A stretch of 45,952 nucleotides of DNA from positions 1 through 45,952 of IMG/VR virus record IMGVR_UViG_3300049139_000096; one strand, given 5' to 3'. The notes below the pieces were generated by a model. It had not been told where the DNA came from. It saw only the letters and a list, made by a program, of their open reading frames with translations, and made no database searches. The number at the start of each line of letters is the position of its first letter. The first letter of the stretch is position 1. The stretch comes from a virus (taxonomy: Duplodnaviria > Caudoviricetes). The position numbers and the translations under genes are program-made. This document shows, piece by piece, positions 1 to 45,952 of the stretch.

Positions 1-1122
1 GACGAACAGCCCCGCGACGCGCTCGGCCGCTATGAAGGCGGCCAGCCGCAGGTCGGCGACGAGCGCGTCGCGGGGCTGTTCGTCGAGCCGCAGGCAATGG
101 ATCGGTTGTTCGCGCAGGCCAACACGCCAGATGTTCGCGCCGCGATCCGCGACGAAGTTCTGTCCAAGGGCGATACGTCCAACGCGGACCGGATTAACAA
201 CTTCCTGACGGACTACAGCGAACAGGTCGATCGCTTCCCCGGGCTGCGTGACGAACTTACGCGGGCTGCTGAAGCGCGCGGCGCAGAGGCAACGGCCGCT
301 ACCAGCCGCCAGACCTTCGAGAAGATCTACGGCACGCCGCAGAACGAGCGTGGCACAGGCACGGTGGGCAAGTATCTGCAGTTCGGAGACGAGCAGTCGG
401 AACGGGCGATCAGCCAGGTTCTCTCTTCCAAGGATACGGCAAAGGCCGCCGACGAGCTCATGACGTTCGTTAACGACAATCCGCGCGCTGTCGAAGGCGC
501 ACGCGCTGCATTCTGGCAGAAGCTGAAGACGGAAAGCCAGAGTGTCGATAACACGCAGCGTTCCATGAGCGGCAAGCGTCAATGGCGCGGCGACTGGCTG
601 AAGTCGTGGCTCGACGAGCCCGGCACTGCATCGGTCGCCGAGCGGCTGTACCGCGACAAGCCGGAAGACCTGGAGAAGCTGCGGGCCTTCGCGGACGTCC
701 TGGACAATGCCGATCTGCGCACGCGCGGCAAGGCGTCCGGTACGTCCGGTACGTCGCAGGGCGTCAGCAACATCCTGTCGCCGGAAACGATCCAGAGCCG
801 ATCCTACGCCTGGATGCGCGGACAGATCAGCGGAACCTATCTGGCAACGTCGATGGCCGCTGTCTTCGCTCGTCGTGCCATCCGCGGCGCTCGCGCCGAT
901 GCGATTGAGCGGCTGACGGACAAGGCGCTGCTGAACCCGGAAATCGCCAAGGAACTGCTGAAGGACAACAACCCGGCTAACCGTGCGGCTCTCGCTCGCA
1001 AGGCGAAGGGCTGGCTCGGCAACGAGGCCGCGACAACCTTGGAGATCCTGAACGAGGATGATGACGACGACTTCGATGAAGTGAAGCGTACGATCATGAA
1101 CGGCGGCGGGGGAAGCTGGTAA
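1..1122 (+). CDS. C-terminal part of a large internal virion/DNA ejection protein (5'-partial)
   Basis: Frame 1 is open from base 1 to TAA at 1120-1122; helical Ala/Arg-rich protein; lies at the end of the structural operon; its N-terminus is probably the ORF starting at 45459. Confidence 0.6.
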   Translation, partial: DEQPRDALGRYEGGQPQVGDERVAGLFVEPQAMDRLFAQANTPDVRAAIRDEVLSKGDTSNADRINNFLTDYSEQVDRFPGLRDELTRAAEARGAEATAATSRQTFEKIYGTPQNERGTGTVGKYLQFGDEQSERAISQVLSSKDTAKAADELMTFVNDNPRAVEGARAAFWQKLKTESQSVDNTQRSMSGKRQWRGDWLKSWLDEPGTASVAERLYRDKPEDLEKLRAFADVLDNADLRTRGKASGTSGTSQGVSNILSPETIQSRSYAWMRGQISGTYLATSMAAVFARRAIRGARADAIERLTDKALLNPEIAKELLKDNNPANRAALARKAKGWLGNEAATTLEILNEDDDDDFDEVKRTIMNGGGGSW

Positions 1123-1850
1123 TGGCTGTTTTGGATCCTATGGCTATTGGCTCGGCCCTTGTCGGGGCGGGCGAAAGGCCGAACAGGTCGCAGATTAAGG
1201 AGTATCTGAAGAACGGCGGCGTCAATCTTGATCCGGTCACGACGGCCTGGTGTGCGGCCTACGTCAATTCGACGCTGGCGCAGGCCGGCTATCAGGGCAC
1301 TGGCTCCAACATGGCCCGCAGCTTCCTGAACTACGGGCAGAAGGTCGACCAGCCGCAGAAGGGCGATCTGGCGGTGTTCCAGCGCGGCGATCCGAACGGA
1401 CCATTCGGGCATGTCGGGTTCTTCGACGGCCTCAATCCAGACGGGACGATCCGCGTCCTCGGCGGCAACCAGAAGGACGCCGTCAACTATTCGAACTATG
1501 GGGCGGATAAGTTGCTCGGGTATCGCCGGCCCGTGAAGGCTGGCGAGGCTCCGGCGGCTCCCAGCATCGCGAATATGTACGCGCCCGAAGCGCCAAAGGG
1601 AGGGCCGACGATCGCGAATGCCGCGGCACTTGCGCAGCCTGCACTGCCGGGCGGTCCGATGGGCGCGCCTGTGCTTGGCGCTGAACAGCCTGTTATGCCC
1701 GCGCAGCAGAACCTGGGGCAGATGGCCGCGCTGTTCGCGCAGCAACAGTCGAAGAAGAACGAGCAGCGGGCAGCGGAAGAAGCGGCCGAGCAGACCCGGC
1801 GCGCGGCGCTATTCAGCCAGGATAGTCTGGCCGGACTGTTTGGTGCGTAG
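1122..1850 (+). CDS. TIGR02594-family NlpC/P60/CHAP-like peptidoglycan hydrolase
   Basis: Motifs TAWCAAYVN, ARSFLNYG, GDLAVFQRG, GHVGFF, VLGGNQ; low-complexity Pro/Ala/Gln tail; TAATG overlap with the upstream gene. Confidence 0.8.
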   Translation: MAVLDPMAIGSALVGAGERPNRSQIKEYLKNGGVNLDPVTTAWCAAYVNSTLAQAGYQGTGSNMARSFLNYGQKVDQPQKGDLAVFQRGDPNGPFGHVGFFDGLNPDGTIRVLGGNQKDAVNYSNYGADKLLGYRRPVKAGEAPAAPSIANMYAPEAPKGGPTIANAAALAQPALPGGPMGAPVLGAEQPVMPAQQNLGQMAALFAQQQSKKNEQRAAEEAAEQTRRAALFSQDSLAGLFGA

Positions 1851-2003
1851 CCACTCAATAGGCTTCACTTCCCCGTCCTCGTAAACATGCGGCGGGTGGT
1901 CTTTGTTGAAAAGAAAGATCCGCCCATTGTGCTTAAGCATCGTCCAGCTTGTATCGCTGTTCGGCAACACCGCTACGAGCGTGGCCTTGGATGTAAGCGT
2001 CAT
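1809..2003 (-). CDS. hypothetical protein
   Basis: MTLTSK...; ATGA overlap with the upstream minus-strand ORF. Confidence 0.45.
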   Translation of the reverse strand: MTLTSKATLVAVLPNSDTSWTMLKHNGRIFLFNKDHPPHVYEDGEVKPIEWLRTKQSGQTILAE

Positions 2004-2152
2004 TGTACGATCCCTTCCACGAAGCGCACGACGGCGCCGAACTCGTCCGTGAAGAAGTAGAAGAACGCCCAAAGCAGGACGAGCCCGATCAGGAGCGCCG
2101 GGAAGAACTCGGCGGCGAAGGATCTCCAGAACGGCGGTGTGCTTCTAGCCAT
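2000..2152 (-). CDS. small membrane protein
   Basis: MARSTPPF... with hydrophobic segment FFPALLIGLVLLWAFFYFF; overlaps neighbours on both sides. Confidence 0.5.
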   Translation of the reverse strand: MARSTPPFWRSFAAEFFPALLIGLVLLWAFFYFFTDEFGAVVRFVEGIVQ

Positions 2153-2417
2153 GCTGAGGAGCATCGGGCTCTCCATCGGTTTTGTCAACGGCGAGGGCGG
2201 CGTCAAGTTCATCCTTCGACCAGCTAAGGCCTACGTCCCTACGCCCGTATTTCTCAATAACCCGCTTAAACTCATGCAGGATGTAGAATGGCCTATTGCC
2301 ACTGGAGTACCCACCGAGGTTATTTGCTTGAAGATCGCGCCACAGTAGCTCGGCGTCAGCGAGAATTTCTTTACGCTCTTGCTCGGAAAAAAGGTCCGGG
2401 AGTTTTCGTGCGGTCAT
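2145..2417 (-). CDS. hypothetical protein
   Basis: 90 aa ORF with AGGAG RBS upstream. Confidence 0.6.
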   Translation of the reverse strand: MTARKLPDLFSEQERKEILADAELLWRDLQANNLGGYSSGNRPFYILHEFKRVIEKYGRRDVGLSWSKDELDAALAVDKTDGEPDAPQHG

Positions 2418-2441
2418 GTCGTTTCTCCTGTGCGCACTCGT

Positions 2442-2727
2442 GAGTGCCCAAAATAGTGCCCAAGTTGCTGTATGTCAGGCAGTCGGCCTGTTGTAGGCCA
2501 ACCGCTAAGTCATTGCATTGGAAGGAGAAAAAGTGGTGCTGCTAGAGAGATTTGAACTCTCGGCCTCTCCCTTACCAATACAGTTGTAGGTTATTTGTAG
2601 GTCGTTGTGTGGTAAGCACCTTCCCTGTAATGCAAGGCTTTGTCGAGATCTTTGTAGGTCAGTGTCTGTCGTTGTAGGTCAAAACCAGTGCCCGAATTGC
2701 GCACAAGTGCTCATCGGGAGTGCTCAA
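2442..2727. repeat. putative integrase arm-type sites AGTGC[CT]C[AG] flanking the attP core
   Basis: AGTGCCCA at ~2443 and ~2455; AGTGCCCG at ~2687; AGTGCTCA at ~2706 and ~2719. Confidence 0.6.
2534..2578 (-). mobile_element. attP: attP core = 3' half of tRNA-Thr(GGT)
   Basis: Reverse complement reads TTGGTAA-GGGAG-AGGCC-GAGAGTTCAAATCTCTC-TAGCAGCACCA (anticodon loop to CCA); the 5' half of the tRNA is absent; lies near the integrase. Confidence 0.9.
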
Positions 2728-2730
2728 GTT

Positions 2731-3120
2731 TCAGTAGCAGAACCAGTAGGCGCAGTCGGTACATTTGACCCCGCCGCCAGATTGAGCTTTCAGTCGTCCC
2801 GTGCTGCATTCGGGGCAAGCCTGTTCTTTAGCGGCTGTCTTACCAGGCAAAGTCTTTTCCTGCAGCGCTTCTACCGCTGCCCGCGCGATATGCAGGCGGG
2901 TTAGGCGTTCGTACTCTTTGCGCGCAGCTTCCTTGTCCGTAGTGCGAAGAACCGAACGCCCGTAAGTTTCACTGCGAGGATCGCGGAAATCACGAACGCG
3001 GTGAGGCTCCTTGTCACCACAGTCGGTGTAGTCATAAAGGCCGTAAGGGCCCTCTCTGCCAGGGCACTGTGCGAGTTCTATCGCAGCGGCTACGCGTTCT
3101 AATGTCGTGTCGTCAATCAT
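2731..3120 (-). CDS. hypothetical protein with C-terminal zinc ribbon
   Basis: MIDDTTLER...CPECSTG...KCTDC; ATG overlaps the integrase stop (ATGA). Confidence 0.65.
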   Translation of the reverse strand: MIDDTTLERVAAAIELAQCPGREGPYGLYDYTDCGDKEPHRVRDFRDPRSETYGRSVLRTTDKEAARKEYERLTRLHIARAAVEALQEKTLPGKTAAKEQACPECSTGRLKAQSGGGVKCTDCAYWFCY

Positions 3121-4235
3121 TCTGCTGCCTCCAAAACGCCTGAAGAGATCGAGTTCACAGCAGCCCGCAGGCGGTCCGGGCAATGCTTCGAATAGACCTT
3201 CTCGACCATCGCCATCGAGTTCCCGAGGATCCCGGCGATGTCGTAGAGGGGAACGCCGCGTCGCGCCATTTGCGTCGCTGCAGTGTGGCGGAACGTGTGC
3301 GGCGATATTCCAGTGCGGACCGGCTTCTGGCTCGAAGCGACTTTCTGCTTCGGAACCAGGCCGGATCTGATAACGATCGACTGAACCGTCGCCCAAATCT
3401 CGGCGGTGTGGTCCATGACGTTATCGTTGATCCTCTCCCTGTGCATTCTCTCCAGCACCGGCCGCAACGCCCGTGAAATCGGGACGACGACGCGGCGCTT
3501 CTTGGTTGCCTTCCGGTCCGGGTCGGAGAAGTCGATCGTCCCGATATCGAAGTCGACCCGATCCCATGTCAGGTCGAGAATGGCCTGCTTGCGAGCGGCC
3601 GTCTCCAGCGCCAGCCACACGAAGCGCTCTCCCCGGGACATACGCGTCTCGCCCGGGTGCAGTTCCTTGGCGGCCTTCAGCACACGCTCAATCTCGGCCA
3701 TTGTCAGCCAGCGGTCGCGAGCGCGCCCTTCCTCCGGCAGAACATAGCCCGGTAGATCCTTTACCTCCAGCAGCCGCCTTTTGCCGCGCTTCGGGGAGGC
3801 GTGCCAGTTGAAGCAGGCGCGCAGCGCGACGAGCTCTTTCCGCACCGTTGACGGCTTCGAGGCACGGCCGATCTTGCCGGCGACGCGCAGATCTTCGTAT
3901 TCGTCGATTGTGTCCTGGTCGATCTGATCGAGACGCAGCGAACCGAAATGAACACTCAGGTTCTTCCAGGCGAACTCGATCGACGCCGGCGACGCTGTTT
4001 CCTTCTGGACGTGCTTTTCGTCATAGACAGACCAGAGATCGGCCACCGTCAGCGCGATCCGGCCTTCTTCGGTGATCTCGCCTTTGTGCCCGCCGAGGAG
4101 GAGCCACTGTGCGAACCGGGCTTCCGCAGCAGCGTGGTCTTTAGTGCCCATGCTCTTGCGCTTTGTACGTCGGTTCTCGGACCAGTAGGCGTACCATGTC
4201 CCGTTGTCTTCTGTCCGGAGGATTGGTGTCGGCAT
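3117..4235 (-). CDS. int: tyrosine recombinase/integrase
   Basis: ETAAR, SPHTFRHTAAT (HxxR), LGNS and VYSK catalytic motifs; GGAG RBS before MPTPILRT; close to attP. Confidence 0.95.
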   Translation of the reverse strand: MPTPILRTEDNGTWYAYWSENRRTKRKSMGTKDHAAAEARFAQWLLLGGHKGEITEEGRIALTVADLWSVYDEKHVQKETASPASIEFAWKNLSVHFGSLRLDQIDQDTIDEYEDLRVAGKIGRASKPSTVRKELVALRACFNWHASPKRGKRRLLEVKDLPGYVLPEEGRARDRWLTMAEIERVLKAAKELHPGETRMSRGERFVWLALETAARKQAILDLTWDRVDFDIGTIDFSDPDRKATKKRRVVVPISRALRPVLERMHRERINDNVMDHTAEIWATVQSIVIRSGLVPKQKVASSQKPVRTGISPHTFRHTAATQMARRGVPLYDIAGILGNSMAMVEKVYSKHCPDRLRAAVNSISSGVLEAAE

Positions 4236-4390
4236 TTCATACACTCCAAATACGCATCGACGTCGGTTTTCGCTATCAGAACCGGGCGCCCCGGCACGTA
4301 GGGAAGTTTCCCTGCGAGCCGGAGTCGTTTGATCTTCTGGCGGTCGCAACGCATGAGCGCGGCAACTTCACTTTCCAGCATCCACTGCAT
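4049..4390 (-). CDS. xis: excisionase-like HTH protein (RDF)
   Basis: LESEVAALMRCDRQKIKRLRLAGKLPY...VLIAKTDVDAYL is HTH_17/Xis-like; lies between repressor and int and overlaps int. Confidence 0.7.
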   Translation of the reverse strand: MQWMLESEVAALMRCDRQKIKRLRLAGKLPYVPGRPVLIAKTDVDAYLECMKCRHQSSGQKTTGHGTPTGPRTDVQSARAWALKTTLLRKPGSHSGSSSAGTKARSPKKAGSR

Positions 4391-4805
4391 TGTCATTGGC
4401 GAGGATATCCATGATCTTCATCGCGCTCTCGACGGTAACGAGCCGGTTGACCCGCAGCCAGGCGATGTTCGGCGCGTTCGGGCTGACCTTCATTTCGATA
4501 GCTGGCATGTCAGCGTCAATCGCGCCCTCGATATGATTGGGCAAGAGTTCTTCAGGCGCCACGCCGAGAGCCTTGGCGAGAGCGGCCAGGCTGGTAGGCG
4601 TGGGTAGAGATTTACCGCGCACGTAGACGGAGATACTGTCTCTTGGCAGGCCGGATTGGCGAGCGAGTTCACTTTGCCTCCAACCCTTCGAGAGCATCAG
4701 CTGATAAACGCGTTTGCCGAATTGTTGCTTCGTCAAGTGCGACGGCGCGAGATTGGAACCGCTGGGGCTGTCTCCAATCATGTGCGTTCGAACCAGATTA
4801 GTCAT
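4368..4805 (-). CDS. Xre-family HTH phage repressor
   Basis: FGKRVYQLMLSKGWRQSELARQSGLPRDSISVYVRGKSLP...LAKALGV; divergent from the lytic operon. Confidence 0.85.
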   Translation of the reverse strand: MTNLVRTHMIGDSPSGSNLAPSHLTKQQFGKRVYQLMLSKGWRQSELARQSGLPRDSISVYVRGKSLPTPTSLAALAKALGVAPEELLPNHIEGAIDADMPAIEMKVSPNAPNIAWLRVNRLVTVESAMKIMDILANDNAVDAGK

Positions 4806-5003
4806 AAGTCGTCCCTTTTTCATTCCAGGCAAATCAGCTTGTAAGTCACTTGTATGTCACCACTATGTCGGGGTCAAGACAAATTGTCCGCTGCTCCCTC
4901 ATGTGCGTTACCGCACAGTTAAGGACAAAATGTCCGAAATGTAGGTTGACACGACCGACAGAACCATATTAGCTTTCACCAATTCGTTAATCGAGGGTTC
5001 AGC
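4806..5003. promoter_or_regulatory. divergent lysis/lysogeny switch region
   Basis: TTGACA at 4946; palindromes AGACA-AAT-TGTCC (4877-4889) and GGACA-AAA-TGTCC (4923-4935); TGTA[AT]GTCA repeats at 4840 and 4851. Confidence 0.7.
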
Positions 5004-5255
5004 ATGGTATTTGATACAATGCGGTTTATAGATGACCACTTGGTCAACGCGGACGCCGTCGTCGGCCTTGCCAACCATTTGCGCGTTGACGTTCCGACCA
5101 AAGATACGTTGCGAAAATGGTTCACCCGTGGCTCTATTCCCGGGGAGTGGTGGCCTGTTATGCTGGCTCTTTTGGAAAAGGACGCAGGAAGACCTGTAAG
5201 TCTCGTTCAGTACCTCGAGGGAGGAACAGTGCATGTCGCAGATATCTTTGCTTGA
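5004..5255 (+). CDS. Cro-like small DNA-binding protein
   Basis: First gene divergent from the repressor; TLRKWFTRGSIPGEWW resembles a Cro/YdaS HTH; GAGG RBS. Confidence 0.6.
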   Translation: MVFDTMRFIDDHLVNADAVVGLANHLRVDVPTKDTLRKWFTRGSIPGEWWPVMLALLEKDAGRPVSLVQYLEGGTVHVADIFA

Positions 5256-5478
5256 TGAAAAAACGCTCCGCGAACTTGAGACTGCACGCCTTTGGGATCT
5301 GCGCCAAGACCTCCGAAAGGTTAGAACTGACCATCTTTGGTCCGGAGAGGGCGCTTTTGAGGTACGCGACGAATTAGATTTGCTCGCTTCGATGGGCACC
5401 TGTCCGGCGGTTGTCCGGCACGCCCGCAAGGCAATAGCCGAGATAGACCGGACATGGCCGCATGTTGCTGTCGCATGA
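5233..5478 (+). CDS. hypothetical protein
   Basis: GGAGG RBS; overlaps both neighbours. Confidence 0.6.
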   Translation: MSQISLLDEKTLRELETARLWDLRQDLRKVRTDHLWSGEGAFEVRDELDLLASMGTCPAVVRHARKAIAEIDRTWPHVAVA

Positions 5479-5900
5479 TAGAGATCGTTTTGTTGGGCGC
5501 CCCTCGCGGTAAAGAGCGCCCGCGGCTGACAAAAGCCGGCCACGTCTACACTCCTGAAAAGACGCGCGACTACGAGGCCGCGCTGAAATACGCCGCCAAG
5601 GAAGCGATGGGCGATCGCCCTCCCTTGGATGGGCCGCTACAGATCGATATGATCGTAAACATGCCCATTGCCCGCTCATGGCCGAAGAAGCGCCAGGAAG
5701 CTGCGCGGGCCGGACGGGAGAGGCCGACAAAAAAGCCCGATTATGATAACTTCGCCAAGGTCGTTGATGCTTTGAACCTCGTTGTCTGGATTGACGATGC
5801 GCAAGTAGTGGACGGCAGGATACAGAAATTCTACAGCGACAAGCCGGGAATGCACATCACAGTGCGGCCCCTCCAACCGACAGAAGGGATATTTGGATGA
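5475..5900 (+). CDS. rusA: RusA-like Holliday junction resolvase
   Basis: PRGKERPR...YTPEKTRDYE...KKPDYDNFAKVVDALN...WIDDAQVV. Confidence 0.9.
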   Translation: MIEIVLLGAPRGKERPRLTKAGHVYTPEKTRDYEAALKYAAKEAMGDRPPLDGPLQIDMIVNMPIARSWPKKRQEAARAGRERPTKKPDYDNFAKVVDALNLVVWIDDAQVVDGRIQKFYSDKPGMHITVRPLQPTEGIFG

Positions 5901-6427
5901 CTGAGTTCAAGGTGGGTGATCGTGTCAGACACAAAACGATTGACGAAGCAGATATCGGCGTTGTGCAGGAAGTAATGCCAACCGGGCACGTAGTCGTTAA
6001 GTATCGTAGCTCATACGGCCTCTGCACAGATCCACCGGAAGATCTAGTATTGCTAGAGCAGCCGGTCATCAACACGCCCGAGGCAGAGACGTTCGGCCCT
6101 CTCCAGGAGAAGACGGAAGCCGGGTCGAAGTTCGACGGCGGCAAGGCGCGCATTGATCTAATCGCCCCTGAGATGCTGATCGGCACAGCCGAGATACTGG
6201 ACTTCGGGGCGAAGAAATACGGGGAGCGCAATTGGGAGCAGGGCATGTCTTGGTCCCGGCCATTCGCAGCGCTCATGCGCCACATGTGGGCGTGGTGGGC
6301 CGGACAAGAGCTCGACGAGGAAACCGGCAAGTCTCACCTGTTCCATGCTGCTTGCTGCTTGATGTTCCTGATCGCCTTCGAAGCCCGGAAAACAGGAAAA
6401 GACGATCGAGCGAAAGTTTCTATTTGA
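5897..6427 (+). CDS. DUF5664 dATP/dGTP diphosphohydrolase-domain protein
   Basis: KFDGGK..DLI...FGAKKYGERNW..G...AALMRH...DEETGKSHLFHAACCLMFL. Confidence 0.85.
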   Translation: MTEFKVGDRVRHKTIDEADIGVVQEVMPTGHVVVKYRSSYGLCTDPPEDLVLLEQPVINTPEAETFGPLQEKTEAGSKFDGGKARIDLIAPEMLIGTAEILDFGAKKYGERNWEQGMSWSRPFAALMRHMWAWWAGQELDEETGKSHLFHAACCLMFLIAFEARKTGKDDRAKVSI

Positions 6428-6526
6428 CTTTTGTGTCTTCCATGTATGTTATGATGACATACAACGCCGGACACGCCCTGACTAACATGCTTCCATCGCT
6501 TTCATCGCTAACATCGGACGACCGCT

Positions 6527-7882
6527 TTGCGCTACATTCCCTTTCAGCATCAGATAGACGGCGCGAAGTTCCTGGCGGAACGAGACGCTGGCCTGCTCGC
6601 AGACGAACCGCGTGTCGGCAAAACCGGCGCTGCCATCATGGCCGCCGACATGAACCTCGAAGAGAAGATCCTGGTCATAACGACCGCGTCGGGCCGTCCT
6701 GTATGGAACCGCGCCTTCCGTGACTGGTCGCCGTTCAACCGCGACGTCCAGGTCATATCCAAGGCCACCGACACACTGAAGTCGGCGTGCGCCATCGTCG
6801 GATGGGGCGGGGCGCCTTCGCCCCAGATACGATCCATGCTGCTGCGCCGTAAGTGGGACAGGATAATCTCCGATGAAGACCATATGGCAAAGTCTTTTGA
6901 GGCTGCGCGCACTCGCGCCCTCTATGGAGAACCCCACGAAGACGGCGCGCTCGTCAACACCAGCACGGCCCTGATACGCGCAGCAGAAGGTAAAGTGTGG
7001 TGCCTGACCGGCACGCCGCAGCCCTCCGACCCGCGCGACTGGTATCCGCGGCTCCGGTCGCTGCGCCCCGGCTGCCTGAAGGCCCACGGCGACATGCCGG
7101 ACGTCACGAAGTTCAGCCACTTCATGCACCGCTACGGCGAATATCGCTTCAAGAAGATCGGCAACGGCTGGAAGAAAGTTCCCGTCTTCATCAAGGGCAA
7201 GAACCTGGCCGAGCTCAATGCCCGGATCGGCGATTTCATGCTCCTGCGGACGCAGCAGGACGTCGGCATCCGCGAACCGATCTACGACATCCTGCCGCTC
7301 GCCATATCGCCCGCCATGCGTCGCGAAGCCGAAGGCGACCTGAAATCCGAACAGATCATCGCGGCCGCCGAGAACGGCGATACCCGGGCGCTGGAAATGC
7401 ACCTTGGCCCGCTTCGGCGCCTGACGGGCGAGATCAAGGCCCACGCCGTCGTCGAAGCCGTCAAGGACGAGTTCGCCTGCGGGCTCGACAAGATCGTGCT
7501 GGCGTACTGGCACAAGGACGTCGGGCAAGTCCTGAAAGACGGCCTTTCAACGTATGGCGTTGTCGGCATTGACGGCTCGACGCCAACCAACATTCGCGGG
7601 GCGGCCGAACAGCGCTTCCTGCACGATCCATCGGTCCGCGTCTTCCTCGGCCAGATCCAGGCTGCAGGCGAGGCGATCGATCTCTCATCAGCGGCGAACC
7701 TTTGGTTCGTCGAAACCAGCTTCACCCCGAAAGACATGAAGCAAATGTCGCTCCGGGTGACGAACCACACGCAGACCCGCCAAGTCCTCGTCCGGGTGTG
7801 CGTGATGGAAAACTCCATCGACGAGGCGTTGCAAGAGATCCTGGTCCGTAAGTGGTCGGCGATCCGAGAAGTGCTCAAATAG
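6527..7882 (+). CDS. SNF2-like superfamily 2 helicase
   Basis: PFQHQIDG (Q motif), LADEPRVGKT (I), SDEDH (II), LTGTP (III), AAGEAIDL (V); TTG start is uncertain. Confidence 0.85.
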   Translation: MRYIPFQHQIDGAKFLAERDAGLLADEPRVGKTGAAIMAADMNLEEKILVITTASGRPVWNRAFRDWSPFNRDVQVISKATDTLKSACAIVGWGGAPSPQIRSMLLRRKWDRIISDEDHMAKSFEAARTRALYGEPHEDGALVNTSTALIRAAEGKVWCLTGTPQPSDPRDWYPRLRSLRPGCLKAHGDMPDVTKFSHFMHRYGEYRFKKIGNGWKKVPVFIKGKNLAELNARIGDFMLLRTQQDVGIREPIYDILPLAISPAMRREAEGDLKSEQIIAAAENGDTRALEMHLGPLRRLTGEIKAHAVVEAVKDEFACGLDKIVLAYWHKDVGQVLKDGLSTYGVVGIDGSTPTNIRGAAEQRFLHDPSVRVFLGQIQAAGEAIDLSSAANLWFVETSFTPKDMKQMSLRVTNHTQTRQVLVRVCVMENSIDEALQEILVRKWSAIREVLK

Positions 7883-7893
7883 GAGACAGCACA

Positions 7894-8580
7894 ATGGCAG
7901 TTCGAATTGAAATTTACACCACTTCTGACGCGGGGCTACCCGAAAAGGAGCAAATTGACCAAAGCATGATCGCGCTCGGCTTTGTCCGGCAATCCTATCT
8001 TGGGGAACGCCGAGTTGCAGTCGAAAACGGCAAGACTTACCTTACGCACGAAGATCTCAGCCCTCCGGGACTTATTGAGGGCGGCAGGTCGACTGTGACT
8101 GGAGACGTCGAAGTCCAGTCCGGGCAGGCAGACGTCAAGCGCGAACGCGGCAAGCCCGCCCCGGGCCGTGCCCGCCGCACCAAGGAAGAGATAGCCGAGG
8201 ACGAAGCAGCCGATAAGGCTGAAGCGGCGACCGGCCAGACCATCTCGACCGGCGGCGAGCGTGTCGGCCCGGAAGACGACGCGGCGACACAGGAGCAGGA
8301 CAAGGCCGACGAACAGGCCGAAGTGGCCGCCTCGCGCGACACCGTCAAGCCCCTTACGATCGACGACGTCAAGCAGGCGGTCGGCCTGTACGTCGCCAAG
8401 CACGGTCTGCCGGCGACCAACGAGGACGGGCCGAACATCTTCACGGACGTTCTCGGCGCGCCGCCGGAAGGCAACCCGTTCTGGAAGATGTCCATCTTGC
8501 CTGACGACCAGAAGAAGCTGGCCGTCTGCGTCAAGGCATGGACGGACGCCGCTGCGGCTGAAACCCGGTACGGAGCCTGA
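7894..8580 (+). CDS. hypothetical acidic protein
   Basis: AGGAG RBS; position upstream of DUF2800 is typical. Confidence 0.7.
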   Translation: MAVRIEIYTTSDAGLPEKEQIDQSMIALGFVRQSYLGERRVAVENGKTYLTHEDLSPPGLIEGGRSTVTGDVEVQSGQADVKRERGKPAPGRARRTKEEIAEDEAADKAEAATGQTISTGGERVGPEDDAATQEQDKADEQAEVAASRDTVKPLTIDDVKQAVGLYVAKHGLPATNEDGPNIFTDVLGAPPEGNPFWKMSILPDDQKKLAVCVKAWTDAAAAETRYGA

Positions 8581-8581
8581 G

Positions 8582-8905
8582 ATGTACAAGAAGCTCCTAC
8601 TTTCCGCCGCCGCAGCTGTCGGACTTAAGTCCGGTATGGCCGCCAACGCTCGTTTCGCCTTTGGTAAGACCTTCGGGGAGCGGCCTACGAAACGGAAGCC
8701 GGAGCGGCGCGTAGCCGCACCGATCGCCAGCACGAAAAGGGCTCGGCGCCGCGCAGAAGCGCAGTCACGTTTCGACCGCCAGATCGAGAAGGAACGCGCT
8801 ATCGGCGTGGACCCGATCTTCCTGCACGGTTCCAGCCTCCGTAAGGACGCGTTGCGGCCGGGCTGGCTGAAGAAGAGCGCCGAGTGGGATCGGGCGCATG
8901 GCTGA
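8582..8905 (+). CDS. hypothetical basic protein
   Basis: MYKKLLLS...; GGAG RBS; overlaps the next gene. Confidence 0.55.
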   Translation: MYKKLLLSAAAAVGLKSGMAANARFAFGKTFGERPTKRKPERRVAAPIASTKRARRRAEAQSRFDRQIEKERAIGVDPIFLHGSSLRKDALRPGWLKKSAEWDRAHG

Positions 8906-10190
8906 CCACGCCGCCCGCGATCACGCTACCTGGTCTGCCAGTTCCACGGAACGGAATTGGCAGTGCAGCGGGGCGTTGGCCCTCACTATCGATCTGCCGG
9001 AGAAAAACTCGGAAGCGGCCGATTGGGGGACCGTGGCACACATGATCGCCGAAACCTGCCTGCGCAAAGGCGACCAGGCCGACAGCTTCATAGGCACGAC
9101 AAGGAAGGGCAAGGTCCACTCCTTCGAAGTCGATGAAGAGATGGCCGACACTGCGCAGCAATTCGTCGACTACGTGCGGCAGACAGCAATCGCTGCCGCG
9201 CCCAACAAGAAAGCTCCTGCCGATCTCATCCAGATCGAACAGAAGTTCAGCCTCGCCGCCATGAACCCGCCTTTCGAGGCAGGGGGAACAGCGGATGCCG
9301 TGATCTACAAGCCGCTCCTGAAGGAACTCGAAGTCGTGGACCTGAAGGGCGGGCGAGGGCATGTCGTCGAAGTGAAGGGCAATCCCCAGCTGCGCACGTA
9401 TGCCCTTGGCGCGATGCTCGCGAATAGCAAGCTGGTCGTCGAAAAGGTCACGGTGACGATCGTCCAGCCGCGTGCTCCGCACAAGGACGGACGTATTAGG
9501 TCGGAAACCTTCCATGTGGCCGATCTGGCTGAGTGGACGGCCGATCTGATGGAAGCGATGAAGCGGTCAAAGGAAGCGTTCTCTGACATGGAGAAGGTGG
9601 ACTGCAACCTCATTCCGCAGGCGCTGTGGAACAAGGTGCATCTCAAAGCCGGAAGCCATTGCAAATTCTGCAAAGCGGCGGGGTTCTGCCCCGCATTGGA
9701 GCAGAAGGCTATGGACGAGGCGGCTGTCTGGTTTGACGACCAAGACCAGCCACGCATATCCAACACGCCGGACCAGATGGCTCCGGAAGTGCTGGCGCAG
9801 AAGCTCGACGCTCTCGACATGATCGAGGACTGGATCAAGGCAGTCCGTGCCCGCGCGCACGAACAGGCCGAGCAGGGCGTCGAGATCCCGAACTACATCC
9901 TGGTCCCGAAAACGGGCCGGGAGAAGTGGGCCGAAGACGCCGAGGACAAGGCGGCGGCGATCGCAAAGAAGGCCGGGCTATCGGACGAGAAGGTGTTCAA
10001 CGCACCGAAGATCCGCACGCCCAAGCAGGTTCGCGACGCCCTCGCCAAAGCCAAGGCAGACGCTGCCCTGAAGGAGATCAAGGAACTGTCCTTCACTCCG
10101 GAGAACGGGAGCAACCTCGTGAGATCGACCAAAACGATGCGCTCGGCCATTGCGCCGGCCGCTCACAAGCATTTCGACATTCTCGATTAA
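8898..10190 (+). CDS. DUF2800 Cas4-like PD-(D/E)XK exonuclease
   Basis: HATWSASSTERNWQC, GTVAH, IEQK, GGTAD, VVDLKGG, NPQLRTYALG, C-x2-C-x5-C. Confidence 0.85.
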   Translation: MADHAARDHATWSASSTERNWQCSGALALTIDLPEKNSEAADWGTVAHMIAETCLRKGDQADSFIGTTRKGKVHSFEVDEEMADTAQQFVDYVRQTAIAAAPNKKAPADLIQIEQKFSLAAMNPPFEAGGTADAVIYKPLLKELEVVDLKGGRGHVVEVKGNPQLRTYALGAMLANSKLVVEKVTVTIVQPRAPHKDGRIRSETFHVADLAEWTADLMEAMKRSKEAFSDMEKVDCNLIPQALWNKVHLKAGSHCKFCKAAGFCPALEQKAMDEAAVWFDDQDQPRISNTPDQMAPEVLAQKLDALDMIEDWIKAVRARAHEQAEQGVEIPNYILVPKTGREKWAEDAEDKAAAIAKKAGLSDEKVFNAPKIRTPKQVRDALAKAKADAALKEIKELSFTPENGSNLVRSTKTMRSAIAPAAHKHFDILD

Positions 10191-10212
10191 CAGCCACTGA
10201 AAGGAAAATATC

Positions 10213-10842
10213 ATGGCTCGTAGTGAAGACGTAAAGACCCCTTTGGCCGTTGTTGCCTTCGCGCACAACATGTTCGAACTGCAGGAACGCAAAGGTGGCA
10301 AAAAGGGCTTCGGCTGCTCGCTGTTGTTCAAGAAAGGCGCGGACATATCCGTGCTGGAAGCAGCTGCGCTTGAGGCCGCCAAGGAAGAATGGGGCGACAA
10401 GGCCGTCCAGATGATTAAGGACGAGATCATCAAGACCCCGTTCCTGGATGGCGACGGCAAGCAGGGCAAGAACAAGGAAACTGGCGAGCCGCACAAAGGC
10501 TTTCCCGGCCATCGCTTCATTCGCTGCGTGTCTGGCCCCGACTTCAAGCCGAAGGTTTGGGACAAGAAGCGCAACGCGATCTTCGACAAGGCCGAATGCC
10601 CATCCGGCAGCCAAGGCTACGGCGTCGTGAACGCCTTCACCTGGACGAACGACGAGGGCGGCAAGGGCATTTCTTTCGGCATCAGCCACTTCCAGGTAGC
10701 GAAGAAGGCCGAAGGCGAAGAGGTTCTTGGCGGCGGTGGCGGCGGGCCGGATCCGGACAAGTTCTTCGAGAAGATCGAAGACGAGGGCGACGCTCCCGAT
10801 CAGACGAAGGGCGGCGCAGGCGCTGCCGGTCTTTTCGGCTAA
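10213..10842 (+). CDS. DUF2815/gp2.5-like ssDNA-binding protein
   Basis: Synteny after DUF2800; PFLDGD, GKGISFGI..FQ motif, acidic C-terminus. Confidence 0.8.
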   Translation: MARSEDVKTPLAVVAFAHNMFELQERKGGKKGFGCSLLFKKGADISVLEAAALEAAKEEWGDKAVQMIKDEIIKTPFLDGDGKQGKNKETGEPHKGFPGHRFIRCVSGPDFKPKVWDKKRNAIFDKAECPSGSQGYGVVNAFTWTNDEGGKGISFGISHFQVAKKAEGEEVLGGGGGGPDPDKFFEKIEDEGDAPDQTKGGAGAAGLFG

Positions 10843-10915
10843 CTGTTGTAGGTTATGACGACCGACATCGCCCAACACCGGGCGGTGTCCAACCCCTAAA
10901 CCAAGGAACACCGAC

Positions 10916-11224
10916 ATGAAATCCGAATACGCAAACAACTCCCTCGGCGGCTTTGACCGCCTCTCAAACGTCCAAGACCCCGCACCGCCGCAGTCGGCGA
11001 TCGACTACGCTCATGAAGTTCTGGAGAGCGCCCGCGAACTCGCCAATCGTATTGAGGCACTACAAGACCGACTGCTCGGTCCGTCTCCAACAGAGGCGTC
11101 GGCAGGCGGCATTTTGAAGGCTCCGGAAGGTGTTCTTCCGACCCTCGAAGAACACGCCCGCGCTGTCAGCATTCGCATCACTCAGGCCGTCTACTCGATG
11201 GGCTGCACCGAAAGGGCGCTATGA
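10916..11224 (+). CDS. hypothetical protein
   Basis: Preceded by AAGGAACACCGAC-ATG. Confidence 0.65.
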   Translation: MKSEYANNSLGGFDRLSNVQDPAPPQSAIDYAHEVLESARELANRIEALQDRLLGPSPTEASAGGILKAPEGVLPTLEEHARAVSIRITQAVYSMGCTERAL

Positions 11225-11463
11225 TGGCTGACCGCACCATTCAAGAGCGCGTCATTGACGTGTTGAAGGAGCAGACCAGCGTCGTCAGCATCGATCCGAC
11301 GTTCACCTTCCGGGGCGATCTCAACTTCGACAGTCTGGATATCGTCGAGACTACGCTGATGGTCGAAGAAGAGTTCGGCTTCCAGATCGACGAAGAAGAT
11401 GTCGGCAAGTTCGACACTGTCGGCCAGCTGGTCGTCTACATGGAGGGCCGGATCAATGGCTGA
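11221..11463 (+). CDS. acpP: acyl carrier protein
   Basis: DLNFDSLDIVE...EEEFGFQI.EE....FDTVGQLV: acidic ~80 aa ACP with the phosphopantetheine Ser in DSL. Confidence 0.9.
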   Translation: MMADRTIQERVIDVLKEQTSVVSIDPTFTFRGDLNFDSLDIVETTLMVEEEFGFQIDEEDVGKFDTVGQLVVYMEGRING

Positions 11464-11710
11464 TCTCAACGGTGGCGATAACGCCCACGCAGTCGCAGTC
11501 AATCAACTTCGGACCTTCGTCGAGCGCATCGAGCGCTTGGAAGAAGAGAAGGCAACACTCGCTGAGGACATCGCAAAAGTGAAGAAGGAGGCGAAAGCCG
11601 CCGGCTTCGACAGCAAGGCCCTGTCTGTCGCCTTGTCGCTTCGCAAGAAGGACGAGGGCACGCTGCAGGTCATCAAGACCTATGCGGATGCACTCGGGAT
11701 CTTCGGCTGA
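11456..11710 (+). CDS. gapR: DUF2312/GapR-like DNA-binding protein
   Basis: QLRTFVERIERLEEEKATLAEDI..VKKEAKAAGFD.KAL...LRKKD; GGAGG RBS. Confidence 0.9.
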   Translation: MADLNGGDNAHAVAVNQLRTFVERIERLEEEKATLAEDIAKVKKEAKAAGFDSKALSVALSLRKKDEGTLQVIKTYADALGIFG

Positions 11711-11925
11711 TGCCTACGCTCGACCAAGCACTGCAGGAGGCCGGCAAGTCCGGCCTTCGCGCCCTCACCGTATGGAAGCTACCGGACGGTCGCTGGCAGG
11801 CCAATACGTCGCCGGACGGCCAGGCCTGGACCTGCGTCACGGACGCCGATCTGGTCGCCGCCGTGAAGGGCGCGCTGGGCGTGAAGCCTGCGGCGGCCGC
11901 ACCGACAGGGAGCATCTTCGAATGA
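11710..11925 (+). CDS. hypothetical protein
   Basis: TGATG and ATGA coupling on either side. Confidence 0.6.
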   Translation: MPTLDQALQEAGKSGLRALTVWKLPDGRWQANTSPDGQAWTCVTDADLVAAVKGALGVKPAAAAPTGSIFE

Positions 11926-12920
11926 TCGATATCTATCAGGGCGACTGCCGGGATGTCCTGGCGATGATGCCTTCGGCATCCGTAAATTGCATCGTTACAA
12001 GCCCGCCGTATTTCGGCCTCCGCGACTACGGCGTCGACGGCCAGATCGGGCTTGAAGAAACACCGGATGGTTTCGTAGCAGAGATGACGGCGGTGTTTCG
12101 AGAGGCGCGGCGGGTACTGCGTGACGACGGGACGTTATGGCTTAATCTTGGCGACAGCTACGCCGGCAGTTGGGGCGCGCAGGGTCACAGAGAAAGCAGC
12201 ACCAATGACCAGCGCGTTAGTCGACACCAGATCTCCAACCACCCAAAGCGCGCGACACGCACCGGCGCTATACGTCAAGAAGGCCTGAAACCGAAAGATT
12301 TGATTGGCATTCCTTGGCGGGTCGCTTTCGCGCTCCAGGCCGACGGCTGGTATTTGCGCCAGGACATTATTTGGCACAAGCCGAACCCAATGCCGGAAAG
12401 CGTACAGGATCGCTGCACCAAAGCGCACGAATACATCTTTCTGTTCTCAAAGTCGCCGAAATATTACTTCGACACTGAGGCAATCAAGGAGCCGGCCGTG
12501 ACCAGCGAACAGGATCTGAAGCGCGCTAAAATTACGGGCAGGGGCACGCAATCCTCGTCATCGGCTTACCTCGGAGGGGCGCAACGCGATAAGTCCGGGG
12601 GTTTCCCACAAGCAGATCTCGCTAACCCTGTGCGCAACCGCCGATCTGTCTGGACTGTATCGACGAAGCCATTCAAGGAAGCGCACTTCGCGACCTTCCC
12701 GCCTGATCTTATCGAACCCTGCGTGCTTGCTGGTTGCCCCGCCGGCGGGACGGTGCTGGACCCCTTCTTCGGCGCCGGCACAACCGCGCTTGTCGCGGCG
12801 CGCACCGGACGAAACGCCGTCGGAATAGAACTAAGCCAGGACTACATCGACATCGCCAAGCGCCGCCTCGGCCTGTCCTCGATGTCTGAAATGACGAACG
12901 ACAAAGGGATATTCGGATGA
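11922..12920 (+). CDS. beta-class N4-cytosine/N6-adenine DNA methyltransferase
   Basis: IYQGDC, VTSPPY (motif IV) precedes VLDPFFGAGTT (motif I); no cognate endonuclease adjacent. Confidence 0.92.
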   Translation: MIDIYQGDCRDVLAMMPSASVNCIVTSPPYFGLRDYGVDGQIGLEETPDGFVAEMTAVFREARRVLRDDGTLWLNLGDSYAGSWGAQGHRESSTNDQRVSRHQISNHPKRATRTGAIRQEGLKPKDLIGIPWRVAFALQADGWYLRQDIIWHKPNPMPESVQDRCTKAHEYIFLFSKSPKYYFDTEAIKEPAVTSEQDLKRAKITGRGTQSSSSAYLGGAQRDKSGGFPQADLANPVRNRRSVWTVSTKPFKEAHFATFPPDLIEPCVLAGCPAGGTVLDPFFGAGTTALVAARTGRNAVGIELSQDYIDIAKRRLGLSSMSEMTNDKGIFG

Positions 12921-13009
12921 CGTTTTTCCGCGGACTGCTTATCGCCCTTCCCGCCAGCATCGCCATATGGTGCGCGCTCGGCTTCCTCGCTTGGCTGGTA
13001 GTGTCATGA
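12917..13009 (+). CDS. 30-aa membrane peptide (not in the ORF track)
   Basis: MTFFRGLLIALPASIAIWCALGFLAWLVVS*; ATGA overlaps with both the MTase and the polymerase. Confidence 0.6.
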   Translation: MTFFRGLLIALPASIAIWCALGFLAWLVVS

Positions 13010-15204
13010 GGGCCAGCGTCGACTTTGAAACCCGCAGCCCCGTCGATCTGAAGAAGCACGGCGCTTTCGTCTATTTCGAGCACGAACAGACCGAAGTGCT
13101 GATGTGCGCTTACCGGATCGACGACGGCCCGCTGAAGATCTGGACATACGACCAGCCCCGCCCGGATGATCTGTGCGCTGCGATCGCCGCCGGCGCCACA
13201 ATTTCTGCTTGGAACGCAAGTTTTGAGATGTTGGGCTTCGAGTTGCTGGCCGACCGCTACGGCTGGCCGCGGCCGAAGATCGAGCAGTACGTCGACACGA
13301 TGGCCGCTGCAGCCGCCATGTCGCGGCCTCGCGCCCTTGGCGACGCCGCGCAGGCTCTCGGCCTGGACGTCCAGAAAGACAAAGAGGGAATGCGGCTTAT
13401 CCGCAAGTTCTCCATCCCGAAGCGCGACGGCACGTTCCACGAAACAGCAGGGCCGGATTGGGAGGCCTTCAAGGACTACTGCAAGCGCGACGTGGAAGTC
13501 GAAGAGGCCATCGCCAAGCGGATCGTCCCGCTGTCCGACGCCGAACAGGCCCTCTGGACGCTAAACCTGAAAATCAACATCCGCGGGATCCGCATCGACC
13601 GCACTTCTGCACGCCACGCGCTGACGATCGCCGACAAGTCGAAGAAACGGCTCGACCAGGAGATGCGCAAAACCACGTCCGGCTTCGTGCCAGCGTGCTC
13701 GCAGCCCGGCAAGCTCGTCGCATGGGTACAGGAGCAAGGCATCGATCTGACGTCCGCGGCAAAGGCCGAAATCACTGATCTGCTCGCCTTCGACGATCTC
13801 CCCGACGATGTCCGCACGGCGCTGGAGATCCGCCAGGAAGCCGCCAAGACGTCCGTCTCGAAGCTGTCGGCAATGCTGGACCGCGCCAATGCCGACGGGC
13901 GCGTGCGGGGCACGTCGATGTACCACGGCGCAGGTACGGGCCGGTTCCAATCCCAAGGCGTTAATTTTTCAAATCTTCCGAGGCCAAGACGGGCATTCGA
14001 AGACGAGCATCCCCGCCTGGACGTCCTGTTTAACGCTTTCCGTCGAGAGGATCCGGAGTGGCTGAAATTCCTCTACGGCGACGATCTCGGCAAGCCGCTG
14101 CATCTGATCTCCGACGCGATCCGCGGCTTCCTGTGGGCAGGACCCGGCAAGGAATATGTGCAGGCCGACTATTCGGGCATCGAGGGCGCCGTGATCGCCT
14201 GGCTATCCGGCGAGGAATGGAAGCTGAAAGTGATGTTCGGCATCATCGCCGATCCGTCCATCCCGGACCTGTATCGGCAGACTGCCGCGTCCATCCTGAA
14301 CCTGCCGCTGGAAACCGTCACGAAGAAGCATTGGGCGCGCCAGTCGGTCGGCAAGGTGTCGGAGCTCGCGCTGGGCTTTGCCGGCGGTGTGGCGGCCTTC
14401 TACTCCATGTCCCGGAACTACGGCGTAGATCTGAACGGCCTCTATGCTCCCGTTTGGGAGGCTTCCAGCGAGGAGCGCCGCGCGAAGGCTGTGAAGCGCT
14501 ACGAAAGCTGCCTGAAGCGTAAGGAGCACACGACGGAGGTTCTGTCGCGCGAAGCGTGGATCGCCTGCGAGATCATCAAGGTTGGCTGGCGCGTCGCCAA
14601 TCCGGCGATCGCACAGTCATGGGCCGATCTCGAGGACGCGATCCGGCAGGCCATCCAGGAACCCGGCACGATCGCCAAGGCCGCCAAGGTCCAGTACCTC
14701 GTTTCCAACGGCTTCCTGTGGGCTCGCCTGCCGTCCGGCCGCTGCCTCGCATACGGCTCGCCGCGGCTGAAGGACCAGGTGTGGGCCAAGCGCAAGATCG
14801 ACGGCGAGTGGGCTGAAGCCGAGGTCATGGATCGCGATCTGGCCGAGAAGCTGGAGCGGAAAGGCGAATGCCAGATCCAGGGACCGACGAAGCAGAAGGT
14901 CACGGCGCTTGGCGTCAACTCCGTCACCCGCAAATGGGAGCGGTTCGCCCTGTACGGCGGCCTCGCTCAGGAGAACAATACCCAAGGGACGGCGAGGGAT
15001 CTGCTCGTCAACGGGATGTGGGCGGCCGAGCGTAACGGCTACGAAGTCGTTGCGACGGTCTACGATGAAATCCTGACGGAGGTGCCCCGTGGCTTTGGCG
15101 ATGTCGCCGAGTTCGAACGTCTGATCTGCGAACTGCCGGATTGGGCTGCCGGGCTTCCGTTGACCGCTTCGGGCTGGCGCGGAAAACGATACCGCAAGGA
15201 TTGA
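13006..15204 (+). CDS. family A DNA polymerase
   Basis: VDFETRS (Exo I), AWNASFE, YCKRDV, GAGTGRF, ADYSGIE (A), GKVSELALGF (B), VYDE (C). Confidence 0.95.
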   Translation: MRASVDFETRSPVDLKKHGAFVYFEHEQTEVLMCAYRIDDGPLKIWTYDQPRPDDLCAAIAAGATISAWNASFEMLGFELLADRYGWPRPKIEQYVDTMAAAAAMSRPRALGDAAQALGLDVQKDKEGMRLIRKFSIPKRDGTFHETAGPDWEAFKDYCKRDVEVEEAIAKRIVPLSDAEQALWTLNLKINIRGIRIDRTSARHALTIADKSKKRLDQEMRKTTSGFVPACSQPGKLVAWVQEQGIDLTSAAKAEITDLLAFDDLPDDVRTALEIRQEAAKTSVSKLSAMLDRANADGRVRGTSMYHGAGTGRFQSQGVNFSNLPRPRRAFEDEHPRLDVLFNAFRREDPEWLKFLYGDDLGKPLHLISDAIRGFLWAGPGKEYVQADYSGIEGAVIAWLSGEEWKLKVMFGIIADPSIPDLYRQTAASILNLPLETVTKKHWARQSVGKVSELALGFAGGVAAFYSMSRNYGVDLNGLYAPVWEASSEERRAKAVKRYESCLKRKEHTTEVLSREAWIACEIIKVGWRVANPAIAQSWADLEDAIRQAIQEPGTIAKAAKVQYLVSNGFLWARLPSGRCLAYGSPRLKDQVWAKRKIDGEWAEAEVMDRDLAEKLERKGECQIQGPTKQKVTALGVNSVTRKWERFALYGGLAQENNTQGTARDLLVNGMWAAERNGYEVVATVYDEILTEVPRGFGDVAEFERLICELPDWAAGLPLTASGWRGKRYRKD

Positions 15205-15256
15205 CACAGCACCGGATGATGCTACTCTGCAATACGTCAAACAGTTGGGTAGTATC

Positions 15257-15742
15257 ATGGTTCCTCCGATCAACCTGAAAGACATGCGTTTCGGCAGGCT
15301 TGTCGCCGTTGTTAAAGTCGGTCGACGCGGCAGCAGTGCTGTGTGGCGGCTTCGCTGCGATTGCGGGACTTCCATCGATCGACCTACCGCTTCCCTGCGT
15401 CAAGGTCATGTCACCAGCTGCGGCTGTCTGCGTTCCGAGGCGACGCGGGATAGGTCAACCCTGCACGGCCACCGCATCGGCGGAAAGACCACGCCGACCA
15501 AGCTGGCCTATGAGCGCGCGAAAAGCCTATGCTTCACTCCCAGCGCCCACGGCTACAAGAAGGTAGGCGGGGAGGGCATCGGCATGTGCGAGGAATGGAA
15601 AGACAGCTTCCAGGCGTTCCTGCGCGACATGGGCGAACGTCCGACCGGCTTCACGCTCGGTCGCAAAGACCCCGAGAAAGACTTTTCACCCGAAAATTGT
15701 GAATGGATCCCGTCACTGAGAGGAAACGGCCGTGCTCGCTAA
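15257..15742 (+). CDS. HNH-family homing-endonuclease-like protein (possibly degenerate)
   Basis: RFGRLV...CDCG...SCGC...GIGMCEEW..SFQAFLRDMGERP...TLGRKD...FSPENCEW. Confidence 0.75.
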   Translation: MVPPINLKDMRFGRLVAVVKVGRRGSSAVWRLRCDCGTSIDRPTASLRQGHVTSCGCLRSEATRDRSTLHGHRIGGKTTPTKLAYERAKSLCFTPSAHGYKKVGGEGIGMCEEWKDSFQAFLRDMGERPTGFTLGRKDPEKDFSPENCEWIPSLRGNGRAR

Positions 15743-16211
15743 ACTCACACTTGCAGCATTCCTGCTGGCAGCACCGGCTCTTGCCGACGCACCGCCCGTA
15801 GGCTTCCAGATCTACTGCCTGAAGAACGATTGTAGCCCGTCAGGCGCTTCGTCCGTTCCGTATTCGGCGAAGGTTATGGCCGACATGCAGCGCGTCACGG
15901 CGGCCGTCAACGGATCGATCCGCTATCGTTCTGACAAGACGGAAGAGTGGCGCGTCAACGTCTCTGCTGGCGACTGCGAAGACTTCGCGATGACAAAGAG
16001 ATCTCGTCTTATGCGGATGGGATATCCTGCGTCTTCATTGCGGCTGGCCGTCGGTCACACCGCCAAGGGCGAGTATCATGCAGTCCTGGTCGTGAAGACT
16101 GACGAGGGCGCCTTCGTGCTCGACAACCTGACGGATCAGGTGCTGCCAGTCAGCAAGGCGAAGATTCGGATCAGCAAAATGGCTTCTGCTGATCCGAGAG
16201 TTTGGGGCTAA
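15732..16211 (+). CDS. secreted transglutaminase-like cysteine peptidase (BTLCP/LapG-like)
   Basis: Signal peptide LAKLTLAAFLLAAPALA; GDCEDFA, HAVLVV, VLDNL triad. Confidence 0.88.
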   Translation: MLAKLTLAAFLLAAPALADAPPVGFQIYCLKNDCSPSGASSVPYSAKVMADMQRVTAAVNGSIRYRSDKTEEWRVNVSAGDCEDFAMTKRSRLMRMGYPASSLRLAVGHTAKGEYHAVLVVKTDEGAFVLDNLTDQVLPVSKAKIRISKMASADPRVWG

Positions 16212-18811
16212 TTCAGTATCTTCCATTTTACAACAGATGTGTCGGTTCCGCTTGTAGATGTTATAGTGAAGCTCGTTCGATCTGTTATATTTCCGACACC
16301 GAGAGCCCCTGGTGCCCCTCCCGCCGTTATGCGATTTATGGTGATAGAACTGATGTATGAGGGACGAGACGAAACAGAAAACAACTGCCCCATGTATTTG
16401 CGGACTGCCGTGGTTGCTATCGTAGCTGTGCCGCCCACAAGCGTCACGTACCCCTCTGTTTCGTTTCCGGCCAAGCCATCCGTTGTTCTACAATTGGATA
16501 CTTGAGGCGCGACAGGTGCGGCTACTAATCCTTGATTGGAGCCTGCGCCTTTTAGGAATGGGAATTCATACCCCCGAATGTCGCAGTCTTCGAAAATAAG
16601 ATAGCGAAAATCAAATTCTGGCTCTGCCGCAGCGAGAACAAGCGTATCTTGCAATCCCGCAGAATACGGGGCGAAAAGACCGCGAAAAACGGCTCTCGCT
16701 GGTGTTATCCCTGCCACGATATCGCCGTTACTGCCAAACGCGGTAGCGTACCCTAGTGTGTCTTCAATGCGAACATTACTAAATTCACCGCCTCTATGGA
16801 CAAGACCAGTCCGACCGTTAGTCCCTGCTTTACCGTTTCGCTTGAGTACCGCGCCATCAACTTTCACTGGCCTATTGAACGTCATCCCGGTACGTTTGCA
16901 GTCCAGCGCTGCGAAGTTACGAACAACGAAATCAGCCGCCCCGTCGTAGCCCGCCAGTCCGTCCAAGCTGGAACCGATTGCCGTACAGCCTTCGACAAGA
17001 ACGCCTCTTGACCTCACTTGAAACCCTCTGTCCGTATCGTACCTAGAAATACAATTGCGAAAAATTGTTCTGTCGCCATATTCGTGAGTGTCAAAACCCG
17101 AAAGCGTACTGCACTCCGAAACAACTGCATCTACCAAGGTGTCAAACGGCTCTCCGAAATCACCGCCATTTACCAACGATATCGTATGCCTCGACCGGGA
17201 CGAAAAGCCTCTGGCAATCCTATTCCGTGACGAGGCACCATCTATCGACACCCCGTAATAGCCGATTTGACGCAGAGTGAAATCTTCAATTACGCCATCA
17301 ATGCTGTCTTCTAGAAGGATGCCGCCACGACTACTATCGTCAGCGGCACCTATGGCTCTTGTGTTCTCTACAACCACGCCAAACATGCTAAAATCTCTCA
17401 CGTATTTGGCATGAGCGCCCCGGCCGCCTACCGCAGCCAAGCCTTGTTCCCCCCACTTAAAGTTTTCGATTTGCACTCCCGTTTTTAAGAACCCTACGCC
17501 GATTTCTGCCGAAGCCGAAACAAGATAGTCATATTCAAGCGGTGTATCGAGGTATAGTAACGTGCCTGTCTTGCCGACGACCTTGCACCACTGTCCGCAC
17601 TTCTTTTGTGGTTCAAGTGTCAAGTTAAAGCCTGCAATTGGCAAAAGGGTTTGTGACCTTAAAAATACATCTTGACCAACTGAGAACGCCGCTGTGCTCG
17701 CAAGCTGCACAGTTATAGAGGACTTGGCCGCGTCAGCCGTAAGAGCAACATAAGAAGCCGGGCGTGCGCCCTCTATCATTAAGCCAGCTGCTCCTGTAAC
17801 TGTCGGCACAAGGCGAGCATCGCCGTCAAATACGACCCTAACGCGGCTAGGAACGTCTACCTTTGCAGACAGCCCGTAGTTGTCGCCGCCGCGAATTATC
17901 ACTTCTCGACGACCTTTGCGCTCATTTGCACCTGCCGCGTTTAACGCAGCTTGAAGCGCTGTGCGAATATCTGCGCCAGTCGCGGCAATACTCGATGTTG
18001 TGATGTTCTGCTCCAGAACCTTTCTGATAATCTGAGGCGATGACAAGCCCGTATCCGCACTAGGTAGGAATGTGTCATCAACATCCATCCCGGCTACTGT
18101 CTTGAAGACCAGTGCCGAACCTTCTTTCCGATACCGCGTACGAGCGCCCCCTTGACTTTCATCGTTGAAAACCTCGACAATCTGGTTGACGGGCAAGGCC
18201 GCTACGGCTGCATTGGCGAGCGCCTTCGTGTCGTAGAAGACAACGGCTCCTGACGCTTCCGAAGCCTGTCTCGCCGTGAGAGCAGATACCGCCGCCGCAC
18301 CTTCGGAGACAAGGGCTCCAGCCGCGCTGTCCGCTGCGTCAGCGGCGTAAGTGATTGTGCTGTTAACGAAGGCCGCTGCTGTCTCGACGTTAGCGACTGC
18401 ACCAGCGACCGTCGTCACATCGGCTGCAATGCCCGCGACTGTCGACACACTCAAAGGGATAGTCGCAACAAGAGAAACATCATCCGCAATGGCGGCAAGC
18501 GTGTTGACGGACGCAATGTTGTCAGCCGTCGTGATTATCGCATCGATATTGTCAGAGACGGTCGACAAGTAAGTGCTGGACCCGAGGATGGCCTTCACCG
18601 CGGGGGCTAGGCTGTCGACAGTGACGATCCCGTTCTTCAGCTTGCCGTCGGATCGACGCACATCCTTGATGGCATCGACGATCTGGCTGACGGACGTCTG
18701 CAGGTTCGCCATGTCCTGGTCGACACGGTTGCCGGGCAGGGGCTTGGTGGGATTGCTGGACTGCCAGTTCGTGTACGAGTAGCCAGGCGTAAATTTCTGC
18801 GGATCGGCCAT
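16208..18811 (-). CDS. tailspike/receptor-binding protein with parallel beta-helix (putative depolymerase)
   Basis: N-terminal virion-attachment-like region, Ala/Val/Thr repeats, ALQAALNAA beta-helix cap, pectate-lyase-like repeats (GFDTHE, GFQVRS). Confidence 0.8.
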   Translation of the reverse strand: MADPQKFTPGYSYTNWQSSNPTKPLPGNRVDQDMANLQTSVSQIVDAIKDVRRSDGKLKNGIVTVDSLAPAVKAILGSSTYLSTVSDNIDAIITTADNIASVNTLAAIADDVSLVATIPLSVSTVAGIAADVTTVAGAVANVETAAAFVNSTITYAADAADSAAGALVSEGAAAVSALTARQASEASGAVVFYDTKALANAAVAALPVNQIVEVFNDESQGGARTRYRKEGSALVFKTVAGMDVDDTFLPSADTGLSSPQIIRKVLEQNITTSSIAATGADIRTALQAALNAAGANERKGRREVIIRGGDNYGLSAKVDVPSRVRVVFDGDARLVPTVTGAAGLMIEGARPASYVALTADAAKSSITVQLASTAAFSVGQDVFLRSQTLLPIAGFNLTLEPQKKCGQWCKVVGKTGTLLYLDTPLEYDYLVSASAEIGVGFLKTGVQIENFKWGEQGLAAVGGRGAHAKYVRDFSMFGVVVENTRAIGAADDSSRGGILLEDSIDGVIEDFTLRQIGYYGVSIDGASSRNRIARGFSSRSRHTISLVNGGDFGEPFDTLVDAVVSECSTLSGFDTHEYGDRTIFRNCISRYDTDRGFQVRSRGVLVEGCTAIGSSLDGLAGYDGAADFVVRNFAALDCKRTGMTFNRPVKVDGAVLKRNGKAGTNGRTGLVHRGGEFSNVRIEDTLGYATAFGSNGDIVAGITPARAVFRGLFAPYSAGLQDTLVLAAAEPEFDFRYLIFEDCDIRGYEFPFLKGAGSNQGLVAAPVAPQVSNCRTTDGLAGNETEGYVTLVGGTATIATTAVRKYMGQLFSVSSRPSYISSITINRITAGGAPGALGVGNITDRTSFTITSTSGTDTSVVKWKILN

Positions 18812-18882
18812 GCGGGATCTCCGTCGGGATTGTCGGCAGACAATACCCGACGGAACCTACAAACGCAACAAACCGGCCGCTT

Positions 18883-19560
18883 CTACGGGGTCCGGAAGAA
18901 GTTGTCGTTTGGTCGGCGCGGTTTCTCCATTAGGTCGTGCGCCTTTTTGTAAAATTCTTCTTCCTGGTTATAGAGGAACGGGCTTCGGAACACGGGCGGT
19001 TCGGCCATCTTCTCGGCGTCGAACTCCGTTTCCTCCAGCAGGGCCAACGCCCGTTCGCGCGTGGCGATTGCACGCTCGAGAGCAGTGACCGCGTTGCCGG
19101 CGTCCCGCAGCTTCTGGTCGAACATCGCCAGGATCACAGTCGCGCCCTTGCCCTTCACCCGCTTGCGTAGATCGATTGTGCGCAATTCGAATTTCCGGGC
19201 CTCGTCGATGCTGCGCTTTGCCGTGGCGATATCGCTGTTCAGTTCCTTGCGGATCTCGCCGACCAGGTTCTTGTACTTGGCCTGCTCGTCGGCGATGAAG
19301 CGATCCACAATGGACGCGATAACAGACATGGCCTGCGCGTCGGCATTGTCGGGCTCCGTATCCAGCGTGCCATCGCGGTCGTACCGCTCACGGCGGCTGT
19401 CGTCGGTCAGGACACGATGGGCGCGCTCGATCGCATAGAACTGTTCCGGCGAGCCGCCCGCGTCAGGATGGGCGTCCTTCGCTGCGCGACGGAAGGCGGC
19501 TTTTATCGCGGCCTTCGTGGCGTCCTTGGCGACGCCGAGTTGAGCGTACAAATCAGCCAT
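18883..19560 (-). CDS. J-domain (DnaJ-type) co-chaperone
   Basis: DLYAQLGV...IKAAFRRAAKDAHPD...VLTDDSRRERYD with intact HPD; coiled-coil C-terminus. Confidence 0.9.
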   Translation of the reverse strand: MADLYAQLGVAKDATKAAIKAAFRRAAKDAHPDAGGSPEQFYAIERAHRVLTDDSRRERYDRDGTLDTEPDNADAQAMSVIASIVDRFIADEQAKYKNLVGEIRKELNSDIATAKRSIDEARKFELRTIDLRKRVKGKGATVILAMFDQKLRDAGNAVTALERAIATRERALALLEETEFDAEKMAEPPVFRSPFLYNQEEEFYKKAHDLMEKPRRPNDNFFRTP

Positions 19561-19822
19561 CGATGATGATCTCCTTCTTCTCGAAATGCGCGCAGAAGAA
19601 ATCCGCTCGTGTCAGCAGCCGGGCCGCATATCCGGACCCGTCAGCGACGAACATCTTAACGTCCTCGAAGCCTTCCTTGGCGACACGGTCGCTGTCGTCA
19701 TTCCACTCGGTGGCCTCCCAAATCTCGATCGCACGGCTGCACACCCGAGCGGCGAGGATCGCACCGTCACCGTAATCTTGAGCAGTTTCGGCCCAATACT
19801 TGCATTCGTCGCAGCGCATCAT
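19553..19822 (-). CDS. hypothetical Cys-rich protein
   Basis: RCDECKYW...FFCAHF; AGGAGG RBS. Confidence 0.65.
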   Translation of the reverse strand: MMRCDECKYWAETAQDYGDGAILAARVCSRAIEIWEATEWNDDSDRVAKEGFEDVKMFVADGSGYAARLLTRADFFCAHFEKKEIIIDG

Positions 19823-20031
19823 TTCCTCCTGGCGACCAGCGGCTTTCCTGCCGTCCAGTCTACTGTCTTGAGTTCGGTTTTCGTCGGGCGGTAGTACAGC
19901 CTCGCCCGGCAGTCGACGCAGAATGTTCTGGCAGGCACGGACTTCGCGCCGCAGACCAGCATGTCAGGCCCGGGGAGGCCGTCCATCGGTGTGCGGCAAT
20001 CCCCGGGGAGCGTGTCCACGAAACGTATCAT
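19819..20031 (-). CDS. GcrA C-terminal-domain-like protein
   Basis: CRTPM.G.P.PD..VCGA......FC..C.A..Y matches the GcrA C-terminal pattern CRWP.GDP...F.FCG.....YC..H...AY. Confidence 0.65.
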   Translation of the reverse strand: MIRFVDTLPGDCRTPMDGLPGPDMLVCGAKSVPARTFCVDCRARLYYRPTKTELKTVDWTAGKPLVARRK

Positions 20032-20219
20032 TCGCCCCGCCGATCAAAATGCTCGTTAAGTGCGGTAGCGATGACATGGGCCATCGCTTTTCGCATCTTA
20101 CGGTCGACGACGATCCCGTCCTTGTCAGCGTCAAGATGGGCCGAATTTGATGTAACGCAGCAAGGTCTGCCATCAGCGAAACGAACGGCCATTCCTTCGG
20201 CGTAGAACTTCTTGCTCAT
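20028..20219 (-). CDS. hypothetical protein
   Basis: MSKKFYAEG...; ATGA overlaps. Confidence 0.55.
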   Translation of the reverse strand: MSKKFYAEGMAVRFADGRPCCVTSNSAHLDADKDGIVVDRKMRKAMAHVIATALNEHFDRRGE

Positions 20220-20389
20220 GCCGGGCGTCCCTTCTTTAGCGCTGTTGACCAAAGGTCAAGAAACCGAGCGAAATGGGCAGATCCATGCTCATCGGCACCC
20301 GCTCTATAGGCCGCTTCCGCGCGGATGCGCGCATCGTTAATAAGCAAAGGCAAAGCGTCAACCACACTGCTCGAAGCGTTCTGCTGCAT
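20216..20389 (-). CDS. hypothetical protein
   Basis: MQQNASS...; preceded by AAGGAACACCGAC-ATG. Confidence 0.6.
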   Translation of the reverse strand: MQQNASSSVVDALPLLINDARIRAEAAYRAGADEHGSAHFARFLDLWSTALKKGRPA

Positions 20390-20402
20390 GTCGGTGTTCC
20401 TT

Positions 20403-20466
20403 CTGTCGGTCGATTTGTCGGTTGTCGTTGTTGACAATGACATACATCTGACATACAAAACTGACA
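20403..20466. promoter_or_regulatory. divergent early promoter region
   Basis: TTGACA (20431)-N17-TACAAA (20454); TGACATACA direct repeats at 20438 and 20449. Confidence 0.6.
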
Positions 20467-20666
20467 TTGGCAAGCCCATCTTGTGGCGAGCAGGAAACAA
20501 AACCGGGGAGGATGTCATGTAGATCGCAGCGCGAGGCGCGCATCCGGTGAATGTGAACGAGAACGTCTTGAAAACTTAGAACTCCTTCGGGGCCGTCGCT
20601 TTCAACGCCGCGGCGCTTAAACGATCCAGCTTAGAGGGACGCCCGAAACGGATTGGAGAACTGCTC

Positions 20667-20888
20667 ATGGCCCCAGGGCCGAACACCACGATAACCACCA
20701 TGCGGATGCCGAAAGCGCTCATGAAGATGATCGACCGGCGCGCCGCCAAGCTGGCGATATCCCGAACCCGGTTCGTCGAATGGGTGCTGCGCGACTACTG
20801 CGCAAAGTCCGACGCGGAGATACGCGACATCGTCACAGCGCCAGCCAAGGAGATACCCGAAGATGGGCAAATCGATCTCTTTGGATGA
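20667..20888 (+). CDS. ribbon-helix-helix (CopG/Arc-like) regulator
   Basis: TITTMRMPKALMKMIDRRAAKLAISRTRFVEWVL; GGAG RBS. Confidence 0.75.
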   Translation: MAPGPNTTITTMRMPKALMKMIDRRAAKLAISRTRFVEWVLRDYCAKSDAEIRDIVTAPAKEIPEDGQIDLFG

Positions 20889-21099
20889 CGTCCGGGCTGG
20901 CAACCCCGAGCTCTCTTTCAGCCTGTACGCCTACGCGGGCTCCCAGGTCACGCTCGAGGTCATCACGCCGGACGAACAGATCTTCCGTTTCGACGGCCCC
21001 ACCGAGGCTGCCGTTCTGGCCGAAGCATTCCCGGTTCCCGACGACCCTGTTGTCGAAGAAGCGGAACGACATGAACCGACACCCAACATCTTCGACTGA
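20863..21099 (+). CDS. hypothetical protein
   Basis: AGGAG RBS; compact operon. Confidence 0.6.
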   Translation: MGKSISLDDVRAGNPELSFSLYAYAGSQVTLEVITPDEQIFRFDGPTEAAVLAEAFPVPDDPVVEEAERHEPTPNIFD

Positions 21100-21112
21100 A
21101 AGGAACACCGAC

Positions 21113-21355
21113 ATGTTTTTCAAACAGCCTGACATTGAGGAACAAAAACGTCAGATCCTCAAAGCTGCGGAAGCCTTCCTCGGCGACCGTGAACGCACGG
21201 TCGAACAAGATCGCAAGACGCTTCGTGCTCAGTGGGCGCGACTGAATGAATGCCTCAACTTCGTATCGGCTACGCTCACCGATGCCGGACACCCGAAGAC
21301 GGCAGAGATGATTGTGCAGAAGGTCAAGGGTACGTGGTCGGAGGGCGAACGATGA
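21113..21355 (+). CDS. hypothetical protein
   Basis: MFFKQPD...; AAGGAACACCGAC-ATG. Confidence 0.65.
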   Translation: MFFKQPDIEEQKRQILKAAEAFLGDRERTVEQDRKTLRAQWARLNECLNFVSATLTDAGHPKTAEMIVQKVKGTWSEGER

Positions 21356-21618
21356 ACGTTTGCAAAGATTGCAAATATCATCGCGGATTGCCTTTGGCCG
21401 CTGCTCACATTGGGCCGGTGTTCGCCGCGCGTTTCCCTCTGTGCGTCCATCCATCACGCAAGACGCCCGACCCGGTCTACGGCACTCGCGAGAACAACCG
21501 GAACTGCCAAGAGGCTCGCACTGACGAGAAAGACTGCGGTCCGGCCGGTCACATGTACGAACCGTCTCTGCGCCACAAGATCGCCAACGCCCTGTTCGGG
21601 AGCAAAGCCGATGTCTGA
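21352..21618 (+). CDS. hypothetical Cys-rich protein
   Basis: MNVCKDCKYH...; ATGA overlap. Confidence 0.6.
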   Translation: MNVCKDCKYHRGLPLAAAHIGPVFAARFPLCVHPSRKTPDPVYGTRENNRNCQEARTDEKDCGPAGHMYEPSLRHKIANALFGSKADV

Positions 21619-21895
21619 ACGGATATCCTGCGACGCCTACCACTTCACCGACGGCGCGTGCTGCAAGCCCGACGAGCCATGCACGTTCCAATCCCGAAAG
21701 ATCCACATCACGCCCATGATCGACCAGCCCTCCGGCATGGCGGTTCGGCCACTGTGGCAGGCCGCATTCGTGCTGGTCGTGATGACCGTGCTCGGCGCCG
21801 GTCTGGTCATGCAGGAACGCGCCGACGAGCGCCGTGCGATCGATAACCAGGAGAGCATTGCTTGGTTCAAGCTGGACAGGGAGATGAGACGATGA
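21611..21895 (+). CDS. hypothetical membrane protein
   Basis: MSERISC...; one TM segment LWQAAFVLVVMTVLGAGLV. Confidence 0.55.
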   Translation: MSERISCDAYHFTDGACCKPDEPCTFQSRKIHITPMIDQPSGMAVRPLWQAAFVLVVMTVLGAGLVMQERADERRAIDNQESIAWFKLDREMRR

Positions 21896-22233
21896 GCACT
21901 GAACATGAACGCATATGGCTTGAGCCCGTACCGGGTGCCGACAAAGATTACGGGCGCCAATGGTGTCAGCAACCAGTATGGGCCGACGGCGTAGAGTACG
22001 TCCGCGCTGATATCGCTCTCAGCACCCCCGCGCCCGTGTCGAATTTGCGGGGTCTCACCAACGCGGAACGCCTTGAAGATTTGCGCCTCGCGGCGAAGGC
22101 TATCCGCACATACATGCCGGAAACCCTGCCCGCCGGCGAAGACGGCAAGATCCACTTTGCCCGCGCTCTAGCCGAAGCTTCCGCCGATGCAATCGAGGCA
22201 GTGCTCGCCACCACGGAGGGCTCGGCAGAATGA
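21892..22233 (+). CDS. hypothetical protein
   Basis: MSTEHERIWL...VEYVRAD, a common phage small-ORF motif. Confidence 0.6.
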   Translation: MSTEHERIWLEPVPGADKDYGRQWCQQPVWADGVEYVRADIALSTPAPVSNLRGLTNAERLEDLRLAAKAIRTYMPETLPAGEDGKIHFARALAEASADAIEAVLATTEGSAE

Positions 22234-22733
22234 GCATCGTTCGCGACAACCTCATGACCCGCAAGGGGTACACGCCTTACTGCGGCAACGAGCACTGCCG
22301 GTTCAACATGCCGCGCACTCGCTACATCGGTGGTCAGTTCCAGTGCAGTTGTGGATGGCGTTCTTCTTTCGAGGCGGAGTTCATCACCACCTACGAGGCG
22401 AAGTGGGCCGACCCCGCGCCCCAACCGAATTTGGTGGGGAGTGACGCCTTGCGCGACGTGGCCGCAGAGCGCCGCCGCCAGATCGAGGCGGAAGGCTGGA
22501 CGCAGGAACATGACGACGGGCACAATCGCGGAGAACTTGTCCGCGCGGCGACTGCCTACGCTCTTGAAGCAGAGCAAAGACCTGTTGGCTTCGGTCGGAT
22601 TTGGCCGTGGCGGCGTGAGTTCTGGAAACCGACCAACAAACGTCGAAACCTTGTGAAAGCCGCCGCCCTTATCATTGCTGAGATCGAACGCCTTGACCGC
22701 GCCGGAAGTCGCGCAACGGGGGAACCCCTATGA
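22230..22733 (+). CDS. hypothetical phage protein (conserved 'AERRRQ...EGW..EHDD' domain)
   Basis: DVAAERRRQIEAEGWTQEHDD...WPW...RRNLVKAAALIIAEIERLDR. Confidence 0.75.
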   Translation: MSIVRDNLMTRKGYTPYCGNEHCRFNMPRTRYIGGQFQCSCGWRSSFEAEFITTYEAKWADPAPQPNLVGSDALRDVAAERRRQIEAEGWTQEHDDGHNRGELVRAATAYALEAEQRPVGFGRIWPWRREFWKPTNKRRNLVKAAALIIAEIERLDRAGSRATGEPL

Positions 22734-23032
22734 GCTACGCCAGCGAACAGGGTGTTTTGAACGCTCAATTCAACACGGAAACCATGCGCTGCCTCCCCCA
22801 CGTCCTGATGCGACCAACGCTGATACAAGACGGAGCCGCATGGCTTGCAATCTACGGAGACTTGCCGACGGGCGTTGTCGGTTCCGGAGATACACCAGCG
22901 GCGGCAATGGCCGATTTTGATGAAGCATGGAACCGCAAGGCCGTAGCGCCGCCGGGATACGGCTTCAAGCGTCCAGAAGGACAGTCGCCTAACGGCACCC
23001 CATCACCCCAGACGAGGGAGGAAACCCCGTGA
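22730..23032 (+). CDS. hypothetical protein
   Basis: GVVGSGDTPAAAMADFD; coupled start. Confidence 0.6.
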   Translation: MSYASEQGVLNAQFNTETMRCLPHVLMRPTLIQDGAAWLAIYGDLPTGVVGSGDTPAAAMADFDEAWNRKAVAPPGYGFKRPEGQSPNGTPSPQTREETP

Positions 23033-23286
23033 CGACCGTAACCACTACGATGGTGCGGACGATACGCCAGCGCCGCGCCAACAAAGAAACCTGCAAAGCC
23101 ATCGGTGCCGATCTCGGTCTGCACGAACACACCGTCTGGAAATACGCCAACGACAAGAACCTGGCCGCTGCCAACGCCGCGTATCAACGGCACTGGCAAC
23201 GCGCCAAGGCCGATCCGGAAAAGATGGAACGCCGCCGGGAAGCGATGCGTCGCTTTGAAGCGAAGAACCCAGGCAGAGTGAAATGA
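23029..23286 (+). CDS. HTH domain protein
   Basis: CKAIGADLGLHEHTVWKY; GGAGG RBS; GTG start. Confidence 0.6.
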   Translation: MTTVTTTMVRTIRQRRANKETCKAIGADLGLHEHTVWKYANDKNLAAANAAYQRHWQRAKADPEKMERRREAMRRFEAKNPGRVK

Positions 23287-23567
23287 GCAGACCAACAACC
23301 ATAACGACAACAATGGTACGGCAGATGACCGAGCTTCGTGAGCTCGGCGTCCCGGTCGCCCGCATCGCCCGCAAGTTCGGGGTGAACGACGAGACAGTCC
23401 GGCGCCACACGTCGGGCGAAGATCAGGCCAAGATCCTGGAAGGCCAGCAACGCCGTTATGCGAAGTACCGCGCGGACCCGGAGATCATGGAACGCCGCCG
23501 CAACGCCGCCCGCGAAAATGCGAAGCGCAAGAAGGCACAACGGCAAGCCGAACGGTCTGGCTTGTAG
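23283..23567 (+). CDS. HTH domain protein (paralog of the upstream gene)
   Basis: PVARIARKFGVNDETVRRH; shares TTTMVR and ADPE.MERRR with the upstream ORF. Confidence 0.65.
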   Translation: MSRPTTITTTMVRQMTELRELGVPVARIARKFGVNDETVRRHTSGEDQAKILEGQQRRYAKYRADPEIMERRRNAARENAKRKKAQRQAERSGL

Positions 23568-23720
23568 GATTTCGCTTCCCACAACGCCGGACATTGGAAT
23601 ACAGTGCCGTTCCCCCGAATGAAAAAGGCGGCGGCCATTGCTGACCACCGCCTCACCGACATGCACCCTTCACCGACTGAAAGGACCAACTCATGAAACA
23701 AGCTCACAAGGTGATAACCA

Positions 23721-24290
23721 ATGTCTAACAGATCAGATAACCCCCCGCAACACAAAGCGGGTGAAAACGCAACATCTAGTATCCGTGCTATCGAAACAAC
23801 GTATCGCGGCTACAAGTTCCGATCCCGTCTCGAAGCCCGATGGGCGGTGTTCCTCGATCACATGCGCCACGACTGGACCTATGAACCCGAAGGCTTCCAG
23901 CTGCCGTCAGTGTGGTATCTGCCCGACTTTCACCTGACGAAGATGGATGTCTTCATCGAGATCAAACCGAGCGAGCCGACTGAACGCGAGAAGCAAATTG
24001 CGCGTGAGATGACCGAAGGCGGCAGGAATTACGTGTTGTTTTACGGGTCGGATCCAGGCTCCGTCTTCTCGGGCTGGACATGGCCTAAGAACACAGCGCA
24101 CGGATTACCGAACCAGTGGGACTGGACCGGCTTTGAGCATCCCGGCATGTGGCTTCCAGATCTGAGGCGAATAGGCCCTGGCTTGCTAGTGTTCCTCGGA
24201 ACGTTGTGCTGGAAACAGCAGATCACTCATCGCGCCTGTGAAGCTGCGCGTCAGGCTCGCTTCGAGCACGGTCAGTCAGGTGCGGCATGA
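23721..24290 (+). CDS. PD-(D/E)XK nuclease-family protein
   Basis: YRGYKFRSRLEARWAVFLD...YEPEGF...YLPDF...FIEIKP. Confidence 0.8.
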   Translation: MSNRSDNPPQHKAGENATSSIRAIETTYRGYKFRSRLEARWAVFLDHMRHDWTYEPEGFQLPSVWYLPDFHLTKMDVFIEIKPSEPTEREKQIAREMTEGGRNYVLFYGSDPGSVFSGWTWPKNTAHGLPNQWDWTGFEHPGMWLPDLRRIGPGLLVFLGTLCWKQQITHRACEAARQARFEHGQSGAA

Positions 24291-26398
24291 ACATGACCTC
24301 ACGTTTCGACGCCTTCAAGGCATGGTGGGATAACGGCTTCCGCGATCTGATCCCGGTTATCCCGCCTGACGCCAAGATCTCTCCGACTAGCTATATCGCC
24401 AAGAACGACGGCGCCGGCAAAGCACCAGGCGTCATGTACAACAGCGGCCTATGGGGCGGAATGCCCGGCTGGCGCGAGCACCAGACGACAGAACAGGATC
24501 TCGCGTCCTGGTTCGTCATGGGCGCGTCGGTCGGCCTTCGTCGTGGTGCTGCGTTCATGCTCGACATCGACGCCTACGATGCTGACGTGGCTGACATGAT
24601 CGAACAGGCCGCCATTGAGATGCTTGGGCCTGCACCCATACGTGTCGGCCAGTGGCCGAAGCGGGCGCTACTCTATAAAGCTGACGGTCCGATATCTGGC
24701 CTCAAAGTGACGTTCGAAGGTCCGGGCGCAAAACCAAGCCAGATTGAAGTACCCGCTCAGACTGTGATCTATGGTGTCCACAAGAAGACGGGCAAGCCCT
24801 ATGACTGGCCGCGGAAGCCGGTAGGCATCGATAAGCTCTCCGTCGTCAGCGCAGACAAGCTAAATGCATTTATGGAGCATATGCGTCGCAAGCTGCCGAA
24901 GGCGCAACGGTCAGACGTCGCCAGTTCGTCCGATCGAGACAAGATCGACCAACGCAAGCTGATGGGCGATCCCGACTTGGTCGCAGCGGCGGTCAGGCGG
25001 CTCCCCAACACGCAGGAAGCCTTTCCGACTTACGACGACATGATCCGCGTGCTCAACGCCATCAGCGCAGCCCTGCCAGCGCACCGCGATCTTGCGAACG
25101 AGCTGGCGCATGACTGGTGCTCGCGGTGGGAAGGCGGCGACTACGACCACGATCTGACGGAACGGCGCATCGCGACCGTCAAGCCGCCGCACTCATTCGG
25201 GGCTGCTTTTCTTTACAAGGAAGCCGACCGCCTAAACCCGATGCCTGACGGCAAATCGTTCGTGGCGATGTCGATCTTCGAAGCCCTCCCTGATCCAGAA
25301 ATTGATCTAAACCTTTTTAATACCCAGGAGCCCGAAAAGCCCAAGGACACGTTCCGGCTGTTGACGATCGACGAGATCCTGCACCGTCCGAAGCCTACCT
25401 GGCTGATTGAGCGTCATATCCCCGACAAGGCGGTCGGTTTCATGTATTCCGAGCCTGGCGCCGGCAAGTCCTTCCTAGCCCTCGATATGGCCCTCTCAAT
25501 CGCCCATAACCTGGACAACTGGCAGGGCGATAGCCTGAAGCAGCAGGACGACGCAGTCGTCGTTTACATCGCAGCAGAAGGCGCCTTCGATTTCGGAACC
25601 CGTGTCAAGGCCTGGCACAAGGCCCGTCACATCGAAAATTTATCTAAACGCTTTTACATCATCGAGCAGACGATCAACTTCATGAAGCCCGAGGACGTCG
25701 ACAAGCTGCTTCGAACGCTCAAAACTGTCGAGCCTCTACGTCCGGCCCTTGTCGTGGTGGACACCGTCTCCCGTGCCTTGCCTGGCGCAGATGAGAACCT
25801 GCAGAAAGACATGACGCGTTTCGTCCAGGCCTGCGACGCGGTGCGCGATACATTCGACTGTGCCGTGCTGGGGATCCACCATGCGGGCAAGTCTGGCGAT
25901 ATGCGCGGCTCTACGGTTCTGCTTGGTGCTGGCGATTTCGTGTTTAGGCTGCAGCGCAAGAAAGGCGCGACGATCGGCAACCTGTTCTGTGAGAAACAGA
26001 AAGCCGCGCCTGACGGGTGGGAGGAGCCTTACAGGTTCGACCTGGTTGTGGTGGGCGAGGGCGAGACGTCGCTTGTACCGTCGCGCGCAGATATGAGCGT
26101 TGGCCCTTCTGTGGAGCTCACGCCTGACACGTCTGCGCGCGTCCTGGCGGCAATGAGGGCGGCATGGGATGAGGGCGAACCCTGGTCAAAAGCACCCCAG
26201 GCAAAGGAACGTTACGCGGTTCGACGCATGGTGACAGACTTCGGATTTGACGGAGTTAAGGCAGAGGAGACGCTTAAGATTTGGGAAGCGTCAGGACTAA
26301 TATCGGTGGAAATGAAGTCCAGCAAGCATCGGATTAGCGGTTTTAAGGTGGGGGAAGGGGTCGGACATTCTGTCCAGATGGACGGCATTTTCGGCTAG
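24287..26398 (+). CDS. bifunctional primase-polymerase / AAA_25 (RepA-like) helicase
   Basis: N-terminal prim-pol (GLRRG..FMLDID), PriCT-like middle, SEPGAGKS Walker A, YIAAEG, VVVDT, IHHAGKS, RGST. Confidence 0.9.
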   Translation: MNMTSRFDAFKAWWDNGFRDLIPVIPPDAKISPTSYIAKNDGAGKAPGVMYNSGLWGGMPGWREHQTTEQDLASWFVMGASVGLRRGAAFMLDIDAYDADVADMIEQAAIEMLGPAPIRVGQWPKRALLYKADGPISGLKVTFEGPGAKPSQIEVPAQTVIYGVHKKTGKPYDWPRKPVGIDKLSVVSADKLNAFMEHMRRKLPKAQRSDVASSSDRDKIDQRKLMGDPDLVAAAVRRLPNTQEAFPTYDDMIRVLNAISAALPAHRDLANELAHDWCSRWEGGDYDHDLTERRIATVKPPHSFGAAFLYKEADRLNPMPDGKSFVAMSIFEALPDPEIDLNLFNTQEPEKPKDTFRLLTIDEILHRPKPTWLIERHIPDKAVGFMYSEPGAGKSFLALDMALSIAHNLDNWQGDSLKQQDDAVVVYIAAEGAFDFGTRVKAWHKARHIENLSKRFYIIEQTINFMKPEDVDKLLRTLKTVEPLRPALVVVDTVSRALPGADENLQKDMTRFVQACDAVRDTFDCAVLGIHHAGKSGDMRGSTVLLGAGDFVFRLQRKKGATIGNLFCEKQKAAPDGWEEPYRFDLVVVGEGETSLVPSRADMSVGPSVELTPDTSARVLAAMRAAWDEGEPWSKAPQAKERYAVRRMVTDFGFDGVKAEETLKIWEASGLISVEMKSSKHRISGFKVGEGVGHSVQMDGIFG

Positions 26399-26404
26399 AA
26401 GGCA

Positions 26405-26572
26405 GGGCGAGGGTTGGGCGAGGGTTGGCGAGTGTCGGGCGAGGGTTGGCTGTAAGCCTTTGATTTCATTGAGGGCGAGTGTCTAGGGCGAGGGTTGGCG
26501 AGTGTGCGAGGGTTGGCTGCTAAGTCATTGTTTTATTAGGCGAGGGTTAGTAGGCGAGTGTGGCGAGGGTTT
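26405..26572 (+). repeat. iteron-like array GGCGAG[GT]GT, putative replication origin
   Basis: About 11 copies of GGCGAGGGTT/GGCGAGTGT directly after the primase-helicase, with two AT-rich IHF-like sites. Confidence 0.75.
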
Positions 26573-26686
26573 CCCTATACTACGTATACCGCTGGCGGCG
26601 GCCCTATGGGCCCGCGCCGGGCACGGTATCTTGTATCGAGTTGGGCGAGCAGCGAACAAGGGAAGGCCAAACACACATACAAAAAG

Positions 26687-26713
26687 AAAGGCCGCCTATA
26701 TGGGCGGCCTTTT
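26687..26713. terminator. bidirectional intrinsic terminator
   Basis: AAAGGCCGCCTA-TA-TGGGCGGCCTTTT between convergent genes. Confidence 0.75.
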
Positions 26714-26802
26714 GCGGTTCACTAGACGTCGGACAATATGTCCGACCAGGATAGCGGGGAGGGTGATTATTATTATCACTCCTCCCAGGAGCAGGAGGTA
26801 AA

Positions 26803-27204
26803 TCATTCTGCTGCCTCCCACGTCGACGAGCATATAGCAACACACCGCCAATAGTCGCGCTTCTCGTCATCGGACCATTTGTCTTCGTTGACGGCGCGCA
26901 AGGCCATATGGTGGGGGAGGCCATCTGTGATCTTGAAGAGCAGAGAGGCGGCCACTGCGCGAGCGTGTCGGCGGTAGTCGTATTTCGTGACTGCCTTGCA
27001 GCCTTTCTCTGTAAGCCAAGCCATGACGCTCGTTTCGGTCGCAGTGGCAGGCTGATGCCAATTACGGATATCGGCGTCGAGACTGTCTTGCGTTGCGTGT
27101 GCGTGGCGAAGTGTCTCGAGCATTATCGGATCGTCACGGTATTGTCTTTCGGTCGTTTCGCGTTCTGCGGGGTGGATTGGAAACTGAATGGCCTGATTGG
27201 TCAT
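26803..27204 (-). CDS. hypothetical protein
   Basis: 133 aa; AAGGAACCGACACC-ATG start. Confidence 0.7.
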   Translation of the reverse strand: MTNQAIQFPIHPAERETTERQYRDDPIMLETLRHAHATQDSLDADIRNWHQPATATETSVMAWLTEKGCKAVTKYDYRRHARAVAASLLFKITDGLPHHMALRAVNEDKWSDDEKRDYWRCVAICSSTWEAAE

Positions 27205-27232
27205 GGTGTCGGTTCCTTGATGGTCGGTCGTG

Positions 27233-27265
27233 AGGATGTCGGTGGATGTCGGTGGATGTCGGTCG
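27233..27265 (+). repeat. tandem repeat (GGATGTCGGT)x3
   Basis: ggatgtcggtggatgtcggtggatgtcggt, intergenic. Confidence 0.7.
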
Positions 27266-27275
27266 TGAAATCAGA

Positions 27276-27572
27276 CTAATCGGGCAGCTTGAGAGCGGGG
27301 TGCCAGCGCATATCGAAGAATGGACCTTCTGCGCCGTAGCCGGTCATGACTTCGTTTGCCTTAGCGGTCGCGAGGTATAGCGGCTTGTTGAATGGGTTCG
27401 CGGCGTAGAACGCGGCAAGGGCCTTGCATCGGGAGGAAAAGGGGCCGACTTGCTTTTTGCCGCGCTTGGCCCAGTAAGCGACAGAGTTAGCGCCGCAGGC
27501 ATCATGCGCTGCGACGTTATCGGGCATTGCGGCTGTCAGGGCGGGTTGAGGTATTATCTTCGACATGGTCAT
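27276..27572 (-). CDS. hypothetical protein
   Basis: MTMSKIIPQ...; AAGGAG RBS. Confidence 0.6.
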   Translation of the reverse strand: MTMSKIIPQPALTAAMPDNVAAHDACGANSVAYWAKRGKKQVGPFSSRCKALAAFYAANPFNKPLYLATAKANEVMTGYGAEGPFFDMRWHPALKLPD

Positions 27573-27725
27573 TTCGCTCCTTTGCGTTGGTTGTCGTCTG
27601 GTGACAGTTGGAATGTATGTCACTTGTATAGCACCTGTCAACAGGCAAACCGACAGAAATGTTTGCGAGTGAAGATTTTTATGTCTATGATCCTGTGAGG
27701 AAATACCTATCAAGGTTAGGACGTT

Positions 27726-28211
27726 ATGCCTAGAAAAGGCGGGAAGCTGACCCCTATGGAACGGACATGGGCAGAGCGATATGCGGCAACCGGGGATCAC
27801 GTTTATGCAGCCGAAAAGGCCGGATATCGCCAACCGAGTGTTAGAGCGCTGGAAAATATGAAAGACCCTGCAGTCATGGCGACGGTGGCCGTCCAGGTCG
27901 GACGCAAGCTGGAGCAGCACGCGGTCGCCGCTGTTGATGTGCTCGCGGGCATCATGAACAACGTGAAGTCAAAGGATGGCGACCGGATCAAGGCAGCTGA
28001 TCGGATCCTCGTACACCTGGCGGCACGCGGGGAAGGCAACGGCAAAGAACCGCATGAGATGACGCTGGCAGACATCGAGGCGCGCAGGGCAGCGTTGGAG
28101 GCCGAACGCGACGCACTCAATCACATGGCTGCAGAACGCTCGCGACCAGTGATGGAGCTTGAGGCCTCGACGATCGACGAGACAGCCGATGACATGGGCA
28201 TTTTGGGGTAG
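27726..28211 (+). CDS. terS: terminase small subunit
   Basis: LTPMERTWAERY..TG....AAEKAGY.....A...MKDP.V...DRIKAA. Confidence 0.8.
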   Translation: MPRKGGKLTPMERTWAERYAATGDHVYAAEKAGYRQPSVRALENMKDPAVMATVAVQVGRKLEQHAVAAVDVLAGIMNNVKSKDGDRIKAADRILVHLAARGEGNGKEPHEMTLADIEARRAALEAERDALNHMAAERSRPVMELEASTIDETADDMGILG

Positions 28212-28548
28212 ATGTGCGCAACATGTGCGCAAGGTGATAGCGTAAAGCCCTATGATACAGGGCCCCTAACTGTATGAGATAGACAGTTAGCCACGCGCGG
28301 CGAGCCGATCGCCGGCCGGTTAGGCCGCACCCGGCCCCCGGCACCAGTCCGCCGTTCGACCCGGCAGCGTCGTCACCCGCGCGCACTAAAATTCGAGCCG
28401 AAAATACTTTTGGACGTCTTGTCCTGACCGACAAACTAGCATACAAAACCTTACCGCCGGGTAGTGGTAACGCCCACCCCTCGAATATCGGCCTCTGCGA
28501 TCGGTGAGGCGGCGGTGACAATTCTGAGGCGTACAACCTCAACGGAAA

Positions 28549-28635
28549 TGGTCTAGCTCACTGGTGAGAGCGACCCGTTCGTAACGGGTAGGGGCGGGCC
28601 CGACGGGGCTTAGGTTCAATTCCCGCGACCAGCCA
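28549..28635 (+). tRNA. non-canonical tRNA-Thr(CGT)-like RNA
   Basis: TA-GCTC-ACTGGTGA-GAGC D arm; ACCCG-TTCGTAA-CGGGT anticodon arm; GGTTCAATTCC T loop; 3' G-CCA; only a 5-bp acceptor stem and a 16-nt insertion in the T arm. Confidence 0.65.
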
Positions 28636-28718
28636 TTCCCACCCTTGTCGGCCTTCCAGCTTGACAACCAACAGACGCCCGACATACGCTGCCGGACCGA
28701 CACAAAGGAACCGACATC

Positions 28719-29081
28719 ATGAAAATCCTGTTAGACGACAAGGTCATCGAAGACGGCCAAACTCTCGTCATTCCCGCAGACGTCCTGGAAGTGCTCCGTA
28801 CGGCCGGACCCGTAGAGTGGGGGAGCACGGAAAAGCAGACGGACGAGAAGCATGTCAGCGATCTGGAAGACACCCTGCGCCTGACGCGGGAATATTTCGA
28901 CGGTATGCCTGCGGAAACGGCCATGCACGGCGTCTACCTCGCCGGCACGGGCGTCGTGCTAGCGCACACCGGAACCAGCCCCAATTCGCCACAGCACGCC
29001 CGGATCATTGCCGGCCTCTGGAACACCCTCGTCGTCATCGCAGAAGCGCAACGGACTTCGGGGGGGCCGTCTGATGGTTGA
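28719..29081 (+). CDS. hypothetical protein
   Basis: AAGGAACCGACATC-ATG start; TTGACA upstream. Confidence 0.7.
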   Translation: MKILLDDKVIEDGQTLVIPADVLEVLRTAGPVEWGSTEKQTDEKHVSDLEDTLRLTREYFDGMPAETAMHGVYLAGTGVVLAHTGTSPNSPQHARIIAGLWNTLVVIAEAQRTSGGPSDG

Positions 29082-29397
29082 ACTTTTCATTTACACCCTG
29101 TTTCTCCTGCTCGCCGCCCATTGGGTGGCCGATTACCCGCTTCAGGGCGATTTCCTCGCCAAGGCGAAGCAGCAAGGCCCGTTACGGGTCTATCATCTCG
29201 TCGCACACGCTGGCATTCAGGGCGCTGCCGTGACGCTAGTCACCGGGTCGCTGTGGCTCGGCCTGCTGGAATGGCTTCTGCACACCGTGATCGACGACAT
29301 GAAGGTCAACGGCAAGACGACTTTTGCACAGGACCAGGCGCTTCACGTCATTTGCAAGGTTCTGTGGGCAGTTGTCGTAGTTTCGGGGGCCGTCTGA
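29074..29397 (+). CDS. DUF3307 membrane protein
   Basis: AHWVADYPLQ...HAGI...HTVIDD.K...QDQALH. Confidence 0.85.
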   Translation: MVELFIYTLFLLLAAHWVADYPLQGDFLAKAKQQGPLRVYHLVAHAGIQGAAVTLVTGSLWLGLLEWLLHTVIDDMKVNGKTTFAQDQALHVICKVLWAVVVVSGAV

Positions 29398-29492
29398 TGT
29401 TCGTTCCCGAGGACAAGCTGCCACCCTACGATCGCATCGCTGCGGTCCTGGTTATCATCGGCGTTCTCGCCGTGTTTTGGTGGGTGATCTGA
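29397..29492 (+). CDS. small membrane peptide
   Basis: MFVPED...IAAVLVIIGVLAVFWWVI; TGATG coupling at both ends. Confidence 0.55.
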   Translation: MFVPEDKLPPYDRIAAVLVIIGVLAVFWWVI

Positions 29493-29734
29493 TGAAGTTT
29501 TGGCTCGTTCTCTACGTAGCAGGCCAAGTCGGAGGCTCCTGGGGCCCGCTCCCCTACGACGTGGCCGAGTGCATCGAACGCAAGAAGCCTCTGGAGCAGG
29601 AAATCGCGTACATCGTCGAGCACGGCAAGAACCAAGTCGGGGAGGCTGTCGGCGAGCCGCATTTAAGCCGGTTCAAGCAAATGCGCTTTGAGTGCGAACT
29701 GCGCGCCGAGCGCCCTGAAATCGAGGTGGATTGA
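29492..29734 (+). CDS. hypothetical protein
   Basis: MKFWLVLYVAG...; coupled start. Confidence 0.6.
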   Translation: MKFWLVLYVAGQVGGSWGPLPYDVAECIERKKPLEQEIAYIVEHGKNQVGEAVGEPHLSRFKQMRFECELRAERPEIEVD

Positions 29735-29773
29735 CCGCTTGACAAGCCACCAGACATAGGCCAACATCAGCAT

Positions 29774-29870
29774 ACAGATCGAGCCAACCTCCTCCCGGCA
29801 AAATCTGGATCTCCTGTCAACTCCTCCCGGAAAAGAGCCGCCGAACCCTGCCTCGGCGGCTCTTGCCATT
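29774..29870 (+). ncRNA. cuckoo/alpha-r14/CcsR-like sRNA
   Basis: TTGACA-N17-CAACAT promoter; hairpin with a CCTCCTCCC loop (29788-29796); second CTCCTCCC (29821-29828); 12-bp terminator-like stem (29833-29864). Confidence 0.65.
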
Positions 29871-29923
29871 TGTCGGTCATGTCTGTAGGTTGTAGGCCAC
29901 TGTTCAACTTTCGGCGGGCGACA

Positions 29924-30913
29924 ATGGTCACGGCAGCGCAAATTCGCAAAGCATCGAAGGGGGTCGGCAACGCCGCGAACCTGAACTCGGTCGTCGTGGC
30001 GCTCGATCGGTACGGACCGGACGTCGGGCTCGACCTGCCGCACCGCCAGGCGCACTATCTGGCGCAGCTGATGCACGAAAGCGGTTCGTTCCGCTACGAT
30101 CAAGAAATTTGGGGTCCAACCAAGGCACAGATCGGCTACGACACGCGCACCGATCTCGGCAATACGCCCGAAAAGGACGGCGACGGCTTCAAGTATCGCG
30201 GTCGTGGACCTATCCAGATTACCGGAAAATCGAACTACGGCCAGTTCCGGGACTGGTGCAGGAAACAGGGCTACAACTGCCCCGACTTCGTCGCCGATCC
30301 GGATGCGGTCAATACGGATCCCTGGGAAGGTCTGGTTCCGATCTGGTACTGGACGACGCGCGGCCTCAACAAGTGGGCCGACCAGAACGACATCGAGACG
30401 ATCACCAAGAAGATCAACGGCGGCAAGAACGGGTTGGCCGACCGGATCGATTATTACGGGCGCATGGCGCTCGTCATGTGCGGCTTCGAGCCGACCGACG
30501 CGGGCGTCCGCGGCTTCCAGAAATATTGCAATCTCGACCAGGACGGCGACGTCGGTCCGAAGACCCGCGCTTGTCTTCACAAGAGGCTCGTCGAGCTCGG
30601 CAAGATCGAGGGCGCGCCTTCTGCGCTCATGACGCAGACGTCTGACGTGCGTTCCGCGCCCGTCGTCGAAGAGAAGGCCGTCGTTCCGGAAACAGTCGAG
30701 AAGGACGTCAAGAAGAAGTTCAGCCTGACTGGCCTGTTCGGCGGTGGCGGTGCGTTCGGCGGTATCGGGTTGGCCGCGTTCGCCGGTATGGATTGGCAGG
30801 TCGTCGTCGTGCTGTGCGGGACCGTCCTGCTGGCGCTGCTGTTGGGCCTGATCCTGCGTAAGTGGATCGTCAATGCAATCAAGCAGACGCGCCAGGATCT
30901 CGCCGATGCTTGA
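29924..30913 (+). CDS. endolysin, GH19 chitinase-like + PG-binding domain + C-terminal TM segments
   Basis: AHYLAQLMHES, YRGRGPIQITGKSNY, ITKKINGG.NGLADR; DGDVGPKT; hydrophobic C-terminus. Confidence 0.9.
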   Translation: MVTAAQIRKASKGVGNAANLNSVVVALDRYGPDVGLDLPHRQAHYLAQLMHESGSFRYDQEIWGPTKAQIGYDTRTDLGNTPEKDGDGFKYRGRGPIQITGKSNYGQFRDWCRKQGYNCPDFVADPDAVNTDPWEGLVPIWYWTTRGLNKWADQNDIETITKKINGGKNGLADRIDYYGRMALVMCGFEPTDAGVRGFQKYCNLDQDGDVGPKTRACLHKRLVELGKIEGAPSALMTQTSDVRSAPVVEEKAVVPETVEKDVKKKFSLTGLFGGGGAFGGIGLAAFAGMDWQVVVVLCGTVLLALLLGLILRKWIVNAIKQTRQDLADA

Positions 30914-31211
30914 GTGGCTCGCGTACCAGGTTCCCTGGTGGGTTTGGGCGGTGCTGGCGATCGTCGTGATTGGCTTTCTGCACCGCTTCATCGGCCTTCG
31001 AAATGCTCTTGTCGCCGCTGGCATCGCCGCCGCGGCGATTTTCCATACACGGGCACGGCAGCAGGGCTGGAAAGACCGGGAAGACCGGATCGAACAGGAC
31101 AAGGCAAAGGCCATCGTCAAGCGGAGAGAAAGCGATGCGGAAATCGATCAAATGGATAGCGCTGGCCGCGATGCTGAGTGGGATCGCTGGCTGCGCGACG
31201 ACAAGCGGTGA
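30906..31211 (+). CDS. inner-membrane spanin (Rz-like)
   Basis: N-terminal TM segments followed by a charged coiled coil; overlapped by a lipoprotein ORF. Confidence 0.6.
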   Translation: MLEWLAYQVPWWVWAVLAIVVIGFLHRFIGLRNALVAAGIAAAAIFHTRARQQGWKDREDRIEQDKAKAIVKRRESDAEIDQMDSAGRDAEWDRWLRDDKR

Positions 31212-31329
31212 TTTCTGTTCAGTCGCTTCCGCGATCCGGCCTTCGGTCGACGACCAGGTCACGGACGGCACGCGGGATCAGGTCTTGAAGCATAACAATT
31301 ACGGCGCGCAAGTCTGCGGCTGGAAATGA
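31135..31329 (+). CDS. outer-membrane spanin lipoprotein (Rz1-like)
   Basis: MRKSIKWIALAAMLSGIAG-C lipobox; overlaps the i-spanin 3' end in another frame. Confidence 0.7.
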   Translation: MRKSIKWIALAAMLSGIAGCATTSGDFCSVASAIRPSVDDQVTDGTRDQVLKHNNYGAQVCGWK

Positions 31330-31342
31330 CCGGAAGACTGTA

Positions 31343-31786
31343 GTGCCGTCACCAGAACAGATCTCCTCACAGCTTGCAGACATTCAACGAACTCTTGGAA
31401 CCTTGCTCGGGGAGAGCAAGAGGGCCGAGGAAGATCGTCACCAGGCCAACGGGCATCGCGAGCGCATCTATGAGCGCATCGACGAATTGCGGGAAGAGAT
31501 GGATAAGCGTTTCGCCCGCACCGACGAGAGCATCGCCATATCCGGATCGATTGCGGCGCAAGCCCGCGATCAGGCAGCACAGGCCAGAGAGCGCGCCGCC
31601 GAAGTGAAGAAGCTCGTCGACGAGGAGATCAAGCCGCAGACGGACGACTATCGGCGAATGCGGACTATGGGCAACGGTTTCATGATCGCTGTCGCGCTCG
31701 CTGCCGGAACGCTCGGCATCACATTCTCGTCGGTCGTGAAGGCGTTTTTGGCGGGCGTCACGAACTCCCTCACGGGGCGCGGCTGA
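31343..31786 (+). CDS. coiled-coil protein with C-terminal TM (DUF1515-like, possible holin)
   Basis: Long coiled coil then FMIAVALAAGTLGITF; lies between the lysis genes and TerL. Confidence 0.55.
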   Translation: MPSPEQISSQLADIQRTLGTLLGESKRAEEDRHQANGHRERIYERIDELREEMDKRFARTDESIAISGSIAAQARDQAAQARERAAEVKKLVDEEIKPQTDDYRRMRTMGNGFMIAVALAAGTLGITFSSVVKAFLAGVTNSLTGRG

Positions 31787-33456
31787 TGACCAAGCGCGGC
31801 ATCAACCCGAAGACCGGAAAACGGTACGCCTGGGAAGAGGAACAGGCCGCGCTGAAGGCTCAGTCCGTCGATCTGGTGGCCGTCGAGAAGCAGCTTTCGC
31901 TTCTGAAACGCCAGCAGAAAGCGCTCGAAGCCCGTGACGACTTCCTGACTTTCATCAAGTTCACGTCTCCGGATCCCCTTGATCCGAACGACGTCGACAA
32001 GTCCAGCTACAAGGACGCCAAGCACCACCGCGCGATCGCGAAGGTGATCGAGAGCATCATCAAGGGCAAGGTCGACTACACGTTCGTCATTCTCACGATG
32101 CCACCGCGCCACGGAAAGTCTGAACAGGTTTCCCGGCGACTGCCGGCGTGGCTGATGGGGCTTTTCCCGGAGCAGCATGGCGTCGTCGCGACCTATAACG
32201 ACGATTTCGCCGCGGACTTCGGAAAGGATGTGCGCGGCATCATCAAGTCGCACCAGTTCAAGCAGGTATTCCCCAACGCGCAGCTGACACGCGGCGGCGC
32301 GGCTTCCGACAAGCTGCAGACGACCAAGGGTGGCCGATGGGCGTTCGTTGGTCGTGGCGGCGGCCTGACGGGCCAGGGCGCCCATGTGCTGATCTGCGAC
32401 GACCTTATAAAGGACGACAAGGAGGCACAGTCGAAGGCGGTCCGCGACCAGGCGTGGAGTTGGTTCACGAAGGTCGCTATGACCCGTCGTATGGGCCGCA
32501 AGGTCGTCATCCTGACGTTTACGCGCTGGCACAGCGACGATCCGATCGGCCGTCTTACGGATCCGGAAAACCCGCACTACAACCGCAAGATCGCCGAGAA
32601 GATCAAGATTATCAACATCCCGGCGATCGCCGAGGACGACGATCCGCTCGGTCGCGCTATTGGTGAGCCGCTGTGGCCGGATGGCCCCGATAAGTTCGAT
32701 CTGGACTTCCTCGAGGAACAGCAGAGCCTTGACCCGCTCGGCTTTGCTGCGCTGTATCAGCAACGGCCGTCATTGCTCGATGGTGATCTCTTCAAGCGCG
32801 AGGATATCAAGTTTTACGGGCAGGGCACGCCAAACACGCTACCGGAAGATCTCCGGATCTATTGCGCGTCCGACCATGCTGTCGGGACCAATCAGCGTAA
32901 TGACCCGTCTTGCTTCCTGAAGATCGGCATGGACCGAAATAACGACATTTACCTGCTGGAATGTGTCTGGCGGAAGATGAAGACCGACATCGCAGTTGAA
33001 GCGATGCTGACAATGGCCGGCGGCAAGTTCAAGCCGCTGCTGTGGTGGGCGGAAAAGGGGCACATATCGAAGTCGATCGGGCCGTTCCTGAAGAAGCGTA
33101 TGGTGGAAACGGGCACCTACTTCAACATCCGTGAAGTCACGCCGGCATCCGACAAGGTGCAGCGCGCGCAGTCGATTGCCGCTCGCGTTGCCGTGGGCAA
33201 GGTTTACTTCCCGAAGAACGAGCTTTGGACTGAAAAAGCGATCAACGAGATGATGGCTTTCCCCAATGGCACACATGACGACTTTGTCGACACGTTGGCC
33301 TATATCGGGCTTGGCCTACAAAGCCAGTTCGCGCCGGGCAATTCTTCTGCTAAAAAGGAAATCGAAAAACCCGCATTTGGAACTTTGGCCTGGGTTAAAC
33401 TGGCCGATCGATGGGCGAATGAACAGAAGGCCATCAAGCAGGCCGGAGGCTTTTGA
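31786..33456 (+). CDS. terL: terminase large subunit
   Basis: MPPRHGKSE Walker A, LICDD Walker B, TRWH.DD, ALYQQRP, FPNGTHDDFVD. Confidence 0.95.
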   Translation: MTKRGINPKTGKRYAWEEEQAALKAQSVDLVAVEKQLSLLKRQQKALEARDDFLTFIKFTSPDPLDPNDVDKSSYKDAKHHRAIAKVIESIIKGKVDYTFVILTMPPRHGKSEQVSRRLPAWLMGLFPEQHGVVATYNDDFAADFGKDVRGIIKSHQFKQVFPNAQLTRGGAASDKLQTTKGGRWAFVGRGGGLTGQGAHVLICDDLIKDDKEAQSKAVRDQAWSWFTKVAMTRRMGRKVVILTFTRWHSDDPIGRLTDPENPHYNRKIAEKIKIINIPAIAEDDDPLGRAIGEPLWPDGPDKFDLDFLEEQQSLDPLGFAALYQQRPSLLDGDLFKREDIKFYGQGTPNTLPEDLRIYCASDHAVGTNQRNDPSCFLKIGMDRNNDIYLLECVWRKMKTDIAVEAMLTMAGGKFKPLLWWAEKGHISKSIGPFLKKRMVETGTYFNIREVTPASDKVQRAQSIAARVAVGKVYFPKNELWTEKAINEMMAFPNGTHDDFVDTLAYIGLGLQSQFAPGNSSAKKEIEKPAFGTLAWVKLADRWANEQKAIKQAGGF

Positions 33457-35660
33457 TGTATGATTTGACGGACGACACAAGCGGACTACCAGACACCGCG
33501 CCAGCCGGCGGGGTTCTGGACGTCAGCAATCCGGAAATCGCGCCGCGCGATCACGCGCTGGTCGACGACATCAAGCGTCGCATCCGCCAGGACAAGCAGC
33601 ACCACAAGAAGGCCATGAAGCGTATGCAGCGCGACATGCAGGTCGCTATGTGGGGCGCAGACGAAAGCTGGGGCGAGAATAATTACCGCGCCAATATCAT
33701 CGGCCGGCACGTCAAGATGAAGACTGCGGCGCTCTATGCGAAGAACCCCAAAGCCATCGCGCGTCGCCGCGAGACGCTGGACTTCGCGGTGTGGGACGAG
33801 AACCCCGGCGCGTTGCAGATGGCCTTCCAGACGATCCAGCAAGGCATGATGGCAGTCGAGCAGGCCAATGCAATGCAGTCGATGGTTCCGCCTGATCCGA
33901 TGACGGGTATGGTTCCGCAAGTCGAGCCGGAACTGCCGCCTGGCTTCGAGGAAGCGCAGGCGCTGATCGCCGACTTCCAGCAGGGCTACCAGCGCCGACA
34001 GATGCTGACGAAATACGGCAAGACGCTTGAGATCCTGTTTGCGCAGGCGCTTCGCGAACAGAAGCCAGTCGATTTCCGCCGCGGCATGAAGCAGCTGGTG
34101 CGCCGCGCCTGCACAACCGGCGTCGGCTATGTCGAGCTCGGTTTCCAACGCGAGATGGGACCGCGCCCCGGAATGCAGGAAAAGCTGGCTGACGCGCGTG
34201 GCAGGCTCGACCACCTTCGCAATCTGGCCCGACAGGTCGGCACGGACGAGATCCTTCAGGACGACGCCGAGATGGCCGAACTGGAGCATTCGGTCGCGCA
34301 GCTTCAGAGCGAGCCGGAGATTGTGCTTCGCGAAGGTTTGATTGTCGACTTCCCGCAGTCGACGCGCGTCATACCCGATCGTCTGACGAAATACCTGGAC
34401 GGCTTCATCGGGGCCCGACACCTGACGCTTGAGTATTTCTATTCGATCGACGAGGTCATGGAGATCTTCGATGTCGATCTGAAAGGCGCGTACGCCAAAT
34501 ACGATATATCGACGGGCTCTACCCGCGCATTCGGTCCTGACGACACGCTCGACGATGACTACGAATGGGCGCCGCCGGATAAGAAGAAAGACGGGCTTGT
34601 CTGCGTCTGGAAACACTACGACAAGGCGTCCGGCCTCGTCTATTTCGTCGCTGACGGCTACAATGGATTTCTGCGGCAGCCAGCCGCTCCGGACGTTTTC
34701 GTCGAGGACTTCTGGCCCGTCTATGCGCTTACCTTCAACGCCGTCGAGAGCGAAAAGGAACTGTTCCCGCCGTCGGATGTGGCGCTCCTGCTCGACATGC
34801 AGCGCGAGTATAACCGTTCCCGCCAGGGCAAGCGCGAGCACCGCGACGCGGCACGGCCACGCTACGTCTTCGCCAATGGTGCAATCGACGAGGAGGACGC
34901 ATGGTTCCTTCGCAATCTGAAGCCATTCGAAGCGCTCGGCATCAATATGGCTCCGGAAACGAGAATGGCCGACGTCCTGCAGACTGTGCCGGTTCCGGGC
35001 GTCGATCCGAACCTGTACGACACGGGCGAGATCTTCTCCGACATGCAGCTGGTCGGCGGTTCTCAGGAAGCCAACTATGGCGGCGTCGCCAAAGCAACGG
35101 CCACCGAGAGCGCGATCGCTGCCAACTCGACGAACGCTTCGGACGCTTCGGCGATCGACGATCTGGACAGCTTCCTGACCGTCATTGCGCGCGCATCGGG
35201 CCAGATCCTGCAGCGCGAGATGTCGCCGGAGAAGGTCACGGAGATCGTTGGCCCCGGCGCGGTATGGCCGGAAATGTCGCTTGCCGATATCGCGGGTGAA
35301 GTGTTCCTGGAAGTCGAAGCCGGATCGACCGGCAAGCCGAACCAGGCGATCGAGGTCGCCAACCTTCAACGGCTTCTGCCGCTCATTCTTCAGATCCCGG
35401 GCATCGATCCGTCGTGGCTGGCTCGCGAGACGCTGCGCCGCATGGACGATCGTCTGGATCTCACCGAAGCGCTGGCAGCTGGTCTGCCGTCGATCGCTTC
35501 CATGAACCAGCAACAGCAAATTACGGGCGCATCTCCGCAGGATGACCCCAACAATCAGGGAGCGGCCGGAGCGAATAACGCGCCTCGGCCAGCCCGCCCT
35601 AGCGGCTCCGACGCGGCGTTTGGTTCCAACCAGACCGACCCGACGCCGGGTTCGATGTAG
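33456..35660 (+). CDS. portal protein
   Basis: ~735 aa directly after TerL; TATESAI motif typical of podoviral portals. Confidence 0.85.
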   Translation: MYDLTDDTSGLPDTAPAGGVLDVSNPEIAPRDHALVDDIKRRIRQDKQHHKKAMKRMQRDMQVAMWGADESWGENNYRANIIGRHVKMKTAALYAKNPKAIARRRETLDFAVWDENPGALQMAFQTIQQGMMAVEQANAMQSMVPPDPMTGMVPQVEPELPPGFEEAQALIADFQQGYQRRQMLTKYGKTLEILFAQALREQKPVDFRRGMKQLVRRACTTGVGYVELGFQREMGPRPGMQEKLADARGRLDHLRNLARQVGTDEILQDDAEMAELEHSVAQLQSEPEIVLREGLIVDFPQSTRVIPDRLTKYLDGFIGARHLTLEYFYSIDEVMEIFDVDLKGAYAKYDISTGSTRAFGPDDTLDDDYEWAPPDKKKDGLVCVWKHYDKASGLVYFVADGYNGFLRQPAAPDVFVEDFWPVYALTFNAVESEKELFPPSDVALLLDMQREYNRSRQGKREHRDAARPRYVFANGAIDEEDAWFLRNLKPFEALGINMAPETRMADVLQTVPVPGVDPNLYDTGEIFSDMQLVGGSQEANYGGVAKATATESAIAANSTNASDASAIDDLDSFLTVIARASGQILQREMSPEKVTEIVGPGAVWPEMSLADIAGEVFLEVEAGSTGKPNQAIEVANLQRLLPLILQIPGIDPSWLARETLRRMDDRLDLTEALAAGLPSIASMNQQQQITGASPQDDPNNQGAAGANNAPRPARPSGSDAAFGSNQTDPTPGSM

Positions 35661-35728
35661 GTCGTTGTCTGGTATGACTTGCGACAACGGCAGACATGCA
35701 GTATTTCTAACCGTGCAAAGGAGCAAAA

Positions 35729-36721
35729 ATGTCAATTCTGGACGATAACGAAAACGAGTTGGACCCGTCCATCAACTCGGACCTGGACGAACAGACTGTC
35801 GCCGCGCAAGCGGACGCGCAGACTGATGCCGCGGCTTCGTCTCCCGCGACGGGCGAAAATGAAGACAAGGATCTGCTTTCCGTCGTTCGCGACGTCGTCA
35901 AGGAAAGCCGTGAACCGTCTGACCCGGCCTCGCCAGCCACTGCCGAAACTACGGTCGATCCTGAAACCGATCCGGAAGCCAAGAAAGAGGACGACGAGAA
36001 CTTCTCGGACGTTCCCTTCCACAAGCATCCCCGGTTCCAGCAACTACTGCGCGAGCGTAACACGTTCAAGCAGGACGCTGGTCGGTACGACAACACAGTC
36101 AAGTTTCTAGAGGCCAACAACCTCGGCGCAGAAGAAGCTGCCGATGTCCTGGTGGCCGCAGCCTTGGCAAAGACTGACCCGGCAAAGTGCTGGGAACAGA
36201 TCAAGCCTTGGGTGCAACAGGTTCTGGTAGCTGCGGGGGAGGTTCTTCCTCCTGAACTGCAGCAGCGCGTCACTGCCGGCGAGATGAGCCGGGAAGCCGC
36301 GGTCGAACTAAGCCGAGCGAAAGCAAAGGCCAATTCGTACCAGACGCAGCAGTCATTCCGCGAAAAGCAGGACGAGCGTCGCCAACAGGAGGCGCGCGGC
36401 CAGGCAATCGTCGGAGCGGCGGAAAGCTGGGAACAGGAACGTCGTCTGAAAGACCCAAACTTCGGCACGAAAGTGACCGCTATGGCTAAGGAGGTCGCGT
36501 ACCTCCAGCACACGGAAGGAAGGCCGACCACGCCGGAAGGCGTGCGGGAGCAGCTGAACAAGGCCTACAAGAGCGTCAACGAGACGCTTCGGCCCGCACC
36601 AGTGCGCCCGGCTCCACGGCAACCAATCCGACCCGTGACAGGCGGCAACGTCGCAGGAAACCAGCAGCCGGAAAACATGTCTATGGTAGACATAGTGCGC
36701 GCCAACAGGCGTGCCGGCTGA
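35729..36721 (+). CDS. capsid scaffolding protein
   Basis: Acidic disordered N-terminus plus coiled coil, between portal and capsid; AAGGAG RBS. Confidence 0.75.
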   Translation: MSILDDNENELDPSINSDLDEQTVAAQADAQTDAAASSPATGENEDKDLLSVVRDVVKESREPSDPASPATAETTVDPETDPEAKKEDDENFSDVPFHKHPRFQQLLRERNTFKQDAGRYDNTVKFLEANNLGAEEAADVLVAAALAKTDPAKCWEQIKPWVQQVLVAAGEVLPPELQQRVTAGEMSREAAVELSRAKAKANSYQTQQSFREKQDERRQQEARGQAIVGAAESWEQERRLKDPNFGTKVTAMAKEVAYLQHTEGRPTTPEGVREQLNKAYKSVNETLRPAPVRPAPRQPIRPVTGGNVAGNQQPENMSMVDIVRANRRAG

Positions 36722-36745
36722 CTATGAAGTCAGAGGTCTAAAGGA

Positions 36746-37825
36746 ATGGCATTCACAGCCGAAGAACTTTCTAACATCAACAACTCGGCCCTAGAGCACT
36801 TTATCCGCAAGGGCCGCGTCGAACTGCAGAACATCGAAAACAAGCCGATGCTGAAGGCTTTCGATGCGTCTGCAAAAACCTTCCCCGGCGGTAAGGAATA
36901 TGTCTCTGTTGGCGTAGCTTCCGGGCAGGGCGGCGGCTCGCTCGCGGGCTACACCGGTGACGACCAGGTTCCCTACTACAACCCGGTCGGCAACAAGCGC
37001 GCACGTTATCCCTGGCGCGAACACCACATCGGTATGGTTGTCACCCATACCGAACTGAAGAATGACGGGATCGACGTCGTCGAAGACGGCTCCGATCAGG
37101 ACACCCGCGAAATGAGCGGCCGCGAAGAGCATGTCCTTGCGGGCATCCTCGAAAGCAAGATGCAGATGCTCGGCGAGGACTATTCGTCTTCGATGGACAC
37201 TCTCATCCACGGCGACGGTTCTGCCGACGCCAAGGCTCTCGCCGGCATCCGTGCGTTCATTCTGGAGAGCCCATCGGTCGGTACGACCGGCGGTCTTGGG
37301 CGCACAACGAACTCCTGGTGGCGTAACCGCGCCGCGACTGCTGCCAATGCTGCAGCAGGCGGGCAGGGGCCGATTACTTCGGCAGCAGCCAACGGTGGCG
37401 CTCTCATCGAGTTCCTCGAGAAAGAGTGGCTTCAGCTGGCCCGCCGAGTTCAGGGTTCCCCGAACTGGAAGATCTTCGCTGGCTCCGACTTCATTGCGGC
37501 CTACCAGCGCGAGATCCGTTCTAACGGCAGCTACTCGATGACCGGCTTCCAGAGCGGTGTCGACGGTGGCATGGGTGCGCCTACGTTCAAGGGCAAGCCT
37601 CTCGTCTATGATCCAACGCTCGACAACCTTGGCCTGTCCAAGCGCGCGTACATCATCGACATGTCGCCGACCGGGATCCAGCTTTACTACATGCAGGGCA
37701 ATCGCATGAAGAAGCACAACCCGGCTCGTCCTTACGACCGTTACGTGATGTACAACGGCATCACCACAACGGCCGTCATGGTCGCCTCGCGTCTCAACAC
37801 GTCCGCGGTGTATGATATCGCGTAA
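36746..37825 (+). CDS. major capsid protein
   Basis: 359 aa after the scaffold; strongly biased codons; followed by a hairpin. Confidence 0.85.
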   Translation: MAFTAEELSNINNSALEHFIRKGRVELQNIENKPMLKAFDASAKTFPGGKEYVSVGVASGQGGGSLAGYTGDDQVPYYNPVGNKRARYPWREHHIGMVVTHTELKNDGIDVVEDGSDQDTREMSGREEHVLAGILESKMQMLGEDYSSSMDTLIHGDGSADAKALAGIRAFILESPSVGTTGGLGRTTNSWWRNRAATAANAAAGGQGPITSAAANGGALIEFLEKEWLQLARRVQGSPNWKIFAGSDFIAAYQREIRSNGSYSMTGFQSGVDGGMGAPTFKGKPLVYDPTLDNLGLSKRAYIIDMSPTGIQLYYMQGNRMKKHNPARPYDRYVMYNGITTTAVMVASRLNTSAVYDIA

Positions 37826-37835
37826 GACATAGGCT

Positions 37836-37861
37836 GACGGCGCCAGAGCGCCGTCGCTTTC
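37836..37861 (+). terminator. hairpin/terminator after the capsid gene
   Basis: GACGGCGC-CAGA-GCGCCGTC-GCTTTC. Confidence 0.55.
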
Positions 37862-37886
37862 GTCAATCACTCGAAGGAGCACCGAA

Positions 37887-38219
37887 ATGGGCGCTATCGC
37901 TAATGCAAAATTCACACTCGCCGCGGCTGTAGCTAACGCTGCAACCGTAACAATGGCCTATCCGGCCGGTACAACTCAGGCTTCTCTGACGGGCAGCACT
38001 GGCGGATCTGTCATGGTCGGTCAGGACGGCCCGTATCGTCAGGGAGTGGGCGTCGAAATCGCGTTCGGCGCGTCGCTCATCACGATCACCAACAACACCG
38101 GGTTTACCTGGCCTGCTGGTGCAGAACTCATCGCCAGCTTCGGCCGGACCGATATCAACGGTTCGTACAACCTAACCTATCCGAAGCAGATCCAGGACAA
38201 GGTTAACGCCTTGGCCTAA
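37887..38219 (+). CDS. virion structural protein (possible decoration protein)
   Basis: Ala/Gly/Thr-rich beta protein after the MCP; AAGGAG RBS. Confidence 0.6.
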   Translation: MGAIANAKFTLAAAVANAATVTMAYPAGTTQASLTGSTGGSVMVGQDGPYRQGVGVEIAFGASLITITNNTGFTWPAGAELIASFGRTDINGSYNLTYPKQIQDKVNALA

Positions 38220-38227
38220 CCGCCAAG

Positions 38228-38259
38228 AGAACGGGGCTCCGGTCCCGTTCTTCTTTCTT
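38228..38259 (+). terminator. intrinsic terminator
   Basis: AGAACGGGGC-TCCG-GTCCCGTTCT-TCTTTCTT. Confidence 0.7.
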
Positions 38260-38279
38260 GCTAACCAGAGGATATCCCC

Positions 38280-38831
38280 ATGCAAACAGCATCACTGCTT
38301 CTCGCCCTTGGTGGCGATGGAACCATGACCGTTCCGAAATACGGCGTCACGCCAGCCGAGGTTCTGCTTTTGCGGGCCATCCACGGCGAGGAAGCTGTCA
38401 CTGACATCGACATCCAGGACGGAGAAGCCAAGTCGATCGATAACGACGAGAAGAAGCGCACGTCCCGCGAGGAACGCGCCCGGTTGTTCGAACAGTACGC
38501 CAAGGTCACTCCGGACGGCGGAACTAAACTGCCGCAGCTGGACGCACTCTTCCCGGGCGTATCGGCAAAGCTGCCGGAAACCTTCGGTGAACTTGAACTG
38601 GACGACGCCTTCTACAAGGCGGAAGGCCGCAAGACACCTGAAAAGGTCGACGCCGATAACGAAGGCGAGACTTCCTACAAGTTAAAGACGGTTGACCAGT
38701 TGAAGGCACTCGCCGAGGAACGTGAGGTCGATCTCGGCGACGCGAAGAAGAAAGACGACATCATCGCGAAGCTGGAAGAAGCCGATACCGCTGCTGGCGG
38801 TGAAGGCGGCAATCAGAACCTCTTCCAGTAA
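38280..38831 (+). CDS. hypothetical protein with C-terminal HeH/Rho-N-like domain
   Basis: KTVDQLKALAEEREVDLGDAKKKDDIIAKL. Confidence 0.65.
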   Translation: MQTASLLLALGGDGTMTVPKYGVTPAEVLLLRAIHGEEAVTDIDIQDGEAKSIDNDEKKRTSREERARLFEQYAKVTPDGGTKLPQLDALFPGVSAKLPETFGELELDDAFYKAEGRKTPEKVDADNEGETSYKLKTVDQLKALAEEREVDLGDAKKKDDIIAKLEEADTAAGGEGGNQNLFQ

Positions 38832-38843
38832 GGAAACCTGCAC

Positions 38844-39554
38844 ATGGCCCGGAACACGACGCTATCACGGCTGCTCGATATGTACCGGGCCGAGTGCAAG
38901 ATGTCCCTGAATGTCGCGCACAATAACCAGGATCGCGACAGGCAGGTCAACCAACTGCAGATGACGCAGGAGTGGCTGTGGGAAGACTTCGACTGGCCGC
39001 TCCTGCGCGTCGATCGCCAGATCGACCTTGCCTCCGGGCAGCGCTACTACTCCCCACCTGAAGACGTCCACATCGACCGGATAGACCGTGTTGAGGTCTA
39101 TTTCGATGCGGCCTACCAGCGCCTGCATCCCGGCATCGATGACAACCATTACACGGCTTACAACAGCGCGCTTGACCAGAGACAATGGCCGCCGCAGCGC
39201 TGGCGTATCGCCGAGAACGAGCAAATCGAGATCTGGCCTGTCCCTGACGGCGACGCTGATCTTACGACGCTTGAAGGCACCATCCGCATAACGGGCATCC
39301 GTAAGCTCAAGCCTCTCGTAGCTGATGACGACCGCGCCGACCTGGACGACCAGATGATCGTCCTGTGGGCGGCAGCGGAATATCTGGCGTCCACGGGCGA
39401 CAAGGCTGCGAACCTGAAGCTGGAGAAGGCCAAGAGCCGATATGCGAAGCTGCGCGGCGCGCAGATCCCACGCAAGAAGTTCAAGTTGTTTGGCGTCGGC
39501 CAACCCGACAACGTCCGGCGCATTCCGATCGCCGTCTACAACAAGACGGGTTGA
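38844..39554 (+). CDS. head-tail adaptor (tail tubular protein A-like)
   Basis: Size and position; DFDWP, GQRYY.PP, IEIWPVP. Confidence 0.7.
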   Translation: MARNTTLSRLLDMYRAECKMSLNVAHNNQDRDRQVNQLQMTQEWLWEDFDWPLLRVDRQIDLASGQRYYSPPEDVHIDRIDRVEVYFDAAYQRLHPGIDDNHYTAYNSALDQRQWPPQRWRIAENEQIEIWPVPDGDADLTTLEGTIRITGIRKLKPLVADDDRADLDDQMIVLWAAAEYLASTGDKAANLKLEKAKSRYAKLRGAQIPRKKFKLFGVGQPDNVRRIPIAVYNKTG

Positions 39555-39557
39555 TTG

Positions 39558-41660
39558 ATGGGCAATATCTGGATCCGCGAGTTTACAGGTGGGCTTGACA
39601 CCCGTCGTATGAAGGAAACGACTGCGGGCGGCGTCCTTATCAAGGCCAGCAACGGCCATATCTCCCGCGGTGGCGAGTTTGAAAAGCGGGCAGCCTTCGT
39701 TCCGACTTATGCACTCCCCGCGGGCACTGTCGGGATGGCCGAGGGCGCGGACAGCATTTACGTGTTTGGCAGCGGCGCAACGCCTGGCGGTCTTCCGTCC
39801 GGCGTGAAATATCAGCGTCTGCAGCACGCGAATGGGGTCACAGCGCTTTCCCGCATTTTGGCGACGGATCTTTACGCCTCCAAACTGTACGTTGTTGGAG
39901 AGTTCGCAGACGGCTCCATCTTCCACTTCTACGACGGCGTTCGGATAACTAACTGGTATGACGGTCGTGCTCGCGCCTCTTTCCAGGTGACGGGCGGCGT
40001 TGAAGCAACGGCCATCGCGGCGACAGGCTCGTTCGACATAACCGGCGGGACGTCCGATCCGGCGAATACGATCACGGGCGTTCTCGTTGCTGGAGTTAAT
40101 CTCATCGCTGCGCCGGTCCAGCATACAGGCGACAATGCGACGACTGCGATCGCGGTTGCGGCGGCGATCAACGGCTACACGTCCGTTCCCGATTATACCG
40201 CTATCTCCAGCGGAAACCGGGTCATAATTACGGCTACGACGACAGGACCAGCGGCAAACGGGCGTGTGATCGCCACAACGTTGACCGGCGATTTCTCGAC
40301 AGGGAATGTCCTGAACATGGCCGGCGGCTCTACGTCCGAAACATCAGTGCTCGCAGATCTGCAAGTCAACGGCGTGTCGGTCATCGGGGCGCCAGTGCTG
40401 TGGGATACATCAAACGAGGCTACGGCAGCGGCTATCGCGTCGGCCATCAACAGTCATGCGTCCGCGCCCGAATACAGCGCTACGTCTGTAGGCGACAAGG
40501 TCAACATCGTCGCTGCGATAACCGGCGTCGCGGCGAACGGGCGGGCGGTATCCTTCAGTCTTGAAAAAGGCTTCAGCATCACACCTTCCTCCGGCATTGT
40601 TATGGCGAACGGAGCCGTGAACCCGAGCGGCACCTACCAGCCGGGATCTTCCGTAAAAACGGCCGGACGAAAGATGTATTCGACATCGGGCTCGGTGCTG
40701 CACTTCTCGGGCGTCGCAGAGCCTACCAAATGGACGACCGATAACGTCGGGGCGGGCTTTATCGACATGGCCGCCGAAACCTCTGGCGCAGAGCAGCTGC
40801 AAGGTATTGGCGTCTACCAGAACAACCTGGCTGTCTTTGCCGAGCGCGCCATCATCATCGAGTACATCGATCCGGATCCGGCGCTGAACCGGAAAGTCCA
40901 GACGCTCAACAACACCGGCACCCTGGCGCCGCGCAGCATCACGCAATTCGGTGACAGCGATCTGTTCTATCTGGACGCGAGCGGCCTGCGCTCCCTGCGC
41001 GCCCGCGACAGTTCGAACGCAGCGGCCACAACAGATATCGGCGTGCCGATCGACACGCTTGTCATTCAGCAGATCGAGGATCTGACGATCAGCGAACTGC
41101 AGCGCGTGTTCGGTATCATAGAGCCGCGGGATGGCCGGTTCTGGCTCGTCATGAAGGACGTGATATTCGTCTTCTCGTTCTTCAACGGCGCGAAGGTCAG
41201 TGCGTGGTCGACTTACGTTCCAAGCACAATCGTAGATGGGGAGGAAGTACCTTTTGTCGTTGAAGAAGTGGCTGTTTATCGCCGTCGCGTCTATCTGCGC
41301 TCCGGAAACACAATCTACGTTTATGGTGGCTTGTCGAACGTCATCCAATACGACGCGACAGCAGCCGAGGCGTGGCTTCCATACCTCGACGCGAACGACC
41401 CTTCACGCCAAAAGAACTTTACGGGGCTCGATGCTGCGCTCGAGGGTCTGTGGACCGTATCGGTGGCGTTCAAGCCAACGGACGAGAACACCAAAGACGA
41501 AGTCGCGCGGTACTCGGAAACCAGTTTCAACGAGAACCGGACGCCAGGCATTGGCCGGTCGACGCACATAAGCCTGCAGTTCAAGTCTGTCGGCGAGGGG
41601 CCGGCAAAGCTGTCTTCTGCGGTCATCCACTACGAGGGCGATCAAATTGCGGATAAGTAA
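39558..41660 (+). CDS. tail nozzle/stabilization protein (tubular protein B-like) with repeated Ig-like inserts
   Basis: FTGGLD.R N-terminus, beta-propeller-like C-terminus, two internal 'TA.A.A.AIN' repeats. Confidence 0.75.
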   Translation: MGNIWIREFTGGLDTRRMKETTAGGVLIKASNGHISRGGEFEKRAAFVPTYALPAGTVGMAEGADSIYVFGSGATPGGLPSGVKYQRLQHANGVTALSRILATDLYASKLYVVGEFADGSIFHFYDGVRITNWYDGRARASFQVTGGVEATAIAATGSFDITGGTSDPANTITGVLVAGVNLIAAPVQHTGDNATTAIAVAAAINGYTSVPDYTAISSGNRVIITATTTGPAANGRVIATTLTGDFSTGNVLNMAGGSTSETSVLADLQVNGVSVIGAPVLWDTSNEATAAAIASAINSHASAPEYSATSVGDKVNIVAAITGVAANGRAVSFSLEKGFSITPSSGIVMANGAVNPSGTYQPGSSVKTAGRKMYSTSGSVLHFSGVAEPTKWTTDNVGAGFIDMAAETSGAEQLQGIGVYQNNLAVFAERAIIIEYIDPDPALNRKVQTLNNTGTLAPRSITQFGDSDLFYLDASGLRSLRARDSSNAAATTDIGVPIDTLVIQQIEDLTISELQRVFGIIEPRDGRFWLVMKDVIFVFSFFNGAKVSAWSTYVPSTIVDGEEVPFVVEEVAVYRRRVYLRSGNTIYVYGGLSNVIQYDATAAEAWLPYLDANDPSRQKNFTGLDAALEGLWTVSVAFKPTDENTKDEVARYSETSFNENRTPGIGRSTHISLQFKSVGEGPAKLSSAVIHYEGDQIADK

Positions 41661-42141
41661 TGCGACGCCCGGAACGGTCCATCACGTTGCGCTCAACATG
41701 CGAGAGCGAGATTACAAAGAGTTCTCGGCGATCTCCTTCACGACCGACCGCCAGCAATTGGCCGACGCAATGGCCGAACGCTATGGCGAACGAAATGACG
41801 TCATGGTCGGCTGCCTGGACGACTACACGCCGGTCTGTGTGGGCGCGGCGGTCATGGCGCGGCCCAATGTCGTCACGCTGCTGTTTTTCGCCACCGAGCA
41901 GTTCGGGGAAATTGCGCTGCCTGTGACGCGATTTATCAGGAAGCAATTCCTGCCTCGTCTCGTCCATACGGGCGTCCATCGGATCGAAGCCGTGTCACTG
42001 GCGGGCTACGTCGAGACGCACGCCTGGCTGAAAACCCTCGGCTTGGATCAGGAGACTGGCGATTTACGCGGGTATGGAAAACACGGTGAAGTTTTTCGAC
42101 AATTTGCATGGAGCAGAGATGATCGTCCGTTTGGGGCTTGA
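41647..42141 (+). CDS. GNAT-fold/T7 gp13-like virion assembly protein
   Basis: VALNMRERD..E...AWLKTLG; typical position after the nozzle; TTG start. Confidence 0.6.
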   Translation: MRISNATPGTVHHVALNMRERDYKEFSAISFTTDRQQLADAMAERYGERNDVMVGCLDDYTPVCVGAAVMARPNVVTLLFFATEQFGEIALPVTRFIRKQFLPRLVHTGVHRIEAVSLAGYVETHAWLKTLGLDQETGDLRGYGKHGEVFRQFAWSRDDRPFGA

Positions 42142-42574
42142 AAAAGACGTCGATGCGATCGTGGAACTGGCTTTGGTCAATCACGGTCTGTCGACACCTT
42201 ATCTGGAATTCTCAGAAGAGAAGGTCCGGCAGACCTACTATGATTATCTCGATACTGCGGCGACGACGTTCTTCGTGGCCGAGGAAGATAGCAAGGTCGT
42301 CGGTTTCATTATGGCGACCATGAACGAATACCGGCACGCCTCTGGACTTTATGTAGCATGTGAAGTAGTTTTTGTAGACCCCGCGTACCACGGCAGTCGC
42401 GCCGCCATACTGTTAGTAAAAGAGCTCATCAAATGGGCGGAACTGCTTAACGCAGTCGAAATTACTGGCGGAAACGATAACTCCCTGAAAACCGATCGCA
42501 CAACCAAGTTTTTTCAACACTTCGGGTTTGAGCAGGTCGGATCGTTTATGCGGCGGATGATCCAAAATGGGTAA
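42119..42574 (+). CDS. GNAT-family acetyltransferase
   Basis: FFVAEEDSKVVGFI...VFVDPAYHGS.AA..L...FFQHFGFE. Confidence 0.8.
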   Translation: MIVRLGLEKDVDAIVELALVNHGLSTPYLEFSEEKVRQTYYDYLDTAATTFFVAEEDSKVVGFIMATMNEYRHASGLYVACEVVFVDPAYHGSRAAILLVKELIKWAELLNAVEITGGNDNSLKTDRTTKFFQHFGFEQVGSFMRRMIQNG

Positions 42575-43292
42575 AAAAGGCGGTTCCAATAAGGAGGCAG
42601 CGCGAGCTCGCCAAGACGAGCAGGAGCGCCAGGCGCGCATTCGTGCTGGTACTGAGCGCGTCAACGCGATCTTTGACGGCGGCACGGTAGGGGGAACTAC
42701 GACACGCGCGGCTCCGACTAATGTCGTGGAGACGTTGACAGGTGGTCGCGTCCTGCCAGGGCAACCCGCCGAAACTTTTAATGGGGCGTTCACAGACGAT
42801 TTCTTCAAGCAGCGTCGGCAGTCCTTCCTGGACTATGCGACCCCGCAGCTGGAAGATCAGTATGGCGGTGCGCAGAAGGAACTTACCTTCGCGCTGGCCC
42901 GTAGTGGCCTGCTAGACAGTTCGGTTCGCGGTGACAAAACAGCCGAGCTTCAGAAGAAATATGATTTGAACAAACAGCAGATCGGCGACCAGGCGCTGTC
43001 CTTCGAGACAGAGGCGCGCAATTCAGTTGAAGACGCGCGGTCGAACCTGATCGCCACGCTGAACGCTACCGGCGACGCAGAAGGGGCCGCGAGTTCAGCT
43101 ATTGCCCGCGCTTCCGCGCTTTCGAAGCCGCAGGCGTATAGCCCGCTGTCGCAGTTGTTCGCTGACTTCACGTCCGGCCTCGGTACGCAGGCGGCGTTGG
43201 AAAAGGCGAACTACTACTCCGGAGGCCAGACAGGCGCTCGATATCAGACGGGGCTGTTCGCTCCTAAGTCGAACGCAGTGAAGGTGTCGTAA
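42567..43292 (+). CDS. internal virion/ejection protein
   Basis: MGKKGGS N-terminus; FALARSGLLDSS; position in the operon. Confidence 0.6.
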   Translation: MGKKGGSNKEAARARQDEQERQARIRAGTERVNAIFDGGTVGGTTTRAAPTNVVETLTGGRVLPGQPAETFNGAFTDDFFKQRRQSFLDYATPQLEDQYGGAQKELTFALARSGLLDSSVRGDKTAELQKKYDLNKQQIGDQALSFETEARNSVEDARSNLIATLNATGDAEGAASSAIARASALSKPQAYSPLSQLFADFTSGLGTQAALEKANYYSGGQTGARYQTGLFAPKSNAVKVS

Positions 43293-43293
43293 G

Positions 43294-43953
43294 ATGTGCG
43301 ATCCAGCCACCATTGCGGGTGTAGTTCTTTCGGGCGCTTCGGCAGCCATGAACGCTTCTGCACAGTCCAAGATCCAGAACGCGCGCGACGACGCGATGGC
43401 GGCGGAACGCATCCGTCAGGGTGGATTGGACAAGGAAGCAGCGGCGGTAAATATCCAAGCGCAGGATCGTTTCGAAGGCTTCGACGAGAAGCGAGAGAAA
43501 AACGAAGCGGAACTGGCGGAATACTTCAAGGGGCAGGACGTCGCGGAGCCGACGGCGGCCGCGGCTTTGCCGACGTCTGCGTCTAACATCACCGTGACGG
43601 AAGAAGCCAAGCAGCGCGGCCTTGCGAAGGATATGACGGATAAGACCGGCGCCGCGCTCGGCAACTTGCGTTCGTTCGGTGATCTGCTCGGGTCCACCAG
43701 TCGCTTGCAGGCGCGTGACGCCATGAATGTCGGCCAGATCGGAGGCTTCAAGCGCGGTTCGTCTAACGTGCTGTCCTACGAGCTCGACGCCGCCAACAGC
43801 AAGGGCCAAGGTCTGCGGACATTTGCGGACATCCTTGGCGGTGTCGGCAGTCTCGCCACGAACGCCGGGCTTTCATCCACGGCTCCGGGCGTACCGAAAG
43901 CAGGAACGCTTATTCCAACGCCTACGCCGCGTCCGGCGTTGCGCGTTTACTGA
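43294..43953 (+). CDS. internal virion/ejection protein
   Basis: MCDPATIAG.. N-terminus typical of podoviral ejection proteins. Confidence 0.65.
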   Translation: MCDPATIAGVVLSGASAAMNASAQSKIQNARDDAMAAERIRQGGLDKEAAAVNIQAQDRFEGFDEKREKNEAELAEYFKGQDVAEPTAAAALPTSASNITVTEEAKQRGLAKDMTDKTGAALGNLRSFGDLLGSTSRLQARDAMNVGQIGGFKRGSSNVLSYELDAANSKGQGLRTFADILGGVGSLATNAGLSSTAPGVPKAGTLIPTPTPRPALRVY

Positions 43954-43962
43954 GGATCGCAG

Positions 43963-45459
43963 ATGCCGATACAAAATTCGCGCTACTTTAACGATCCGGC
44001 CATTGGCGCCGCTTTCGGAAACATTGCGCAGATGTTCGCCCCGCCGAGCGGCAGCGACCTATCCGGCTATGCGGCCGCCGCGGCCAAGAAGGAAGAGGCC
44101 GCGCGTCTCGCGGAACTGTTCAACTACGCCAAGGATCCAGGCGTCCAGCAGGGCGTCTTCGATCGTCTCGGTCAGGCGACCGGCCAGTGGACACCTTCGC
44201 AGGGCTATTACGCCGTCGACAGCAGCGCGGACGTCGCGCGTCGCGGACAGGATATCGGCGCCAGCACAGCGCTTTCGACGAACGCGGCTGACAACGCGCG
44301 TGCGCTGCAGACGTCTGCAATGGACAATCAGCGTGGCGCAATCACATCGCTGTATGGGGCTTTGAGCGAAGGACAGATCGCGCCGGCAGTTCCGGCTGAT
44401 ATCGCCGGCCTCATCGGGTTGCCCGGCATCGGCCAGCGCACGGGCGCACCGAAGGCGCTTTCCGAAACAGAGTTTGACGCGCAGCAGAAGGCCCGGCTTC
44501 TTGGCGAAGGCCAACTGACCGACGACATGCTGCTCGATGCGATCGTCGGCGAGCGCTCGCCTGTGCAGGCCGTTGGCCCTGACGGGGCTCCTGTGTTCAT
44601 GTCGCCAGGCGAAGCAGTGCGACAGAACGCACCGGCTTACGTCAACAAGGGCGCACAGGCCAAGCCGCAGAATGCCGTTGCTCTTATGCCGGATCGCAAG
44701 ACCCGCGTCCCGGCCGTTCAGGCTGCAGACGGGAAATGGGTTCACGCGCAAACGGGCCAGCCTCTCCCGGACGGTATCGAAATCTTCGATCTGCCGAAGG
44801 CGGAAGGTTCTGCCTCGGACGTTGGGTTCGGTGCGCCGACGGTCGCCAATCAGACGAGCAGCAACAATCAGGAAGCCGAGGTCACGCGGACACTAAGCCT
44901 CCTCGACATCTACGAAAGTGCGCTGGACAACAATCCTGGTGCGCTCGGCCTTGCCGGTCTGGTCCGCGGAACTGCGCAGAACGCAGCCGCGACTGCGACC
45001 GATCTCGCGGCAGCGTTCGGCGGTTCGGCTCCGGAAGTTGCGGAGGCCGCTGCGGATCTGCGCGCTGGGCTACAGGGTATCGCGCCCGATCTGTTCGATC
45101 CGTCCATTCCAGAGATCGCATTCTTGCAGGGCACGCTGGCCTATTCGCTGGCCCGCACGGAAAACCCTTCGGGTGAGGTCAGCCGTCAGGCTTACGAACG
45201 TGCGATCGAGCGCGTCAAGGGCGGCGGAATGCTCGCTAACACGCAATCGGCGAAAGCTTCCACGCAGGCGCTCCGGAAAGTTCTCGGCACGCAGCTGGAT
45301 GGCATTCGCACGCTTCGCGCGCCAGGGACTGGCCGGACCGATACGAGCTACCAGCAAACGGCGCCTACGGGCGGCCCGGCGCCCGGAACGGTCGAAGAAG
45401 GTTTCCGCTTCAAGGGCGGCGATCCCGCTGATCCGGCGAATTGGGAGGCTGTGCAGTAA
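43963..45459 (+). CDS. internal virion/DNA transfer protein
   Basis: 498 aa Ala/Gly/Gln-rich; C-terminal GFRFKGGDPADPANW motif. Confidence 0.65.
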   Translation: MPIQNSRYFNDPAIGAAFGNIAQMFAPPSGSDLSGYAAAAAKKEEAARLAELFNYAKDPGVQQGVFDRLGQATGQWTPSQGYYAVDSSADVARRGQDIGASTALSTNAADNARALQTSAMDNQRGAITSLYGALSEGQIAPAVPADIAGLIGLPGIGQRTGAPKALSETEFDAQQKARLLGEGQLTDDMLLDAIVGERSPVQAVGPDGAPVFMSPGEAVRQNAPAYVNKGAQAKPQNAVALMPDRKTRVPAVQAADGKWVHAQTGQPLPDGIEIFDLPKAEGSASDVGFGAPTVANQTSSNNQEAEVTRTLSLLDIYESALDNNPGALGLAGLVRGTAQNAAATATDLAAAFGGSAPEVAEAAADLRAGLQGIAPDLFDPSIPEIAFLQGTLAYSLARTENPSGEVSRQAYERAIERVKGGGMLANTQSAKASTQALRKVLGTQLDGIRTLRAPGTGRTDTSYQQTAPTGGPAPGTVEEGFRFKGGDPADPANWEAVQ

Positions 45460-45952
45460 TGCCACCTTGGGAAAAGTACCGCCAGCAGCCCGCTGCAGGT
45501 CCGTGGAGCAAATATAGCGCTCCGGCGCCAGCGGCTGAACCGCCCGTTTCCGCCGTACCGCAGACAACCGAGCCGCAGGTCGAGTTCGTCCAGCCACCGC
45601 CCACAGCTGGCGCGGTCGGCATTCGCCCGCCTGCTGGCGTTCCTGTGTTCGGGGGTCAAACCGCAGCGGTCGCACCAGAGGCACCAGCCGCACCGGCCGT
45701 TCCCGAAGACGGGCAGGGCTGGATGGAAGCCATCTTCGGCGTTGCGGACCAAGGCGTTCGCGGTGTCGTCGAAGGCTTGACGAACATCGTCGGCCTTCCT
45801 CAAGCAGGATCCGAACTGGAGCGCTCCGGCGCAAAGTGGGTGCTGAACAAGTTCGGCGCGCCGCAGGGCATGGTCGACGCGGTCGACTACCTGACGCCCC
45901 TTGCAGACGTTGCGCCGAGCGCGTCCGGAATGCAGGGCGCGCTCGACACGGC
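45459..45952 (+). CDS. N-terminal part of a large internal virion protein (3'-partial)
   Basis: MPPWEKYRQQPAAGPWSKY..., open to the window end; TAATG coupling. Confidence 0.65.
   Translation, partial: MPPWEKYRQQPAAGPWSKYSAPAPAAEPPVSAVPQTTEPQVEFVQPPPTAGAVGIRPPAGVPVFGGQTAAVAPEAPAAPAVPEDGQGWMEAIFGVADQGVRGVVEGLTNIVGLPQAGSELERSGAKWVLNKFGAPQGMVDAVDYLTPLADVAPSASGMQGALDT

Follow-up and report, generated by a model that had tools for sequence, protein, structure and literature searches.

The window, by which we mean the whole 45,952-nt stretch of DNA analysed here, is a temperate rhizobial podovirus whose nearest cultured relative is RHph_N65. An earlier note on this DNA described a shared C-terminal tag on about 12 unrelated phage proteins. 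All 12 of these C-termini are present in the window, all on the + strand, and 10 of them match the pattern [ILVM]-F-x-stop. The two misfits are the terminase small subunit (TerS), in which Leu replaces Phe (MGILG), and the TIGR02594 protein, in which the tag is shifted by one residue (GLFGA). Labels for RusA, the GapR-like protein, the methyltransferase, the Enc34/DUF2815 SSB, the AAA_25 primase-helicase and (weakly) TerS come from Pfam/PHROGs; the TIGR02594 label scored above cut-off, and the Cro-like and RHH labels were taken from sub-cut-off matches only. The relevant genes are listed below, with counts of tagged homologs or genomes.

1122..1850, +, TIGR02594/CHAP protein, end GLFGA, off register by one (homologs tagged: 3/8 strict, 5/8 broad)
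5004..5255, +, Cro-like protein, end ADIFA, weak NCBIfam match (10/18 homologs)
5475..5900, +, RusA resolvase, end EGIFG, Pfam/PHROGs (15/16 genomes)
6527..7882, +, SNF2 helicase, untagged (0/20)
7894..8580, +, ORF7894, untagged orphan
8898..10190, +, Cas4-like DUF2800 exonuclease, end DILD, a weak form of the tag (strict tag in 3/20)
10213..10842, +, Enc34/DUF2815 SSB (PF10991), end AGLFG (18/20)
11456..11710, +, GapR-like protein, end LGIFG
11710..11925, +, orphan 71-aa protein, end GSIFE (16/17 of family)
11922..12920, +, N6/N4 DNA methyltransferase, end KGIFG (7/8)
13006..15204, +, family A DNA polymerase (Pol A; PF00476, Pol I-like fold), untagged
18883..19560, -, J-domain protein, not a general reader of the tag
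20667..20888, +, RHH-like protein, end QIDLFG (12/12 of family)
20863..21099, +, orphan 78-aa protein, end PNIFD (17/19 of family)
24287..26398, +, primase-helicase (AAA_25), end DGIFG (17/19)
27726..28211, +, TerS, end MGILG, weak Pfam/PHROGs match (Phe at -2 in 15/18 homologs, though the window TerS has Leu)
38280..38831, +, head-module protein (ORF38280), end QNLFQ, weak Rho_N-like match (homologs tagged: 8 of 19-20 strict, 12/20 broad)

With its DILD end, the Cas4-like exonuclease may be a weak thirteenth case in the window.

The tail is a selected peptide

The [ILVM]-F-x-stop pattern was found in 10/64 window genes (nine from the gene caller plus the Cro-like ORF, added manually to replace a call that overlapped it) versus 5/347 host genes, the latter called across 400 kb of sequence from Rhodopseudomonas (Fisher p = 7e-6). 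When the last 20 residues of each gene were shuffled, the mean was 0.55 and the maximum 5 in 20,000 trials, against the 10 observed. Among non-gene ORFs of the window the pattern occurs in 5/460, the Cro-like ORF being one of those five. The tag is also conserved in related phages, where 200/1283 genes, in 43 families of 20 genomes, carry it. Phe following [ILVM] was counted in 200 of these 1283 genes at position -2, versus 1-12 at each of seven other terminal positions. Position -4 of the tagged ends is most often Gly (77), Asp (57), Ser (34) or Asn (16), position -3 is Ile (83), Val (74) or Leu (40), and the final residue is Gly in 84 and Asp/Glu in 60. The consensus is therefore [GDSN]-[IVL]-F-x-COOH, and it sits, as had been claimed, on a tail, which is polar and contains 17% D/E across residues -14 to -5. 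A literature search found no description of such a shared phage tail system.

The earlier note had attributed the tag to selection on the peptide rather than to a DNA repeat, and our data agree. The synonymous codon variety and the use of all three stop codons at tagged ends were confirmed; the RusA and methyltransferase ends are identical at 16/18 terminal nucleotides, rather than the 17/18 given previously. Whether the tag carries Ile or Val was concordant across families of one genome in 135/157 comparisons (permutation mean 104, maximum 119), and in two genomes (G015 and G026) several families shift their tail variant together. Were the peptide instead a by-product of DNA, through the ribosome-binding sites of downstream genes or through gene ends copied within a genome, one could account for the several window tags that span the start of the following gene, with purine-rich sequence lying upstream, and for a single 17-nt stretch repeated before tags in the window and in one related genome (G021). 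However, coupling to the next gene was rarer at tagged ends (75/200) than at untagged ends (522/1083), a gap of at least 20 nt follows 101 tagged ends, Phe codons at tags (TTC:TTT 160:40) are used as in the genomes at large, and shared synonymous codons show no within-genome excess (0.557 versus 0.551). These coupling, gap and codon counts largely refute both ribosome-site coupling and gene-end copying, and we consider a DNA by-product barely credible. Because codons vary synonymously, no link to gene overlap was found, and Ile/Val usage agrees across unrelated genes, the tag acts at the protein level.

The tail is linked to a phage module

The tag follows the phage PolA-SSB-Cas4-SNF2 module, not the host. 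GapR is tagged in 20/20 module genomes and in 0/74 distinct phage loci lacking the module, absence being scored within 10 kb only. As the earlier note's comparison with bacterial GapR anticipated, host GapR is untagged (0/3 chromosomal copies). RusA is tagged in 7/7 cases with the module versus 2/14 without (p = 3e-4), and both tagged RusA genes without the module adjoin an SNF2 gene.

The tag copies the end of the SSB tail, and the Enc34/DUF2815 SSB is its likely source: of 406 homologs the best 120 were inspected, and the C-terminus reads [LMV]-F-x in 119 of these. A genome scan with a single SSB query found no locus, and a scan with an SSB alignment found 6. SSB, primase, Cas4, SNF2 and an ORF7894-like protein each bear their own genome's shared tail somewhere among module phages. 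We also considered that the SSB binds its own tail; residues 197-207 are disordered in the monomer model (pLDDT under 50), which has little bearing on intermolecular binding. The idea that a broad, genome-specific tag exists in every distant module phage held only in part. Among more distant cultured phages the signal was weak: the primase tail matched that of its own SSB (p = 0.039) and its own Cas4 (p = 0.017), SSB and Cas4 tails did not match each other (p = 0.45), and the genome-wide tail test reached p < 0.05 in 2/18.

These observations bear on the host beta-clamp, which the earlier note had proposed as a hub. In that reading the tail is a shortened clamp-binding motif placing phage proteins on DnaN. 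Host DnaE does contain an internal Q-x-[DN]-[MIL]-F-G in 3/4 genomes, the last four residues of which equal the tag, phage Mu C employs clamp motifs (available text of PMC12867686), and Gln occupies position -6 in 4/12 RHH-like tails, the only family in which it often does. The tag has the hydrophobic [SD]-L-F-like end of the clamp motif; most tails lack the Gln, and clamp motifs work at internal or variable positions. Overall, Gln at -6 was found in 11/200 tails (5.5%) versus a background of 3.8%, the host motif lies within its protein and the phage tag is fixed at the very end, and the tail variant differs among phages of closely related hosts; the phage polymerase bears neither the tag nor a conserved internal copy. 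The lack of Gln enrichment, the fixed terminal register and the absence of the tag from the 74 GapR loci without the module thus disfavour the host clamp, which we judge improbable, and it may hold for the RHH-like family alone. A hidden phage clamp is likewise not apparent from sequence, with no match among 49 ORFs and no universal clamp-sized orphan.

A degron is the usual reason for a strictly terminal motif common to unrelated proteins. The tail could then be a C-terminal degron or chaperone signal timing the turnover of DNA-bound phage proteins, and Lon does recognise the last three residues of substrates (PMC11986505, in the part available). However, 60/200 tails end in Asp/Glu, and according to the available part of that report the Lon degron is weakened when Asp is substituted in; the Lon His degron (x-[LI]-[LIV]-H) was rejected, with a terminal His in 0/200. 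No protease is common to all tagged genomes, and a host protease would leave the module link unexplained. The J-domain/DnaK hub suggested earlier fares no better: a J-domain gene occurs in only 3/23 records and 5/22 genomes, which excludes it as a general reader. Turnover signalling is therefore a poor prospect. Conjugation through a C-terminal Gly is also disfavoured, since Gly is terminal in 84/200 tails and not invariant.

Candidate readers of the tail

Of the hubs proposed in the earlier note, the one still standing is a pocket of SSB-tail-like type on the replication proteins of the phage. A reading in which the tails dock on a single putative hub is supported. Whichever protein it is, the reader is probably encoded by the module. 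Our tentative explanation is that one pocket of the replication module, most likely on Pol A, receives the tail by its Phe and its free carboxyl end; as to Pol A specifically, we advance it with reserve. Pol A is untagged in 29/29 module phages, and the T7-type SSB and family A polymerase are both present. In this proposal, the SSB and primase-helicase would engage the pocket in the way that gp2.5 and gp4 of T7 engage gp5, and GapR, RusA, the methylases, the Cro-like and RHH-like regulators and TerS would have acquired a mimic tail. Proteins with mimic tails would compete for the same pocket and would therefore be recruited to replicating phage DNA. It is not obvious what TerS, the CHAP protein or ORF38280 would do at a polymerase.

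The same docking code could instead be read by ORF7894, which consists of a short N-terminal segment, a low-complexity linker and a helical C-domain of ~75 residues. Here the small C-domain would bind tails as a long-linker adaptor and might pass the bound proteins on to one of its neighbours, the SNF2 translocase or the Cas4 exonuclease. ORF7894 was found in every tagged genome checked and is untagged in 18/18, and in distant module phages a protein that looks similar by eye is encoded upstream of Cas4. Family searches gave no usable match and no known family, including no homology to Red-beta or Orf; a precedent is the three-helix C-domain of Red-beta, needed to bind the SSB C-terminal peptide (PMC6393309, available text). 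Across the untagged families, the positions most strongly associated with the Ile/Val variant were two hydrophobic residues of ORF7894, F183 and W216 (p = 7e-6), but these columns were selected post hoc and the association reduces to just 2-3 independent pairs, which is not significant. A counterpart in PspYZU01 also bears the tag itself. We regard ORF7894 as a rather doubtful reader. Still less likely is an extended form in which PolA-DUF2815-Cas4-SNF2 phages use a lineage-specific private address code. Any newly acquired gene would then join the replication machinery by gaining a four-residue copy of the SSB tail, and ORF7894, as an apparently universal adaptor, would read these copies and possibly bring tagged DNA-bound proteins to SNF2 for loading or stripping. 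SNF2 itself is a minor reader candidate.

Covariation did not name the reader, being confounded by kinship and differing by method. With FastTree, the poorest fit of the Ile/Val variant was to the tree of Pol, which needed 5 changes (shuffles gave a mean of 8.7 and a minimum of 5), and the ORF7894, SNF2, Cas4 and SSB trees required 2-4, ORF7894 having the fewest (2-3). With IQ-TREE, the Pol tree required 6 changes and the ORF7894 tree 5.

Discussion

The T4 proteins gp43, gp33 and gp55 bind gp45 through C-terminal tails. The tails described here resemble them as phage-private docking tails that join replication to other functions; unlike in T4, our searches detected neither a clamp nor a loader, and the polymerase is without the tail (0/29). 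Clamp use by T4 is mentioned in the available part of PMC12867686. The closest parallel is T7, where the acidic C-terminal tails of gp4 and gp2.5 bind basic patches on gp5 (PMC12593628 and PMC12339929, available portions), and the Enc34 SSB resembles gp2.5 (PMC5686142, available portion). As in T7, an SSB of the T7-type fold family accompanies a family A polymerase, SSB and primase-helicase have a common terminal tail with a key Phe, and the polymerase is untagged. Unlike the two clients of T7, however, there are about 12 here, with regulators, methylases, RusA and TerS among them. The Phe lies at -2 rather than -1, the tails are little acidic, also by comparison with the long acidic SSB tails in the accessible text of PMC5686142, and binding to the polymerase is inferred.

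The QL[SD]LF beta-clamp motif, including that of Mu C (PMC12867686, in part), is similarly short, hydrophobic and found on unrelated DNA-acting proteins, but most tags lack Gln, are fixed at the terminus and are linked to the phage module. With the host SSB tip and the Red-beta C-domain (available text of PMC6393309), the tags have in common a terminal hydrophobic tip and a candidate small helical reader encoded near an exonuclease. In the host one tail meets many pockets, whereas here many proteins copy one tail, and host SSBs end in D[DE]IPF, in a register unlike that of the phage tag.

What would be new relative to T7-like docking is the extension of the tail to regulators, methylases, RusA and TerS. 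With GapR, the states before and after gain of the tag can be compared in nature, and the cultured RHph_N65 makes the tag hypothesis testable. If the docking proposal is true, a single docking site of its own making, and no sliding clamp, lets a 46-kb phage organise one sixth of its proteins, and either a widespread orphan or an unmapped polymerase surface would gain a function. Orphan genes could then be placed with the replication machinery by the last four residues that they encode.

The tag is enriched in the window

The window is a complete virus record of 45,952 bases, encoding an integrase, a repressor, RusA, an SNF2 helicase, a Cas4-like DUF2800 exonuclease, an Enc34/DUF2815 SSB, a GapR-like protein, a methylase, a family A polymerase, a primase-helicase, a terminase and virion genes. 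Its nearest cultured phage is Rhizobium phage RHph_N65 (57.5% identity in primase and polymerase), and genomes with related loci are labeled Rhodopseudomonas, Aminobacter, Rhizobium, Hyphomicrobium, Parvibaculaceae and one Cellvibrionaceae bin. Further features are:

97-1122, +: ORF, probably the 3' end of a gene severed by the record start, because its homologs have a median length of 977 aa
11221-11463, +: gene for an acyl carrier protein, flanked by those for SSB and GapR; also at four of the SSB loci
15732-16211, +: BTLCP transglutaminase-like protease
16208-18811, -: 867-aa ORF adjoining that protease, in a lower-GC stretch; an NCBIfam search returned no match
18883-19560, -: J-domain protein on the other strand; 5 of 22 related genomes carry it

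All 12 shared C-termini reported in the earlier note were found in the window sequence. The pattern [ILVM]-F-x-stop, hereafter the tag, fits 10 of 64 window genes; nine came from a codon-based gene caller, and a Cro-like ORF (10/18 homologs tagged) was added by hand. In the comparison that the note had proposed, the tag is enriched over both host and shuffled controls: 5 of 347 genes called in 400 kb of Rhodopseudomonas were tagged (p = 7e-6), one of them resembling a prophage primase of this family, and shuffling of gene ends gave at most five tagged genes in any of 20,000 trials.

The tag is conserved in related phages as a peptide signal

We collected relatives by SSB similarity, the tag not being a criterion, to give 22 genomes (19 of 23 IMG/VR records taken whole, RHph_N65, EBPR siphovirus 2 and the window). 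Two lacked the strict tag (G024, 0/61 genes; G026, 0/29) and were excluded from the counts. Across the other 20, conservation was evident, with 200 of 1283 genes tagged (43 families, 5 to 13 per genome) and a consensus of [GDSN]-[IVL]-F-[GDAES]. The same dipeptide occurred 1 to 12 times at each other position near the C-terminus, versus 200 at the tag position. Core tagged families were GapR (20/20), SSB (18/20), primase (17/19), RusA (15/16), TerS (15/18), RHH-like (12/12), methylases (7/8) and two orphans named by start, ORF20863 (17/19) and ORF11710 (16/17). Never tagged were Pol (0/19), SNF2 (0/20), the orphan ORF7894 (0/18), integrase, capsid, portal and TerL. TerL (31786-33456, +) has a conserved Phe as its very last residue, a different register from the tag: 13 of 19 genomes share the ending AGGF. 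The ten residues upstream of the tag are more acidic and small, with fewer hydrophobic residues, than in untagged genes, and the last residues of SSB are disordered in a predicted structure model.

The tag is a signal at the peptide level, in agreement with the earlier proposal of selection on peptide rather than DNA: overlap with the next gene is rarer at tagged (75/200) than untagged ends (522/1083), and the Phe codons match genome usage. Ile or Val at -3 was concordant across unrelated families of one genome in 135 of 157 cases (permutation mean 104, maximum 119), and no sharing of synonymous codons accompanied this agreement. Several families had switched to Ala-Phe-Gly in G015 and to Ala-Leu-Gly in G026. 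Together, the agreement and joint shifts suggest a single reader, a putative protein with a docking pocket, which would vary between phages and require a free C-terminus.

A 17-nt stretch recurs shortly 5' of some tags (window 12887-12903; three gene ends in G021) and on the G009 reverse strand, once before a palindrome; it may represent a site in the DNA or the shuffled end of a gene.

The tag follows the phage module rather than the host

Three host copies of GapR were untagged, while three prophage copies from the same genomes were tagged (ten loci compared; the ORF pattern yielded nothing at two and picked the wrong ORF at another, and the last held an untagged copy with a different tail). 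We then surveyed viral GapR in part of the collection with a host GapR as query. Of 549 viral relatives we took the best 80, removed four duplicates and one miss, and judged neighborhoods within 10 kb. None of the 74 loci without SSB and with at most one gene of the PolA-SSB-Cas4-SNF2 module was tagged, and their neighborhoods held zero or one tagged gene where genes were called; the only module-bearing locus was tagged, but its genome had already been counted. RusA was tagged at 7/7 loci with the module and 2/14 without it (22 of 23 loci examined, one duplicate dropped). By these associations, the putative reader would travel with the module.

No other argument weighs as heavily against reading by a host protein, such as DnaN or a protease, as this absence where the module is missing. 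The earlier note had listed the host beta-clamp among its candidate hubs, and Q-x-[DN]-[MIL]-F-G does occur inside host DnaE in 3 of 4 genomes; however, tags are not enriched in Gln (11/200), the RHH-like family excepted, and together with the module linkage this disfavors the clamp.

Shared tails in distant phages

In sequence, the tag corresponds to the end of SSB itself: of 406 SSB homologs, 119 of the best 120 terminate in [LMV]-F-x. By eye, in 18 records from more distant phages whose polymerases are related, we recognized other shared ends: a Leu-Ile end on seven genes of PspYZU01, a [DG]-L-[VI] end on SSB, Cas4, TerS and methylase of BPP-1, and a D-L-[AE] end on Cas4 and primase of BcepC6B, K1G and Otaku. 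Ralstonia phage DU_RP_II had Phe-type tails. Objective tests support this pattern only in part. Primase tails resembled those of their own SSB (p = 0.039) and Cas4 (p = 0.017; 11 genomes each), but a correspondence of SSB and Cas4 tails was not supported (p = 0.45; 16 genomes). When motifs were tested genome-wide, p < 0.05 was obtained in 2/18 distant records versus 5/6 sets drawn from relatives of the window (the exception was G024); therefore, the broad form with a dozen clients is established in the window's clade only.

In three distant module phages (L008, L012, L013), SSB has a host-SSB-like end (x-P-F) and SNF2 ends in Q-L-F-x. In the K1G, Otaku and Dhillonvirus records (W08, W07, W13), SSB ends in an Arg run, and Cas4 and primase have a common acidic-Leu end.

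Candidate readers

SNF2, Cas4, SSB, GapR, Pol and ORF7894 are among the families that the partial EBPR siphovirus record has in common with the podoviruses. Pol (13006-15204, +) is the only core member not seen to carry its genome's shared tail (0/29); its structure, predicted with confidence (pLDDT 92), is Pol I-like, and residues 580-648 are rich in strands. In T7, gp4 and gp2.5 tails bind basic patches of gp5 (PMC12593628 and PMC12339929), and the Enc34 SSB family is described as gp2.5-like (PMC5686142). The Ile/Val variant has its poorest fit on the Pol tree, which counts against Pol; as reader we favor Pol, at slightly under even chances. In ORF7894 (7894-8580, +), two hydrophobic positions are associated with the variant (p = 7e-6), an association not independent of kinship, and the number of variant changes on its tree depends on tree method (2-3 versus 5); this orphan is a possible reader, somewhat less likely than Pol.

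Relation to known tail systems

The likeness to the T7 tail system would lie in the mode of working, but the tag lacks the acidic, terminal-Phe feature. T4 has clamp tails. The tag resembles these, but no clamp was found among 49 ORFs of the window. We found no description of a genome-wide SSB-tail mimic in titles and abstract openings, mostly from outside subscription journals; literature compared comprised PMC12867686, PMC5686142, 10.64898/2026.10.21.760695, PMC12593628, PMC12339929, PMC11986505 and PMC6393309. The tag is real and well controlled, an apparently undescribed variant of tail docking with a putative reader.

What the first reader, a model, noticed from the sequence alone, without database searches (positions are those of the whole stretch)
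28549..28635. tRNA-Thr(CGT) mimic with a 5-bp acceptor stem and an extra hairpin inside the T arm
Seen: perfect D and anticodon arms, a canonical T loop and an encoded G-CCA. However, the acceptor stem is TGGTC/GACCA only, and the T stem GCG[GGCCC-GACG-GGGCT-TA]GG/CCCGC is split by an inserted hairpin. Established: ThrRS identity includes G1-C72/C2-G71, which are absent here. All stems remain paired, unlike random pseudogene decay. Inference: a novel tRNA-like ncRNA, such as a decoy for anticodon nucleases or tRNA-targeting toxins, a synthetase or ribosome ligand, or a tRNA needing removal of the 16-nt insert. The phage also integrates at a Thr tRNA.
Basis: partly seen in the sequence, partly recalled or inferred. 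Interest (0 to 1): 0.75.

Follow-up and report, generated by a model that had tools for sequence, protein, structure and literature searches.

The report
Short-armed threonine tRNA mimic in phage
A temperate phage carries a threonine-tRNA look-alike whose amino-acid arm is two base pairs short and whose T arm holds a 16-base insert predicted to form an extra hairpin; a related copy in another data set keeps the insert and the paired anticodon arm, so it is likely a working RNA that likely does not decode and would act as a decoy for host tRNA-cutting defences.

Summary
Window 28549-28635 is a tRNA-Thr(CGU)-like gene with canonical D arm, anticodon arm and T loop, a 5-bp acceptor stem, G-CCA, and a 16-nt insert in the T arm. 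It is the 3' half of a ~185-nt cassette (28453-28635) behind a promoter-like motif; 13 of 13 related phage loci covering this site lack it. One homolog, a low-depth 179-nt contig from another study, aligns gap-free over leader and insert (89%), with two compensatory anticodon-stem pairs and CGU changed to UGU, still Thr (chance about 0.0007). An assembly error or recent decay is therefore unlikely. That contig stops before the acceptor 3' strand, so G-CCA rests on one copy. The 10-bp acceptor/T branch (12 in described tRNAs) and missing G1-C72/C2-G71 argue against decoding; the end instead matches glutamine identity. Best guess (0.33): non-decoding decoy for tRNA-targeting defences; unproven, and both copies lack the AriB and OLD cut motifs. 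Integration at tRNA-Thr(GGU) is unrelated. The scan had not seen this sequence; it noted long-armed phage Thr tRNAs and other mimics on other DNA.

The parts
28419..28447 (+). Promoter-like motif TTGTCC-17 nt-TACAAA; predicted start about 28453-28454
   Evidence: a like motif at the syntenic site in L142, L130, L121, L122 (4 of 13 loci by script; L142 and L130 read the same there) and 5 such motifs in this genome. Not listed by the generic sigma-70 scan. Inferred.
28453..28548 (+). Conserved structured 5' domain: stem 28453-28459/28510-28516 closing a multiloop, hairpin 28526-28540, A-rich linker
   Evidence: Folds (z -0.9 to -1.8). Homology with contig X2 starts at 28453; 41-nt and 36-nt stretches show no difference. 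No Rfam family.
28549..28635 (+). tRNA-Thr(CGU)-like domain with 5-bp acceptor stem, G73 and encoded CCA; acceptor plus T branch of 10 bp
28573..28589 (+). Anticodon arm; two compensatory pair changes and C34 to U in the homolog
   Evidence: table 3; simulations
28597..28612 (+). 16-nt insert, predicted hairpin branching from the T stem between positions 51 and 52
   Evidence: Hairpin pair probabilities 0.62-0.87 in the 87-nt form. Homolog gap-free across it with at least 21 of 30 identical letters, against at most 14 of 30 for 55 short-arm tRNAs.
28632..28641 (+). G-CCA end; also 3' strand of an alternative helix 28547-28552/28632-28637 that buries this CCA, followed by a second CCA at 28639-28641
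   Evidence: in the long form the alternative helix has pair probabilities 0.51-0.87 against 0.07 for the 5-bp stem. Not covered by the homolog.
2534..2578 (-). attP-like core: 3' half of tRNA-Thr(GGT) from anticodon loop to CCA, near the tyrosine integrase (context, not part of the RNA)

Best explanation
The phage encodes a tRNA-Thr-shaped domain with a 5-bp acceptor stem and a 16-nt T-arm insert behind a conserved 95-nt leader; it is likely transcribed as one ~185-nt RNA, likely neither charged with threonine nor used in decoding, and would act as a decoy that occupies host enzymes attacking tRNA-Thr. Shown: the anatomy, its absence from related phages at this site, and one homolog with a covarying anticodon arm that still reads Thr. 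Inferred: transcription from the 28419-28447 promoter; trimming to an 87-nt form by RNase P at G-CCA and by 3' nucleases; an L-shaped fold; exclusion from ThrRS, EF-Tu and the ribosome by the missing G1-C72/C2-G71, the 10-bp branch and the T-stem side hairpin, which would let it accumulate without disturbing translation; and binding of a defence nuclease or toxin through the anticodon arm and elbow.
For: Selection on shape: of 9 listed differences in 108 nt, 4 form two compensatory pairs, 1 is the wobble base, 3 lie in a hairpin loop, and 1 breaks a terminal pair. P(two or more compensations) = 0.0007; P(stem intact given 4 changes) = 0.005. G35 and U36 are kept in both copies. Tertiary-core bases (U8, A14, A21, G18, G19, U54, U55, C56, A58, G26.A44) are present. 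Against decoding: bacterial Thr identity needs G1-C72 and C2-G71 (PMC9976931 Table 1); 99 of 102 comparable Thr-anticodon genes fetched here have them; described 7/5, 8/4 and 9/3 tRNAs keep a 12-bp branch (PMC5389517); EF-Tu reads three T-stem pairs (PMC3239215 abstract). tRNA-Thr(UGU/CGU) is a known defence target: PARIS AriB (10.1101/2025.02.04.636281), P2 OLD (PMC12445682), FaRel2 (10.1101/2024.07.05.602228). The cassette occupies a variable accessory slot after terS.
Against: There is no direct evidence of a decoy role. In the OLD system phage tRNAs rescue by resisting cleavage and replacing the host tRNA, not by competition, and extra host tRNA-Thr gave little protection. Neither copy has the AriB site U36-AAUC/A41 or the paired CNG motif at the position I derive (28-30/40-42) from the 12-nt excised fragment, so both resemble resistant tRNAs rather than bait. 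FaRel2 needs G1-C72/C2-G71, absent here. The decoy idea does not explain the conserved 5' domain. Only two copies are known; the second is one contig of depth 3.6 that ends at 28621, and 9 of its 18 differences were not listed. The compensated arm could have come in by recombination with another tRNA gene: alphaproteobacterial tRNA-Ala(CGC) arms are similar. In the precursor the fold that buries the CCA is favoured, and the 10-bp branch misfits the RNase P ruler (PMC4919913).
Confidence: 0.33

Rival explanations
1. Processing handle: the working molecule is the 95-nt 5' domain, a phage small RNA, and the tRNA-like half is cut off by RNase P (t-element or mascRNA logic) or protects the 3' end of an uncut 185-nt RNA.
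For: The leader is as conserved as the tRNA half, and homology begins at the predicted start site. G-CCA fits the RCCA rule and A(-2)A(-1) is among the optimal leaders (PMC9433436 passages). No intrinsic terminator follows the cassette.
Against: A handle does not need a covarying anticodon arm that keeps G35 U36. The 10-bp branch misfits the ruler, and the predicted precursor fold buries the RCCA; RCCA pairing slows RNase P's paper. Leader folding is only weakly better than shuffles.
Confidence: 0.2
2. Decayed tRNA-Thr gene: an ordinary phage tRNA lost G1/C2, gained an insert, and both copies descend from that damaged gene; the CCA is chance.
For: Read in the 7-bp register it is a Thr acceptor (G4-C69, G5-C68, G71, C72) with two top mismatches. 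The T stem is weak. It is absent from 13 of 13 syntenic loci and no third copy was found.
Against: Two compensatory pairs separate two copies that share the damage. No gaps in 169 nt. C at position 73, which this register needs, occurs in 1 of 102 comparable genes. The test for few broken pairs alone is weak (P = 0.09).
Confidence: 0.2
3. Working adaptor of unusual build: either trimmed in the 12-bp register and weakly charged with Thr to replace cut host tRNA-Thr, or charged through its G73/extra arm (SerRS) or Gln-type end and mistranslating ACG.
For: Canonical anticodon loop and core. ACG is the phage's main Thr codon, 267 of 566 in 25 genes. Both copies look resistant to AriB and OLD, as replacing tRNAs do. 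The 5-bp end has all four bacterial Gln acceptor determinants (G73, U1-A72, G2-C71, G3-C70). Allo-tRNAs with G73 and a long arm insert Ser at non-Ser codons.
Against: 10-bp branch in the CCA register, or two top mismatches and C73 in the 12-bp register. Insert next to the EF-Tu-read T-stem pairs (pair numbers recalled). No U35 for Gln/Glu synthetases; of the Ser determinants C72, R4-Y69 and G30-C40 are missing. The Gln-like end follows largely from cutting two pairs off a Thr stem. 17 of 18 comparison genes keep 7+5 pairs.
Confidence: 0.15
4. ThrRS ligand: it binds the synthetase by its anticodon arm without being charged, like the E. coli thrS operator, and so alters threonine charging or thrS control.
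For: G35 U36 kept in both copies; thrS operator hairpins bind ThrRS through anticodon mimics without an acceptor arm (PMC7373986 and PMC9976931 passages).
Against: No clear gain for a phage; operator control is described in cis and in E. coli; a full tRNA body and CCA would not be needed.
Confidence: 0.09
5. tRNA with a 16-nt intron that is spliced out of the T stem.
For: Removing 28597-28612 leaves a perfect 5-bp T stem and a 4-nt variable loop.
Against: The product would still have a 5-bp acceptor without Thr identity. No splicing endonuclease or RNA ligase family was hit among 57 ORFs (PHROGs) and 30 ORFs (Pfam). By eye no bulge-helix-bulge (motif recalled).
Confidence: 0.03

Closest known systems
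Bacterial tRNA-Thr (RF00005; identity set in PMC9976931 Table 1)
   Same: D arm, anticodon arm with G35 U36, T loop and core bases; G4-C69 and G5-C68 if numbered in the 7-bp register
   Different: 5-bp acceptor, no G1-C72/C2-G71, G73-CCA, 16-nt T-arm insert, conserved 95-nt 5' domain
Allo-tRNAs and irregular polycistronic tRNAs (Mukai et al., PMC5389517)
   Same: Non-canonical cloverleaves on phages and mobile DNA; G73 with an extra arm; anticodon not matching acceptor identity; some carry an extra loop or five-stem junction and were not used in translation
   Different: They keep a 12-bp branch (8/4, 9/3 or 7/5) and allo-tRNAs have Sec-like D arms; here the branch is 5+5, the D arm canonical, and the extra hairpin is predicted inside the T stem
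Long-variable-arm tRNA-Thr of phages and some bacteria (seen; also in earlier scan notes)
   Same: Thr anticodon plus an extra hairpin 3' of the anticodon arm; similar length (87-96 nt)
   Different: They have 7-bp acceptors, mostly G1-C72/C2-G71, and an unbroken 5-bp T stem
Phage tRNA-Thr that neutralise PARIS AriB and P2 OLD (10.1101/2025.02.04.636281; PMC12445682)
   Same: Thr UGU/CGU anticodon; anticodon stems lacking the cut motifs
   Different: Those are charged, decoding tRNAs that replace the host copy; this one is predicted not to decode
tRNA-dependent lysogeny (PMC10865867, abstract)
   Same: Temperate phage integrating at a tRNA gene and carrying a gene of the same amino-acid type
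   Different: There the att core is about 10 bp and the phage tRNA complements the broken host gene; here the core is 45 bp and the anticodons differ (GGU against CGU)

Membership tests
Canonical bacterial tRNA-Thr | 7-bp acceptor plus 5-bp T stem | tested here: not met
   5 pairs plus a T stem split by 16 nt
Canonical bacterial tRNA-Thr | G1-C72 and C2-G71 | tested here: not met
   5' bases are AA in the window and show no difference in the homolog
Canonical bacterial tRNA-Thr | G35 U36 in a 7-nt loop with U33 and A37 | tested here: met
Canonical bacterial tRNA-Thr | Charged by ThrRS and decodes ACN | not testable with these tools
   Needs bench work
Allo-tRNA (8/4, 9/3) | 12-bp acceptor branch with 8- or 9-bp acceptor | tested here: not met
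   Only 10 nt lie between the T loop and G73; definition
Allo-tRNA (8/4, 9/3) | Sec-like long D stem with tetraloop | tested here: not met
   4-bp D stem, 8-nt loop
Allo-tRNA (8/4, 9/3) | G73 or U73 with a long extra arm | tested here: inconclusive
   G73 present; the hairpin could lie in the T stem or act as a variable arm
Long-variable-arm phage tRNA-Thr | Extra hairpin with intact 7-bp acceptor and unbroken 5-bp T stem | tested here: not met
   17 of 18 comparison genes score 7 and 5; the window scores 5 and 3
tRNA-dependent lysogeny | Short att core that does not rebuild the host tRNA | tested here: not met
   45-nt core from anticodon loop to CCA, 91% identical to host-type tRNA-Thr(GGT) 3' halves
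tRNA-dependent lysogeny | Phage tRNA able to replace the disrupted one | tested here: not met
   Anticodon CGU against GGU target
RNase P handle (t-element or mascRNA type) | Cleaved by RNase P to release a stable upstream RNA | not testable with these tools
   RCCA and AA leader present; ruler length and precursor fold unfavourable
Other Rfam families (tmRNA, Y RNA, riboswitches) | Score at a family's gathering threshold | tested here: not met
   Only RF00005 reaches threshold in the window; nothing credible for the leader at E up to 10

The most novel reading that the evidence does not exclude
A new class of two-domain phage RNA: a structured 5' domain fused to a tRNA chimera with a Thr anticodon, a Gln-type 5-bp acceptor end and a hairpin grown out of the T stem, built to bind tRNA-targeting defence enzymes (anticodon-arm nucleases or CCA-end toxins, which read the first five acceptor pairs) while staying invisible to the synthetase and EF-Tu. 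It would be an RNA sponge against tRNA-targeting immunity, which my 10 paper searches did not turn up.
Probability: 0.2. Interest if true: 0.82.

Novelty: new variant of a known kind. Interest (0 to 1): 0.5.

Why it matters
Phage tRNAs that beat tRNA-cutting defences are described as cleavage-resistant replacements. A conserved tRNA-shaped RNA that cannot replace anything would point to a second strategy (a sponge) or to an unknown use of tRNA-processing enzymes by phages. A natural 5+5 branch with a T-stem side arm also tests the 12-bp rule directly with RNase P, synthetases and EF-Tu. If it is a decayed gene, it matters little.

Tried and rejected
Homolog searches that found none: blastn of 521 nt and of the 101-nt leader against 50,697 phage records (only the conserved stretch after terS, one tRNA-arm hit and a 24-nt chance hit); plasmids, 0 of 72,556; exact patterns in viral contigs (0 each; one search returned only other tRNAs and covered 7 of 64 parts); exact anticodon-arm pattern in metagenome contigs, 0; long-arm Thr pattern, 13 viral and 120 metagenome loci, none homologous by eye, the latter scan covering 21 of 64 parts; whole genomes, 3 of 401, 1 of 401 and 0 of 391 with matches, all 30-33 nt pieces in the tRNA arms, and 5 handles with only 14-26 nt chance hits; terS peptide scan, 0 confirmed; 23 loci with relatives of the downstream ORF, none with the element. 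No RNA holder listed. Laying run X2 on a tRNA-Ala locus gave nothing, so 9 of its 18 differences, those near the contig ends, remain unseen and the T-arm hairpin is untested for covariation. Run X1 is identical over 27600-29500 but may be the source of the window, so it is not independent. Relaxed ARAGORN gave noise. Rejected: assembly error (the homolog from another study shares the 5' end and insert); tRNA-dependent lysogeny; intron; the leader as a second tRNA (7-bp closing stem and a T-loop-like heptamer by eye, but no anticodon arm and no Rfam hit); linkage to ORF 28719. No covariance model was built (one full copy only). Figures of the papers and bioRxiv supplements were not seen; Supplementary Figures S5-S6 of PMC5389517 (five-stem and E-loop drawings) were seen only as legends and may hold shapes close to this one.

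Full report
Setting. The window is a 45,952-nt virus record in one contig. PHROGs hits (57 ORFs given) show a temperate tailed phage: tyrosine integrase, DNA polymerase, helicase, terminase subunits, major head protein, endolysin. Its terminase is 62% identical to Rhizobium phage RHph_N65; with GapR-like and weak GcrA-like hits and an att core 91% identical to tRNA-Thr(GGT) in an Aminobacter genome, the host is likely an alphaproteobacterium (inferred).

Observation. ARAGORN calls a single tRNA-Thr(cgt), forcing a 7-bp stem with A.C and A.G mismatches on top. Rfam's tRNA model matches positions 3-68 only, at 31.7 bits against a threshold of 29. Ten bases lie between the T loop and G-CCA where a canonical tRNA has twelve, and five precede U8 where seven are normal, so in the CCA register both strands are two bases short. 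The domain folds no better than shuffles.

It is a cassette. Among 26 loci fetched by terminase similarity, 13 cover the slot after terS. None has the element: blastn hits stop before it and, in the closest relative L127 (terminase 88%), resume just after it. ARAGORN found one tRNA in the 26, a normal tRNA-Pro in L127. A promoter-like motif (28419-28447) precedes the element; a like motif stands at this slot in 4 of 13 relatives by script and five times in this genome, though the generic scan did not list it. It predicts a start near 28453-28454, where a 7-9 bp stem opens a structured 95-nt 5' domain (z -0.9 to -1.8).

The homolog. A word search of public runs listed 2 runs. X1 is identical and may be the window's source. 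X2, from another study, holds a 179-nt contig (depth 3.6) that lies on 28453-28621 without gaps, with 18 differences and 10 unrelated letters before 28453. Nine differences are listed: A28573C with T28589G and C28575G with G28587C (two compensatory pairs in the anticodon stem), C28580T (anticodon CGU to UGU, still Thr), three in the loop of the leader hairpin and one at its base. 28484-28524 and 28537-28572 show none, so the AAA-TGGTC start without G1/C2 is shared. The last 30 bases must be at least 21 of 30 identical; 55 short-arm tRNA 3' halves reach at most 14, so the insert is shared. Nine random substitutions in that 108-nt zone give two or more compensations with P = 0.0007 and at most one broken pair with P = 0.09; four random changes in the stem keep all pairs with P = 0.005. 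Limits: one low-depth contig, no view of the acceptor 3' strand or CCA, nine differences unseen (one search did not reveal them), and a possible arm swap with another tRNA gene, since tRNA-Ala(CGC) arms are similar. All other searches found no third copy (listed under Tried and rejected).

Identity. Bacterial Thr identity is G1-C72, C2-G71, G4-C69, G5-C68, G35, U36 (with G34 also listed); Gln acceptor identity is G73, U1-A72, G2-C71, G3-C70 (PMC9976931, Table 1 section and passages read). In the 7-bp register the element keeps G4-C69, G5-C68, G71 and C72, lacks G1 and C2, and would have C73. Among 115 distinct Thr-anticodon genes in loci L150-L282, 102 had at least 6 of 7 acceptor pairs; 99 of these start G1 C2 and 1 has C73 (a biased set, selected for extra length, many looking like intron-bearing archaeal genes). 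In the CCA register the end has all four Gln acceptor determinants, though this follows largely from cutting two pairs off a Thr stem. A further register (28547-28552 with 28632-28637, then C and a second CCA) is favoured in the precursor; pairing of the RCCA slows RNase P, while an AA leader is optimal (PMC9433436, passages), and RNase P measures the acceptor/T stack (PMC4919913, passages).

Can it decode? Described non-canonical bacterial tRNAs keep a 12-bp branch, and some irregular ones on mobile DNA were charged but not used, or not charged (PMC5389517, parts 2-3 of 5 and a supplement search; PMC7590224 and PMC7609411, passages). EF-Tu reads three T-stem pairs (PMC3239215, abstract; that they are 49-65, 50-64, 51-63 is recalled and matches the term counts), right beside the insert. 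Long-armed Thr tRNAs do occur (10 of 10 that I gave ARAGORN were called Thr), but 17 of 18 comparison genes keep 7+5 pairs. I therefore infer that it does not decode. ACG is the phage's main Thr codon (267 of 566), which leaves the adaptor rival open.

Mechanism. The arm under visible selection is the anticodon arm, with Thr identity kept, on a body that seems shut out of charging and delivery. tRNA-Thr(UGU) and, more weakly, (CGU) are cut by PARIS AriB (10.1101/2025.02.04.636281, passages); tRNA-Thr(UGU) by P2 OLD (PMC12445682, passages and section 39); and FaRel2 modifies tRNA-Thr by reading the first five acceptor pairs (10.1101/2024.07.05.602228, passages). A decoy for such enzymes is my best single guess (0.33). 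Against it: OLD rescue works by replacement and not by competition, both copies lack the AriB and OLD motifs, FaRel2 needs the missing pairs, and the leader is left unexplained. Rivals are a processing handle for the 5' domain (0.20, an idea taken from an earlier scan note), a decayed gene (0.20), an odd working adaptor (0.15), a ThrRS ligand like the thrS operator (0.09; PMC7373986, passages) and an intron (0.03). tRNA-dependent lysogeny (PMC10865867, abstract) does not apply: the att core is 45 nt and the anticodon differs.

Novelty. No Rfam family other than tRNA matches. Ten paper searches showed no 5+5 tRNA-like RNA with a T-stem side hairpin or a phage tRNA decoy shown by experiment; the library lacks most subscription journals and figures were not seen. 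The scan had no look-alike of this sequence but has noted long-armed Thr tRNAs and other non-decoding mimics in other phages. Verdict: real, probably functional, a new variant of tRNA mimicry resting on two copies; interest 0.5.

Noticed in passing
window 29769-29868 (+): Weak match to the alphaproteobacterial ar14 sRNA family (29.5 bits, gathering 58.8, E 0.0085) with repeated CCTCCTCCC loops, just before the endolysin gene.
   Followed up: no
window 20431(+), 28419(+), 28661(+), 27641(-), 4877(-): Five promoter-like motifs TTGWCM-17/18-TA; four have GACA directly before the -10 box, suggesting a shared phage regulator site.
   Followed up: partly
window 28212-28424: GC-rich non-coding stretch after terS conserved in related phages (75% over 215 nt in L127); possibly the packaging site.
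   Followed up: no
L150 1486-1581(-), L157 1483-1572(-), L219 1994-2084(+): Three other long-armed genes with Thr anticodons but non-Thr acceptor starts (U1-A72/G2-C71; A1-U72 with a possible G-1:C73 and CCA; G1-C72/G2-C71), all with full 7+5 stems.
   Followed up: partly
L155, L156, L158, L159, L161, L186, L247, L252, L260: tRNA-Thr genes with a long variable arm and intact G1-C72/C2-G71 in large phage and metagenome contigs.
   Followed up: partly
L127 4383-4460 (+): The closest relative carries an ordinary tRNA-Pro(TGG) in the same accessory region, one gene further on.
   Followed up: no
window 28526-28540: The leader hairpin has a 7-nt loop that resembles a Val anticodon loop in both copies, but 3 of 7 loop bases differ, so probably only a variable loop.
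   Followed up: partly
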